Part shown: piece by piece, positions 1 to 64,000 of the stretch | Position numbering within the stretch: position 1 is the first letter of the stretch | Layout: each line of letters begins with the position of its first letter | DNA from: Amphiscolops sp. MND2022 | Lineage: Eukaryota | Reading direction: 5' to 3' | Assembly (NCBI GenBank): GCA_964187785.1 | Contig: OZ076409.1 | Coordinates: 54,686,001-54,750,000 of the forward strand | DNA: 64,000 bases | Notes under the pieces: model-generated | What the model was told of the DNA's origin: nothing | The model's input: the letters and a program-made list of their open reading frames with translations, nothing else | Database searches by the model: none | Made by a program: the position numbers and the translations under genes

Positions 1-3000
1 TTTGCTGAAGAACTTCAAAATCGGACAAAACTCCCTATTGACAAAACGAAACAAAATAGTATGCAATCCTACCTTAAATATAAGGAGTATTAAGACCGCA
101 AAGCGAGAGTGGCTCCACTCGAGGAGAACGAATATTATTTTGTTTCACAGCCGAGAGCTGATCACCAAGGGTGAAAAATCCCACTTAGGGATTACCGTTG
201 GGTTAGACCATTTGTAGTGCAAAAATATTAACTAACGAAAATTAAATAGTACGCCGACTCGAAACAGCAAATCATCGATACTCCAATGTACTTGAGCCAA
301 TCCTGAATCCGACTGAAATAACCATTCTGTCCAATGATGGAAACCTAATTAGGACAAACTCCCTACTGTATCCTGAGAACGCAGTCACCGGCATGCTTCA
401 ACTAAGTGACCTTCTACAAGAACCAGGGGACCTTACCTTTTGCCCTGCACAAGTCACATTGCCTGAAGGCAATATTCAAATACCAGTGAATAATTTCATA
501 GATCACCCCTTTAAACTCAAGAAGGGACTTCTTATTGCTACCTTCTCAGTCATGACACCGGAACAGATGAAATATGTCAAACCGGTCGATCCAGTGTCAA
601 CCTGGCATTTATTACAAAATGACCAGGAGCAAGCAGCCCTTTGTGTTAGCAGTCTTATCAAGACAAACAAAAATCCGCAAACTCTGAAATCTATTTGTTT
701 CCTACCCCAGAGAGTCCTGAAAACCCTGAAGAACACACGCCTATCCAAAAAAGAATCTTACGTGAATTGCAGGCATTAAAAGACCTGGAGATCCTTGATC
801 CCACAATGGACGAGGAATCCAGGGCAAAGTTCCAAGAAGACTTCGACTGGAAAGATTCCACTGTTGCGCCAGAAGAAATAGCGAAGTTTGAAGAATCACC
901 TGTGGAGTTCCATGATATCTTTGCAAGACGCTGATTTGACATCGGGATGATTGAAGATTTCAAAGTGAAACTGACTCCTAAGAACGATGCCCCAGCTTAC
1001 AGTCAAAGTCTTCCAGCACCGATCCACTTGGAAGATGATATTCTCGTTGAACCATGCTAAGAGCGATGCTGCACAGATATGGTCTTATCACATCTTCCGT
1101 TTTCAAACTATGCTAGTCCAATAGTTGCGCAGAAAAAGCCAAATGAGAAACTCCGACAACTGGATGACTTGAATAAAAATCAACATTTCAATTGCGGATG
1201 ATAATTTAAATAATAAACATCCCGTCAGCACCGTAAAGCCGATGCTGCCCAGCACATGGCAGGGAAAAATTCTTTTTTAAACTGAAATGCTCACAAACAT
1301 ATCATTGCCTGCAGATGGCCGACCAACGCTCAAAACAGATGTAGGCCTTCAGATTTGCTAGCCGCACGTTTGCATACAGACGTTTGGCACAAGGCCTTAG
1401 CAGAGCGCTTTCAGCATTTTCAAGCTTGATGAGAGAATACCTTGGCAAAGTCATCATAGCGGACCAATGTGCTCAATATGTGGACGACATCGGCATTGCG
1501 GCCAATGACGCTGACCACCTCATTGCCATCTGACAGCAACTTTGAAATGCATCCAGGAGGCAGGCCTTAAGTTGACAATGCACGAATGTCATTTTGGTGC
1601 AACAGAAATTGACTTCCTCGACTAACCACAAAAGCAAAATGTAGAGATCATCCTCGAGAAGACCAAACTCCCGAAGTCGAAAAAGGCTTTACAACGCTAT
1701 TTGGGATTCTTGAATTACTACCAAAATTATGTCTCAAGACTGTCCGAACGCCTAGCCCCATTCTACAAGATGCTCAAAAGTGACCAAAAGGTCCTAGTAT
1801 CTAAAGAATTGGTTCAACAATTTGAGGAACTTAACAAAACTCTAGACAAATAATGCGATCTAGCTCTGCAGCAGCCTCTTCGTAACAAGCAGGTTCCCGT
1901 AATGACAGCTGCAAGTTTTGCCGCTGCAGGATATGTGGTACTCATAGAAGACGACCCTAACCAGTGAATTGCCTCACTCCGCAAATCTCATATGCACCGG
2001 TCGTCTATGGTTCAAAAACAAGATGTCCATATATGCAAAGGAATTTCTCGCAATTTAGTTCGCATTCAAAGAGTTTGGACAATTTTTTGGGGAGCGCCAA
2101 AACCGGTCATAATCCTCACTGACAACAAAGCCGTAACTCGTTTTTTTTTCAAACGAAAATTGTACCCTCAACCCTGTGGAACACTTGTGACTATGTCATC
2201 CAGTTCAATTTTGTCATTGCCCTCATCCCAGGAGCACAAAATACGGCAGCGGAATACCTATCCCGCCTAGAATCGGATCCAAGACACAAACTAGTCATGA
2301 AGATCCGCGAGGATGTGCAAACTTTACCAATAGAAATCAATGTCCAATCAGCAGAAGTGGCACATGAAGACCAAATTTTCTATACAAACGATGATGATGA
2401 AACTGAAGAACATTGTTGGGCGAGGAAGGAAGCAATTCGAAGAAATCCCGCCACCGCAGAAACAGCAATAAATATTCAGGCAGCTTCTACAAACACGATG
2501 AAACAGCAACCTGAGATACAAACCCGAAACTGGATTGCGGAAAACCAACCAGATCATTATCGAGCAATTTAAAAATGCAGTTTTACAGCAATTGAAGGCA
2601 AAACTCCTTCATGAGCAATATTCAGAAAACGTACTGCAACAAGAAGCTCGATATCGTTACTACGCTAACAATTTAGAACGAATTGTAGTCAAGGAGGATA
2701 TCCTGACTAGGCAAAACTTCGAAGAAACAGGGAACGAAAATTACCATCACATTCTTCTCCCGCAACATTTTCTCCAGGAACTGTTTCAATCCCTTCAGGG
2801 GACAGCCCATAGGCACCCTGGCATATCGAAAATGTTACAGGCGATCAGACAGAAGAATTACTACCCTAACTTGGCTAAATATGTTAAAAGGTGGGTAGAA
2901 GAGTGTGAGCAATGCGCAAAGGACAAGCGAGTCCCTAATGCAACAATCACACCTGAACTACTCAGGTGTCAACGAAGATGTCATGCAAATCGACTTTTTG

Positions 3001-4130
3001 CCGAACCTTCCCACAAGTGGCGTATATGAAAATGTGCTCACTGCGATTGATGTTTTTTCACGCCTATCCTCTTTCGGACGCATCAGCAATCAATGTAGCA
3101 AAAGTTATCATTGATATTATGACCAAACATTCTCATCTACCGACATCACTTATGACGGACAAAGGAACGACATTCACCTCCACGATTAGCGCGGAAATGC
3201 ACAAATTTTGGGTATCACACTAAAATGTGCAACCACCAAGCATCCGCAAACGATCGAGAAACTAGGTCAAACACATGCATCTCTCAAGACAAATCTCAAA
3301 ATGGCATGTGGAGAATATCGCCGACAATGGCATAAATATTTGCCATTAGCTGTTCTGAATCATAATACGAGCTGTCACGCCATTACTGGCTGTGAACCGA
3401 CACGGGTATTCCATGGACGTAATCCATACAAAATTCTGGATCTCAAGCTAAGGAATAACGAGCAAACTTCGCCTACAACTGAATTTGAAGAAGAAATTCA
3501 AAATCGGAAAAAACTCCGTATTGACAAAACGAAACAAAATATTATGCAATCCTACCTTAAATATAAGGAGTATTAAGATTGCAAAGCGAGAGCGGACCCA
3601 CTCAAGGAGAACGAATATTATTTTGTATTACAGCCGAAAGCTGATCACCAAGGGTGAAAAATCCCATTCAGGGATTACCGTTGGGTTAGACCATTTATAG
3701 TGCAAAAAGTTTTACCTAACGAAAACTATATAGTACGCCGATTCATTACGAATAAAACCAAGATATTGCACCGTACGTATTCGACTTGAGAAAGATTATT
3801 TGATGACTTTAACAAAAGAAATTAAACTACTCAAAACGTGAGAAATGAAACTTCTGATTGGCCGGATTCAGCTGTTACCGCAAAAATGAAGAACACCTCT
3901 TGCCGGACTTGTCCAAAGAACAGGAAAACGCTGCAAACTTTCCAGAAGAAAATACAGTTAATGAAAACAATGAACAAGATTCTCCAAACAAAGGGGCTGA
4001 TTTTATTGTGCCCGAAATATCCCAAAATGAAGATAGAAATGAAAGTCTGAGTCCTAGAGCAGGGAGATAGAATCAATAGAATTTCAGACCTAACCCTAAT
4101 ACGAACTACTCAGAAAATTTCAGATACTAA
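1..4130 (+). mobile_element. Decayed Ty3/Gypsy pol region (RT - RNase H - integrase), many stops and frameshifts
   Basis: RT catalytic YVDD at 1477-1488; RNase H motif ILTDNKAVT (~2110); integrase Zn finger HRHPGISKM...CEQC (~2808-2916); integrase core QIDFLP (~2986), TDKGTTF (~3154) and WHKYLPLAVLNHNTS. The RT-RH-INT order and these motifs are typical of Gypsy. Confidence 0.95.
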
Positions 4131-4399
4131 GAATTGAATTGTTCATGAAAACAGGAGTTCTTTTCTTTTTCTTTTGCTTTTGGTCCCTTTCTGATATCTT
4201 TCGAATAATATATGGACAAAGGAGCAAACAATCCCCCTCAAACAAATAAACATAGGGATTGAGGAACGCAACAAAGAATGAATAAACACAAATAGAAACT
4301 TGTATCAAACATATACTACAACATCAAGGAAATAGAAGAAAACAAACTTGGCAGTTTGGAAAGTGTACATAAATACAAATGTACAGACGAGGATTGATA

Positions 4400-5440
4400 G
4401 GATCCTCGAGCAGGACCACTTGTGGCGGAAGAAGATGCTGACCCAGATCCGCCACTTACGGTTGTTTCTTTTTGGACATACTAGGGACAGATAACACAGG
4501 CTTATCAACAGTGACTGAAGTTCTTGCAGCTTCTGTACGATCAACGCGGATTGTGGGCCCAGCGACAAATGCCTTGTAGGACGACAACAAGGATTTATAA
4601 ATTTTAGATCAACCAAAGGTATCGACGAAAGTCTTGTGGTCATTGGCAAAAGCAGACCGGCCGTAATCCGTAGATAAAAAGGAAAACTTGGACAAACTCG
4701 CATCGCTACTGCAGTGAGCAACCGAATCTGTCACTCCGACCATGTAACATTGCCCTTGAAGAATCACATCAGTAAAACGTCCTCAATAGTCCGTTGTGAG
4801 GGCTGGGTGAGTTACAAAGACAGCAAAGCTTGGATAGATACAAGAAGTGTGATCGGCCATGTAAGAAATCGAGGTTCATCAAGAATGCAATTAAGCCTGG
4901 GGAGGACTCTGTCAAGTCAAAATCTGGAAGAAAAACGGTCCGGAGATGGTCTAATAGCTCCAAATACTCACACCGGTAAGCCTCTTCGTCTGCATTATTT
5001 ACACCAAGAGCGCAATAAGGAGGTATATAAAGCTTCGAAAGGGCGGAGGGCAATTTGAGTGGGACGCTTGAAGCGAATAAAAGGATCAAAGGCTGCTAGT
5101 CCTTTACCATTGTTTGCGGTGAGCCCAGATTGACGAAGGATCTCATCGAGCAGGTAGCTGGTATAACGAAGCCAACATTATCAGCCGCCTTTGGATGGTG
5201 GCTTGACTTGCCCCGGTCCCAAAATGGATGCCTTCTGCCTTCTGTTTACTGGCTGAATTGACCTTGTTGGTTAGTTTCTGGTGGATGAATTTCCGTCGGA
5301 CGTCTTGAACTCAAGCAGCAGGAACTAAGCAATCTCAAGAGGCACCGTGTCAGTAGTGAAGCCTTGAAAGCACAATTTGTGAATAAAATGGCAAACTTCT
5401 CCACATGAGTAAAAGAGGCTTCTTGTCTTTGAGGCAAGTT
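4400..5440 (-). pseudogene. Decayed antisense accessory ORF between pol and the polypurine tract of the Gypsy element
   Basis: Relatively GC-rich block with long minus-strand frames, e.g. DASLSKFSFLSTDYGRSAFANDHKTFVDTFG*SKIYKSLLSSYKAFVAGPTIRVDRTEAARTSVTVDKPVLSVPSMSKKKQ (~4700-4460), plus ORFs 4769-5089 and 5246-5437. No recognisable domain. Confidence 0.45.
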
Positions 5441-5661
5441 TACTGAGAAGCTAGGTACATCTACAATGCAAGAGAAATGTCAGGAAACAGACAAGTACTA
5501 GAGAAAATGCAAAAACTCTGAGAGATAGTAAAATCATCGGTAATCAGTCGGAAGAACTCCAATTTAACATAAAAGAATTTGTCTCAGATGAGGGACCACT
5601 CGAAACTCTGGACCTAAATCAAAATGGATCATACTTCGGAATACTCAAAGGCGAGACCTTT

Positions 5662-5673
5662 GGGGGAGGAAAG
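5662..5673 (+). promoter_or_regulatory. Polypurine tract (PPT) of the Gypsy element
   Basis: GGGGGAGGAAAG immediately followed by TG (tgaaaccg, 5674), downstream of pol. Confidence 0.6.
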
Positions 5674-5983
5674 TGAAACCGTCTGTCTGTCGAAGGAATT
5701 AAGATGAAAGGCATATTAAGCAAAACAAAAAAGGATGAGTAGTCTCGACGAGACTAAATGAAAAACGTACTCGGCTGTGGACTCCTTGGCCTTTCTGTCT
5801 AGGGGCGTAATTGGTGAGATGTTGAACAACCTGCTTCCATTGAGAGATCATCTCCCGGCAAAGACTGGGTAATTCGAGCTGCTTAGAAGTTATGGTATGA
5901 ACAGGACAAGTTCCTTCGATTAACAGTTCTTCCTTATCACTACTACCTCTCCCCCCTACCTTTACATCTTATTAGCAAAGGAA

Positions 5984-8491
5984 TCAACTAACGCGGGTGA
6001 GGCATGGGGACTTTATAAACCAAGTTTTGCTAAGGGAACAGCCCAGAGACACCAACAGTTCTCGGAGGACTGAAAAGAAATCGATCCCAAACATGCTGTA
6101 GCTGGGCTTGTGCATCAGAATTGAAAGTTCCAGGCTGTCGAGCCTGGAGCACATCTGGATACCTCGTGTAAGGTACGAACTATAGATGAGTGCCTGGATC
6201 AAGCAGACTGGACACCCTGAGCAAGCAACAATGTCTGTTTGGGTAGAAGTTACAGAGAACAACCTAGCCAAAGAGCCCAGTTTGCCAGCTAGGTCTGCGG
6301 AGGGGAATGCGCTCCGACAAATAAAGACCCGACACAGCTCGTTGTTTTTCCAAAATTGTGCAGACATTATCCTGAAGGCGTTCTTGTCTTCGAATTCAAT
6401 GGAGAAACGCTGCTCGTTAGGAATCTGTTCTGCTACGTCTTCCATGGCTCGGGAAAAACCTGTTAGAAAATGGCCTAAACAGCAATATACACCTTTATGC
6501 GCCGGCAACAATAGCAACTGAAAACCTATGTGTCTGATACTTATTGATAACCTCTCTTCTCCCCAGTCGAAATCGCAGAGTGGAGCCTGGTTTATGGGAA
6601 GGAGCCAAGTCGTGCCCGCAGGTTTCGCAGCAGCAAAAAATTACACTGGTCCTTGATGAAGTCAGCTATAATATACAATTGAGTTCTTGAACGTGATTCG
6701 GGAGTGACCAGGGCAGGAGTATGGCTTTTCATGATATCTTCATAGAAGAAATATCTTTCACCTATGTCAATAAGTTCCGCGTGGATGAACTTTGGCAACT
6801 CGTCAGAAAATTTTAGCTCGTCAAGGATTTTCCCATCTCGTCCTCTGACCCTAAGCTGGACTTTTCCTGTGACGGTATCGACTGTCACAAGGTGTTCATA
6901 ACGCCAAGTTTGATCTCGACGTAAATGCTTCTCACTTCTATGGTAGCGCAGTATTTCCAGTGTTCCTTTGGTCTTTATGGAAAATTTACGCTTGCAAATA
7001 TGGCACCAAACCATATGAGGGTTTTGGACCGGATCAGCAGGACCTGAATTGAAGGACCTTGTCCACCCAATCTTCTTGAAGAATTCCTACCGCATTGGGA
7101 CTCCTCGTTGCGATACTCTTTTGGTCCTCTTCACCTTTTTAGTTCCGGGCTCCTCTTGAGGTCTTTCAGTTCGGGTTTGATCTCGTATTTCAGACAGATT
7201 CACGTCTTGGCTGGTATAGTCTGGAGACTCAGGTTCCTCTGTTTCTTCTGCCGGGAAATGTTGGCCGTTGTGGTTAGCCCTGTTGTGAAGATCTCTTGAA
7301 GGAGGTTGAGATGAGTGCCATCTGCTGTCCCGACACTTTCATCACCACTAGAAACGCCTCCGCTCCTTGTCAGCATGCGTAGAGGCCTCTGATTCGGGAT
7401 CTGAGTCAAAACTGGAATCAGTGTGATTTCCACGCCTCGGGGTTTGAGCCCTGTTTCTCACCTTGAAGTGGTCCGTGCATGATTGCGAGGTAGTAGGGAC
7501 ACGCTTCACAGCGTCCAAGACCATTCGCTTTATGGTATTGTACGTCATACTCATGGTCCCAATAGTTAAGATCTTGAGGAGGTGGTACAATTGAGATTCG
7601 GAGAAAATGACGGTTGGGTACCCGATAGGAAGGCTGACGGCGTCAGTTGTTTCGAAATATTCTTTCAGAAGGGCCATGTTTTTCCGAGAGATTTCATGTA
7701 TTTTAGGTCTGGGGACAGAAGTGCCTGACGTTGATGGTTCATTCAAGCCAGCCTTATAAGGAACGAGTCCCGACTCGTCCCCACTTTCAGTTCCTGACTC
7801 TGCTTGATGAGGAACCCTTGCGTATAAGAAAAGGGTACTAGTTAAGCCCTCATCGGCTCCTGTCGGCTCTCCCTCGCTTGGGTCAGTCATGAACCTGACA
7901 TTACTAGCCCACTCTGTAAGGGAGGGGCATCGCACACGGCGGAGGTCGAGTCATCCTCTGGCTGGGCAAATGAGCTTGTTGCTCCTATGGCGCTGGTACT
8001 GTAAGCTGGTAATAACTTCGGTAATGGGGTTCTGGAGTGTTCTGGAGGAGGACCTTCCGCATGGGGAATATAAAAAACTGGAGTGCTAGTCCTGTTACGT
8101 TGTTCAACCTCAAGGTGAGCGAGTCATGACTCTGAGTTGCCTGGTCGCGCATTGTCTCCAAGATTATCTTCTTCAGACCCCTTCTGTATAGCAGCCGGGG
8201 TTTTTTCCATAATGCTGGCCATCACGTCAGCAAAGGCAGTCACATATTCGTCGCTCTCGACACTAGCTGGAGAAGAGACCGGCAATCGGTTTGACTTGGC
8301 TGCGGGTTGTTGTCTTGACATCTTAGCAGCAGGATCATTAAGCGGGGAAAAGGAGGCGAAGAAGAGACCTTAGGTCGTACTGATAGTCCACTGCTCGGGC
8401 TTGGATCTGGTGTCCCTAGATTCGTTGCGCTCTTTTTATCTAAACGGAAGGGAATGAAATTTGGCGATGTGCTTCCTTGAAAGAAATCCAT
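5984..8491 (-). pseudogene. Frameshifted cargo gene with BED-like zinc finger and partial hAT-transposase-like segment
   Basis: Consecutive minus-strand ORFs 8491-8240, 8321-8124, 7935-7348, 7433-7200, 7014-6592 and 6517-5984. They give a Ser/Pro-rich N-terminus, then FKKIGW...WCHICKRKFSIKTKGTLEILRYHRSEKH (BED/hAT-type finger), then QRFSIEFED...AQFWK...CRVF, resembling the first strand of the hAT RNase-H fold. Confidence 0.55.
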
Positions 8492-8883
8492 TTTAACGCA
8501 TTTGAAACCTTCCGGAAGTGTCTTTCAACTCAATCAAAACGTGTTGACACGTGAAACTTGGTTATCTGTTAATTGCTTTCAAGCGAGCTGTTAAATACCC
8601 TCTTGAGTCACATTTGACAATAACAACTCGATAACCCCTTACACCTCTCTTGAAGTGGGTGTTGATAACGGATAACTAATTGATATTCAAAGGAGGCCGA
8701 CATTGGATGTAAACTCCTTTGCGAAAGTTTAGGCTTACTCGGGGCAATTTACTAAGTGGTAAACCGACAAAACGAAATTGCCGGGAAAAGGCTTGATTCA
8801 GAAATTTCAGAAACTTTTTCTGTCTAAAATTTTCGCCTAACCTAGTCGCTCCTTGAAGTTTCGAAAATTACAAGAAAAGCATA

Positions 8884-9674
8884 ATGCAAAGATACAATTT
8901 GTCCAAAAGACTTTTCGACGCGGATGACTTGGACTCCGATCTATCTAGTGAGTCCGTAATTTACATCACAAGCGATGAGAGCAGAGAAGTGTTTGATGAG
9001 TGGGAATCTGACTGTTCAACAGACACTGAACAATTGATCGAGACAATTGAAAGAGAAGTCTGTGCAAGCCCCGTGTTGTTTGGCGGCAGAGCAATGACAG
9101 TTGAAGGTGAAGACGAAGAGAAGGTAGCTGGCCCAAGCACCGGTCAGACGCACAAACTGGTCACTCACAAATTGGGATCAGAATATTTTGACGCAAGACA
9201 ATGCCACGCTCCCAAAAAGAAAGTTCTCTACAGAGATTTCAACTGTGCAAAACCATCATCACAGTAGCTGATTCACCTATGTCATTTCCCCCTCATGAGA
9301 TGGGCCCGCCGATGGAAACTCCTATGAATCTGGACGTAAATTCAAGCTGTAGAGACAGTTATCACATACCGAATACAGGGCCTTACCAATACGTGAGCCA
9401 GACACTTTACACGGGGTTTTTAGTTTGTGGTCGTTCAGCCGATGCTATCAAGAAAGAAAAGGTAGATACATACATGAGGCGATCGACGCCCAGAAACGAG
9501 CCGGATCAAGTGACGAAACTCAGAAGGGAAGCCTATGAAAACGGTCGGAACGCAGGCGTGTTTCCCTTATTAACACCAGCTGTGTCGCAGGCTGCCGCCT
9601 GTGATGGCACAAGAATAACAACAACAGCAGCAGATGATCAGGAAATAGCGCCCGGAACCGTCCCCATTTATTGA
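8884..9674 (+). pseudogene. Frameshifted cargo ORF of unknown function, divergent from the BED-finger gene
   Basis: ATG at 8884; overlapping ORFs 8884-9267 and 9201-9674 with an acidic N-terminus; two AATAAA signals directly after the stop (~9676-9692). Confidence 0.5.
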
Positions 9675-10937
9675 AATAAAAAACTAATAAACATTTTTAG
9701 TCAGTGAATTGTACTTATTAGGATATTTTAGAAACATTGTTGCTCTCGTTATTTTATTAGTCTGTTAACCGTTGGTAATGATCAAGTTGATTGTAAAGCT
9801 TTTGCAAAATTGGCAAATGTAATCTGAGATAAGCAAGCTAAGCAGCAGAAAGGAAACGTGTTCAAGTGTGGAAACGTCCTATCTCGGCAACGCTGCTTGC
9901 TGGTGACAATTCAGCCAATCATGGTGCAGTGATCTAATGCTATTAATACGAGCCGATTAAGCCCAAGTGACTAAACAAAGCTGACAAGTGAAAGAATGCC
10001 AGTCAAGTGGCCGGTCCCGGCAATCTATTACTTTAATTACGTGTAGTGCGCTACTTTACTGATAATAGTAAATAGGCCTGTCTAAAGAGTACCCAAGTTG
10101 TTTTTTCTGTCTATTACAGTAAATAATGACTTTCAAGAAGTAACGATTTGTTATTCGGAGATGCTATTTTTCATGTGCCGGTCCTTCGACCGAATGTGAT
10201 AGAAGCAATGTTCATTTTGGACAAAACCCTTCGCAAGCTGAGTTGATATTAAAATCAGAACATGGAAATCAGTGCAATACTTAACCAGATGTACAATGGT
10301 TTACGTGCTCAAGTATGTTGTTTGATAAGTTGATACATATTTCTAATACCGTTATTATATTGAAGGTATTGGAATTTGTTGATGTCACTACTTAGCTGAT
10401 GTATTTTCCTTTAGGCCTGATTAGTATAAATTCCTAAGGTGCTTTGATAATGTTGACACCGCCATTAGAGTATAATGTTAATAGCAGTTGCTCACCTTAG
10501 TCATGTTCTCTTTTGGGACTTTGTTGTTTAAAATCATACGTCATTCTGTTTGATAAAACACAATTGGAATGTTGTTTTTTCTATTCAGTAATATAAAAAA
10601 TGTGAATGTCACCCTCTCCGGAGTATATACACCCTAACTTTTCCTGAGAGAGATACAATTTGTTCAGTTCTACTACCATTCACACACCTTGAAAGTATCC
10701 AAACCTGATTTCCTGATAACATATTACACTCAGGTTTTCTTGATACCTAGTACTAGAAAACAGAAGAAAGCTAGAAAATCTAGAGGAACAGAAATGTTAT
10801 CAGACATAAAAAATCTAGATATTATGTTGGGAGGCAATAACCTTAAAGGGAAGGAAGTGAGTTTAGTGGCTCCATTAGGAGACCTGATAGTCCAAATTTC
10901 AATGAACTAGAAAATATTGAAGAGGACAGGTACCCTA

Positions 10938-11799
10938 TGTAACGGCTGCTTGATCCCTTTGATGTAACTGCAGTTGACCAAACTTTACGCCGCCCTGAAT
11001 TCGGTGCTCGGCACTGCGGATCGTTACCGAACACTGCTTGCTTCTTAGATTAAAAGGACTGTATCTTGACTTAGTAGGATCCAGTGATCCCGAATTGCAC
11101 TCCTTCCTTGTCTCTTAACACGTCCAACTCTCCACAAGTTGAGAGTAACTAACTTAGTCGCCCTAAGTCTTTGGCGAAAAGTCGAAAAGAGGTGAAGAAA
11201 TGAATTGAGAATATATGTGGTCCTGAGACCCGACTTTAATACAACTTTCCGATCAATTTGTTACTATCTAACAATGGTATACATATCGTTCACAATTCTA
11301 CGGTAAATATAAGTCAAAATATGAAGTATAAATAAATGACATTTAAGTGAATTATTAAAGTTATTGGCTATGTAAACGAACCATAGTGTGAGTATAGCAT
11401 GTTGGTTAGGTGGGTTTTAAAGCATGTTTACACAATGCAAATATCATCAATTTCAACAGCGTTACATTCTAATGTGGTCATATAGGTAAATAGCAATGTT
11501 TACAATATTGGCATAATGACCTTGAATATCACACATGTGAGAGGTAAAGGGGGTTATAATGAGGGAATGACCTTGAAATTTGGCCGGTGTGTGCGTGTTA
11601 GGTACCTGCATCTGTGTACCAAGTTTCAAGGCTCAATGACTAACAGTCTTCGAGAAAACCCATTTGGGGGGGTTTCAAAGATTTGTGATGATTGGATTTT
11701 CTTCAAATTTTCATCTAAGTTTTAAGAGTTTAAGTTCTTGTATCTCAACCAACATGTACTGAATCGAGTTTCTCTGCCTTCTGATGACTGGCGCCAACA
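10938..11799 (-). repeat. 3' LTR (862 bp) of the BEL/Pao-type element
   Basis: TGTAACGG...GCCAACA; about 98% identical to 16179-17028 (about 16 substitutions plus an 11-bp and a 1-bp indel, by eye). Confidence 0.97.
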
Positions 11800-11854
11800 T
11801 TGCCGGCCCGGTTTTTCTACCGAAAAACACTTTCATAGAACAAGGGTGCCAGTT

Positions 11855-13239
11855 TCACCACTGATCTTTTAGGTTTGCCATCTTTGTCGTGCGCTTTCGG
11901 AAAACTTCTAATTTGTTTTCATGCTTGTCAGTTCTTTGCTGTGTTCTTTCTATACTGCAATGATTCTCCAGCCCATATACCAGTTCGTTGACCATAGGGT
12001 TGTTTTCCACAGATTCACATAACACAACAGAAAAATTCCTTAAAACCTTTTTCCCTTTCGGAGTCACAGTTTTCCCAGTTATAACAAATTTCATCATCCA
12101 CATCTGATATTCATTGAGTTCAACCGATTGCGTTTCCTTTGAACCTTCAAAAGCCATGATACAAAAATGCTTCTGCTTATTTAACTAGACTTCCATAATT
12201 ACTTCAACATCCGAAGAATAGATTTCCAAATAAGTCGAAAATGTCTCCAGACAGTTTCCCAAGATTTGCTCTGCTACATATTTCCTCATCAAAGTTGACT
12301 GACCGCGGGGAAGGTGGTATGTCAAACTGAGTTCGTTCTCTAATGGTTCCATACTCAAGCTTTCAATTTGGCGTTCGTGAGAGATTATTGAATTATCCAT
12401 CATCATCATCATCAGTAGATAGAGAGAATTTCCAACATTACGGCGACTGGAGTTTTTTCTTTTGTGTTCAATGCTCTCTTTGCACCCAATAGGAGAGATT
12501 TGAGTTGTGAACTCAGTCGCTGCGCTGCATTTTGCTTTTTCTTTTCTAGCAGGTCGTTTTTCGCAGCTACATCCCAGTTTTCTCCTAGAAACTGCAATGC
12601 TGTGGAGTTTGGCTTTCGCTCCTGTTTGTAGAGCGTCACCGAGCTTCTCTCACCACAAAACTCCAATTTCGTTTCATCTGGGTTTCTTACAGGCTCCCAT
12701 TGATCATGAGAAACTTCCAATTTACCAAAACGCCCATACTGAATCCACATTGCCTTGAACGGTGCAGCCGGCCCATTGCAAGACCCGTTGCTCCAACCTG
12801 TTGCTGTTGGGACTTTCAAAGAACATATTTGCATTCTGGTCACTGATAGCTTGTCTCTCAAATCATGTAGACAAAGTGGTTCATCTTGCGGTGTTCCATT
12901 CACGTTCAACTGAGCTCCTTCCGCCATTCCATGAATCAAGTTTGAGAGAGGTTCAATCTTCCAAGTTCTTTTCTTCGGTCGCTTGCCGTGGCCTTTGCTC
13001 AATTGAGTTTTATCAATGCCATTAGCCTGTGACACTGCGTCCATCCCAGAGTTTCCATTACCAGTGCAATGGTTCCATACATTTCTTTGACTCGGGATAG
13101 TTTCTTCAACAAGGTTTACTTCGAAGTCAAAGTCTGATTTCCTCTCGAAGGTTGCATTCATGGTTAGTTTATCATCTCTGGCATTGCCTTCCACGGGTTT
13201 GTCGTGCGTCACTACACCGTGGCATAGCTTTCTATACAT
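11855..13239 (-). pseudogene. Downstream gag/protease-derived ORFs of the BEL/Pao-type element (275, 75 and 100 aa)
   Basis: ORFs 12412-13239, 12185-12412 and 11855-12157 continue on the same strand up to the 3' LTR; no catalytic motif is intact. Confidence 0.5.
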
Positions 13240-13304
13240 GACTATTTCATTCCAATTGTCTTACAGTGCAAATTGCTGCTCATTCACAAAACCATAACTT
13301 GTGA

Positions 13305-15032
13305 TCAATTCAAAACGTTTGTTTCTTTCTCAAGGAGTAGAGTACTGTCATAAAACATTTTCACTTGGAATAGTTTCCCCTGTTGTACGTTCTGTAGTAC
13401 GGTGGAAACGTCTGTCCTATCTTGCAGCAGTTCCAATTGCACACTCGTTTCTTCCGAAGTTTGTTTGCTTAATGTGAATGTTAAGCTTCGATGCTCTTTC
13501 CTTGTTTTAGTCATTGCGTAGTCCAAGTTCTCCTCTGTTTGCACTACCAAGTGCTCACTCATGACCAAGTGAATCTCTTCTTCCAAAACTTGTTTTGTAT
13601 CCACGAGGAGGGTCTCTGAACGGAAGTCTTGCCAGCCATTGTCTACAACGAACTTTTCTGGCCAGTTCCACATCCATTCTGCGATTAGATTTCTCGAGGT
13701 TCCTTTGTTTGCATTGCCTTCAACATTTGTCATATTTGAGTCTTCATGTGCTTCACGTTTGATAGTTTTGTCTTGCAACTTTCCATGGTTTGGACACATG
13801 CCTGAACACTTCATCTGCTCAGGTTTCCATTTTTTCATTGTACACGTTCCTTTTGTTGTCCAGTCAAGAGCTTTGAGCAAAACCATTTCTTCTTCCTTGC
13901 CCAAAAGTTCGTCTTTTCTTTCCAGCGATTTATTGTGATCACTTGAACTTTGTTTGCTCGAAGTTTGCTTTGTTTGAGTTTGCTTCACAGTTCTCATCAT
14001 TGAACTACTTTCAACGCTTTTATGGTTCGAGCGCAAATGTGATCCAACAACGCTCTTTGAATCAATTCGCCCAAAACAGGGTTCCTTGTTGTTTCTCAGG
14101 TGTGACTCCTTGTCCGTCACATCATTCATGTTGTTCCCAGAGTGACGGCTTTGCCCACGCCGTTCAGTTCCTGCAAGAGGCTTCGTTGAGGTCGAGGATG
14201 CCTTGAAGGTCCGATAACATTCCTGCGGACCTTTGCATGGTTGCAATTGCTTTGTCACTTTCTGTGATTTTGTCGGTCTCAGCCGAGTTCCATTTCGCTC
14301 TAATTCTATTTCTTGGTTGGTAACTTGTTTAGTCCTCGCGCTTTCTTCTTCGAGCCTAGCAATTTCGAGTTTTTTTGTGAGGGTATCAATTTCATCTTGC
14401 TTCCTTCGCATTTCGGCTTTGCGTCGTCCGGCAGCTAGCTGTTCATCAATTTCATCTTGTTTCTTCATTGCTTCCAGTTCTAGGAGAATTATTCGTTTTG
14501 CATTTGATGACTTAGAACTAGCTGTTGTTCGGTTGCTCTTTGAGGTTGCTTTGACTGACCCGTTGTTGCTTTGTTCGTGTAACACTTTCACATCACTGAT
14601 TGATATAATCTTATCACAGGGGTTGGCTATTCCAACAATCCGTCGTTCTTCATCAGCTACCCTGTTTGACTGTGCCGGTGATTGATTTTCACTAGTTGCT
14701 TCTACTGAGCAATTTCGTTTCGTTGGATTGAAGCTACTTTGCTTGAGCTTCCTTGTGTAAGGGCATCTCATTGCCACGTTTGTAGAGATTCCACTTGCCA
14801 TTTGCTGAAATTTCGTTTTGTTTGTCTCGCCTTTTGGACCCTTCAACATTGTCTTTACATCAGGGAACCAATACTCCCAGTTAGCTTCTAATTGTGCAAA
14901 GAATTCTTCCCATTCAGTCACACTTCGACTGAGCTGTCTTTGCCTTTCTTCATTTGTGAGGTCCAACATAAGATCTACGTTATGCAACATTGCTTGTTTG
15001 TTTTCGCTATATTCGAATACCCAATCATTCAA
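13305..15032 (-). CDS. 575-aa gag-like ORF of the BEL/Pao-type element (coiled-coil)
   Basis: Ser-rich stretch followed by a charged coiled coil (LELEAMKKQDEIDEQLAAGRRKAEMRRKQDEI...LEIARLEEE), as in BEL/Pao gag N-termini; degenerate knuckle CSGMCPNH. Overlaps the upstream ORF 15029-15283. Confidence 0.65.
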   Translation of the reverse strand: MNDWVFEYSENKQAMLHNVDLMLDLTNEERQRQLSRSVTEWEEFFAQLEANWEYWFPDVKTMLKGPKGETNKTKFQQMASGISTNVAMRCPYTRKLKQSSFNPTKRNCSVEATSENQSPAQSNRVADEERRIVGIANPCDKIISISDVKVLHEQSNNGSVKATSKSNRTTASSKSSNAKRIILLELEAMKKQDEIDEQLAAGRRKAEMRRKQDEIDTLTKKLEIARLEEESARTKQVTNQEIELERNGTRLRPTKSQKVTKQLQPCKGPQECYRTFKASSTSTKPLAGTERRGQSRHSGNNMNDVTDKESHLRNNKEPCFGRIDSKSVVGSHLRSNHKSVESSSMMRTVKQTQTKQTSSKQSSSDHNKSLERKDELLGKEEEMVLLKALDWTTKGTCTMKKWKPEQMKCSGMCPNHGKLQDKTIKREAHEDSNMTNVEGNANKGTSRNLIAEWMWNWPEKFVVDNGWQDFRSETLLVDTKQVLEEEIHLVMSEHLVVQTEENLDYAMTKTRKEHRSLTFTLSKQTSEETSVQLELLQDRTDVSTVLQNVQQGKLFQVKMFYDSTLLLEKETNVLN

Positions 15033-16160
15033 TTTACCTTTGCAAAGAAAGAGCTTTGCTCGTCAAGCTTGTCATCCAAGTATTTAATCAGAGTCCGTAG
15101 TCTTCCAACTTGGGTGGCCACAGCGTCCACATAAAAGCGCCACACGTACCAGTCGGAATCATTTTCCAAATTTCTTGATCTGAGGTCCATCAATTCTTGG
15201 CTCTGATTTGTGTTTCTTTGATCAAATACATTTGTCATTCGAGGATGTTGCGCCTCGAGCAATTCTTTTTTTCTGGCTTTCATTTGTTCAGATTGCAGTT
15301 TTGTTTAACTGAGGGCTTTCTGACTACACACTAGTTTCTTGGCGTCTTTGTCACTATTTCTCAAACTCAGCAATTGGATAGATCTGAAGTGTCAACTGCT
15401 CAACCCAATAATCAATCGCCAATTCTTGAAGAATCAACCCAAAATGTCGATTATGCATGCCTTCTTTGACGGATTTGATTGTTTCGGTGGACCTCGTCCC
15501 AATGACTCGATCCTTTTGCTTTATTTGGTGGATATACTTGCAGCGACGTCTTAGTTCGAACCTTTTTTTCAATTAGGAACACGTTTCTCAAAGATACAGT
15601 TCGTCCCAAACTGGATTTGAAGCACACTTGCCTCCAGAGTGCTGCTAAAGCCCAACTCTCAGAGTACACATCCAATCCAGTTCCAAATCGCCCAATAGTC
15701 CAATACCAAAGCCCCAGTGTACACTTTCCCAGAGTTCCAATCACCAACTGTAGACCCAGTCTCCAAAGTTCTCGTTCGTCGTGAATAGTTGTTTCAGCTA
15801 CTTGTCGCGATTCCGTTTGAGTGCGAGGACTCTTGCAATACTTTTCGATTGCTGTTTGAACAGGATCACCATCTGCCGTTTCTACGTTTGGAAGAACCCT
15901 ACAATTAGGCTTGTCCTTCCAGCTCTCTGGGTTGCCAATGAAACCAGCACGGAAGCTCTTTCAAACTTCGTGTCACTTGAACAGATAGATGTTGTGCCAC
16001 ACGTATGATGACTCTAACTGCTCACGTGTCTTCCAACGAAATTTGTTATACACACGTGATGAAGACGACGTTCCTCTTGCTGTGTCCACCCAGATTGATG
16101 TCCACTCCAACTGTTGATGTCCGCCCAATGTGTTGATGTTCGCCCCAAAATTGTTGATGT

Positions 16161-16176
16161 CCGGGTCAGCGGACCA
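16161..16176 (-). promoter_or_regulatory. Primer-binding site, probably tRNA-Tyr type
   Basis: Minus strand reads TGGTCCGCTGACCCGG 2 nt inside the LTR. It is complementary to a tRNA 3' end ...CCGGGTCAGCGGACCA (C1-G72 pair and A73, as in eukaryotic tRNA-Tyr). Confidence 0.75.
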
Positions 16177-16178
16177 AA

Positions 16179-17028
16179 TGTAACGGCTGCTTGATCCCTT
16201 CAGTTGACCAAATTTTACGCCGCCCTGAATTCGGTGCTCGGCACTGCGGATCGTTACCGAACACTGCTTGATTCTTAGATTAAAAGGACTGTATCTTGAC
16301 TTAGTAGGATCCAGTGATCCCGAATTGCACTTCTTCCTTGTCTCTTAACACGTCCAACTCTCCACAAGTTGAGAGTAACTAACTTAGTCGCCCTAAGTCT
16401 TTGGCGAAAAGTCGAAAAGAGGTGAAGAAATGAATTGAGAATATATGTGGTCCTGAGACCCGACTTTAATACAACTTTCCGATCAATTTGTTACTATCTA
16501 ACAATGGTATACATATCGTTCACAATTCTACGGTAAATATAAGTCAAAATATGAAGTATAAATAAATGACATTTAAGTGAATTATTAAAGTTATTGGCTA
16601 TGTAAACGAACCATAGTGTGGGTATAGCATGTTGGTTAGGTGGGCTTGAAAGCATGTTTACACAATGTAAATATCATCAATTTCAACAGAGTTACATTCT
16701 AATGTGGTCATATAGGTAAATAGCAACGTTTACAATATTGGCATAATGACCTTGAATATCACACATGTGAGGGGTAAAGGGGGTTATAATGAGGGAATGA
16801 CCTTGAATCTTGGCCGGTGTGTGCGTGTTAGGTACCTGCATATGTGTACCAAGTTTCAAGGCTCAATGACTAACAGTCTTCGAGAAAACTCATTTGGGGG
16901 GGTTTAAAGATTTGTGATGATTGGATTTTCTTCAAATTTTCTTCTAAGTTTTAAGAGTTTAAGTTCTTGTATCTCAACCAACATGTATTGAATCGAGTTT
17001 CTCTGCCTTCTGATGACTGGCGCCAACA
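16179..17028 (-). repeat. 5' LTR (850 bp) of the BEL/Pao-type element
   Basis: Direct repeat of 10938-11799, adjacent to the PBS. Confidence 0.97.
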
Positions 17029-17645
17029 CCCTAATTCTAGGGAAAATAGATCAAGTAATAGTGCTCATTATTGCCATATTTCAGCTGGTACAGACTCTAG
17101 TGCTGAGTTTAGCAGATTATGAGGCGAGCTCAATTTAAGGATCTCGAGCGAAATAGATGAAGTGATGAACAGTGTCACTGTTCAAATCCAAAGGGCTCTT
17201 AATGATGCAATAAGCAATCAAGTTTTGCCCCAAAATAAAAAGGTCCTCAGGGTCGGTTCAGGACAGATGACACAGAAAGGATAGAACGTCTCGACCGAGA
17301 GACCGGAATGGAACACCGAAGGTAATCCTATTCAGAAAATCAGGAAAAGTTCAAGGAGTGAGCCTTTCTGTAATCAAAATCTGTGACATTTTCAAAAACG
17401 CAATCAGCAGTTTATGGATCAAAAAGCCTTCATATGCTCAAAAAGGCAATAATTTTGCTTTTCGATACTTTTCGTTTACAAGTATCGTCCAGCTTCTAGC
17501 TATTTTGATAAATATTACAGGCAGTTTTACGACAAAATAGAGAAGAGAACAGAAAGCCCAATTTGAGCTCTAAAGTAACAAAGTTGTTGAAATGCGCGCA
17601 ATACTTTTTTTGAAATGAAAACCCCCATAAAAGTGTTGAGACACC

Positions 17646-18400
17646 TGTAACAGCCCGCTCCCGCCTGGTGTACCTACTGTCAGCACGGGCTACACCGAAA
17701 AATGTCAGGACGTGGTCGAGGCCGACGAAAAGACTACTAAGGTAGTATACGTTTTACTTACAACACAGCCAAATACGCCACAGTGATACAATTTTAACAT
17801 AACAATAGCTAACAAAAGGTTAACAAAAAATAGTACCTTTGGATCTAAGAAAAGCTACTAATGATCTTTCGAAACAATTTACTGATTTCATATCACTACA
17901 CTACTTGTTCTGATTCTTGAATATTTTCTAAAGCAAACTAAACGATGAAGCAAACTTAAATAGAAAAAGAGAATTTTATCCAATCGTTTCTACTACCTGA
18001 AAAGTCTTGTTCTGGAACGGTTAGTATATTTACTAGAATTACAAGTTTGTAATCTAAGCAAAGATTTTCAATGCAGTGGATGCGTTCTACTGCAAAACTA
18101 TTACTCAGATTTGCTAGCTCTGTGAACTAATAGCGTCGTAACCGGGACGGCACATTTGCGCTCAAGCCAGTAAGAGTAATTTCTGAGATGTCATCAGTGA
18201 GCTAATTGGAATGATTTCTGAGCTCGCCGTAATCCCTTTGTCAATAGTTGGTCAGCTTGCTAATCCTAATACACACGTTCACACTACGCTGCATTTGAAG
18301 ATTGTCTCTATTAAGGTGATGATTTAATCACTAATTGAAACGATGTTTTTACAGGAAATGGTGAGGTTCATAAGGATCGTCAAAAGTATCATATATAACC
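17646..18400 (+). mobile_element. Probable 5' end of another Gypsy-type LTR (right boundary unresolved)
   Basis: TGTAACAGCCCGCTCCCG at 17646 matches the LTR terminus at 63959 read on the minus strand (TGTCACAGCCCGCTCCCG). Confidence 0.45.
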
Positions 18401-19759
18401 TCAAAAGGCTGTTTTTCAAAGCGAAATGTGAAACCACTCTAAGGAATTAAAATTATTCAAAGTGCTATGTTCTTTTCTAAATAAATTTACAGTACAATTT
18501 GGAAGAACACGTTATCAATACATCGCTTCATTGCTTTTCCTGTTTTCTACACTGACATTCTAGGTTCAGTACGCAGTATCTCCAATTTTGTACCAAACAT
18601 GAAAAGTGTGACGTGAGGTCAACGTTAACATCTGTAAGGGAAGCTGTTAAAAGTGGAAGTTTCTCCTTCCGACCAGATATACGGCCAATATTTCTCACGA
18701 TTCAAATAAATTACATTTTTGTATTCCAATTATTGAAGCAATATTTATTCATACCTTGGTGATATTTTCATAACCATTTCAAGTGAAGATGAGTGAAATT
18801 TGCCGACTGGAAGGGCTCCGTTGTAATGATGTTTGAACAAATATAGCCAGAAAATGCAATGTTCAATGATTGTGACAAGTATTTAAATGTGTTAAAGTTC
18901 TGTTGATCCAAATGTCAATGTCATTACGATACATGAGCCGCATTGAACTAGCAAGCTCTTGCTAGTTGGAAAAATAGCCAATCACAACGTGTTACCATTT
19001 TTTAAATAGTCATCACGTTTTGACACTCATTACACTATTTGATTAATCGTTTCACTAATTGATTTAACGTCATGGTTTGTCTCGCTTACACAATATTCAT
19101 TTACCCACTTTGAATAATTTCCACTTTGCACATCTATAGGAAGTTGGAATAAAATTCACTTTAGTCTGGTACACATTTTGACCAAAATACACTAATTGAT
19201 GGGTTTACACAGTGTAAAATAATCAAAGTGTCTTATTCGGGTTAACATACTTGACATCATTGTAATACCTGTTAACCTAATACTACGTTGATTAGGTTAA
19301 TTAGGTTAACCCGCAAAGCAAACAAGTTTGATTGCTTTTCACATTGATTGTCTTAATTTATTCGGATGTGTGAAGATTCTTGAGGGTTGTGACTAATTCC
19401 GTTTCGACTATTTCCGAAATAATGAAATAGTAACGGAAATAAAGAAATAATGACATTTTTACACGGAAATTAGCTGTAATTAAATGTAGATTATATTTGT
19501 TTTTATCTCTATTTGTCGGACAGTTACTCTTCACAGTTTCACAAACAGTTGCATTGATGATATTTTTGACCATTAAAGGCGTTGAAAGTTCGTAAAACGC
19601 ATAGTTGATATATACTATATAAAGTACAGTTTTTAATCTTCAATTTGTAAATTATAATTGTTGTTATCACGAAAAAATTGTTTATTTAATTCTTTTTTAC
19701 ATCTTTATTGTTTTTGCTCTAGACAATGCTAAGACATAATTTTTGATATCTTTTTGTAG

Positions 19760-19895
19760 GAATGTTGCTCTTTACAGTTCAACGGAAAGTGTCAATGATG
19801 ATGTTTTTGATCTTTTAAAATGTTGCTCTCGACAGTTCGCAACACGTATAGTTGAAATTTTGATAAATAGAACAGTTGCTCTTGACAGTTCGTGA
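19760..19895. repeat. Three degenerate ~58-bp tandem units
   Basis: Core gttgctct-N-(t/g)acagttc at ~19763, ~19822 and ~19874. Confidence 0.6.
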
Positions 19896-20182
19896 AGTGT
19901 ACATGAATGCGACTCGATCCCTCGCAAAAATCAGTTTTCAAAATTTTACTGTTTCTCGGGAATTAATTTTGATTAGAATTATCCAAAAAAATGTCTGATT
20001 TTTCTCTATCTCATGATAGATTTCGTTCGTGGTAATCAGAAAGAAAACAATGTGGGAGTGTAAAGATATAAAGTTAACGGGGAAGCTGGATTACGTTTAA
20101 AAAGAGAAGTCAAAAAGATGTCGTTTTTTACGACTAAGAACAGTGACAAAATCGATGCAAATGCTGTTTAAAAACTGTTCGA

Positions 20183-20382
20183 NNNNNNNNNNNNNNNNNN
20201 NNNNNNNNNNNNNNNNNNNNNNNNNNNNNNNNNNNNNNNNNNNNNNNNNNNNNNNNNNNNNNNNNNNNNNNNNNNNNNNNNNNNNNNNNNNNNNNNNNNN
20301 NNNNNNNNNNNNNNNNNNNNNNNNNNNNNNNNNNNNNNNNNNNNNNNNNNNNNNNNNNNNNNNNNNNNNNNNNNNNNNNNNN
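20183..20382. other. Assembly gap (200 N)
   Basis: Run of N. Confidence 1.
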
Positions 20383-23374
20383 TCCTGAGCAATAGGAATT
20401 ACTTCTTTTTGCCGACTATTATATTGCGATACAATATTTAACAACTTTGATGACCTAGTATGTTGAAGGAAAACGTTCCAGACATAGTTTATCAAAACAA
20501 ATGATGAGAAAAAGAGGAAAAGTTAGGTTCTTTCCATGCATAATCTTCAAAACTTGAACATATACTGGACAGATAGTTTATGAAAATTGTTCACTTCGCC
20601 TCCTGTCACGCGTGGCTGTCCTGTTCCTCGCCTAGGTGTGCGCATAGAATGCCACATAACGGTTGGCAGCTGTGGATCAATGTGACAATTCGGAGGATGT
20701 CGCTCGGGGGTTTCACCTGAATAAAGTCAAATGGAATGTTTTATGAATCTGCCTTACACTGCTTGACTTAAATACGCAAAAAAAGATAATACACGTTACA
20801 CTCCCTGTATAGAATACGGTTCGAAATTATTTTTTTTATCATTAAAATCTTTTTTTTTGTATTTTGGCTTCTTGATTTTCAAAATTTGTCACAAAAAACG
20901 AAAAAAACAGGACACAAATGCCAACACGAATTGAAAACTCATTGGGAGTTTTTGCGAATGAATCGATTATATATTTGGCGGAGTATATATCTCAATCGTC
21001 GAAGTAATGATTCGCATCTGGGACCACGCTGGCAACAGATGGCTTAAAAGTGAGGCCAAATAGCGATTTCTGTCAATGGGTTTGAATGCTGAAAAACAAT
21101 ACGGTGTGTTGATGCATGATACTCAGTGCGTGTTGATAGCACGTCATTTAAACTTTGTGTCACTAAGTGTCAGTCACAAAAAGGTAAGTGTATCGCAAAC
21201 TTATTAACCCCTCACTCAAACTAAGTTTCAATAAACTGATTCTGACTTACTAGTTTCTCGCGGAATATTGGCGGTTTACACCTTGGAATATTTCGGGCCG
21301 AGAATTGACTTCATCGTCTCCGAGAAAGTGGGTTGGACTAGACATATCAAACCAACGGTGTCAAAGAGGGTGTCGCGATCCGGAATATCGTCTACGTTTT
21401 GGTGCGCTTTCGCTGTGAGGGTCGCCAAATTCTCATCGTCAATTGCGCTTTGAGGAATCACCTCGCCTGCTTCATTTTTCTTTGTCCATGGTTTCGGTTT
21501 GAAAGCCACAAAAAAAGTTCGCCGATATACCCCAAACAAGGCACACGGGGATCATTGGAAAAGGTTCGCCCGGTACAAATCATCTCATCAAGCTTAGCCC
21601 TCGTGAACGCAGGATAGAACTAAAGTAAATGTAAACCAATATATTATTTTAGAAGTTCAAAAGTACCTTATGTTCTCCACAGTTCGTAAGTTTTGGCTCA
21701 ACGTACAACGTGAAAGTCCTAACAACTTAAAATATGTAAAATAACGCGCAAGCGCATACTTGTTTCTAAGTAGATAGAAAACGGTAAAATGAACGCAGGT
21801 ATGTCATTATTCGGCAAGTATTTTTGAGTCATTTTCCGAGTAATCCGTCCAATTACAGTTTTGCGAGTAAAAAGCCTGTAGTTCTGAGAAAGAGCCTGAA
21901 CATCCAAACAATAAGCCACATTTCTGTGAAGATGCGTTCTTATATTGCCAGTTTCAGAAAACCGTATAGCAGTGAGTAAAATTGAGCGATAACATACGGA
22001 TATATGGTTTCATAAAAAAATAATGGAAACATTGGTGAATTTCCGAAACAATTTCTAAAACCTTTGACCATGTGTTCAATCCAACTCGCAGGTACACCTT
22101 ATTGCGACTAACCCTCCGTAACGTGGAAGCACAATTTGTTCTTGGATGAAAATATTTCACTGATAAGACAATTGTATATGAGTACAAATGCCTGTCTCTA
22201 AAACTGTTTTGACATTCTGGCACAAAAACTTCTTTCGTTTCCTTATTAGTCTGTCCAAAAGATCAGAACTTCCTATCACTTCATATCACTTTAAAATTGT
22301 ATAAAGCGGCTCGCCGGCGATTTATCAGAAATAAAACCTTTTGTGCAATTTCAACTGACTGTCGATGTAATGGATAGGAATGTTTCGACATCAATAATTT
22401 TATGGGACCAATATTACGATGTCGACCTAAAAGTAATTGAACCTAGTGACTTTTTCCCCCAGGGGCCGCTTGGGGGAGGTGGCGAAATGAACACGTGGTC
22501 CAATTATTCTCTGAACTCCATATGAGAATAAAACATTTTTATTTTCGTTAAGAAAACTAAAAAATATATGACCACTCTTTCCATATTTTTTTGGATCTTT
22601 TCTCCTAATTAAAGATTCCCCCCAACACACACAAAATAAGCGTGGTAATCTTAATTCCCCACAACTATCAGCGAGAGTTTCAGTTGCGCAGTTAGAGATA
22701 CAAATTACTGCAATTTGACTGGTTTTTACTATTATTTCAATAATAACTTCTCTCGACCTGACCGCTCAACTGGGGGAGATTAAAAAGTGGAGAGGGGGGG
22801 GGGGGGCGTTGATTAACAGAAAAAAGCATTGTTTTTTTTGGGAGTGCCTACTCGAATGTCATTGATTAAAACTGTATGAGTATTTTTTTTCACACCGGTA
22901 TTCTTTGCATCTTTTATCTACGCCTGTTTGATTCAAATCGGCTTCTCAGAACAATACTGCGTTAGTTAGTCATAACAACAACCAATGGCAACTTTCGTGC
23001 ACGGAAATTTGCTTTAAAAGTTCGATTATAGCCTGCTGGGCCAAATGGGAGCGGTTTTCCCGAACCTCAGCCTCCTCCTGAAGAAAGCGCAATTTGCTTC
23101 GAGTATAACGTTAAAATTCGCATATAGCGCTCTAATTTCGATTCCCTGTTTCCTGCTTAGTAAATTTGGCAAAATGCAGCGTACTTCGGTTTCAACATCA
23201 AAGTTTCTGATATAGCGTGCTCAGACGATATGGAGCGCTTTTTTCGAATTAAAATTTACGCCTCATCACTAAAATGCAAATTAATTCCGATATAACGTCA
23301 AAAGTTCGGATACAGCGTGCTATGTGATATGACGTCAAAATTTCGGATAGCAATAAAAAATTTTTGGTGGATAT

Positions 23375-23470
23375 ACGCTGAGAAAGCCTAATAAAAAATT
23401 GGGAGTTTAGAACTGTCTCGTAACGCTGAGAAAGCCTAATAAAAAATTGGGAGTTTAGAACTGTCTCGTA
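23375..23470. repeat. Perfect 48-bp tandem duplication within an interspersed repeat
   Basis: acgctgagaaagcctaataaaaaattgggagtttagaactgtctcgta x2. The flanks (23000-23830) resemble repeats at 45450-45900 and 47830-48110. Confidence 0.9.
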
Positions 23471-24567
23471 GTGTCGAAAAATGTCACAGAGGGATTCCTT
23501 TGGGATCTTTTACCACCCATTATGTTGCGAAAAACATCAGAAATGTGAAGAATGACCCATTGGGGTCATTAAATTATTTCGAAAACAAGTCTCACAGTGT
23601 CAAAAACAATTGAAAGGTAAGAATTTTTAGTCTTGTCCGGTTTTGTATGTTGCGTTAAAAAAGGGGACCCTTTGGACTAACGTGATGCGTTTCCCAGGTA
23701 TTCGTTCAGTTGAACAACCTGAACAAAAATTTCGTGGAATTCGAGTCTCTCTTTAAGAAAAACAAAAAGCAAAAAAAACTAATGATTGTAAAAATTGGGC
23801 TCTTTTGTAATGTAAGTTGCATACACTTTACGGTAAAAACGTAATTTGGAAATGTCTCGAAATGACCCAAAAATGCAACTCTTCGAATTTTTTTGACAGT
23901 TTTTGTACATTTTTCAATATCCAGCCAATTGAAATACAAATACAACTTCTACCCATTACGTTTTCCGAGGATAGTGAATGAAAAAAACTCTTAGAAACGC
24001 CCGAAAAGCCAACTTGTCTCCTACTTCAACCGTGTTTATCAAATTGCGTACTTCTGTTGAACATTCTGATGAGTGTAATTAGTCAAAGCAATTGATGACA
24101 CAATGATTGTTTCCTTAGCATTTTCTCAAAGTGTGACAATATGTTCTTGAATTTACCCAACATCCGCAACTAAGAGCCAAAACATGTTCTTTATCGACTG
24201 CTTTATATTTTGTAGTAATCTTCGCACGTTCTTAGAGTATGAAAATCCATAGAAGTCAATGGCAAAAGGTTCGGGTTTTGAACATACTTTAATGAAAGAA
24301 CAAATGTTTCAATAGGTTTAAAAGTTTTCACGCTCGAAAATCAAGAAAATGACGCTGCTAGTTTTTCTCGGGACGAAAAATAACCCTCTGCTCAGTGGGC
24401 GATTGGTTTCTGATCGCTTCCAAATGCAAAAGACTTTTCCACTCAAATCAGACGCCTGCTGAGCAACGAGCCGTAGACTTTTAAGGCTCGACTGTGAATA
24501 TTCATCTACAAACGTGCAGAAAAAGTTTACAAAAGTTGAGAAACTGATCTAAAATAATGGTACTTAG

Positions 24568-26780
24568 TGTTACGACTTGTACTTGGGTCGTTATTTAAGG
24601 TAGAGTTTATCTTCACAAATCACGTTGGTGTGTAGAAAGTTCTAGAATCACCTTCCACAGTGTTTTCGCTCTCCTGTCTTACGTTCTCTCCTGCTTTAGA
24701 TTTTAACAGTTTCAACTGTTCCTTTTGGGATTCTATCAACAATCCTTTGATTTCCAACGTTATTTCCTCTTTTAAAGTTGCTCTCAAGCTCTCCAGGAAG
24801 CTATTTTCAACTCTGGCTGACTTAGCACGGGAGGGACCCGCAAACATCACGTCTTCTTCACCTAGGACGAAATTTCCTCAAACGATTTGTCATTTCCTGT
24901 GAAATCAGGGCCAACTTCAGTTAATTCCCTGAGTTCACGTCGACATTTTGTCTAGATTTGAGCACAAAATTTCATTCTGACATTAGTCATCACTCACGGT
25001 CACATCATTCCATTCCGGCGTCTTTATTCCATTCCAAGCAGGAAGTAGATTTTTTTTCATCCTGTAAAACCGGAAATGTTTCCCTGTTTTACTGCTTTGG
25101 TTCGACGGAAATTTGGCGCGGAGATAACGCTGATGTGAACAACTAATACCAGATTTTCAATTTCAACTTGGAAAATGTAATGACTAATTTACAAAATGAT
25201 CGTTCGAATGATGCACGGGAAAAGGAAATACATCACGTTTATAAAGCGCTTAATTGTCCAATGCAATATAACAACCCAGAATATAATGTTTCTAAATATT
25301 AATTTACTTGGCAAATTATGGGTTAAAGATGCGACTACGTCGACTTGTCCCACATTGAACATTACAGTGGGGTAACCGGCAACGAAAATGCAGATTTTAC
25401 TCGTTGTGCGGCTCGGAAAGCAATGGACATGCATGAATGTATGGGCCAAAAATGCCTATTCGTTTCAACAATTCTAAACACCGGCATTTCGCATTAACAC
25501 GAACATCAACTTCAACATATATGTATAAGAACTGAAAGTGCCCGTTTAGACGCAACAGTTAACTTTAACACAATGCTACTATTTTACAAACAGAATACAA
25601 ATATTGAGATGTGATAGTTTGAAAAATGACATGACTATAGCGAATTACAATTCTACAGGTGGTGAGAAAATCCAACCTAACATTTAACAAATGACAATTA
25701 TCATTCGTTTTGGTGGTACAGCACCATAACTTGCAATTGTGAATAATTTAGCACTAGCATTCATTTAGGCCACGACGAGGTGACGACTTTCTGGCCCAAT
25801 AACATATAAAAGATTAGATTAGTAAAAGGACAAAAATACGCATTTTAAAATACCTCTTTATAACAGAATACATTTTTTACACTCCACATTAGTATACACT
25901 GTGACTTTTCTTTGTACCTTACTAAATTGTTTTGCTACTAAAAAACTTAGGTCTGCGGAATATTCCTGTTGATTGTCGACGTAGATGTGACGTAAATCTG
26001 AGTTACTTCTATTCAATCACTTTGTAATAAGTAGTGTGATTATAACAAGAGGATAAGATCTCTTTTTCTTCTTATATTTGCTTCTATAGTCGTGAATTTG
26101 GGCTAAAATTATCTAATGTTTCCTTGCTAAATAGCGGATCTTTTCAACTAAATATCATCCAAACACTTATTTCCATAAACGTGTGACGTAGTCTTGACAC
26201 GTTTATAGCTAACTTGGCAGGCTGCCTAGTTTGACGAGATGCTGACGAGTATTTTAGAATGTAGTTTGGCTAGCTTCCATAGTAATGACGTAGCGCTGAC
26301 GTCACAGTTATTATAATATTGGCTACCGCGGCCATCATTGTTTTATCAACGATATGTATTTGTGTATATTTCACGCTAATTGCTTTTGAATGTGCAATTA
26401 GGTTGCCTTTTCTTAGAAAGGCGTAATCCTTTTAATGTGCTTCGCAAAAGTAATTTCTGTTTAAGATCTGTATATGTTTTTAATCTGAAGGTAATAATGT
26501 TCGCAATTTCGTTTTATTAGTTTATGGTTCCGATCAGAAGATGAATGTTAATTTAGCTTTCAGGTTGAGAATGTCTTTATTTTTGGCGTGACTTAAACGT
26601 CCTGACGAAAATGTGTGAAATCATTTCAATCTGCTCAGTTTTGGTGTTCGTTGTCATTGTTAGATTTTAGTATAGTTTTTCTCACAAGTCACAGTTTACT
26701 TGTTAAAGGTTAAGTTTAATAGTTAAAATGCCAATTCAGGAATCTTGATGAGCATCCATGTCTTCTGGCGGACTGTGACA
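24568..26780 (-). mobile_element. Solo LTR (~2.2 kb) containing a gag-leader-like ORF fragment
   Basis: TGTTACGAC...TGTGACA termini. Homologous to 61648-63959 (shared ORF ENS.LESLRA.LKEEIT.EIK.LLIESQ and non-coding block 24981-25190 vs 62350-62570). Flanks CTTAG/TTCAG match 3 of 5, a possible aged TSD. Confidence 0.75.
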
Positions 26781-27329
26781 TTCAGTTTATTGTTTCAACC
26801 AAAGACTCCTAATAATAAAGAGGAAAGTTCTTTTCCAAATTCTGCATTGCGAACGCCGACAAGGCATTTCTGCGTTTTTAGGTCTGTGCCTTCCTCGGGT
26901 ACTAATTCTCCATAGCAAGGCACCAGAGCGAGTCGTTTTGAAAATACAGCTTCCAGCCGAGTTTTGCTCAACCACTCAACTGGAAATGCGTACAGTGGCT
27001 TGCTCTGGGTAGCTATTAAATCAGTTCAAGGTTTTAATGTTCATTATTTTCATAAACATCTACACTTCAGAGATTTTTATAAAAGCAGAGAAATCAATTT
27101 GTTTAATAGGTGAGTCGTTTTGATGTTCAACAATTCGTTTCGATTGACAGCTGAGATTGACAGCTATGCTGAACTTGACATAACTCACAGCACTAATACA
27201 AGGAATCAGAAAAGTGTCAAAAAAGCTTTTTTTCATCCAAAATATTGATCAACAATTTTGTTCATTTTTAAATTTCAGTTGTAATGATCAACATGATGAA
27301 AGAAAGTCGTGATTAAAGCTTTTCATAAA

Positions 27330-27600
27330 CTAAAGTCTTCCTGCGAAATAAAAATTGAGTAGAAAGTAGAGAAGGTTCCAAATACAAAATGTGAGAGGGA
27401 AAAACCACTTAGAAATACAGTCTGCATTGTCTGTTCGCCAGTAGGGCCGGGTGTCCCGTTTTTCCGGTTCCTTGTTTTCAGAGTTATTGGAAAAACTGTC
27501 TGTGGACTCCCCAAGCTTGCTGTTCGTGATAAGTCCACTCATGGAGTTGAATTCGCTTCCTTTTCTGCTTCCAAACACTGGAAGCCTTCGATGCACTTCG
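27330..27600 (-). CDS. Cys-loop ligand-gated anion channel subunit, last exon (end of M3-M4 loop, M4, stop)
   Basis: Acceptor ttttacag at 27601; phase 2 continues the previous exon; M4 ADCISKWFFPLTFCIWNLLYF; TAG ends at 27330. Confidence 0.9.
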
Positions 27601-28166
27601 CTGTAAAATGAAACATTCCTTAGTCGGTTACAGAAAAAATCACAAAATCAAACAATTGAATCATTTATAACAAGGTTTTTTCATTAAAAATAGAACTATA
27701 GTTTCAGCTATAACTATGATTGAAAACTTTTCATCCCGAAAACTTACTTATTCACTAACTATTTTGAAATTTAAATCAAAGATATGACATTTTATTCAAA
27801 GAGATATTTTGTAATAGAAACAATGAAATTTTTTGGCAGAAGTCTTTGTTTGAAGCAATCACTTGCAAAGACGATGAAGTTTAAATTGATAAATTTTTCA
27901 ATTGTCTACAATGGCCAAAAAGAACACGAGAAGACGTTTCAGACACCAGAAAATGTTTTTAAATAAATGGTGTCATTATAGTAGAACGACCATTCTAGTT
28001 CTCGTAGAAATATTTGTTCACGTCTACCTCCTCCTCCTTTATTCTACGTCCAACAGCCTCCTTGACGTTCCTAAATCAACTTCCTTGATTCTGCTCACAC
28101 AACCAATTTGATTCAAAGCTACAAAGAATTTCAAAATTCATCCCACTAAAAAGTTTTTAAACTCAC

Positions 28167-28451
28167 GTTTCTGCAAAAGGAACTTTGGAGGAACCATTGT
28201 TACTGAATGAAGGTATGTTCCCAGTGCTGTTTCCTTTTCCTCTGTAAATGTCGAATTCCTCCACAGCTAGTGGGTTGGTTTGACTACTCGGAAGTGATTG
28301 AGAATTTTTCACCAACTTCTTCACGTGAATTTCTTTATTAGGCGCCTTCTCATATGACACAACTGCGAACTCAATCAAACTCGCAAAAACGAAAAAGAAG
28401 TTGACAATGAGATACAAGTCGGCCATCTTCAAATCTGCAATCCCGGGAAAC
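28167..28451 (-). CDS. Cys-loop channel exon (M2-M3 loop, M3, intracellular loop)
   Basis: Acceptor tttttcag, donor gtgagt; FPGIADLKMADLYLIVNFFFVFASLIEFAVVSY; 285 nt, phase 2/2. Confidence 0.93.
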
Positions 28452-28892
28452 CTGAAAAAAACTGTTAAACTCATTTTGAGCTACTTTGAGTTTGGTTTTC
28501 CTCACGCAAAACTCAATCGGAGTCATGAGGAAGCTCCATCGACATTATGGATGACTTTCACATTCACGCACGTTCATTCCATTTTTTCAATGATAAAGTT
28601 CGTATTTCTCAGTGAAAAGACCATGTAGTAGAAGCCTATTGGCGATCGATTACCGACTAAAACGATGGCACTGAAGGCTCAAAAAGAACAAAGACTTGTG
28701 ACCTTACCTCAGAGTATTAAGAAACTTCAGCAAAGGACACTTTGAAATTCAAAAAACGCGGTTCCCTAAGAATAACATCAAAGATATCATAAGGGGAACC
28801 TTTTAGGAGCAGATTTTTTTCGATAAAAGTCGCACAGTGTCAAAAAACCAGCGAGGGACATTTATCTTAGTCTAGCTTTGTAAAAAAGTTTC

Positions 28893-28975
28893 ACACCAGC
28901 ACGGATTTCGAACCCTTGGACTCTTGCTCCTCAGCGTCAATCACCACGCTCAGACACCCGCGCTAGCCACTAGAA
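28893..28975 (-). repeat. tRNA-derived (SINE-head-like) sequence or pseudo-tRNA
   Basis: Minus strand has an A-box-like tagtggctagcgcgg and a B-box-like ggttcgaaatcc; no clean cloverleaf; adjoins an interspersed repeat (28690-28890). Confidence 0.45.
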
Positions 28976-31325
28976 TAAGAAAAAATTCAAAATACATTCA
29001 ACATTATTCTACAAAATTGAATGTGTTTTTAGCCATGAATTTTGATGTAGCAATATTTGCTGATTTTAATCAGCGATTTATCCAAAAATAACAACCTAAA
29101 AAGAACGGATAGCTAGCCGAATGTTTTTTTTTCGTTTCCAATGGAATCATTGGTTTAAATTGCTTAGATACCCTTATAAGGAAGCGATTCTTCTCATTTT
29201 GACGGGTAATGGTAGCAAACTTTTAGGTAAAGATGTTTTGAATTTTTATTGCTGATTATTTCACTGAGAAATTCATGAATTGTTCATAATTTATCCGCAC
29301 TATTCTACTTTTCAGCCGCTGTTAATTGAGACTACGAGAAAGTTTTGCATCTTGCATTATTGCACTCAGGCCAATTCTTCTTCATACAGTATAGAAAATT
29401 GAGATAATAATTTATGAAAATTCATATAAAATTCCTCTACACTTTCGAAAAACTTGGCAGCAATTCACTTCAAAATTTTGCAGAGCGTTCTGATCCCACC
29501 TAATTTTAGGAAAAATCTCAAAAAATTGGCTGAAAGTGCTCGATACCTTACCAAAATATTAACAGTAGAAAATGAAAAGAAATTAAATTCAAGGTGTTTC
29601 CTAAATTTCCAAGACATATCGTCAGAGTTACAGCGTGAAGATATCACGATCTTTCATGAAATTAATTGGATCAATGCGAATCCGTGTACGGCAATATATG
29701 GCTCTATGAATGGAAAAGTTGAGACTTGATTTGAATATACTGTAATGGCGCTGATCAAATGATTCTATCGGAGGATTGCATGGAAAGAAACTCAATGGAT
29801 GGGTTTTTTCTCACTTTGGATTTGCAGTTCCTGAGACTGGATCATTGTCAGCCATGGTTTGGATCAGACTATAGACTTTTTTAATATCTCCATATTTATC
29901 CGCCATTTTTGTTTTAAACTATGTTAAATTGCATAAGGTGTTTCACACGCGACTTTTGATTTTCCCCTACACGCGGAAAATTTTGTGGAAATGTAAAATT
30001 AGCATAGATTAGGAGCTAATTAAACACATTTATGTGAAACCAGTCATTAAAATAGATTTATACAGAAAATGTTTCATCAATAGTTAGGACGGAGCTTTAA
30101 CAGAATTCACTGGATAAAAAATTAGTTTCTTTTCAAAATCGGTAGAGAGCACGTTCTTTTTCATAGCCAAACTTCAACAAGTTTTTTTTTAAATTCTTTC
30201 ACGGAAAACCACAGTAAAAACCCATTAAATAGCTACACAATGTTTAAAACCTCCTCAAAAAGAATCCTAACGCAACTAGCGCCCTATAACTTCATCTCAT
30301 ACTTGAACTCAAAATTAAACATCTAATTGGCAATAACAAAATTATTGTCCAGACTTAAGTTTGGTGACAATGTTATAACATTTTCATCCATTTTTTGGCC
30401 CGAGGCAGTGAATTGACTCGTGTTTCATCTTTTTCGTGTATTTTTCATTAGTGCATCGGTATCGTGTACAAAAAGTTATCATGTACCGTACAGTGTATCG
30501 ACTGTAAAAATTTTTTCAAAATTAAATGAGTTCACTCAATTTTAACAATCTTTTCCAAATTCATTGCTAAATGACTGTTTCGTTTGTCAGCTTATCTCAG
30601 AATTTCATTTCCACTGATCCAAAATTGACCGGCATGGACAAGATCCCAGAACTATATTTCTGAACCTTTTGCTCCAGTTCTTTTCCCCGCCAAATCGTCA
30701 AGATTGTTATTTTCCGACCCCACATTTTATAAATGGGGGAGGAAAATCATGATCTGTGATTCGTTTTTTTTCCAAATTTTGCCAAATCTCCACAATCTCC
30801 ACTTTTTGATTACTTGACTTGATGAACATAATTCAAGTCTTCTCTTTCTCTCCCTAGTTAAGACTGCATGAACTTTTTACATGCTGCAGGCTTGCATGCA
30901 GGGTAATTTTTTTAATAAAACCTAGAAAATTCAGTATGCATCTGTTGGTAGATCTTGTAGAAATCCCGAATTACACTGCATTCTCCACTACTGCAAATAA
31001 ATTTGAAAATAATTCCTTCTTCTTTATGGATATGATCACGTTTTATTCACACATTAATTTTTCAACTACTCATCCAATTTAATCACCGCATCTCAAATAG
31101 TACGCTCAAGATGACGCTCGTTTGCTGTTTACATTGTGATTGAAGTTTAATTTGCATTGAAATGGCGGCAAAATTGTTAACGTCTCAGATACATTTAAAA
31201 ATAGAACTGATGTATAATATAACTCGCAGAACTTCACGGCTTGAAATTGCCGCCAAAACTTTGATGATTATTTGACGTAGCTTGATAAAATTGATGACAA
31301 CAGGGAAATAATAAACCATTGAAAT

Positions 31326-32868
31326 TGTGATAATCCTCCTCATCAGATTCTTCGTTAAAGATAAGTGTTGCATCTAATGTTGTATCATTCTGGTGTATAG
31401 GTTTAGCGGGATGCCTTAATTCTCTCTTATCCGAGGCTTTGAGGGGGATATCTTCGTTTTCAGAGTCTAAACTTTCATTATCAGATGCGTTAACTCTTAT
31501 AGACCTTTTACCCCCGGATCCAGATGGTTGCATGTTTCCAATTTTGTTTATCTCTGATCTAGGATTGGTTGTCATAGATGTGCTTTTACTGAGTAAAAGC
31601 ACATCTATGACAACCAATCCTAGATCAGAGATAAACGAAATTGGAAACATGCAACCATCGGGATCCGGGGGTAAAAGGATAAAAACTAGGCTAGTTTTTA
31701 TTTCCAACAGAATCGCATTTAGTTTGTTCTCCATTTCCTCTCGCATCTTAGTAATTCTATCGTTGTTTTTCTGTTCGAAAATCTCGGTCCAAGCTTGAAT
31801 TTCATTACTGACTTGGCTAGGTTCAACTAGTCCGGGTCTCAGATCAACCTCACCTAAACTTTCTTGACTTTGCGAATTAACATTAGTTTAAGTTTCATTA
31901 CCTTGGCTTGGAGTTTCAACAAGTATTCCACTTGTTTCTCTCTCCGGGGTCGGAGTCTCTAACCTTCTGGACCTTCGATTCCTTCTGTTTCCCGTTTTGC
32001 TCAAGAGGAAAATTGGATTGAAGTGCAAAAAGAATTCATTCGTCAAAATTGTGAAAACAATTCGGGTGAAACAAAGAGTTATCAAGGAAACTGCATTTAC
32101 AAAGTTTGTGTTTACTGTTTTGAAGCTACTGTCTCTGGTACCAGTTATATTTCAACTGACGTATACTGCACTTTTACAAATGAAACAATCATAAAGCACG
32201 ACACTCAATTTTAGGGTTGTCAGTGATTCGAAAATGCTATAAATCAACAAACGTCAGGGTGACGTAATTCTATTCAAAACTTACAAATAGTGATTGCACG
32301 ACTTCCAATAATCTAACTGTACGAAAGCAACGAGTCCCTGGAAAACTGTAGGTTGCCGCATATACGTCATCCAGTTTTCCGCATAGTGACGTATAATCAA
32401 CTCTTATTAAAAGCACCAAAAATACATGTTATAAGCACCAAACCGCAGTATGACGCATATACGTCACTCGGATTACCGTATGATGACGCATACTCATCAA
32501 CACTAAACTCACGTAGTAACGTGTCATTAACAATCTGTTCACAATATTAGTTCAGAAATAACATCAAACCATTCTAAATCCAAAGTTTGAGATTGCATGT
32601 GATCATTCGTGTCAACAAAAGATGAAAGCATCAATGTTTAGGCTCTTGTTAAACTGTAATCATTAAGCAAATAAGACTAAGAAATTTACATGACATTTCC
32701 AAATTACGAACTGAAAATTAAAGCAGCATAAAAACAAAAGGAGAGAAAGCTGGGATTGTTTAAAAGTTTCAGGTTATTGAGTTGTTTGTTCCTTCTCTTG
32801 AAGATGACAAACTGTTCTCGTTTAGGGTTGTTGCCCAACAGCTCCAGCACAACTGTGGGGTTGTGACA
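31326..32868 (-). mobile_element. Solo LTR (~1.5 kb) with gag-leader-like ORF
   Basis: TGTGATA...TGTGACA termini; flanks GAAAT/GAAGT (4/5 TSD). The minus-strand ORF (RRNRRSRRLETPTPERE...REEMENKLNAIL...EESDEEDYH) runs to the LTR end. Confidence 0.8.
31504..31678. repeat. Near-perfect palindrome, 87-bp arms with a 1-nt spacer
   Basis: Centre G at 31591; two mismatches between the arms. Confidence 0.97.
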
Positions 32869-35053
32869 GAAGTTTCCGTAAGAGATTTAGAAAATCATTG
32901 AAAAAGTTGCTGACAATATTAAAGAACATATAAAAAGTTCAAGCAAGTTCAACAAGGGCTCTCTCTCAAAATAAAAATGGGAATAAAATCTAAAGGGAAT
33001 AAGATCTTAAATTTCAGGACGGAAATAAGACCTAAAAGGAATAATTTCTAAAATCACTAAATTTCATATCTTATTCTTTTGATCCCATTCCCCCTCCCAA
33101 AATGGCTCTGGCTCAGTTGGTGAAGGCGAACAGGGTGGAAAATATCCCGGTGCTTAGCGGGCGTCTTGTTTCATTTCTTTCGCATTTTTATACACATTTC
33201 GAAAGCCAATGAAATAAATTGCTTCATTTTCTCGTGCAAATCGTGTATTTTGAATAAATCGTGTAAATCGGTAGTTCGTGTAACGAATGTTACCACTAAA
33301 TTCTTATATTCCGGTATATTTCCGGTACATGTACCGAGGTCAGTACTGGCCTTAAGTTTACTTTTTCAAATATTAGCACCATGCTACATGTTTGTTTTAC
33401 AGTTTCATAAAACGAAGATCGAATGCTTTTTCTCGAATTTTTACATCCACTCTTAAAATGAGAGTTCCAACAACACTCTGAAGTATAAAAACTGCTCATA
33501 AAATTTTGCATAGCTGCGAAAACGCACGGGTTCTCATGAAAGACTACTCAGTTGTGTATTTCGAAATTTTGCGTGTTTGAACCGAAGCAATAATTGCCAT
33601 TTATTCTTTCATTTTTATGCACTTGAAATCTTTAATTAACGTTTTGTTCCCATTCTTTAGGCTCAAAGAAATTCTTCCAAGGGTTACGTATGATAAATAA
33701 TGAAAGATGGTTTTTGCTCTCAAGGGACTTGAGAGTTTGCATTAACAAGTCATGAATCTTCTTTAATTCCTCCCTGCATTTGCATCCCAAGAGGGTTTAT
33801 ATTAAGGTAGTGATAAAGAAAGCTACTTATACTTATTACCCAAGTTTATGCATTTGGTGACTGAATTTCAAGAAATCGGTTACATTAACCGTCACAGAGA
33901 CTTGGTACACAAATAGATCACAGTGGCGTTAAATGAAAAACAGTGCAGGTGGAAACCACTTGTGAGACAAGAGCGTCGAGACTAGTAATTAAAGCTTTCA
34001 AAGGAGTGGCCATGGGCGCGAAGGCCATGGGTAATTTATCATGCTGCTTCCATGAATGTAATGCTAATTTTTTGAACAGAACAATTGTTCGTAGCGTCCA
34101 TCACCAGGGTTCGGAACTTTAAAAACCGCTCAGGCAAGTATTCAGAAGCTATTCATTTGTTGTCGTCATACATAGTGGTCTCTATGCAACAGGAAGCTGT
34201 CACTTAGGTTGGTTTTATAACAGGAGTTGGAGAAACATAACAATTGATACATTGATGCACGGGACAACCTCCCATCTACCAGTGAGTCAACTTTACCTTT
34301 CTTCGGCACGGTAGGAGTTCCTGTTTCTTAAGGATATCCTCCGATCTGTCTTGTTCTGTAATTGCTAACAGCAACGGGCACTTGCCTCTCGAAAACTACC
34401 GTACATATAGTTTTTAAAAACCAGGCCAAGAAAGGAACAAAGTTGACTTTCAGGGTCAATTGGTGTACCTCTATACTACAATAAAGCAGCAACTAGTTGA
34501 GTCTCTATATGTAACGAAGTCATTTCAGTTCCCGCAATGCGTACACGAATGTTTGACATTCAACCGCTTTCTCCTCATTTTACTTCATTTATGGCGGGGT
34601 TGATCAGCCACAATTATGCCCATTGGTGATCACACCTTTGTGTGTTCGAAAGTTTCAACATTTCTCAGCATGCACTACGAAAAGTTCATTTAGATACTCC
34701 CCGGGCTCATGCTTGACGTACCTGTCAAGCGACCAGTGGGAGTATTATTGACTCTTCTGCAATATAATTATGATGTCCTTGCGGTGTTCCATTGCTCTCG
34801 ACTCTGATGTTTTGGTAGTTTGGATCAGCCTGCGATGCCATTATTGGATAAAGCACGCAATGAGTTGTAGCGTGTATTGTAGAAGTTCTAAGAGATTTTA
34901 GCTGGTTTGCAAGGTTTCGTTTATACAATTACTCCGTAGAAGTATTTGGAAAAAGTTTAACAAGCCAACAAAGAGTCAACATTACTCACGTTTTGTTTCA
35001 CTGAGAGTATTTTGTTTGTTATAAATAGAATAAACAAATCAGGAACGTCTCAC

Positions 35054-36570
35054 TGTCGCGGGCGGCCGCCTGCGATGGAAACTGGTACTCTGTAAGTTAT
35101 GACTACCGGCAAGCCCTGCCCAGCACTGATCCGCTGAATTAGAAACTCAAAACTATAAAACTATTATGAAACTTTATTTTACTCTAGTTCATTTAATATT
35201 TCCTTCGTAACCAATTCGACTTTGTGTATGAATAAGTTATTATGTATAACCGAAATTCAACATGTAACAGTGCTTATTTAGTTGATTTGTTATTGTTTTG
35301 TTATGTTGAAGCATGTAAAGTTATTTGAATTAGTTGATAATTGGACACCAAGGCGTTCAGTTAAAGGAAACGAGTTCGAATATTTCCTCTTCTGTTTCAT
35401 TGGACGCTCAATCCGCTTACAATTTATACCAATCAGAGTGCGGTTTTCTAATAATATTTAACGCTCTACTATAATTCGACTCAATGGCGATGCGCCTCTG
35501 CCTTGTTTGTTTTAATGTACAAAATGCGGCATTTGGACACTGAGTCCAAATTTGAATAAAGACGGTTCTTGATACTCATTCATTTAACTAAAGGCGCTAC
35601 TTGAAATCTTGGAGACCTAAACGCGCAGTCTATAACTCCTCTGTCATGGTTGATGAATGGACCCTTAGGTTGTTAATCCACGTGTAAAATATGTGTTGCT
35701 ATACATGTAATATTGATTTCACATGTTAATATCATGTAAGCGTTTTCCATAATCATAAGTAACATGGCCCTCAAGGTCACGTAAACATTTTCGGCCGCTA
35801 CCCCTTTGATGACTATATTTAGGACAACACGTCACTAAGTTGTTATTTTTAGATGCTGTCATTCTAAAAATAAACTGATGACGTCCTAAAATTTGATTGT
35901 CATGGTGGGGCAATTATAAATATTAGGGACTCATTGTCCCAAGGACCAGCTATCTTATAACCTTAATTCACAACAGTTTATACTTTTGAAAGTACGCTGA
36001 AAACAATTCTATCAACTATATTGTTGGTGAAGTTTATTGGAGTAATTTGAATATTTTCTCCAGTACATCCACAAGAAGACAGAAGGCAAAAGCTGGAAAA
36101 TCTAGTGAGATGAGCATGATGTCCGATATGGATAATTTAGACCTTATGTTAGGAAACGGAGACTGAAATCCCATAGAAAGAGAATTAGACGATGCTATTG
36201 AACAATCTTCAGTCCAAGGGGGAATTGAGACTAATATGCGCCAAGGGGTTGATTATAGAGATTTCACCTGTGAAAATGATTCATTTAGACAAATTGATGT
36301 CAGACAGTTTTTCGGGACCTTTTCAAATGAATTTAAACTCAGATTGTCCCAAGAAATGGACTCAATGATGTCCATGATGCATAGCCAAATAAACAGAGCT
36401 ATTAGCACTGCCATTGCTGAAAGGGTCATTCCGGAGATTCAAAATATTGTTAGTTCGATGCCATCTTCAGGGAATAGGGACACTGAGGCAAGCATGTCCC
36501 CTAATAGTCAGGAGAATAAGAAAAGTACATCCGAGTTGAAAACAAAGATAACAAAGAAGGACTCACGGTC
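35054..36570 (+). mobile_element. Truncated LTR-like unit with gag-leader-like ORF, related to 10689-17388
   Basis: STRRQKAKAGKSSEMSMMSDMDNLDLMLG...LRLSQEMDSMMSMMHSQINRAISTAIAERVIPEIQ parallels STRKQKKARKSRGTEMLSDIKNLDIMLG...LRISSEIDEVMNSVTVQIQRALNDAISNQVLP. A possible TG start is at 35054. Confidence 0.6.
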
Positions 36571-37154
36571 AGGTTTCACGGTTTCATGGTCTCAAGGTCA
36601 TCCTTTTTTCCGTGAGGATCTGTAGAGATCGTGCTACTGCTATGTCAGGACAACTGCATATCTGCAAGGATCTTAACAGTTGTTCAAAGATTTTCTGTAC
36701 AGGGTTTTTTTGATGAGATTTTTTTCCGGATCTTCTTGGAAACAATGTATTGAGCTTTAGAGCTTTTTCAACAGGTATTTTAGTTGACCAAGGCTCAGTC
36801 CGTTGAAACTCTACATCACTCAAAATTCTTGCGCAGGAAAGTTTGTCCCCAACACGGTAATTTGATTGTCTGGGGAATTTTTGGTATTCGTGATACACTA
36901 ATTTATCCATTTCACTGGAACTTTCCGGAAGTGGTTATTCAACTTTGAGAGGGTCGTCTACCATTTTGACTTTGTTGTGGCGGATGTAATTAGACATGTG
37001 GCCAGCGTCTGTGATGGTAGAGGTATTCATAAAGTGCTGTTGCAGTATTTCGGGAACATGGTTTGGTGGATTAGCTCTAGTAATTGCTGGAAGTTTGGAA
37101 TACGTCATAGTATTTTATTGGCCATTTTCGTATGGTTAATTTTAGACAAATGCT

Positions 37155-37362
37155 GCAATATCTGTCAGGATCTGTACAGATTCACAAAAAAAAACTTTTT
37201 AAAACTTCAATTAGGAGATATGTTTATCTTGTAGAGCACTTTTTATTCGACTAATTTGAATTTCAAAACCGTATTAATGACTAGTTAAGACTAGTTAATT
37301 TACGACAAATCCTAGAATATCTGTCAGGATCTGTACAGATCTGTACAGATTCACAGGGAGTG
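37155..37362 (-). mobile_element. Possible CACTA/EnSpm-like terminus with subterminal repeats
   Basis: Minus strand begins CACTCCCTGTGAATCTGTACAGATCTGTACAGATCC; the GATCTGTACAGAT motif is repeated (37168, 37328, 37338). CACTCCCTG also occurs near 20799 (+) and 60740 (-). Confidence 0.4.
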
Positions 37363-37408
37363 TTCAATATGAACAGGGAGGCTTTATCGAAACTAACTCA
37401 CTTTTCAG

Positions 37409-37664
37409 TGCTTCAGATCATTTGAACTCAGAAAATATACTTTCCCTTTTAGTCGACGCTCACTTATAAAAAAAGAGCAGACTATAGTTGTAGCTTCTTG
37501 AAGACCCCACAGTTTTGATTGATAAAAGTTCGATATAAAATATCAAACTTTTATCAATCAAAACGGTGGGGTCTTCAAGAAGCTACAACTATAGTCTGCT
37601 CTTTTTTTAGTCTGCTCCGACTAAAAGGGAAAGTATATTTTTTGAGTTCAAATGATCTGAAGCA
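37409..37664. repeat. 256-bp intronic palindrome (foldback/MITE-like)
   Basis: Arms of ~125 bp around an AAA spacer at 37537-37539, with a few mismatches and one short non-matching patch. Confidence 0.93.
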
Positions 37665-37716
37665 ACTAATTCAAACTACATCATCAGAAAAAATTGAGAG
37701 ATCGTTTGGCACTAAC

Positions 37717-37924
37717 TTGTCAGCAGTGCCTGTGATCAGAGTCATCTGGGATAGAATGGTGGTGATGGAGAGTCCAGACCTGGCTGGCACTGCCCGTTTG
37801 TCCACCCAAAAACCGACCCATGAGAGGGCCACTAAGGACAGACTGGGCAGGTACATAGTCACCAAGTAATTCTCTACCTTGCGCGACAACTTCAACACCA
37901 CGCACAGGTTTTGCCACACGCCAC
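37717..37924 (-). CDS. Cys-loop channel exon (pre-M1, M1, M2 pore helix)
   Basis: Acceptor ttgatag, donor gttagt; YLVTMYLPSLSLVALSWVGFWV (M1) and PARSGLSITTILSQMT (M2 with the anion-type PAR motif); 208 nt, phase 1/2. Confidence 0.96.
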
Positions 37925-38396
37925 CTATCAACCGAAACATTGCTTTTAAAACAAAAAAATCGAACTTACTCTCACTGATTTTGGTTCAAAAATGACATGA
38001 AAACTAATATTTTGTCCGGCTAAGTGACCGGCTAAGAAAACAATATTTTGTCAGTGAAACATATACTTGGTGACCAGCAAAAAAATACACGTATTGTTTT
38101 TCGCTCCAATCAAGAACAAAATATGACGGGACAAAACATCAAAATGGACTTCTCAAAACGCGCTTCCAGACTGCCTGTGATAAACATGGGTATTTAGCCA
38201 TTTGTAGATTGAAATTCGAAGTACCTGCCAATTCTGCCCGAGGTTGTTCTCGAAATTAATGTTGGTCAGAATGATTGACTAGCAACAAAACGAAACAGAA
38301 ATCTTTGAAATTTTTGCTGACAAATGTTCACGTTGTCAAACTTACAAAACTTCGTCTTTGCGGGTCACCTTTTTTTACATTTGGCAACCTACTTAC

Positions 38397-38531
38397 TGAG
38401 GCCGTAGTCAATAGTGCGAATGAAGGTGGAAGGGTTCTGTTCGATGTAGAAATTGGCCGTGACCTGGGTGGCCGAGAGGTCAGCGTAGGGTCTCGCCCAG
38501 GTTAGGTTCAGCAGCGAGCTGTGGTAAGCAT
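38397..38531 (-). CDS. Cys-loop channel exon (loops B, F, C)
   Basis: Acceptor ttttaacag, donor gtaagt; splicing gives FESYAYHSSLLNLTW...TIDYGLSGVW; 135 nt, phase 1/1. Confidence 0.9.
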
Positions 38532-39619
38532 CTGTTAAAAATTGAAATAATGTTGACAAATCCAACAACATTTGTTTACATATTTCACAAGTTTCCGTCT
38601 TTTCCTGCAAATAACAAACCCATCTGCAATAAAAGCCCATGTGTTCTATCTATTTTGAGTTGGCAATGATGTAAAAATGAAATGCAAGTTGAATATTCGT
38701 TATTTCAGATCTAGTTTATCAGATCGTCGTCCCACTTTTACCCGTTATTGCTAAAACTCAATTAAAAACTTATAATGTCGGAAAACACGGTTCATAAAAT
38801 GAATTTACAGTTTTTCATCAAACATGCTTCTACTTCAGAACTCAACTTGGGTTTCTACTACAAATTTAGTACATCGGAAGACAGTTTTTGGTAGGGTGGA
38901 TAGATACACACAACTGAAAAACTCAACCAAAAACCATCTTAGATTCTGCAATTTTCCTCAACTTTGACTGTGATTTCTAAGCACGTAGATGTTCATTCAA
39001 TTATGTAATACTTTAATTCATCTACGGTTCTCAATTTTTTAACTTCTCAGAATTGTTTCCCGCCTTCGTGAATCTTGTTGTTCAACAAATCTGTCTATCC
39101 ATCCTGAAAAAATCAGTATAAGGGATTATAAAAAAACAAATGGCCGCCATAAGTGTAAATATTGGTCGCAGAGCTATCCACGAGGGAGCTACAATTGTTC
39201 TATACCAACTATGTAGGAAAATGTGTTGCGTATTTTTTGGACAAGGTCAATATGAATTATGTGACACACCTTTTCCCAACCCTAAAAAGAAAACAGCAAT
39301 TTTGTTATATTCATTGCTAGAACCCAGAAAAATTGCACATCAAAATCTGTACTGGTTAAATACACAAGAAATTTAACCCGTTCACCTTAGAACAAAATCA
39401 TTGCCATTTACAAATTCGTTGAGACAATTTGTTTTTGCAAGTTTTGTGGAACTTATAACGGCAAAAGACACATCCTATTGTTTTTGTGGTTGGTATTGTG
39501 TTCTCCCAAGTAAGATATTTTCTATAATTTGAATCAATATTTGGAAACTAAAACGTACATATAACGAGCTCAAAATGATGACCGTATTATATCGTTAGTT
39601 TCTTTCGTGTGGTTTCACA

Positions 39620-42600
39620 AGCAGGTTTCGTCTGTGACCGAAACGCGGCAGAGGTCATATTAATCGAATGAACCGTATTTCCTACTCCCTCCCGTGTCAT
39701 TTACACCTGTGAGGTTCCGGGTGGTGTCATCTCTCCCGGCATAAAGACTGTGGGCTCATGTACTTTCTCCAGTTCTGGAGTTCCTTTAGTTCTGCTCTGA
39801 ATTGGACCTGTAACAAACTTAATAATTTGATCCTATCCAAATGTTTTTTGTATGGGGTATGCTAACGTGTCTTTTAGCAATTCGGCTGAACCGCTTGTAT
39901 TTTTTGTAAATTTCTCACCCTGCGGAAGTTGTCCGTCCGCATGCGTTTGAATGACATCATTCTCCATATCAGTATCTCCGGGGCGTATCTTCTGTCTGTT
40001 TTTGATGTGTCGTAGCTCTTTCAGGCGTCTTCCGACATTTCGTCGTCATCATCGTCATCGTCGTCTTACGAATCTTTTTCGGTTTTTTCGTTTTGTACTC
40101 TTCTCAGTTTGCCATTGTGAAGGTAACGCAAGATATCGTCTGATTTCCCGTAATTCCCTTCAAGATAACGGAGGCAGTATTGATTTTTCGGAGAGATTTC
40201 TTCTGAGATCGTTGGCATTATTGGTTTCAGATTCTTTGCTTCGGTCTAATATAGTGAACCAGAAATAAATTTTCCGTGAAATATTTTTTCTGTATCTGCC
40301 TTTACAGTATTACCGGTTCCACTAACTGCAGTTTGCATTTTTGTTTGAAACTTACCTTCTAAGGATTTTCGGTCATGATTTGTTTCACAAAATTGAATGG
40401 ATATCTTACCGGAATTTTCTTCTTTGGAGATTTAAACTCACAAGCCAGCTGCTTCTCTTCGGTTTTGGTTCTTGCCATTATCACGTGATTCGATATCTTG
40501 CCATCCGCATCTCTGCCGGCATGCTTTGATATCTTTGGCCTTTTTGGTGCTCAAACAGACAATTTTGACCAATCTGATCAAATCGATTCACCGTCTCTTT
40601 TAAAATCTGTAAGTTCGGTTCTCGGTTTTCTACCGTGGTGTAATTCAAATGGCGTCATTTTATATCCGGTTTCTTTTGTCAGTTTCAATGCTCGGTTATT
40701 ACTTTCTGGTGAACATTCATCGTCTTCTAAGTTTGCGGTAATTGGGTTTTTCATGGTTTGTATCGCTTGTTCTAATCCGCTCTTTCGGTATACCATTCAG
40801 GGTGAATGGTATTCAATTTCATCATCCAGGCTCTCGCAAAATTCTTTGTATTTATTTGGTAGAAGTGGTCTCCTTTTGTCCGACTTGATTTTCTCGGGTA
40901 TTCTGTATTAATTGAAGTTACTCATTAGAAACAGGAAAGGGAAATTTGCAACATTTCCTCTGTCGGCTATCTGCTCAACCGATCTTTTGCGAAAAATACT
41001 TTTACTTCTCCGTTTATATTTTTGTTCTGTAGCTTTCAAGGAACATCTTGTATGTCTCGGCCCGATTCGGATAGAATTTTTAGTTTACCACATTTTTTAG
41101 AAATCGATGTTTAAGGTTCTAACCTGTTGTATGTAAGGCCGGCTGTCCAATCTTAAACCTTTTGCTCAATGTCTTTCCGTACTTACGGCCACCAAAAGAA
41201 GTTTCCTCGGCTCTCATCTTGGTAACACCAGGATGGCCAAAGTAAGTATGTCCAGTAGTCGAATACGGTATTGCTATCTGGTCATCCATCGAGATTAGGC
41301 CTCACCGAATCGAAAGTGTTCCTGAAACAGTTTTACAACCTTCCAGAGCTGTCTCTTTATCTCTCGTCTCATACTTGACTACACTCTTGTTGTCTCGGAG
41401 GTGGTGGGGCCCGTTTTGATGCCAAAGTTTTCAGATTCAGCATAAAGTCGAATTCTGCCTTCTTTATGCAGTCATCTGCTACTTTCTTGCTCGTCGTCAG
41501 CTGTTTTACAAAATGATTGATCTGTATAAGGTGAGCTTCTTTCCGTTCTGTGTGGTATTTGCTCAAATCCACTCTGGGTACATTTGCCGCTCACATTATA
41601 ACCTTATCTTGTTCGGTATCAACCGGAATTTGTTCATTGTCGATAGCAAAGTCTTTCAGATTTTCGGCTTCTTCTTTTTCCTCGCGTACTGGCTGCACGG
41701 GCTGGCATCCGTTCCCGTCTGGTAAGCTCTATGTGGTAGCTCCGCGGCGATTTCCGCATTTTCTTTGCATCTTCTTTTATTTGGTCGTGACGGTGCAAAA
41801 ACCGTCCTCTGTGATTGGGGATCATAGCTTCTCCTCATGACTCCCTGTCTTGACAGTGTTTCTCTTCTTTACAACAGTCTCCTTATTTCCGGGCTTTTAT
41901 ATCTTCGGCGGATTATGTCCATGACTTCCTTGGTGCTCCCAAAAAACAAAGATTCTCGCGGTTTATGTCCTGACTTTCTGCGTTGAATGAACTTGACTTC
42001 ACGGTCCTTATATCGAACTGCCCAGATAAAGATGTTTCCTTTTTCGCTTTTTGCTCACGTGGTAATTGTCCTGGACTGTTCTATTCAAGATTGATTGGTG
42101 GATTTCTTGTTCTTCTCTTCGGATGTGTTCATTTTGGCTGTGGTTATCTGTTTTTCGTTTGTGATTGGTTGGCGAATAGCGAGCCGCATTTCGCGTTCAA
42201 TATTGCGTCTTTGCGTACCATGTTTATTAGGTAAACTTCGTCGTGTATATCTTCGCATATCAATCCTCCTACAAGATTCCTGCTCCAAAAATCTGTAAAC
42301 TTCAAATTGCTTACAGCAATATGTTGGACTGCAATATCGAAGTGTGCTAAACTGTCTGGCCATTTGGTCAATCTTGAACTGTATTGGTGATTATTCCGAT
42401 TCCGTTTCATTAGCAGTTCTAATGCTTGATGCTCCGTATATAAAAGTACTTTCATTCGGTACAAACTAAATCGGAATTTTTCTAATCCCCAAACTACCGC
42501 TAGTAGATCCAGTTCACCGGTAGAGTAGTCTTTTCCGTATCGTTTAGGTATCTACTACCCAATGCGATCGGTTTTATGTCTCCAGTATGATGTTTCTGCG

Positions 42601-43640
42601 GCAGGGTGATACCGAGACCGGTTTCACTAGTATCTGTCATGACCATGTTTTCTTTGTCTTTTGCTTAGTGTGCTTAAAATGCTTTTTCGGTTACCATCCA
42701 ATTAATTTGATTATATTCCTTCTCTTGGTCATTTCACCTTTTCCTTGGTTCATTCTTTTTCAATAATTTTTTGGGGTAAAACTTTTCACTTCTTTTGTAT
42801 CATTCGGTGATTTTAGCTTCGAAATTGCTCAAACTTTTTCTTCGTTCGGTTTGATTCCATTTTCATTAAATTCGTGTCCCAGCCATTTTGTTCGTTTCAA
42901 GAAGAATTTGAATTTGTTCACTTGCTCGGTGTCCGGCTCTTTCGAGTTTTGATAACACATCGAATAGTTTCGTTTCGTGTTCCTAATTATTTCCACGCGT
43001 TACAACTAATCGTGCAACTATGCCGGGATACTGTATTCTAGTGTTTGCGTTCGTGCTCTTGTTTATTTCCACGCGGTAATATCGTCTGACTACGCGGTCT
43101 TTTTTAAACAACTGTCAATCAATTTTCGGTTGTTCTTTCGATTTTCACCGATTTGAGTTTTTTTACTGTAATTACGACCGGTGAAACAGCCTTCATTCAC
43201 ATTATTTGTATTATCTAAATGTCCGGCTATAATAAATATCTCCAATTTTCTTCTCATATCTTCTTGAAGGTGTGGCGGTTTTGGCCTAGCTTTCTGTTTC
43301 ACCGGGTAATGTCCCAGTTCAAGTTGTTTGTCTAATTTAGCATCTTTTATTGTTCGTTTTTTCTCTTCAACTATATCTGAAAATTTTGTGAATACTTTCT
43401 CGTTCTCTGATGGGTTGTTTTCAGTCAATTGATTCTTCCTATTATCAGTTAAAATTTACACATCCAGTCCATTTCAAGTAATTTTGTTATATTCGTTCAT
43501 TCGCGTATCATTATATCCATAATTTGATTATCACTTTTCGTTTCAGGGTACCCAGAATTTCAATTCGTTCTTGTTTCGTTCTTGTTTACCTTCCTTGATT
43601 TTGACTTGAGACGAAATATTTTGCGAGGATAGATGACTAC
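39620..43640 (-). mobile_element. Heavily decayed Ty3/Gypsy pol fragment in an intron (boundaries approximate)
   Basis: PVKQKARP.P.HLQED (RT start, ~43290); ELDLLAVVWGLEKFR and LYTEHQAL...QYSSRLTKW (RNase H, ~42510-42360); GHPGVTKM (integrase Zn finger, ~41230); TPFELHHGRKPRTEL (integrase core, ~40650). Confidence 0.9.
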
Positions 43641-44608
43641 TTAGGGTTGTCAGCAGTGTGCAACTTTTTCAAAAAAACCCGGAACAAAAATATGGTTTTT
43701 TGTTGTTTCCAGTTGAGTGAAAAGTGGTTTTTTAGTTTTGCGTATCTGTTTGGGTACTTTTGGCACTGTAGAAATGAGGAACGTTTAACTATAGTGTCTT
43801 TTCGCATGTTTAAAAATCTTTACTTTTTTGAACTTTTTGAATCTTTTTGAGTGTCAAAATGGGAAGAAAGACAGTGAAGAAAATCAGAAGAATATCGTTC
43901 AACGTGTATTTTCTAATCAGCTACTGTCAAAACAAGGTACAAGATATTTCATTATGAAAAGTTTTGAACAGGAGCGCTGCATCCGACCTAGTTGCAGTTT
44001 CGGCCGGTAGAACTATTTTTTCTAGATTAACGTCATGCTTCAATTTCTGTCGATCAAAATGTACAATATTCTGACCTAAATAGATTATGCCCAAACCAAA
44101 ATATATAAGAGCGTTAGTTGCAAAGAAAAAAGTTGTCAGTTGGTAAGAATTGAGGACCCAGGTTTTGCCCCAAAAGGTAAAAATATAGATGCGCTATTTT
44201 CGAAATAAGCGTAATATTTTAACGTTTTATCCGAAGAACTTTCCGTTCTGTAACAAATATTGCTATTTGCATGTTTAAATTCATAATTATTAAAAGTTTG
44301 CTACTCACTAAAATTGACCCCACAACATAATGCCAGGGAACAAACCCATTGAGCTACTGGAAATCTATTTTTTCCATTCAGACTTAAATGCAATTTAAAA
44401 CAGAGGTGAGATTTCTTGCGCAACGTGATCGAAATACTAGAAGTGCCAATATTACTTTAGGGTAGCTCGATCTTATCTGGAACGTTTCAAAGTTTGCCTG
44501 AATGTTTTGGCACCTAAAGTAACTCTCTGTTGACTCAGTAATCAATCTAATTATTTGATAACTAGTAAAAAGATCCATCTACATGAGTACGAATTAAAAG
44601 TTACTAAC

Positions 44609-44939
44609 AGCTTTCGAAGCATGCGTTGCACAGTTGTACGTCAAGGGGAAAGTATTTGAGTTTGAGGTCGCATCTGATTTTGAGCAGAAGTCTGTGCGAA
44701 AAGAAAATTTCACCCGTTTTCTTCAGCTCCGTGTAGTAGGTCTTGGACAGTATGCCAGGCTGACTCACGTCCACAGCGTCTATCCAAAACACGCTAGGCA
44801 GCCAGATCAAGTCTATATACTCTTCCGACAGCTGGATCTTATCGCTGTTATTTCCAAACTCGGCAGTCACGTAATTGTAGACATCTATCAGTCGCTCGTC
44901 TTTCCAACTTTGCCGGAAGTACATGTCCAGTGATATTTG
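44609..44939 (-). CDS. Cys-loop channel exon (loops D, A, E and the Cys loop)
   Basis: Acceptor ttttttcag, donor gttagt; LDMYFRQSWKDERL, IWLPSVFW, and signature C-x13-C CDLKLKYFPLDVQLC; 331 nt, phase 0/1. Confidence 0.96.
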
Positions 44940-45385
44940 CTGAAAAAATCAATGCTTAAATTGAAAAAAAAATCTTTAATTTGGGGTTTTCCGAAATATA
45001 TTTTCAATATAAAATAACAAATTTTAGTTTAATTAAATTTACATCCATTTTTCAGCCCTAGTGGGCAATTTTTAACTCAGAAAATAGACTTGAGTCCTTT
45101 TGGATTTATTCATTAAATGGCCTTGAGACATTTGGACTTTGTAATACAGGTCAGGCTCAGAGGAATCTAAAACTTACAAACAAAACTAAGAGGTCAGTCA
45201 AAAGTCATGGTTTGCGATCCTTTCAAATGGCTTTGCTTCTTCTAATTATTCTAATTTTTAACCACCAAAGATGCCTTCTATAGTCTGAATTTTAGTGATG
45301 TCTCAAAATCTATTTTATGCTTCTCACTGAATGCCGATTTTTGTTGCAGTTTTTTGAATTGAATGAACTGTTTGTTTTATAAACT

Positions 45386-45937
45386 AAACAAGCCGGGAAC
45401 GGCCAAAGTCGGCGCTATATCTAAGGCTCAAAATTGTAAAAGGGGGGACCCTTTGGGCTTTGTGAAACTCCAGTTGGTTGCAAAAAAGTTAAAGGGAGAT
45501 CTTTGGGAGATTTCAAAAAAATTCGGGACAAAAAATTTTAAAATGAGATTTTCGAACAGTGTCACAGTGCCGAAAAATGTAAAAGGGGGACCCCTTGGGA
45601 TTTTTTGACATCCATTGTGTTGCAAAATATCGAAACAAACGAAAGGGAGACCCTTTGGTAGAATCTAAAAAACTTTAAAAAAAATGCATTGTGCCGAGAA
45701 AAATCTAAGTGAAAAACACCTAGACAACCAAAGTGTGTTTTCGATGTTGTGGACGTCGGTTTTGTTTCTTTTTGTATTGGCGAGGTTCTGAGGTTTAGTG
45801 TATTGAACCTCCGTAGTTCATCAAGTTGTTGAACAAATGAACAAAAAAGTGGACCGATCGCGTTCAACTGCCGAAAAAGAAAAAAAAACTAGCCACTGTA
45901 AGAGTCGTGCATTTTCTTCGAAAACGCTGACTAAAAA
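45386..45937 (-). mobile_element. Helentron-associated (HINE/DINE-1-like) non-autonomous element
   Basis: Asymmetric subterminal inverted repeats agtcggcgc (45407) and acgctgact (45924); short GC hairpin and ...cttgttt at the 3' end; T-run at the 5' end; internal degenerate tandem repeats. Confidence 0.6.
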
Positions 45938-46699
45938 GATGTTCGTTCAACTATTATAAAGCACGTTTCAAAGAGTATTTCATCCGAAAGTATCATAAAA
46001 ACATAGTGATTGACAAACACCTGGAAAATGTGGGCGATAACAAAGCTTTCATCTCTTCCCCCGAATTTCTATTTTTCATTGCCCGTACACCTAATGTAAA
46101 CCGCTTTCTTGCCGTCTATGTTGTATTTCTAGTCTATTTAAAGCCGAAAGTTGATTTGCTGTGATACACTTCAGTACAATAATTTTCTTCACTTCAGTTG
46201 CATAATCTTGCATATCATTCGCATTCAAGTTATGTACATGTACACTGTCTACTGTAGTGGTATCGTTTTTTCGCGTACTAGGATCAAGTTTCAAAAGTTA
46301 TGTTTTTCTTCGTTAGATAAGTTTATATGGAACACCTAGACAAAAAGGCAGAAAAGGAAGCTAATTTCTACAAGGTGAAAATTTAACATATTAGGTCATT
46401 ATTAGCATGTTAGTCTTTTCAAATGAATCGTGTGATCACATCCCTCTGTCACCGTTGAATAAAGCACACAATTACCAAGGAATCATTCCATCTAAGAAAA
46501 TAAAAGATGAAAAGTTAACTTAATTGGATTTATTTCATGATGTTTCATTCAAACGAAGCACTGAAACAATGAAACGATGATATCCAATTACGTTGAGAAA
46601 AGAGCATCAACTTTGAAACACAACCTTTGAGTATAAGGTATTATAATTTGAAGATGCAAATGAAATAGAAAAAGAGCGTAAAGAGTTTATTGTTGTCGA

Positions 46700-47140
46700 A
46701 GATGTAGAGTGCTGAGAGTTAAACTGTGCATTAAACTTCCTTTTTGCCATTGGTCATTGAATGTATATTAGTGTGTAGAAAATTGACGGGAGTTAACCAA
46801 TTGGGGCTTTTACAGAGCGCTTTCTGTAGGACTTTTTGTTTCCTTAGAGTTCTTGCTCTAATTAGAGGCAGACAACCTTTCAATTTAGGCATTGTTACAT
46901 GTTTTTTTCACCTACAGTCGAGTTCATTTCAGGCAAAATATTGCGAGAGATTGTGATGGAATCTGTCTAAAAGTTCCTTAACAAGTTCAATTAATTATTG
47001 TTCAAACACCATTTAACTTTTCAAAAAGTTTTAGTTCAAACAATTGCTCATAGTATTCGCCGTTGAGCCATTTCAATCTTTTTGAGGTAACTTTTCGCAC
47101 CGTTCCGTATATTAGTAGTCTATAGCAGCTTTAATATTTG
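46700..47140 (-). mobile_element. Decayed 3' fragment of a non-LTR retrotransposon
   Basis: Minus-strand pieces LLIYG...YLKKIEMAQRRIL...ELVKELL resemble the post-RT C-terminus of CR1/L2-group LINEs. Confidence 0.55.
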
Positions 47141-47717
47141 TCATATGAATTATAAAATTATATTTATAATTTAATAAAAAGATTATCGTAAAGCATCTGT
47201 TGTCATAAAATGTCGAGTTCTATCGGTGAGACCACAAAATTTGTTTTGTTTTTGGACCGCGTAGCCAATATGGCGATTGAACCCTAGCAAGCCATCTAAA
47301 TGGACACTAGCGTGTTTGAAAGACATTTTTGTTGCAACACATTCCCCCATTATTCAAAAATTGTTCCAGTTTTCCGGATCACGTTTGTTTGTATTGACAG
47401 ATAACCTTTTCGACATGTATCAGTCTGTTATTAGGTTTAATTTCTCTAATGGTTTATTATTCGTTTTTTACCTGCCTTTAGTAGACTGGTATCATCAGCA
47501 AAAACGGCAACTTTACGTCGTTGTCACAATTTCATAAATCATTAAAATAAAGAGAAAATAGGAACGTTGATAGGGCTACACTTTTAAGGCGACGAGAAAA
47601 GAATTGTTTAGGTCGTTTTTAAAACTTCCAATCCCAAGACATTTTTAGCAGCTTGTTGTGGTAGCTTGGCGTTGCAGCATTGGAAACCGAATCACTGTGT
47701 CTTAGTCATCGCATTCC

Positions 47718-49077
47718 AAAACAAGCCAGAACGGCATAAGTCGGCGCCCCGCTTAAGACTCAAAATAACAAAAGTAGTTCAAAGCGTAAAGTATTCTTTT
47801 TCGAAACATTTTGACAGTACCGAAAAAGCAACCTTTTCGAAGGGGGAGCATAATTTTCGAACTTCCGTCACCTCTCTAGAAAAGCACAATTTACTTCGGT
47901 TATAACGTCAAAAAATGGAATATAGCGCAAAATTTTGAACCTCCGCCTTCTCCTAAGTAAAACGAAATGCACTTCGTATATGGCGTCAAAAGTTGGAATA
48001 AAAGCGCGCTGGGGCAAATCGAGCGCTTTATTTTGAATCTCTGCCTCGTCCTTTATAAAACCAATTTTTTTCGGATATAACGTAGAAAATTCGAATATAG
48101 CGCGATATTTTGTCCATGTCTTGTAGAACTTTTGGTATAACTTTTTTCTCAGTTCGTGTGGATTGAAAAAAAAGAAGCACTATTATAATCGCATTTCACT
48201 TCAGGGAGCGCAGACTAAAAATGTTTCTGACAGTTACATTGACGATTTTCTTTCTCTGGATATATATGAATTGCCAACTTTCCAAAAATCATTGTTCATA
48301 CTCTGTTTTTGGGCACCAATTGACCCAGTGGTTAGAGTTCGTGGTTGAAGTTATTGAAACTTTTGTGGCACGAATTACTAATACTGTAGAAAACTAATAC
48401 TTCTATAAATTACTCCGAAGAACAAGTCGTTCGCGCAGATTTGTTTTCTATTTCAATCTATTATAGCGACAACAAAATTTTCAGAGTTACTACGATAGTA
48501 GCCGATATTCTACATTATTTGCAACAAGTTTTCCAAATTTTCATTTTCCTGTTAGTTTTGGTTGATCTCAGACCTTTTTGGTTCCAAAATACTTCAAATT
48601 TCTAAATAAAAAGTATGCGAAGTAGCCACTAGTTTTGTAGTTAAATACTGGATGTTCACATACACGGAAACGTTCACCAATTATACAAAAAAAATCTTTA
48701 AATTGTCAAACAATTGGAATGTTTGGTATTGTACACACATTTCGGGGCATATTTTTTTACAGACGCTTTTTTCAAAAAGTTTCATTTATCTCCGGAAAGA
48801 TATATTGTACGAACCTATTTTTTTTGTCGTTGAGTATCGAAATACAGCGTAGTAAATTTGGGGGAAAACGCACCTGAAGGATTCCTTTTCCTTTCTCATA
48901 TGGCAAAAAAAGCCGTTTTCCAAGTCTTTAGGGTGACTTCTCTGATCCGATGGGATTGATGGGAGTTTTGTCAATAATTGTGGAAAAGACAGTGTGAACT
49001 TGATAGAACTTTTTACAAGTGTCCCTTAGCATAGTTACAACACTACTTTGAAATTTGATTAAGGCGCCGACTTGTTT
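47718..49077 (-). mobile_element. HINE/DINE-1-like element (~1.36 kb)
   Basis: Perfect 11-bp subterminal IR aagtcggcgcc (47738-47748) and ggcgccgactt (49063-49073); hairpin gcc-agaac-ggc next to aaacaag; internal ~85-bp repeats shared with 23000-23350. Confidence 0.6.
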
Positions 49078-52000
49078 ACAGCAGCAATAATAAAATTTTA
49101 TCCAGCAAAATTGCAGATAGTAGGATAGTACTTAATAGTGGTTTTCAAGAAAATGATAGTAGCATAGTTCATTCAGAAAAGACGAAAAGTTTAGTCCGTA
49201 GGCAACTGATTCGAAAAAAAATTGACTGAAGCGAAATCTTTTAGCTTTGAAAGAAACGGACCATGACAAAACAATATTCACGGAAGATACAGAAGACGAT
49301 ATGATTCCTAGCCACGTTGACAGCTCTTTCTCTTTTTGTCACATTATGTGATGGATTTGTTTTATTAGCTTTAACTATTCGTGGAGAAAGCCCCACTACA
49401 ACTCAATTAAACCCGTAGGTACCATGCACGAGACAAGAACTGGCTGAGTATCTACATGAATTTTTATTAACTTCGAAGGAAAAGAAGAATCAACTCGATC
49501 GCAGACAGTGGGTGTAGGTGTGACAAAGAAATGACGATTTTTTAATATTTTGTATTCTGTTCCTTTACTTCCTTTACCTGGGGTTGTCTGGTTACTCTTC
49601 AGCTGTTTCAAGGTGTCCTTTCAAGAATGAAACGAGCAGTTTGAGCATCAATTAATACGCAATAAAGAGATAAGGTGATAAATAGACACAAACTCAATCT
49701 CACAACCACGCCTGATAGAATGAATTATATAATAAGATTGAGAATACCGGCGAATAGTCGAATCGTAATGGAAAGCTTATAAGACAAGAACTCAATAAGC
49801 AACGGTTTCAGCAATGGTTGATATGGCTATCCGTGAGGATAGAATATGATATCTGCAAGAGATCGAATGAAGCTCAGACTTTCGCTTTCGGTTTTGGAGT
49901 GAAAGCAATTTTCGGTGTATTCTAGGTCGAATTACCCCGTTCCTGGTATTCTGAGGCAACTTAAACCACTCCGTGTAATCTAGGGCCACTCAAGCCAATC
50001 CTTGTATTCTAGGGCCACTTAACCTGTATTACATGTGAAATATGAAAAACGACAGTCCAGCTGTCAAGCCTGCTGCCGGATCAAAATTCGTTTGAAGGGC
50101 TGGTGGTGCAGCAATAGATCTGGCATCTTCGAATCTTTGTAAAAGATTGAAGGAACGGGCTAAGTAAATCTGCAACTTTGATAACCCGGGATGCTATCGG
50201 ACGCAGCAAACCGTTCTCTAGACTTCAACTCACTTTGTGTGTGTTCGGAATGGCGCACACTTTTGTCAGAGTTACTTTTTTGTCAATTCAGTCATTTAGG
50301 TAGGCTTATTTTGTCATCATTCCAATTTTGAGTATAGACTAAGTGTTGACTAAAATTTAGGCCTGACTAAGTGTTGAGTAAAACAGTTTTCCCTACTTCG
50401 GTACTAAAAGTTCATCAGAAGTACATTTTCTCATCATTAGTCAGTCGTGGTTCCACCTTCTTGTCAATCATGGGTAGTGGTTTCACTTCGTTTTCAGTTG
50501 AATTTAGGGGAAGTTATTACCGACTCATTTTTCCCACTTTTGCAGACACTACTTTAACTACGGTTCAATGATTGACAATTGCACTTTTTGTCAGGTTTTT
50601 TTCTCACACGATCCATGACAACTCTCGTCAGTAACAGCAAATCTTGGTTGAAGGAAAAACTTCCCAACAAATTACAATGGCCTAAATAGCAACTTTATTT
50701 CACATCGCAAAAAGTCGATTTAGGAGTTACACCATCAAAGGCAAATCTAGGTGTTCCAATCAATGGGGGCAAGTTGTTTGCTCTTTAGAGGAGTTCTCAA
50801 TCTTGTTTCAACAAAATTTGGTGGCACTTTTTCTGAAAACAGTCATTTTCCAAATTTTGGTGACCTGACCTCCAACATTGAAGGACAATACCTCACAACC
50901 AAGTCATTTTTCGGAAAAACACTCATTCTAAGTGTTGTGCGCCATACTCTTGTGCGTCTAACCTGGACGTTTTAGATCAATATCGCCCCGGGGGTTAGCA
51001 GTTTGTGGTTGGTATAAACAATTGTCAAAATAAAATCTAAATTTTCAATTTATTGGGGTTTTTCGCTAGCGCACCGCAGCGCTCTATTTAATACTTCATT
51101 CATCTGTCCACTTCAATTCGCAAGTACGCTGCAAAAGGGGCGGCTATTGTGCGCTTAAACGTTGAGTACTAGGCAATAACATGCGAAAAACGCCTGTTGT
51201 GGCTAATTTTAGGCCTTTTCCAATGTTTGTTGTCTCAAATCTCATAAACTACTGAATATTCTTTATTTTCCAATTGTCACACGTTAGACACTACATTTAT
51301 CTTTATTTTGAGCAGTTTCCGAAGCTTCTGACGGTTGTAACGATGACAAAAATTTTTTAAAAGAAAGTCATTTTTGAACACTCATTAAAAATTCAAAAGA
51401 ACTCATTCTCAAATCCTCCTCCAGCCAAGTTCTCGTTGTCGCACAAAACTCATACGAATGCTGTCGAATGCTGCAAACCGTTTGTTGATATATTTTTCTT
51501 TCTTCAAGAAATCAGGTTTTGATTTTTTATTTTGATAAAGGAGGGATGATTCAAAGTGTGTAGCGCACAGTCACTCACAACGCATTCTCAATTTCATTCC
51601 GTTCGCTTTCTCCCACGCTTTGGTGAGTTACATTTTGTGCTTATACCGCTCACTGTGAAGTTTCTAATTCACTTACTGTTGAAATTCGTTCCTCGAACGC
51701 TCTTCAAAATTTACGCAACTTGTAGTCAGGTTAAAGAAGAACATTTTTACGATTTAATTTTTCTTATATTCGCAATAGTTACAGAGAAATTCGATGTCAA
51801 GGTCTTTTCCGATCGAAATTTTTATACATAGTTTTAGGTGGTGGCGGCGGTATTGCTTTAATACGTTACGCGGTCGCTTCATAGCAGCTAAGAAAAGTTA
51901 TTTTGGTTGTCAACGTGAATGAAGACGAAAGTATTGTCATGAAACAATAAGGCGAGGTACTTGAAGTACTTACTGGTATCTTTACTTTCATACCTATCAC

Positions 52001-53685
52001 ACCCGAATATTCTACCTTCTGATGAAATAAAATTTAATTAACATCATAACATGAGCGAAAAAGTAAAAAATCCTACATCATGGTTGCAAGATGTAGATGG
52101 TAGGATACAAGATCTCATGCAGCAATTTGTCAAAATTATGTACACAGTTAACTTGACTGTCTACGAACGATGATACAGACAATTTTGAACTTTTTTCTCT
52201 CAAGTCTATGTTTTCAGTGCATAACGACACTCTTTCTCGGTCAAAGTTTTCAACGAGAGGTGCCGTGAATACCACGTCACGAGAACGTCATTTGAATCCA
52301 GAAAAAAAGGAACCAGTTGAATCTGTGGAATTATTGCTTTTAGCTTGTGAAAATTTACTTAAGAATAATCAATGGTTTGATTCAGTCCTTTTCACAATTG
52401 GTCACTTTTATTTACTCCAATGGGTTGCATTTGAAGAGGCGCTAGAATTGGTCAAAAATCTTTTCTGTCAATCATTTCAAATTAATTTACTACTATCTTC
52501 AGCAGAGTAAATAAAACGACATGCAAATTTGATTGACATAAAAATTTCTCATTTGAAGTAAAAGGAAGTCTTCGAAATTCAACCGTTCGTACCTCACTTC
52601 CGAATTTTTTTTGCTTTCAAAGCTTTTGAACTTTATTTGAACGAAATTTCATCAAAAAGTCAAGCCTTCAGCCCGGGAAAATCTGAAATCCGGGATGAAA
52701 CAAACAATGATCTTTGTGAGAGAATCTTTTTTTATCTTAATGAAAGACTTTAAGTGCTTTATTGTTTTACCTTTTTCATATACAAGATATTTCTATTGCA
52801 CGAATTGTCTGGAATAGACTAAAATAAGCTTTCTGCACTTTCTGAGCTAAAGTTTCTGGCTTCAAAAGTAGAAATTTTCTGTAACCGCGGTTTTTTTCAA
52901 AACCAAATAAAGCAAGATTTCATTCCAAAATAGTTGTTAATAGTTAAAAATCATCAGTTTAATCCCGATTACAATGCATAATAGATGAAAAAATCTTTGA
53001 AAGTCTATGGATGTAAGACATTTCTTGGAAGGTCATTCAATGTCAATGAATAGCTTTGAAGGTCCCTCGACAGATAATGCATTATCTTCAAAAGTCCTTA
53101 AAGAAAATTCGTCAAAAAATCTTTGAAAGATTACTTACATATATGACTATATAGTAATTTTTGACAACTCGAAAGTGAATGATAAATACCAAAAGTCCGA
53201 ACATTGGACTTTTATATCGAAAACTTAGGTTTGACACTTTTCTCTGTAAACTAGTAGTCCTGAAATAACCAGGAATGATTTTTTTGTCGAACCGTACAGT
53301 GCCTCACATAATTGCAACAATTAATACCTGAATGTAACATAGAATTTGCCCAAATATATGTCAGTTGCACAGTAGAAGGTTTTAACAGCGTTATGTGGTC
53401 TGACGAGACAAAAAAAATCGAATGGGTTCTGATTTAATGAATGGACTTGGCGGATGCCAAATATTATTTCGGGCATGCCAAGCCAAATTTGAGCGCTACT
53501 GAAAGCCAAGAGTCGCTTTAGCAAATACTGAACCTTATTATTATGACTTTGGCTGTGGTAAATCATAATCACTTCTTTGTTGTTTTAATTGACTATAATT
53601 TATAGTCAAGATAATGTAACAATTAAATTTGTTGTATTTAGGCCTTGTTTTTAGGTCCTTTTAGTCCTGAATTGACAGTTTTCAT

Positions 53686-55915
53686 AACAAGACGCCCGCT
53701 GACCAGCAGGATATTTTCCGTCCAAACTGTTCAAGCAATGACATATTTTTGAGACTCAGGAGTAGCCATTACACTATGAAAACGCTTAGAGGTTTGATGG
53801 AAAAAGGTTTGACACTTTTTAAATAAAGTTATGCCATTTCAGAAGGAAACACTTTAAGAAGACACCAAACACCTATTTGTTTTTTGTCGGATTGTGTGTA
53901 ACCTAACCAATCAAACTTTCTGTAAATTTGCGTGAAAGTCCCAAAAATGTCAAAAATAGTAGATTTTTGCTTTTCGACAACTTTGCGGTCATTTGGGGAA
54001 CTTTTATAAGAAACTGTAGATGTCTTCTCAAAAACGCTTTTTGGATAACGAGTCCACTCATTCTTGAATTACAAAACTGCTCGAAACGTTTACATAACAG
54101 TATATCAACATTCCAAAAACAAAAGAAAACGGATTTTCGCTAAAGTTCAAATCATTCTGACGAACTTTTTGCATACATAATTGTAGATTTCTTTTTTGGA
54201 CTTTCTACATGCCTACTCAAAAAATTTAGACCTTTAGAATTTTACGAAATTATGGAAACGTTCAATAGAAATTCACTATTTTGTCAAACAACTGCTAAAA
54301 CTTTTTTCGACTATGTTGGGGTCATTTTGAGGCTCTTTTCTAACGTGAAACTGCAATTCACCTGCAGTGTGAAGCAGTGATTTTCTCATCAGAAACCAAA
54401 CTACATACCTGATTCTATCACCTCGGAATGTTTCGAACCATTTAACTTACCAATATTCTCAAAAATGATACTCAAATAACATGAAGAACCTACATAAAGT
54501 GGAATTTTTAGGAATTTTCGACAATTTTTGTGTCAAATTAAAGCTTAATTGTTTATCAGAAACTGGCACATATCCCATCAAAATGCCTACAGGAGAACGC
54601 CTTCAGTTGATGTTGAACCGTTTCAGAGTTTTGATCCATGAAAAGTTTGAAGGTTTTACAAAAGTTGCGTTGGAAAATACAAAATTGTAAAAAAAGTAAT
54701 ATTTGTTGACTATTTCGTGGTCCTTGTTGCAATTTTTTTACAATACTGCATTTATCTCCGCAAACAACCCTATTGGTTCGCTGTTGATCGTATTCAACGT
54801 TTTATTCCACGAAATCTGTAGAAATTTGACAAAAGTTGCATAATTGGTTGAAAAATTGGTACCTTTTGAAGTTTCCGTCATTTTTGGTCGCAAATTGAGC
54901 GTTTTTTTCAGTAGAAAACGTTTTCTACTTCTTACAAGCCACTCTGACAACGAATTTGTTCCTTGTTGAACGTCTTTGGTTTTCTAGGCTACCAAGTTTT
55001 TCGAAAAGTACACAAAAACTGCATAACATTTTCAAAAACCTGAATTTTTTGGTATTTTTGTCAATTTCGGTCTGAATTTATTGCATTTTTCCAGCACAAA
55101 TTGCTTTTACCTCTTCAAAGAAGACTCCCGGACAACGATGTTTTCCTTGTGAACGTCTTTGACATTCTAAGCCACCAAGTCTATGCAAAAAAAGACAAAA
55201 ATTGCATAAAATTTTCAAAAATCTGAATTTTCAAGTATTTATGTCAATTTCGGTCTAAATTTGATGCATATTTTCTAGCAGAAATTGCTTTTATATCTTC
55301 AAAGAAGCCTGTCGGGCAACGAATTTTTTCTTTTTTGAACGTCTTTTTGACATTCTAAGCCACCAAGTCATTCGAAAAATAGACAAAAACTGCATGAAAT
55401 TTTCAAAAATCTAAAGTTTCTGGGATTTTTGTCAATTTCGGTTTGAATTTGAGGCATTTTTACAAATCAAATTGCATCTATAACTTCGACGACGCCTCTT
55501 GGACAACCAAATTTTTCCTTGTTGACTGTTTAACTTTCTAAGCTAGCAAGTGTATCAAAAATTTGACAAAAAGTGAATAAAAACCGTAATAATCCGAATT
55601 TTTTTGGAAATTTTTTCCATTTCGATCGCAATTTGAGGCATTTTCTCTCTATAAAATTGCAGTTATTTCTTTGAAAAAGCCTCTTGGATAACAAAATTTT
55701 TCTCTTTTAACATTCAAAACCACGAAATCTGTCCAAAATCTGACAAAATTTGCAAAAAAACGGTAAAAATTGGAAAATTTCGATTTGAGTACTTACCAAA
55801 AAGCCGCTTTCTGTCTGTCACTATCAAATAACCCATCTACAATTGTTCGAATGCTACTGATATGTTCAATCTGTTTGTCTATATGTTAGCTAGTGTTGTG
55901 GAAAAGCATGCACCC
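53686..55915 (-). mobile_element. HINE-like element carrying a ~185-bp minisatellite array
   Basis: End aacaagacgcccgct...ggatattttcc is shared with 33133-33171 (opposite strand); gtggaaaa and ctgtctgtc lie near the other end. Confidence 0.45.
54760..55780. repeat. About 5 diverged tandem copies of a ~185-bp unit
   Basis: Recurring accaagt...aaaactgcat...tttttgtcaatttcggt at ~54991, 55174, 55363 and 55545. Confidence 0.85.
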
Positions 55916-56219
55916 GTCAAAAAATATTTCTCCGAAAAAGGACCCCTAAACTTTTCAAAGAATCCTGGTATGACAGCGAGTGCAAAACCTTAACCCAGAC
56001 ACGCCAAGCAGCTTACTACGAATACTGTAATAATACCTCTGCTCTAACCTGGTCTACGTACTCAAAACTTGGAAATCAACTTTCTAAGGTACTAAAAGAA
56101 AAGCAAGAGAAATTTGCCTGGAGCTAATTTTCCTCTCTGTGCACCGCTAAGGAGAGATGGAATTTCCTAAATTCCGCCCGAGGGCAAAATGAAAAGTCGG
56201 TCAATCTTGCAGCTGTGAG

Positions 56220-57990
56220 AAATTCATTCGGTAAAATGATAGTTGATGACAAGGAATTGGCCGATCATTTCAACCTGATATTTTCGAACCTTGGTTAATA
56301 TTTTGGTAAAATCAATGATGAAGTTCCATCCTTTCTTCCCGGTTATTCTTCGTTCTCTTTTAGTCCAATCACAGTGAAAGATTGTTACGATATCATCAAC
56401 GAGTTCAAACCGAACAAACCTACCGGTCCTTGTAAGGTGCCCGCTTGGGCTATAATTGATGGAAAGCAAATTTTGACTTCTCACTTAACATTCATATTGA
56501 ATGAGTGCATTAATGAAAGTGTCTTTCCCACGATGTTAAAGAGAGCGACTATAACCCCCATCTTCAAAAAAGATGACAGTCTAGATCCCAAAAATTATCG
56601 TTCCATTTCGAATACAACAACGTTCTCCAAAATCCTCGAAAAATGTATTCATAGGCAAATTACAGCTTACATTGAAGAAAAAAATCTCCTCGCTCCACTC
56701 CAATTTAGTTTTAGGAAAAAAATATCAGTAGAAGATGATGCTTTGTTTTTCACCGGATCGATTCAACAGGAAATTCAGGATGGAAAAATAGTTCATGCAG
56801 TCTTGCTGGATTTATCAAAAGCTTTTGACTGACTTTCACTTGAAATCCTTTTGTCTAAGCTCAAGTCTCTTGGTTTCTCATCTTCGGCCATCAACTTTAT
56901 AAAAAGTTTCCTTAGTGATAGACTGCGCAGGTTTCATTGAACGGTGTCAAATCGGGTTGGATAGAACTGAAACAAGGCGTTCCCCAGGGCACTATTTTAG
57001 GACCACTGCTCTTCAACCTATATGTCAATGACCTGACTGGACAGATAACGGAAGATGCTCGCATTATCCAGTACGCCGATGATTGATTGCTTTTTTGTAG
57101 TCACCAGGACCCTGACAATGCTTTGCAATGTTTGCAAACAAATATTTTAAAACTTGAAAGTTACTTTAAGTCCCATCGACTAAATTTGAATGGCAGTAAA
57201 ACAGAATTAATAACTTTTTCTCGAAAAAATGATCAGAGACAGCTAGACTCCGAAACAGTTGTCGTGTGCTCCTCAGTTGTCAAAAAGAAATGTGAATGTA
57301 AATACCTTGGAATAACGTTAGATCAACACTTGACTTTCCAAACCCAAGTAAAAAAGGTTCTGAAAAACATGGCAGTTGGAATAAAAACTATTGAATCCCA
57401 TACAAGACAAAATTCCGACCACAGTCTTAGTCATGCTTTTCCACGCGCTAATAATCAATCATTTCGAATACTCTGCGATTTTTTTTCACTCAAATATCCC
57501 CTCCTTTACTACTTTCCATTGAGAAACAGATGAACTGGCCATTGAAATCTGTCTACTCGTTCGAGCTTTAAATCGTCGAGTGATCTGAGAGAAAAAAAGA
57601 AAATAATTGCAATAAAGCAGTTTATCGAGTTGAAATCTCTAGTATTTCTGTTCCAATATCTCACAAATACTAAAAAAGCCTTCCAGAGCACTTTAAAATT
57701 ACCTACGGCGATTTTTAGGTGGAACAATCGCACTAATCAGATAATATACATGGGAAGTCATGTATCTCTCTTCAGTTGTTTCTTTCATCATTCTCCTTCG
57801 AAGTGGAACTCACTACCGTTGTACTTGAGAGACACTAGTATAAGTCTACACACATTCAAAAGTCGTCTCAGAAGGCATCTAACTTTGGAAAGTAGTCGTA
57901 TGCCTATCCATACATCTAATACTTGGCGTGATTTGCGCTTCACCTGATTTATCGCCCTGTAAAACTTGAAAAAAGCATTTATGCTTCATC
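56220..57990 (+). mobile_element. 5'-truncated non-LTR retrotransposon (CR1/L2/Jockey group) RT pseudogene
   Basis: KPTGP...ATITPIFKK...KNYRSIS, LLDLSKAFD, GVPQGTILGPLLF, QYADD (~57070), KYLGITLD; interrupted by stops and frameshifts. Confidence 0.95.
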
Positions 57991-59125
57991 ATAAATCAAT
58001 CTACACTTATTGTATACTGGCACCAGCTATCCCTATACAATAATACAGTGTTTTTTTTCTCTCTCTCAATATGGACAGAAAATGATAAAGAGCAGGACAA
58101 CCTTACTTGAGTGCAAAAAGTATGGGGTCCATGGTTAATGTGTTTATTTTATTATGGAAAGTTTTTTGAAAATTTATTGAAAGGCTTGGAAATTTATTGT
58201 TACCATTCTGTTAGGCACTGTAGCTGATAAAAGAATTGATATGACAAAGTCACGCCACCTTTTACTGTTCGTTTTTGATAAAAAGTGATTTGAAAATCAT
58301 TCAATTTGAAGTTACAGAAGGTTAAAGATCTTGCAAGACATCACTGATTCTTACAAGTAACTTGCAAGATGGACATTCTATACCTTCAACAGAACATTCT
58401 CGCAAAGCGAGAGAAGCTGCGCAAATGGACAACCTCTTTCGATGAAGAAAAAACTCTTTTTTTTTAAATATGACAAAAGTCCTCGTTTCTACGACCCCCT
58501 CGGTTCTTCCCATTACATTCAGAGTCGTCGTCGTGTACACTTCTCTGTTCCTCGTTCCTCCACATACATATTCGATTATTCGAATACCCGTCCTTTCGAA
58601 GTTTATAATTTCATGGTGAATGCTCGGGTAGTATCGTGTCTCGTGACACTTGGTATCCTTTTTGTTTGAGCAGTAGTGAAGCAACATAGGCTCTAGTCAA
58701 AGCTACTTTTCTACAATTAAGCACTGGAAGAGACGAATCCAGTTCAAAAGGTTCATGCTTTCAGAGGTTTTTTCAAAGATTCATGCTCAGGAACGAGAGA
58801 TGATATAGTTGACTTGATAGGATTTCGAATTTTACACCCTCATATTTTAAATCCCAGTTTTCAACTACTTCCGTGAAAGATACTCCGTAAAGACTTGCTG
58901 TACTCAGAGAACAGTTGATTTTTTTAGAATATTCAGAAGTTCAACAAAACCACTCAATTTATCGAAGAGTTTCTGAACAGGAAGACCTCCAGAACAAAAC
59001 AAAGTAAGTTGCAAATTTGTTCCAGCTATTGCCAGCGAATTTCATTTGCTAGAGAAATTTTCTAGATGGCCCGACTTGTTTGCGTCTTAAACCCTCATTG
59101 AATTTCGAAGGACAGTGTTAATTTC

Positions 59126-59500
59126 GGTTCTAGGAAATTACGCCCAAGGAAATTACGCGCAAGGAAATTACGCCCAAGGAAATTACGCCCAAACGGAAAA
59201 TACGCCCATTGAAACTAAGCTATTCAAAGCGAATAACAGCGTTTATTTTCAGGTTATTATTTAAAGAGGTTAGCATGTTTGTTGTATTGCTCGGTCGCTT
59301 CGCTCCCTTCGCCAAGTAGCAACATTGAGGCATGGCCATATGGCACGTCGCTTCGCTCCTGCATTTAGAGCACTAGAAGTGTGTGAGCATAGCTGATTAC
59401 ATTATCGTAATTTCCTTGCGCGTAATTTACGTTTGGACGTAATTTCCGTTTGGGCGTAATTTGCTTGGCGTAATTTCCTTGGGCGTAATTTCCGGACACC
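59126..59500. mobile_element. 375-bp MITE with tandem-repeat TIRs and 8-bp TSD
   Basis: TSD TTAATTTC at 59118-59125 and 59501-59508; termini GG...CC; about 5 copies of the 15-mer GGAAATTACGCCCAA on the left and inverted copies on the right. Confidence 0.88.
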
Positions 59501-61505
59501 TTAATTTCGGTTCCTATCCCCACACTTGCTCGGCGTGGTATGACAATTAGTGTCAATTGTTCAAGCCTTTAGCCAGGAATCGCCCTTTTGATAGTAAATG
59601 TGAATAGGAACTAGCAGTGATGATCATTAGGTGCTGTTCAAGCTTGCAAGAAGCTTGCAAGAATCTTGAATGCTCCGTTTTTGGAAGAATTTTGCAATTT
59701 TAATTCTTTGCTTCCAAAAAAACTTGCAAGACAATTTGAAAGAATAATTCATTGTCTTGCAAGATTTTTTTCAAAAATTTGATTTTTCAACCTAGAGATG
59801 GTTTTGAATTAATGCATGAGAAGCTAAAATCTCAGTATTAGGAAGAGATAAAACTCGAAAAGTTCACTAATGTTAGCGGTAGTATTAAATATGGAGAATC
59901 TCAAAACCATATTTCAACTCAACAAAATCGGCGTCAATTCTAAATACAGAGACAGTCAATAATGAAGAGAAATGATTTGTCGCTCTTAAAGCGGCGGCGT
60001 TTGAATGAACGTTCTTTGAGTTTCAATGAAATTCTTCATTTGGATGATTTTCACTGGCGAAAAACTGCTGAGGCCCCTTTTGTTTAATGAATTTGTTTAA
60101 TTAAGGTCTCTGAAATAATCTTCAAGGTTGAATCCCATTTAGTCATTCAAATACAAAATTCAAAACACCTGATCTAAGTCATCAAATGTTGGCGGCAATT
60201 TTCACTGACGAGTGTTTAGCTCCTATGGTATCAATGCAGAATGGTAACTTGGAATTACCATTGACGTCACATCCAATTAAAGAACTGAGGTCAAAACGAC
60301 GAAAAAGATCAGCACATATATCTACTTAGCTACCAAATATATTATTTGGTATACTCATAAAGATAATAGATTCCATCATATCAGTTTGAAATTTATTGTT
60401 TTTAAATTTCTGACGCTACTGAAAAAAACTAATGTTCACACCTGTCTTGATTTTCGCAAGTCGACGATGGAAAAATCAAAAACAAGCAGAAAAAGTTTCT
60501 GTCGAGAACATAATCGGAGCTACAATATTCCTACAACGGCCCACCGCTGGCCATCCAATGGGCATTGCAACCGTCTGCAGACAAGCCCACTGGTGTGTTC
60601 CGGCTGTCCATCGACTGTCCATTTTTCGGTAATTTTTGTCCACAAAATGGGCCTTGTATTCAATCCTCAATTTTATTTCCACAGGCTACAAACAAATACG
60701 GCAAAACAAAAAAAAACGTCATTCACCCCACAGGGAGTGATCGAAAAAAGTGTCATGACAATGCATGGGCACTGGTCGGTGAGTAGAGTTGGTTACCATC
60801 GAAAGCATGCTCTGGGCTGTCAACTTGGGTCCCAAAAGTTTGTATCAAACCAGTTCTACGATATCACGATAGCTCTTCAGATGATGTGTATATCAAAAAC
60901 TCAGAGTCGCTAAATGACACAAATCCACAAGTTCCATTCTTTCATCACAGATGGGATAAAAAAAATGGGACATATGTTTCGTGATAAATTTTGGAACGCG
61001 TATGAGTTTGCAAATTTGTCAAAAACTGTCCGTTTCCTAAAATGACGCAGTAAAGAGTTTCTCTGACTTTACACTAGTTTACATTCCACAATTTTTGAAA
61101 GACCATTAAGAGACAAGTTTGTGAATAACAATTCATTTACGTAACATTTCAGAAAATTGGTTTCAGAGCCTAAGTTAGAATGAGGAAATTAGTCTTTTTT
61201 CGAGATGCCCAACATTAACGTTCATGTTTTTTGTAGTGATAACGCCTTTTATGGTTTGCATGTAAAAACGAATATCAAAACGCCCAAACAGTTCTATACG
61301 CAATCTTAATACATGTACCGATTTTCGCACAGTAGAAAATGTCATTTTCTCCAAATGTGTAAACACTCAACATTTGACAGTGCAATCAGTCGACAAAAAT
61401 CACTTGGAAGATCAATCAAACACAAGTGATGTCTTTCTGGAGTACACAAAAAAATCAGAAACTTAAATTGAGAATTTAATCTTAATCTCACTGCATTAAG
61501 ACGTG

Positions 61506-61647
61506 TTTTTTAGTCAGCGCCATTTCCTTTGAAGGAAAAAGTGACTATTACAGTGACTAGTTTTTTCGTCAGACAACAGAATGTGTTTTTCAGAATTTCT
61601 AAACTACTGGATCGGCAACCCGAAACGCATCTAAGTTAGTGCAAAGG
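61506..61647 (+). mobile_element. 5' part of a HINE-like element interrupted by an LTR
   Basis: tttttagtcagcg...gact.ttacagtg.ctagttttt matches the reverse complement of 45880-45937; 61620-61647 matches the reverse complement of ~23668-23695. Confidence 0.65.
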
Positions 61648-63959
61648 TGTTACGACTTACATCCGGGTCGTTTTGTGTTGAGCTTATTCTAACTGATCTA
61701 GTAGGGGTGTAGAAATTTCTAGTTTCGTTTTCTAACCCATCTTCGACATTCTCTCTAATGTACTCCCTTGTTTCAGGTCTCAGAAGTTTCATCACTTCCC
61801 TTTGGGATTCAATTAAGAGATTCTTAATCTCGGAAGTAATCTCCTCCTTCAGAGATGCTCTCAAACTTTCTAGGAGACTATTTTCAATTCTGGGGGATTT
61901 TGGTTTCGAAGGCCCCGCGGTACTAGCGTCCTGTTCCGAAAAACAATGATTTCCTACTACTACTGTCGAAACAAAACCATCACTTACATTTTCACTATTT
62001 TCCTGTTGGGTATTCTTTCTCTTCTGACTTCGGGTTGTAGACATTTCGATGAAGAAAAGATTTTTGAATGAGTTGAATTTCTTTTCAAAGTTTCAACGGA
62101 GTTGAATTAGGATAGAGTTGAGACAAGCAAGTTTAAGCAATTGATTATCGCAAAAGGCAAAAGACTGAGTCCCTTAATCATCAAATTTCACTGTATTTAT
62201 ACCCTCCCAGCATCATTTGATCACGGCTATAATCCCTAATTTTCCTCGAACAATTAGTCATTTCCTGTATTTTCGATGAAAAAATCGCGAAGTTCCCAAA
62301 TTTGCGTCAACATTTCGTCAATTTTTAAGACACGACAATTTCAAGCTAGCATTAGTCATCAAACATGATCATATCATTTCATCCCGGCGTCCTTTTGCTT
62401 CCTCCCAACCAGGAAGTAGATATTACTTCAGTCTGTCAAACCGGAAATGTTTCCCTGTTTTCCTGCTTTGGTTCGCGGGAAATTGACGCTGAGATGACGC
62501 TGACGTGAACAACAAATACCTGATTTTGAATTTCAGCATGAACGAAAATATGACTAACTCTCAAATTATGGTTACTTAAACGATGCTAGGAACGATATTT
62601 TTATGAATTTGGACTCTTTCTTTTCGTTAGGGACGAAATTAAGATCACTGTACCAAATATATTCATCATCAACAAACTTGACATGTCGCGACAAGTACGA
62701 CAAGCTCTACAAAATTAACAACAACATTTGTTAAGTAGCAACGGCAACGCAACGCATTTAATGAACAGCAACGATGAATTAATATGGAAAATATAATCAC
62801 TATCATGTGAGTACAAAATTGTGAAGTATATGATAATACACTTCCAGTACAAAATATACTTTAGTTGAAAGTATAAACTGTGATTTTCTGATTATTTTAC
62901 TATGAATTCCCATAGTGGAAAAATGGCTTATGTAAGGGAAATTCCATGTTGTTGAAAAAATGCAAGACTATTAGTTAACGTGGATTTGAACTATCCTATA
63001 TGTGTCAAATCTACTTTAAGTTGGAACCTTAAGTTATAAGAATACCGCCTCTTTATTTATTTTACGAACTGAAATAGCCTGCATTCGTTTTCTTTTAGCA
63101 TAATAACAACCTTAGTGCGATGAAACCTTAACTGATCTTGTAAATTCATCTATTTTGTTCAATCTCATAAACTTGTCAAAGTCATGTTGACGAGTTTTCT
63201 TGGCAGAATTTAAGCTTCATAAACTTGTCAACGTCATGTTGACGAGTATTTTAGAAATGAGTCTCTCGCTAGCTGCCGGAGCAGTGACGTCACAGTGGCG
63301 GTAAATTGGAATGATTTCTAGCAATGCTATTAGTATAGGCGGATAATTGGAATGATTTTCTGGTACGCTTATGCGAGGCAGTGACGTCAATTGGTATACC
63401 TTCAACTTGTCTGCTTCTTACTGACGACAAATATACATGTATTCTTATTTCTTTCGCCGCTTTGTTTACTCAGCGCAGTATTGACGTCCTAAACCACTTT
63501 AATTGCTGTTCAAAGAGTAATTAAGCTGCCTTTCTAAGAAAAGGCTTAGATCATTCGGTGTGCCATCTCAGTGTGTTTTCTATTTTAGATCTGATTGATG
63601 TTCTTTTGGGAGATGATTTTGACTACGTTTTCATTTAGATTAGACTATGATTTCCTTGTTTTTAAAACGTATTTTAATTTAGTTTTCAGGTGGCGAATGT
63701 TGCTATTTTGACGTGGCGAGTACGTCTTACCGGAAATGCGTGTAATCATTCTGGCTCATTTCATTCTCTGTTTTCATTTTCATTCAAAGTTTGCGCAACG
63801 TAGATGTATTTTTACATTTCTAGTCGCAGTTTATTTCAAAGTTAAAGTTTTAGAGTTACCAGTTAAAATAAGATTTTGGGAATCTCAGATTGCCTCCATG
63901 TCCTCTCCCGATCTTCAATCGTCGGCAACCACAAGCCAGACCGGGAGCGGGCTGTGACA
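61648..63959 (-). mobile_element. ~2.3 kb Gypsy-type LTR with internal ORF (62044 to the LTR end); probably the 3' LTR of an element continuing past the window
   Basis: TGTTACGAC...TGTGACA termini; ATG-initiated ORF MSTTRSQKRKN...DPDVSRN ends at the terminus; homologous to 24568-26780; no TSD, and the interrupted repeat does not resume on the right. Confidence 0.78.
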
Positions 63960-64000
63960 GGGCCGCTCTTGTGAGAAGATTGACGCTGCCCGGGGCTCTG

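Follow-up and report, generated by a model that had tools for sequence, protein, structure and literature searches.

How does a gene with the marks of a DNA transposase come to lie in antisense directly behind the pol gene of a retrotransposon, and to which of the two elements does it belong? The question arises from a window of 64,000 nucleotides (the whole stretch of DNA that was analysed), which is AT-rich, repeat-dense eukaryotic DNA with nested repeats abundant throughout. A sequence-only reading had assigned positions 5984..7090 to a truncated hAT-like gene with a BED finger, captured by a retrotransposon. We found that the locus is a spliced minus-strand gene that lies tail-to-tail with a decayed Gypsy pol (255-4127), and its parts are as follows.

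1..260, plus strand: second copy of an integrase C-terminal stretch, either an internal duplication or an abutting element.
255..4127, plus strand: decayed Ty3/Gypsy pol with protease-RT linker, RT, RNase H, integrase, and acidic tail, containing 27-28 stops or frameshifts.
4128..4459, no strand: short spacer, seen in the sequence, from the pol stop to the presumed 3' end of the antisense gene.
4460..5686, minus strand: presumed further exons, decayed (rest of the hAT-like scaffold), based on exon-like GC and reading by eye.
5687..5770, minus strand: predicted intron 3, with a donor motif at 5770 and a pyrimidine-rich acceptor at 5687; the relative P0246 goes into Val at the same place.
5771..5896, minus strand: exon 3, 52% identical to the tail of P0246 as the one relative.
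5897..5992, minus strand: intron 2, about 96 nt, with an acceptor that is not canonical in the window copy and an approximate end.
5993..6474, minus strand: exon 2, RNase H-like core with strands 1-4, assigned by 55-59% identity to natural exon-2 proteins and by fold.
6475..6544, minus strand: intron 1, 70 nt, with a donor that is non-canonical in the window copy, assigned by the pattern of a following Val in relatives.
6545..8491, minus strand: exon 1 of the antisense gene, with 10 breaks in the window copy.
6925..7065, minus strand: BED-type zinc finger W...C-x2-C-x16-H(H)-x4/5-H, assigned by residue pattern and containing the finger motif first noticed.
7438..7701, minus strand: conserved helical domain of about 90 residues and of no known family (65% mean pairwise identity among 32 representatives).
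8884..9674, plus strand: divergent sense ORF remnants (GC 0.47), whose membership in the element is uncertain.

Both motifs on which the sequence-only reading had been built are indeed present, on the minus strand and in two ORFs of different frame: W...WCHICKRKFSI...EILRYHRSEKH lies in a stop-to-stop ORF of 164 amino acids (6592-7086), and FSIEFED...FWK...CRVF in one of 218 amino acids (5984-6640). In the window copy, a frameshift near 6593 and a 70-nt intron (6544-6475) part the two. Of 711 candidates in a search with the finger ORF, 155 clusters passed E<=0.001, and those listed (120) are 60-74% identical to the finger ORF and comprise 1715 member sequences. A sensitive search with the relative P0070 gave 873 representatives at 50% identity. 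Given 155 related clusters, the motifs are not a product of chance. Full-length relatives have 660-730 residues, and their common start motif maps to window position 8491, where we place the start of the gene, 1.4 kb upstream of the segment originally assigned to it.

Just past the motif DFDW-x5, full-length relatives cease to resemble each other. This point is spanned by 126 of 266 representatives, of which 122 have Val as the next residue; in 118, the residue after it is Ser, Gly, or Arg. In-frame translation of a GT donor would yield these residues, and we assigned intron 1 to this point. In-frame read-through occurs in 19 proteins from 7 clusters, with spacers of 24-33 codons that are unrelated in sequence between them and that close with Gln (the pattern used for the spacer end permitted Gln or Leu) before AIFQH-like sequence resumes. 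The distant relatives P0193 and P0315 have no such spacer and are continuous in sequence, and in this sense they served as a natural control for the intron 1 junction.

At the position of intron 2, 25 of the 36 aligned natural exon-2 proteins arrive in frame, and 24 of these go on into Val and, as judged by eye, lose their similarity; the corresponding donor motif is at window position 5992. The 25th protein, P0246, has no intron 2 and runs on into window positions 5896-5771, with 52% identity over 52 codons, before it goes into Val itself where the window has the third donor motif (5770). As the reading frame runs three codons into intron 2, the ORF ends at 5984, and this stop, which had been taken as the end of a truncated gene, is thus located inside an intron. 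The splice pattern in relatives indicates a gene of at least three exons (8491-6545, 6474-5993, and about 5896-5771), with probably more down to about 4460. The GC content of 5686-4460 is exon-like (0.44-0.45, vs 0.36-0.40 in introns and spacer). The downstream ORF 4772-5095 had no relatives among 118 candidates and a best ESM Atlas match of 0.77, and Pfam was blank for the region 5686-4460. Equivalents of the hAT residues R318, W319, and E572 and of the C-terminal dimerisation region would fall in this region, and the third catalytic residue was not located. Read by eye, 5686-4460 resembles decayed coding sequence. The window copy of the gene is a dead relic.

Exon 1 encodes, in this order, a conserved N-terminal motif of 17 residues, an acidic/Ser/Pro linker, the small helical domain, a second linker, the BED-type finger, and helices, and the window copy is 56-57% identical to P0002 and P0139 over about 630 codons. 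Among the 32 family representatives compared, the two linkers are least alike, with a mean pairwise identity of 29% (linker 1) and 31% (linker 2), whereas the value reaches 80% for the first 17 residues, 65% for the helical domain, 81% for the finger region, and 58% for the helices after it. The N-terminal motif is retained in relatives that are only 32-42% identical overall. As for the finger, its C/C/H/H/H residues are kept in 31, 32, 32, 32, and 31 of the 32 representatives, and its first His, found in all 32, is a Tyr in the window copy. The BED finger of the sequence-only reading is seen as a residue pattern, present in 31-32 of 32 representatives, but not as a profile match, as Pfam returned no zf-BED hit although the Trp, C-x2-C, and His pattern is conserved. 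No part of the antisense gene matched a Pfam family above the cut-off, the relatives listed were likewise without a Pfam domain, and a PDB sequence search with a family alignment returned a single row, attributable to chance (E=1.1).

An AlphaFold model of P0193, based on a 90-row alignment, had a mean pLDDT of 66, with values of 86-98 over the finger region (residues 260-380) and 80-93 over the helical domain. A structure search with the helical domain returned generic helix matches only, and a homodimer prediction for this N-terminal domain, run without an alignment, scored 0.01. Conservation is confined to domains and splice positions, which argues that the antisense gene is conserved and selected as a protein, and clusters of 24-92 near-identical members at the 90% level point to a recent spread of the gene. 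The N-terminal extension of 460 residues, with acidic disordered arms and two conserved patches, has the predicted anatomy of a transcription or chromatin factor.

With the model of P0193, Foldseek placed Hermes at rank 1 (E=2.9e-3, 401 columns) and in 6 of the top 10 rows, a match that falls short of the 0.001 mark and has TM-scores of 0.14-0.19. The ESM Atlas search with residues 255-612 gave top clusters at 0.87-0.93, of which the named ones are DUF4371, ZBED1 or FAM200 RNase-like, DUF659, and zf-BED; at ranks 2 and 3, only 11-18% of the members carry family names, and the clusters share 155-161 features, compared with 170 typical for same-family matches. VIA-align recognized an RNase H-like fold for residues 464-548, which does not single out hAT among such folds: Hermes was 12th (Z 5.6, rmsd 5.1, 145 residues), with sugar kinases and integrases ahead, and was not among the top 50 rows of the wide VIA search. 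The first fold model, made from P0070 with the intron read through (pLDDT 45), had given no useful structure match. The succession of finger, helices, and RNase H strands is the hAT order. We regard descent of the gene from a hAT transposase as likely, and the hAT/BED origin that had been proposed is supported at moderate strength, with Pfam silent. What had been described as a captured, truncated DNA-binding module keeps its finger in this analysis, but is a spliced gene that also retains an RNase H-like scaffold and the 460-residue extension.

The catalytic register was taken from the range ends of integrase superpositions and the hAT motif, and is approximate by one residue. In the superpositions, the first Asp corresponds to E469 of P0193 and the second to C527 or S528, a placement that agrees with the hAT motifs. 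Residues were tallied in the window copy and the 36 natural exon-2 proteins. At the first site, which is on strand 1 and registers with integrase D64, Glu is found in 25 of 30 rows and Asp in one, and a second Glu follows two residues later in 26 of 29; only 14 rows have an Asp three residues past this first site. At the second site, at the end of strand 4, 30 of 34 rows have Ser and a single one has Asp, and that row is frameshifted. Where CxxH would have its His, 29 of 32 rows have Phe and none has His. Relative to hAT enzymes, exon 2 thus has Glu and Ser in place of the two Asp residues and CxxF in place of CxxH. Two of the hAT catalytic Asp residues, namely the first two, which are the sites tested, as well as the CxxH His, appear to be absent family-wide, and at these two sites the gene fails as an active hAT element. 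Judged from these two inferred Asp sites and the CxxH motif, this suggests a catalytically dead protein, which with its catalytic residues lost could not move itself. As the protein nevertheless spreads and is conserved, we infer that it needs a carrier that benefits from it.

The candidate carrier is the retrotransposon behind whose pol the gene directly lies, in antisense, in the window. The window pol is 76-77% identical over about 1250 codons to the open pol proteins P0339 and P0357, which head clusters of 1547 and 850 members; P0339 has the domain order PR-RT-RH-IN, and the domain search reported no chromodomain in it. Among close relatives, pol identity is about 85-90%, and the member totals of gene and pol clusters are similar. 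Pol and antisense gene are similarly decayed in the window, with 27 breaks in 3.8 kb (7.1/kb) in pol vs 12 in 2.6 kb (4.7/kb) in exons 1-3 (binomial P=0.26). The claim that the gene is inside a retrotransposon holds insofar as pol ends at 4127 beside the gene, but neither LTR of the pol-bearing element was located within the window, there was no clear PPT, and the 5' end is beyond the window. A pair of 863-bp repeats (10938 and 16179) was weighed as candidate LTRs of this element and rejected, since a separate element, with a 5-bp duplication of its own, lies enclosed by them. A scan of this one decayed copy for TIRs and TSDs (4128-4470 against 8492-10937) found none above shuffles, with 31 TIR-like pairs vs 17-39 in shuffles and a best TSD match of 5 of 8 vs 3-6. 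Together with the family-wide absence of catalytic residues, this agrees with the earlier view that the gene is not an ordinary nested hAT.

Whether the homologues also accompany Gypsy elsewhere was addressed by a proxy, as a locus search of viral, metagenome, and genome contigs with the family alignment had found no relative. Pol and gene contigs were paired by identical base count, which is only a proxy for the same contig, and the gene side comprised 469 proteins on 432 distinct contig base counts. In the close pol group, 16 of 86 contigs had a gene-bearing match where 6.8 were expected (P=0.0008 at a pooled size of 1.64 Gb, an internal estimate from recurrences among the gene's own clusters); the excess has P=0.027 at 1.1 Gb and P=0.37 at 0.7 Gb. 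In the more distant pol group, 1 of 33 contigs matched (Fisher P=0.022 vs the close group). Among contigs below 65 kb, 3 of 18 matched, with 0.15 expected (0.1-0.3 across sizes) and P<=0.004 at all sizes (0.002-0.004 at 0.7 Gb); on the matching contigs of 12,191 and 14,233 bases, an integrase ORF accompanies a full exon-1 ORF. When base counts were shifted by 1 to 100 as a control, one match appeared in seven two-sided trials. Short contigs are possibly richer in repeats, which the null may understate. Mantel tests of pol against gene distances gave r=-0.13 (P=0.75) for the 16 pairs and r=0.10 (P=0.38) for the 9 on shorter contigs; about 7 pairs are expected by chance, and the fragments differ in span, so that this test is weak, but it lends no support. 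Of the proposal that homologues always sit in a Gypsy context, the excess of shared contigs is thus in favor, but the co-phylogeny is not significant. Order and orientation are known from this window, where no LTR enclosing the gene was found, and elsewhere the linkage of gene and pol is indirectly supported.

The data were also compared with four other explanations. The gene could belong to a DNA element of its own, from a hAT-like family that is divergent or non-autonomous, which by chance lies beside pol here and on some shared contigs. This would fit the introns, which are normal in DNA-transposon genes, the missing Gypsy LTR, the absent co-phylogeny with pol, and a window so rich in nested repeats, and TIRs may have decayed in a copy that is about 20-25% diverged at the protein level. 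However, Asp is lost family-wide at both tested sites while conservation is strong elsewhere, which is unlike the decay of non-autonomous hAT elements, the TIR and TSD signals are at shuffle level, and the excess of co-occurrence concerns the close and not the distant pol group; we therefore regard such an element as unlikely. Less likely still is a mere passenger, which rides with the element while its product is useless to it, or of which only the antisense RNA matters, or from which the host benefits. The much greater divergence of exon 1 between families (about 50%) than of pol (10-15%) would suit a passenger, but open exons of 660-730 codons are kept in families that differ at half of their residues, and the confinement of conservation to domains and splice positions argues against it as well.

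Two further alternatives leave the protein a role in the element and differ in what it would do there. It might act at integration, where the dead scaffold would bind DNA or chromatin and tether or import the integrase complex in trans, in a LEDGF-like or chromodomain-like manner. Finger and scaffold are kept, the ancestor of this scaffold engages DNA ends and target DNA, the nearly invariant finger region (81%) and pol (about 85-90%) fit a shared partner, and no chromodomain was reported for the pol P0339 itself. On the other hand, the product of an antisense mRNA has no evident route into the particle, and the acidic disordered arms would be more typical of a transcription regulator, so that we consider this role improbable, to about the same degree as the independent element. 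The protein could also still be an enzyme that acts on element DNA with a rewired active site, for example with Glu in place of Asp and further residues in the unseen downstream exons. The conserved strand-1 Glu (25 of 30) and a further Glu two positions downstream (26 of 29) would be compatible with this, and the predicted downstream exons could hold additional residues; but the end of strand 4 has Ser and no acid in 30 of 34 rows, the CxxH His is found in none, and hAT activity requires D180, D248, R318, W319, and E572, according to the passages concerned in PMC6027215. A rewired enzyme thus seems about as improbable as a passenger.

Our preferred explanation is that the antisense gene is an accessory gene of a Gypsy lineage, hAT-derived, catalytically dead, and kept under selection, and that it most likely codes for a DNA-binding self-regulator; we give this reading as a whole an even chance. 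That the gene is fixed in this Gypsy lineage as an accessory gene for a dead transposase, whatever its role, is in our view probable. A more far-reaching version is possible, if slightly short of an even chance: a whole intron-bearing class II transposase gene would have been domesticated by an LTR retrotransposon, with introns shielded by the antisense orientation and a killed active site, and would have been selected over more than 100 families as an essential accessory factor, such as an integrase tether or an anti-silencing protein of the VANC type.

For the self-regulator, the following course of events can be envisaged. An ancestral hAT gene would have landed in reverse orientation behind pol. 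As the genomic RNA of the element is the other strand, the introns of the gene would not be removed from it by splicing and would survive reverse transcription; the intron-less relatives would fit occasional intron loss via spliced antisense RNA, or later intron gain. The catalytic residues would then have been lost, with the BED finger and the transposase scaffold kept and the long N-terminal arm with its two conserved patches gained or kept. Transcription could start from the gene's own promoter near 8500-8880, and the product would enter the nucleus, where finger and scaffold might bind the element's own DNA and the N-terminal motif might recruit a host factor, such that the element stays transcribed by virtue of a transactivator or anti-silencing factor. 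Between families, the finger region hardly varies. This agrees with a common target and complicates the explanation of any benefit specific to one family.

Vertebrate ZBED genes are host-domesticated hAT genes, as are DAYSLEEPER/SLEEPER (PMC3499209). Like the present gene, they are transposase-derived, keep the BED finger, and have no self-mobility, but they are low-copy host genes, whereas the present gene has well over a thousand copies in many families, so that another transposon appears to have taken the part of the domesticating host. The gene thus resembles host-domesticated hAT genes except that it is multi-copy and mobile. With hAT transposases such as Hermes and Ac and the DUF4371/ZBED1/FAM200 group, it shares the BED-type finger, the helices, and RNase H strands 1-4; it differs from them in the missing Asp at the two tested sites, the missing CxxH His, the TIR and TSD that were not found, the N-terminal extension of 460 residues, and its apparent transport by a retrotransposon.

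In position, the closest counterparts are found in plant Gypsy elements (Retand/TRP28, Grande gene23, and RIRE2), whose antisense ORFs, located behind pol and before the 3' LTR, are said in the relevant passages of PMC7264820 and PMC11963269 to have no similarity to other TEs and an unknown origin, with a nested-TE origin lacking support. As described in these passages, they share with the present gene the place behind pol, the antisense orientation, the occurrence in many families, a predicted DNA-binding nuclear product, and a proposed regulatory role, whereas the present gene can probably be traced to a hAT transposase, has at least two introns, and resides in an animal-type genome. Among giant invertebrate Gypsy elements, planarian Burro (PMC6431247) and rotifer ORF3 (PMC5408684) exemplify the capture of accessory coding sequence, and the extras are, in the passages concerned, sense-strand domains or ORFs and none of them a transposase; the accessory genes of brown algae, as presented in the corresponding part of PMC12477816, lie in DNA transposons. 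For the proposed role, VANC21 of VANDAL21 and plant mobile domain proteins, introduced in the section concerned of PMC8616336 as TE-encoded counter-silencing factors, offer an analogy only, as accessory TE proteins proposed to act on the chromatin of their own element, and VANC belongs to a class II element, unlike the present gene of a Gypsy lineage. A search of titles and abstract beginnings, with incomplete coverage of the literature, found no published case of such an antisense hAT-derived Gypsy gene. The antisense Gypsy accessory gene is a known kind, and it is unusual here in its traceable class II origin and its introns.

Antisense ORFs behind pol are a standing puzzle, and in this case hAT descent is visible. 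If our reading is true, it would be a case of TE-by-TE domestication across the divide between class I and class II, with the first traced origin of a Gypsy antisense accessory gene, and a transposase domestication in which the transposon, and not the cell, is the beneficiary. As a BED finger with a dead DDE scaffold is a domain of known biochemistry and many copies are recent, the function is testable. The Gypsy lineage looks to be among the most abundant of its genome, and TE annotation based on ORFs risks calling such spliced genes truncated, or the elements nested hATs.

Some minor features of the locus may be added. The segment 1..260 is 91% identical to 3484-3744 and aligns to residues 1384-1472 of P0339. 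Pfam gave no family above the cut-off for the sense ORF remnants at 8884..9674, which begin about 390 nt from the antisense start codon. The first approximately 100 nt of the spacer 4128..4459 resemble, by eye, the read-through tail of the pol relative P0445.

The decayed Ty3/Gypsy pol and the antisense gene, which is the spliced, probably hAT transposase-derived gene on the minus strand, lie among further features, as follows.

Features surrounding pol and the antisense gene
1-260: second copy of the C-terminal part of integrase, sharing 91% identity with 3484-3744
8884-9674, plus strand: sense ORF remnants, divergent from the antisense gene
10938-17028, minus strand: LTR element, separate from the probable Gypsy carrier, with paired LTRs and a target duplication
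~10750-10937 and 17029-17400; 36070-36625; 61631-62092; 31234-31887: remnants of one recurrent ORF type
40489-43455, minus strand: remnants of another Gypsy pol, recognized by eye
56299-57947, plus strand: remnants of a non-LTR (LINE-type) reverse transcriptase, recognized by eye

The integrase stretch at 1-260 adjoins pol at the protease-RT linker and is either an old duplication with a 3.5-kb period or a junction. On the other side, the sense ORF remnants at 8884-9674, the N-terminal part of which is acidic, begin approximately 390 nt from the start of the antisense gene, and a Pfam search with them found no family above the cut-off. They possibly represent a second accessory gene that shares a bidirectional promoter with the antisense gene.

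Among the natural protein relatives of the antisense gene, P0193 and P0315 both lack intron 1 and retain the second donor, and P0246 is devoid of intron 2. As these relatives differ in their introns, the variation points to intron loss or gain within a mobile gene family.

The nested LTR element is bounded by 863-bp LTRs with TG...CA ends and 97% identity to each other, and its target duplication comprises 5 bp. It contains two ORFs of 585 and 282 codons, for which a Pfam search returned no family above the cut-off. Its insertion splits the copy at ~10750 of the recurrent ORF type, which starts with a basic STRxQK-like motif; this copy shows a weak match to 36071-36154. The remnants of this ORF type may mark another abundant element or the boundary of the probable Gypsy carrier.

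The other Gypsy pol includes an RNase H-like ORF at 42144-42551, also recognized by eye. A long near-perfect palindrome at 31504-31678 (87-nt arms, 98%) sits within a repeat-derived ORF, and another is found at 37409-37664 (~128-nt arms, 91%). An assembly gap (N run) is present at ~20180-20400, and a tandem array with a period of ~185 nt occupies 54506-55770. At 59120-59506, tandem 15-nt units are arranged in inverted fashion, much as at the termini of small foldback elements or MITEs.

What the first reader, a model, noticed from the sequence alone, without database searches (positions are those of the whole stretch)
10689..63959. Three LTR families place the start of a gag-like ORF inside the LTR, running to the terminal CA
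Seen: five units of three sequence families (10689-17388 and 36060-36570; 24568-26780 and 61648-63959; 31326-32868) each hold a basic-start (STRxQK or RRxRR), coiled-coil ORF in the LTR's 3' few hundred bp. In the four intact units the coding-like sequence runs to ...TAACA/TCACA/TGACA. Established: gag normally starts downstream of the PBS. Inference: translation starts in R/U5 and reads through the LTR end and PBS. Solo LTRs would therefore disperse promoter + ATG + ~130-200 codons that run into host DNA, a potential source of chimeric genes. The 62044 ORF is still open and ends in the flank (SRN|TFALT*).
Basis: partly seen in the sequence, partly recalled or inferred. Interest (0 to 1): 0.75.

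Follow-up and report, generated by a model that had tools for sequence, protein, structure and literature searches.

The report
Gag gene begins inside retrotransposon LTR
In a very large family of retrovirus-like jumping genes, the reading frame of the shell protein (Gag) begins about 100-215 codons inside the terminal repeat and runs unbroken through the primer site, so the protein's first quarter to third is likely made from the repeat itself, a much longer version of a layout known from yeast Ty1.

Summary
The core inference holds. The five units are LTRs of Ty3/gypsy elements (PR-RT-RH-IN, 5-bp TSD, tRNA-Leu PBS). In 5' LTRs elsewhere in the genome the LTR frame continues through CA|TGG into capsid and zinc knuckles (132, 183, 189 codons inside the LTR). 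The LTR part is under purifying selection in replicating lineages (dN/dS 0.11-0.14, no shared indels) and decays neutrally after insertion (0.84). The layout is lineage-wide: 7,527 exact junctions; 24 of 30 sampled are open for at least 100 codons upstream. A TATA-like box lies about 150 nt before the start. Corrections: two units are 3' LTRs, not solo LTRs; two have wrong boundaries; only 62044 keeps start codon and open frame. Translation from the LTR ATG is inferred (no RNA run was listed), and the junction itself makes a rival in-frame ATG. Chimeric host genes are unsupported: read-through is 3-47 codons. Precedent: Ty1, with at most about 31 codons. This scan noted the same layout earlier in this genome (e1-8580103, e1-9174308) and in others. 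Verdict: new variant of a known kind, interest 0.5.

The parts
9583..10937 (+). Unit A: 5' part of a 3' LTR (about 1.7 kb net of the insert); TATA-like box at 10592; decayed Gag head begins about 10743 (start codon not retained)
   Evidence: 90% to sister LTR at G000:C1:54678945-54680678 (L171)
10938..17028 (-). Unrelated nested LTR element (863-bp LTRs, 96.8% identical, 5-bp TSD) that interrupts the unit A head
17029..17376 (+). Unit A: rest of the decayed Gag head; last 35 nt of the family LTR not recognisable
24568..26780 (-). Unit C: probable solo LTR; a deletion of about 260 bp at about 24860-24868 removes TATA box, start codon and about the first 30 codons; head remnant 24568-24860 runs to terminal TAACA
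31326..32868 (-). Unit D: solo LTR (TSD 4 of 5 matching); TATA-like site at 32149; decayed 189-codon head 31327-31995 (start codon lost, one stop, local inverted duplication 31504-31678)
35054..36570 (+). Unit B: LTR cut off about 40 nt before its 3' end; TATA-like box at 35915; decayed head about 36066-36570 (small deletion removes start codon; one stop)
61648..63959 (-). Unit E: 3' LTR (2,312 bp) of a 15.5-kb Ty3/gypsy element that continues beyond the window (5' LTR at G000:C1:54760795-54763126)
62194..62201 (-). TATA-like box, 157 nt upstream of the unit E start codon
   Evidence: consensus match only
61631..62044 (-). Open 137-aa ORF: 132 codons of LTR-encoded Gag head plus 5 codons of flank
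   Evidence: 92% to residues 1-132 of P0002
63960..64000 (-). 3' end of the internal region of element E (where a polypurine tract is expected; not purine-rich)

Best explanation
These are LTRs of a large Ty3/gypsy lineage whose gag reading frame begins about 100-215 codons before the LTR end and runs in frame through the LTR end and the tRNA-Leu primer site into capsid and zinc knuckles, so Gag is likely translated from a start codon inside the LTR. Transcription would start about 120 nt above that codon, downstream of a TATA-like box (inferred). The LTR part likely encodes a basic N-terminus, a long helix that may help Gag oligomerise, and a flexible linker that spans the junction (predicted). 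The ATG at the junction is likely a by-product of the LTR's terminal CA and the PBS's TGG. Reverse transcription copies this part of the LTR to both ends, so every 3' or solo LTR carries a headless-body Gag fragment that points into the flank and then decays neutrally.
For: In-frame read-through in intact natural copies: P0002 (132 codons in LTR, 479 aa), P0003 (183, 563 aa), P0001 (189, 562 aa). Of PBS-followed LTRs, 18 of 34 keep an intact head that crosses the junction. Every junction listed reads M-(V/L)-T/K-G in the head's frame (one copy has K for M), and the TGG frame is closed by a stop one codon later. Unselected sample, first 30 of 7,527 exact junctions, 24 LTR clusters: mean stops in the 130 codons before the junction 1.5 in the gag frame versus 15.7 and 9.0 in the others (control region 8.0/8.5/8.8); 16 of 30 stop-free versus 0 and 0; 24 of 30 open for at least 100 codons. 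Selection in three families of 30 copies: variants shared by at least 3 copies give 129 synonymous and 67 non-synonymous (dN/dS 0.13, 0.11, 0.14), singletons 0.66, 0.56, 0.82; no shared indel in the head versus 10, 1 and 11 upstream (binomial p 4e-44). The start codon is kept in 29, 28 and 25 of 30 copies. TATA-like site 130-185 nt upstream in 10 of 24 versus 2-3 of 24 in control bins, and 151-157 nt upstream in four window units. The best 120 of 2,245 database hits are near full length (93-100% query cover). Sister-LTR differences give dN/dS 0.84 (17 pairs).
Against: No RNA, ribosome or protein evidence. The junction ATG is in frame and invariant, and in families E and A it has a purine at -3 and G at +4, so a shorter Gag could also be made. 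No conserved AATAAA/ATTAAA was found, so U3/R/U5 borders are unknown. TATA enrichment is modest (10 of 24). dN/dS counts are uncorrected for transition bias and tree structure, and families A and C were not tested. The head has no convincing Pfam, PDB or Atlas match, so its role is a guess; the model has mean pLDDT 48.
Confidence: 0.85

Rival explanations
1. Two Gag forms are made: a long one from the LTR ATG and a short, capsid-only one from the junction ATG by leaky scanning or a second transcript, so the junction ATG is functional.
For: The junction ATG is in frame in every family, with good context in some; the junction lies in a predicted disordered linker, residues 136-237, so a headless capsid could fold. 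Ty1 makes a truncated Gag, p22, from a subgenomic RNA (PMC4551931, abstract in search listing).
Against: The ATG is forced by the terminal CA and the PBS TGG, so its conservation says nothing about use. Heads hold 2-12 in-frame methionine codons, the start included, before it, which makes leaky scanning to the junction unlikely.
Confidence: 0.2
2. The head is not translated; its conservation reflects RNA or DNA signals in R/U5, and Gag starts at or after the junction.
For: R/U5 carry cis-signals in retroelements (established knowledge); no expression data exclude it.
Against: Shared changes fall mostly on third codon positions (37 of 64, 41 of 65, 69 of 123) and are synonymous. There are no shared indels, and stops are avoided in one frame only, across 24 LTR clusters whose head sequences are often unalignable. 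Nucleic-acid signals do not give this pattern.
Confidence: 0.05
3. Solo and 3' LTRs are expressed and translated, giving head-plus-flank proteins that have seeded host genes or act as dominant-negative Gag fragments that limit the element's spread.
For: 21 of 56 flank-followed LTRs keep an intact head. Database gene calls include proteins that match residues 1-184 and then run into unrelated tails, such as P0365, P0366 and P0382. The TATA-like box travels with the LTR.
Against: Read-through is only 3-47 codons. Sister LTRs diverge neutrally (0.84). Four of five window units are already broken. The database tails are automatic gene calls, not expression.
Confidence: 0.15

Closest known systems
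Ty1 of Saccharomyces cerevisiae (Ty1/copia, Pseudoviridae)
   Same: [quoted passage not shown] PBS mutations can be made silent for Gag (PMC5454406, passages).
   Different: Ty1 R+U5 is only about 94 nt (LTR 334 bp, R from nt 241, PBS at RNA nt 95-104; PMC5454406), so at most about 31 codons, about 14 by my recall. Here 103-215 codons and a whole predicted helical domain lie in the LTR. Other superfamily (IN before RT in Ty1), other primer (tRNA-iMet versus tRNA-Leu).
Ty3/gypsy LTR retrotransposons (Metaviridae), e.g. yeast Ty3
   Same: PR-RT-RH-IN order, separate gag and pol frames, TG...CA ends, 5-bp TSD, tRNA PBS; best PDB match of pol is Ty3 Gag-Pol (E 1e-35).
   Different: In Ty3 the 5' PBS segment lies by the 5' UTR (PMC4974528). 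In long-LTR plant members such as Diaspora gag starts 873 bp after the LTR (PMC1142308, passages). Here gag starts 300-650 nt before the LTR end.
ORFs overlapping the 3' LTR: MMTV sag, HIV nef (recalled), pol of a fish V-clade element (PMC11117352, one passage)
   Same: Protein-coding sequence inside an LTR.
   Different: Those enter the U3 side of the 3' LTR from the interior; here the frame starts in the 3' part of the 5' LTR and leaves it as gag.

Membership tests
Ty3/gypsy (Metaviridae) | Terminal direct repeats with TG...CA ends and a target-site duplication | tested here: met
   exact 5-bp TSD in 7 of 16 locus pairs, 4 of 5 matching in one more, ends unresolved in the other 8; element E TSD AAAGG
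Ty3/gypsy (Metaviridae) | pol order protease, RT, RNase H, integrase | tested here: met
   gag-asp_proteas (below cut-off), RVT_1, RT_RNaseH, Integrase_H2C2, rve in that order in L175, L177, L039
Ty3/gypsy (Metaviridae) | gag with capsid domain and CCHC zinc knuckles | tested here: met
   weak Ty3_capsid, Retrotrans_gag and zf-CCHC hits below cut-off, DUF1759 above cut-off in P0002; two CX2CX4HX4C motifs read directly in P0001 and P0003
Ty3/gypsy (Metaviridae) | tRNA primer-binding site next to the 5' LTR | tested here: met
   12-nt PBS abutting the LTR, complementary to the 3' end of tRNA-Leu(CAG); ARAGORN called the tRNA in 2 of 10 loci
Ty3/gypsy (Metaviridae) | Polypurine tract before the 3' LTR | tested here: inconclusive
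   the sequence before the 3' LTR is conserved within families but not a clear purine run
Ty3/gypsy (Metaviridae) | RT phylogeny places it in a named clade | not tested
   No named reference set was available; all homologs listed were unnamed. Atlas neighbours carry gypsy-type automatic names.
Ty1/copia (Pseudoviridae) | Integrase upstream of RT | tested here: not met
Ty1-like layout (works like, not a member) | gag frame starts in the 5' LTR and includes the PBS | tested here: met
Ty1-like layout (works like, not a member) | Translation shown to start at the LTR codon | not testable with these tools
   no RNA run listed
BEL/Pao (Belpaoviridae) | BEL-type pol domains (Peptidase_A17, DUF5641; recalled) and three gag knuckles | tested here: not met
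   neither family appears among the ORFs scanned; two knuckles; only DUF1759 is shared

The most novel reading that the evidence does not exclude
This lineage has turned the 3' part of its LTR into a fast-evolving protein domain, and thousands of solo and 3' LTRs express that domain alone. The free helical heads would poison assembly of their own family's particles (built-in copy-number control) and now and then be captured as first exons of host genes.
Probability: 0.15. Interest if true: 0.8.

Novelty: new variant of a known kind. Interest (0 to 1): 0.5.

Why it matters
It breaks the working rule that LTRs are non-coding and that gag starts after the primer site, on the scale of a whole domain and in a lineage with at least 7,527 junctions in one 1.07-Gb genome. 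Tools that look for gag between the LTRs will miss the first quarter to third of the protein, and gene finders will call spurious genes on solo LTRs (searches show such calls). It implies a long minus-strand strong-stop DNA (about 450-750 nt by inference) and a PBS and integrase end that must also code. It gives a testable case of a promoter, start codon and domain spread as one unit.

Tried and rejected
RNA: the look-up of sequencing runs listed no RNA holder for unit E, so no reads were laid. Naming the head: nothing convincing in Pfam (only weak, below-cut-off hits to unrelated families), none in the PDB, no usable Atlas hit. No fold search was run because the model is low-confidence. No complex prediction was sent. 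Naming the clade or host: all homologs listed were unnamed ENA proteins. Genome size and GC resemble published acoel figures (PMC9911081, passages), but this was not tested. Poly(A) signal: no conserved position in 24 heads. Head swapping between families (claimed in note e1-8580103): among 21 open copies head identity falls with capsid identity but much faster (capsid 0.88-0.93, head 0.29-0.38 between families A and B; capsid 0.62, head unalignable). The only discordant pairs involve L214, a capsid-deleted copy, so no swap was seen in this small sample. Literature: 10 searches found the Ty1 precedent and no description of a long LTR-encoded gag head. The search needs exact phrases and misses subscription journals and Repbase reports, so this is weak evidence of absence. 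No supplements were read. Rejected: that the units are all solo LTRs; that the layout is a chance property of a few copies.

Full report
Observation. The window is G000:C1:54686001-54750000 in a 1.07-Gb genome. Self-comparison shows that the five units share little DNA; only C and E match, at 76% over about 330 bp. Genome searches with each unit returned 40-41 scored matches each, from 932-2,440 candidates. These fix the boundaries: A 9583 to about 17376, split by a nested element at 10938-17028; B 35054-36570, cut at its 3' end; C 24568-26780; D 31326-32868; E 61648-63959. E is the 3' LTR of a 15.5-kb element whose 5' LTR lies just past the window (96.5%, TSD AAAGG). A is the 3' LTR of an element that starts before the window (90%). 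D, and probably C, are solo. Only E keeps its start codon and open frame. A, B and D have lost the start and carry stops, and C has a deletion of about 260 bp that removes the TATA box and start.

What the elements are. Neighbouring ORFs give protease, RT, RNase H and integrase in gypsy order, and the best solved relative is Ty3 Gag-Pol. TSDs are 5 bp (exact in 7 of 16 pairs examined, 8 unresolved, 1 near). The PBS abuts the LTR and complements the 3' end of tRNA-Leu(CAG) (tRNA called in 2 of 10 loci). The exact junction CATGGTGACAGGAG occurs 7,527 times, against 1 for the reversed control.

In 5' LTRs the LTR frame continues through A|TG GTG ACA GG into capsid and zinc knuckles. Intact natural examples have 132 (P0002), 183 (P0003) and 189 (P0001) codons inside the LTR. 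Among the loci of families E, D and B, 18 of 34 PBS-followed LTRs keep an intact head that crosses the junction. The A and C copies seen use the same frame but are broken. I then took the first 30 junction matches, chosen by PBS only and so biased to young copies but not by frame. They fall in 24 LTR clusters. Stops in the 130 codons before the junction average 1.5 in the gag frame and 15.7 and 9.0 in the others (control 8.0, 8.5, 8.8). 16 of 30 are stop-free, against 0 and 0, and 24 of 30 are open for at least 100 codons. Heads measure 84-215 codons, the shortest probably clipped by damage.

Selection. In 30 copies each of E, D and B, variants shared by at least 3 copies are 32/16, 37/17 and 60/34 synonymous/non-synonymous (dN/dS 0.13, 0.11, 0.14). 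Singletons give 0.66, 0.56 and 0.82. No indel is shared inside the head, against 10, 1 and 11 in the LTR just upstream. Differences between the two LTRs of one element arise after insertion; they give 26 synonymous and 85 non-synonymous or stop changes, dN/dS 0.84, in 17 pairs (Fisher p 5e-13 against the shared class). So the head is conserved as protein while elements replicate, and not afterwards. These counts are uncorrected for transition bias and tree structure. Between families the head changes far faster than the capsid.

Mechanism. Shown: frame continuity, purifying selection, retention of the start codon in 82 of 90 copies. Suggestive: a TATA-like site 130-185 nt above the start in 10 of 24 sampled heads versus 2-3 in control bins, and 151-157 nt above it in four window units. 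Predicted: a 63-residue helix in the head and a disordered linker across the junction, in a model of mean pLDDT 48. Inferred: transcription start about 120 nt above the ATG, translation from it, and a role of the helix in oligomerisation. Against: no expression data; no conserved poly(A) signal; an in-frame ATG made by the junction itself, whose invariance is explained by the LTR end and PBS but whose use is not excluded.

Chimeras. 21 of 56 flank-followed LTRs keep an intact head and read 3-47 codons into the flank. Automatic gene calls of this shape exist in the protein databases. Nothing here shows that they are expressed or kept by the host.

Comparison. Ty1 has its PBS inside GAG (PMC4974528, passages), with R+U5 of about 94 nt (PMC5454406, passages), so the layout is known at a much smaller scale and in another superfamily. 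Other papers seen as passages only: PMC1142308, PMC11117352, PMC11302176, PMC9911081, PMC3601003, PMC13524379, PMC9503155, PMC7175516; none of the passages seen describes a long LTR-encoded gag head. Ten searches found no such description, within the limits of exact-phrase search of open-licence papers. Earlier notes of this scan report the same layout in this genome and in others; I reached the reading before consulting them and did not reproduce their head-swapping claim.

Verdict. A real, lineage-wide feature; a new and much longer variant of the Ty1 layout in Ty3/gypsy elements. Translation from the LTR is very likely but unmeasured, and the chimeric-gene consequence is unproven. Interest 0.5.

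Noticed in passing
window 10938-17028: Nested LTR element on the minus strand (863-bp LTRs, 96.8% identical, 5-bp TSD) with 561-aa and 275-aa ORFs that hit no Pfam family and no match to this lineage's pol; possibly non-autonomous.
   Followed up: partly
window 1-4127 and L171 (G000:C1:54676001-54686000): Decayed pol with a 3.2-kb tandem duplication (90.5%). The upstream LTR is itself preceded by about 170 bp of 3'-internal sequence, which suggests tandem or recombinant elements sharing an LTR.
   Followed up: partly
window 5984-9674; L033, L036, L042, L174, L176: Extra ORFs on both strands between pol and the 3' LTR, none with a Pfam hit. Earlier scan notes read the antisense ones as a disarmed transposase; not tested here.
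   Followed up: no
window 63960-63990, 9560-9582; L174, L184: The sequence just before the 3' LTR is not a clear polypurine tract in any of the families looked at.
   Followed up: no
window 31504-31678: 175-bp near-perfect hairpin (97%) made by a local inverted duplication inside unit D; absent from the family's other copies except for a partial similar event in L112 and L113.
   Followed up: partly
window 37409-37664: 256-bp palindrome, 91% self-complementary.
   Followed up: no
L214 (G000:C1:3823873-3826886): Copy in which the LTR-encoded head stays open for 504 codons past the junction but runs into protease-like sequence, lacking the capsid: an in-frame internal deletion.
   Followed up: no
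proteins P0173 and P0189: Two pol homologs of this lineage carry a precomputed dUTPase domain, PF00692.
   Followed up: no
G000:C8:35587099-35643637: Dense array of tRNA-Leu-like 3' ends, period about 296 bp in part; 931 matches to the pattern genome-wide.
   Followed up: no
window 28163-28474 (-) and 44604-44924 (-): Short ORFs that resemble exons of a Cys-loop ligand-gated ion channel (recalled motifs, not tested); the LTRs may lie in its introns.
   Followed up: no
window 54946-55644; 20183-20382: 183-bp tandem repeat, 3.8 copies; a 200-base run of N.
   Followed up: no
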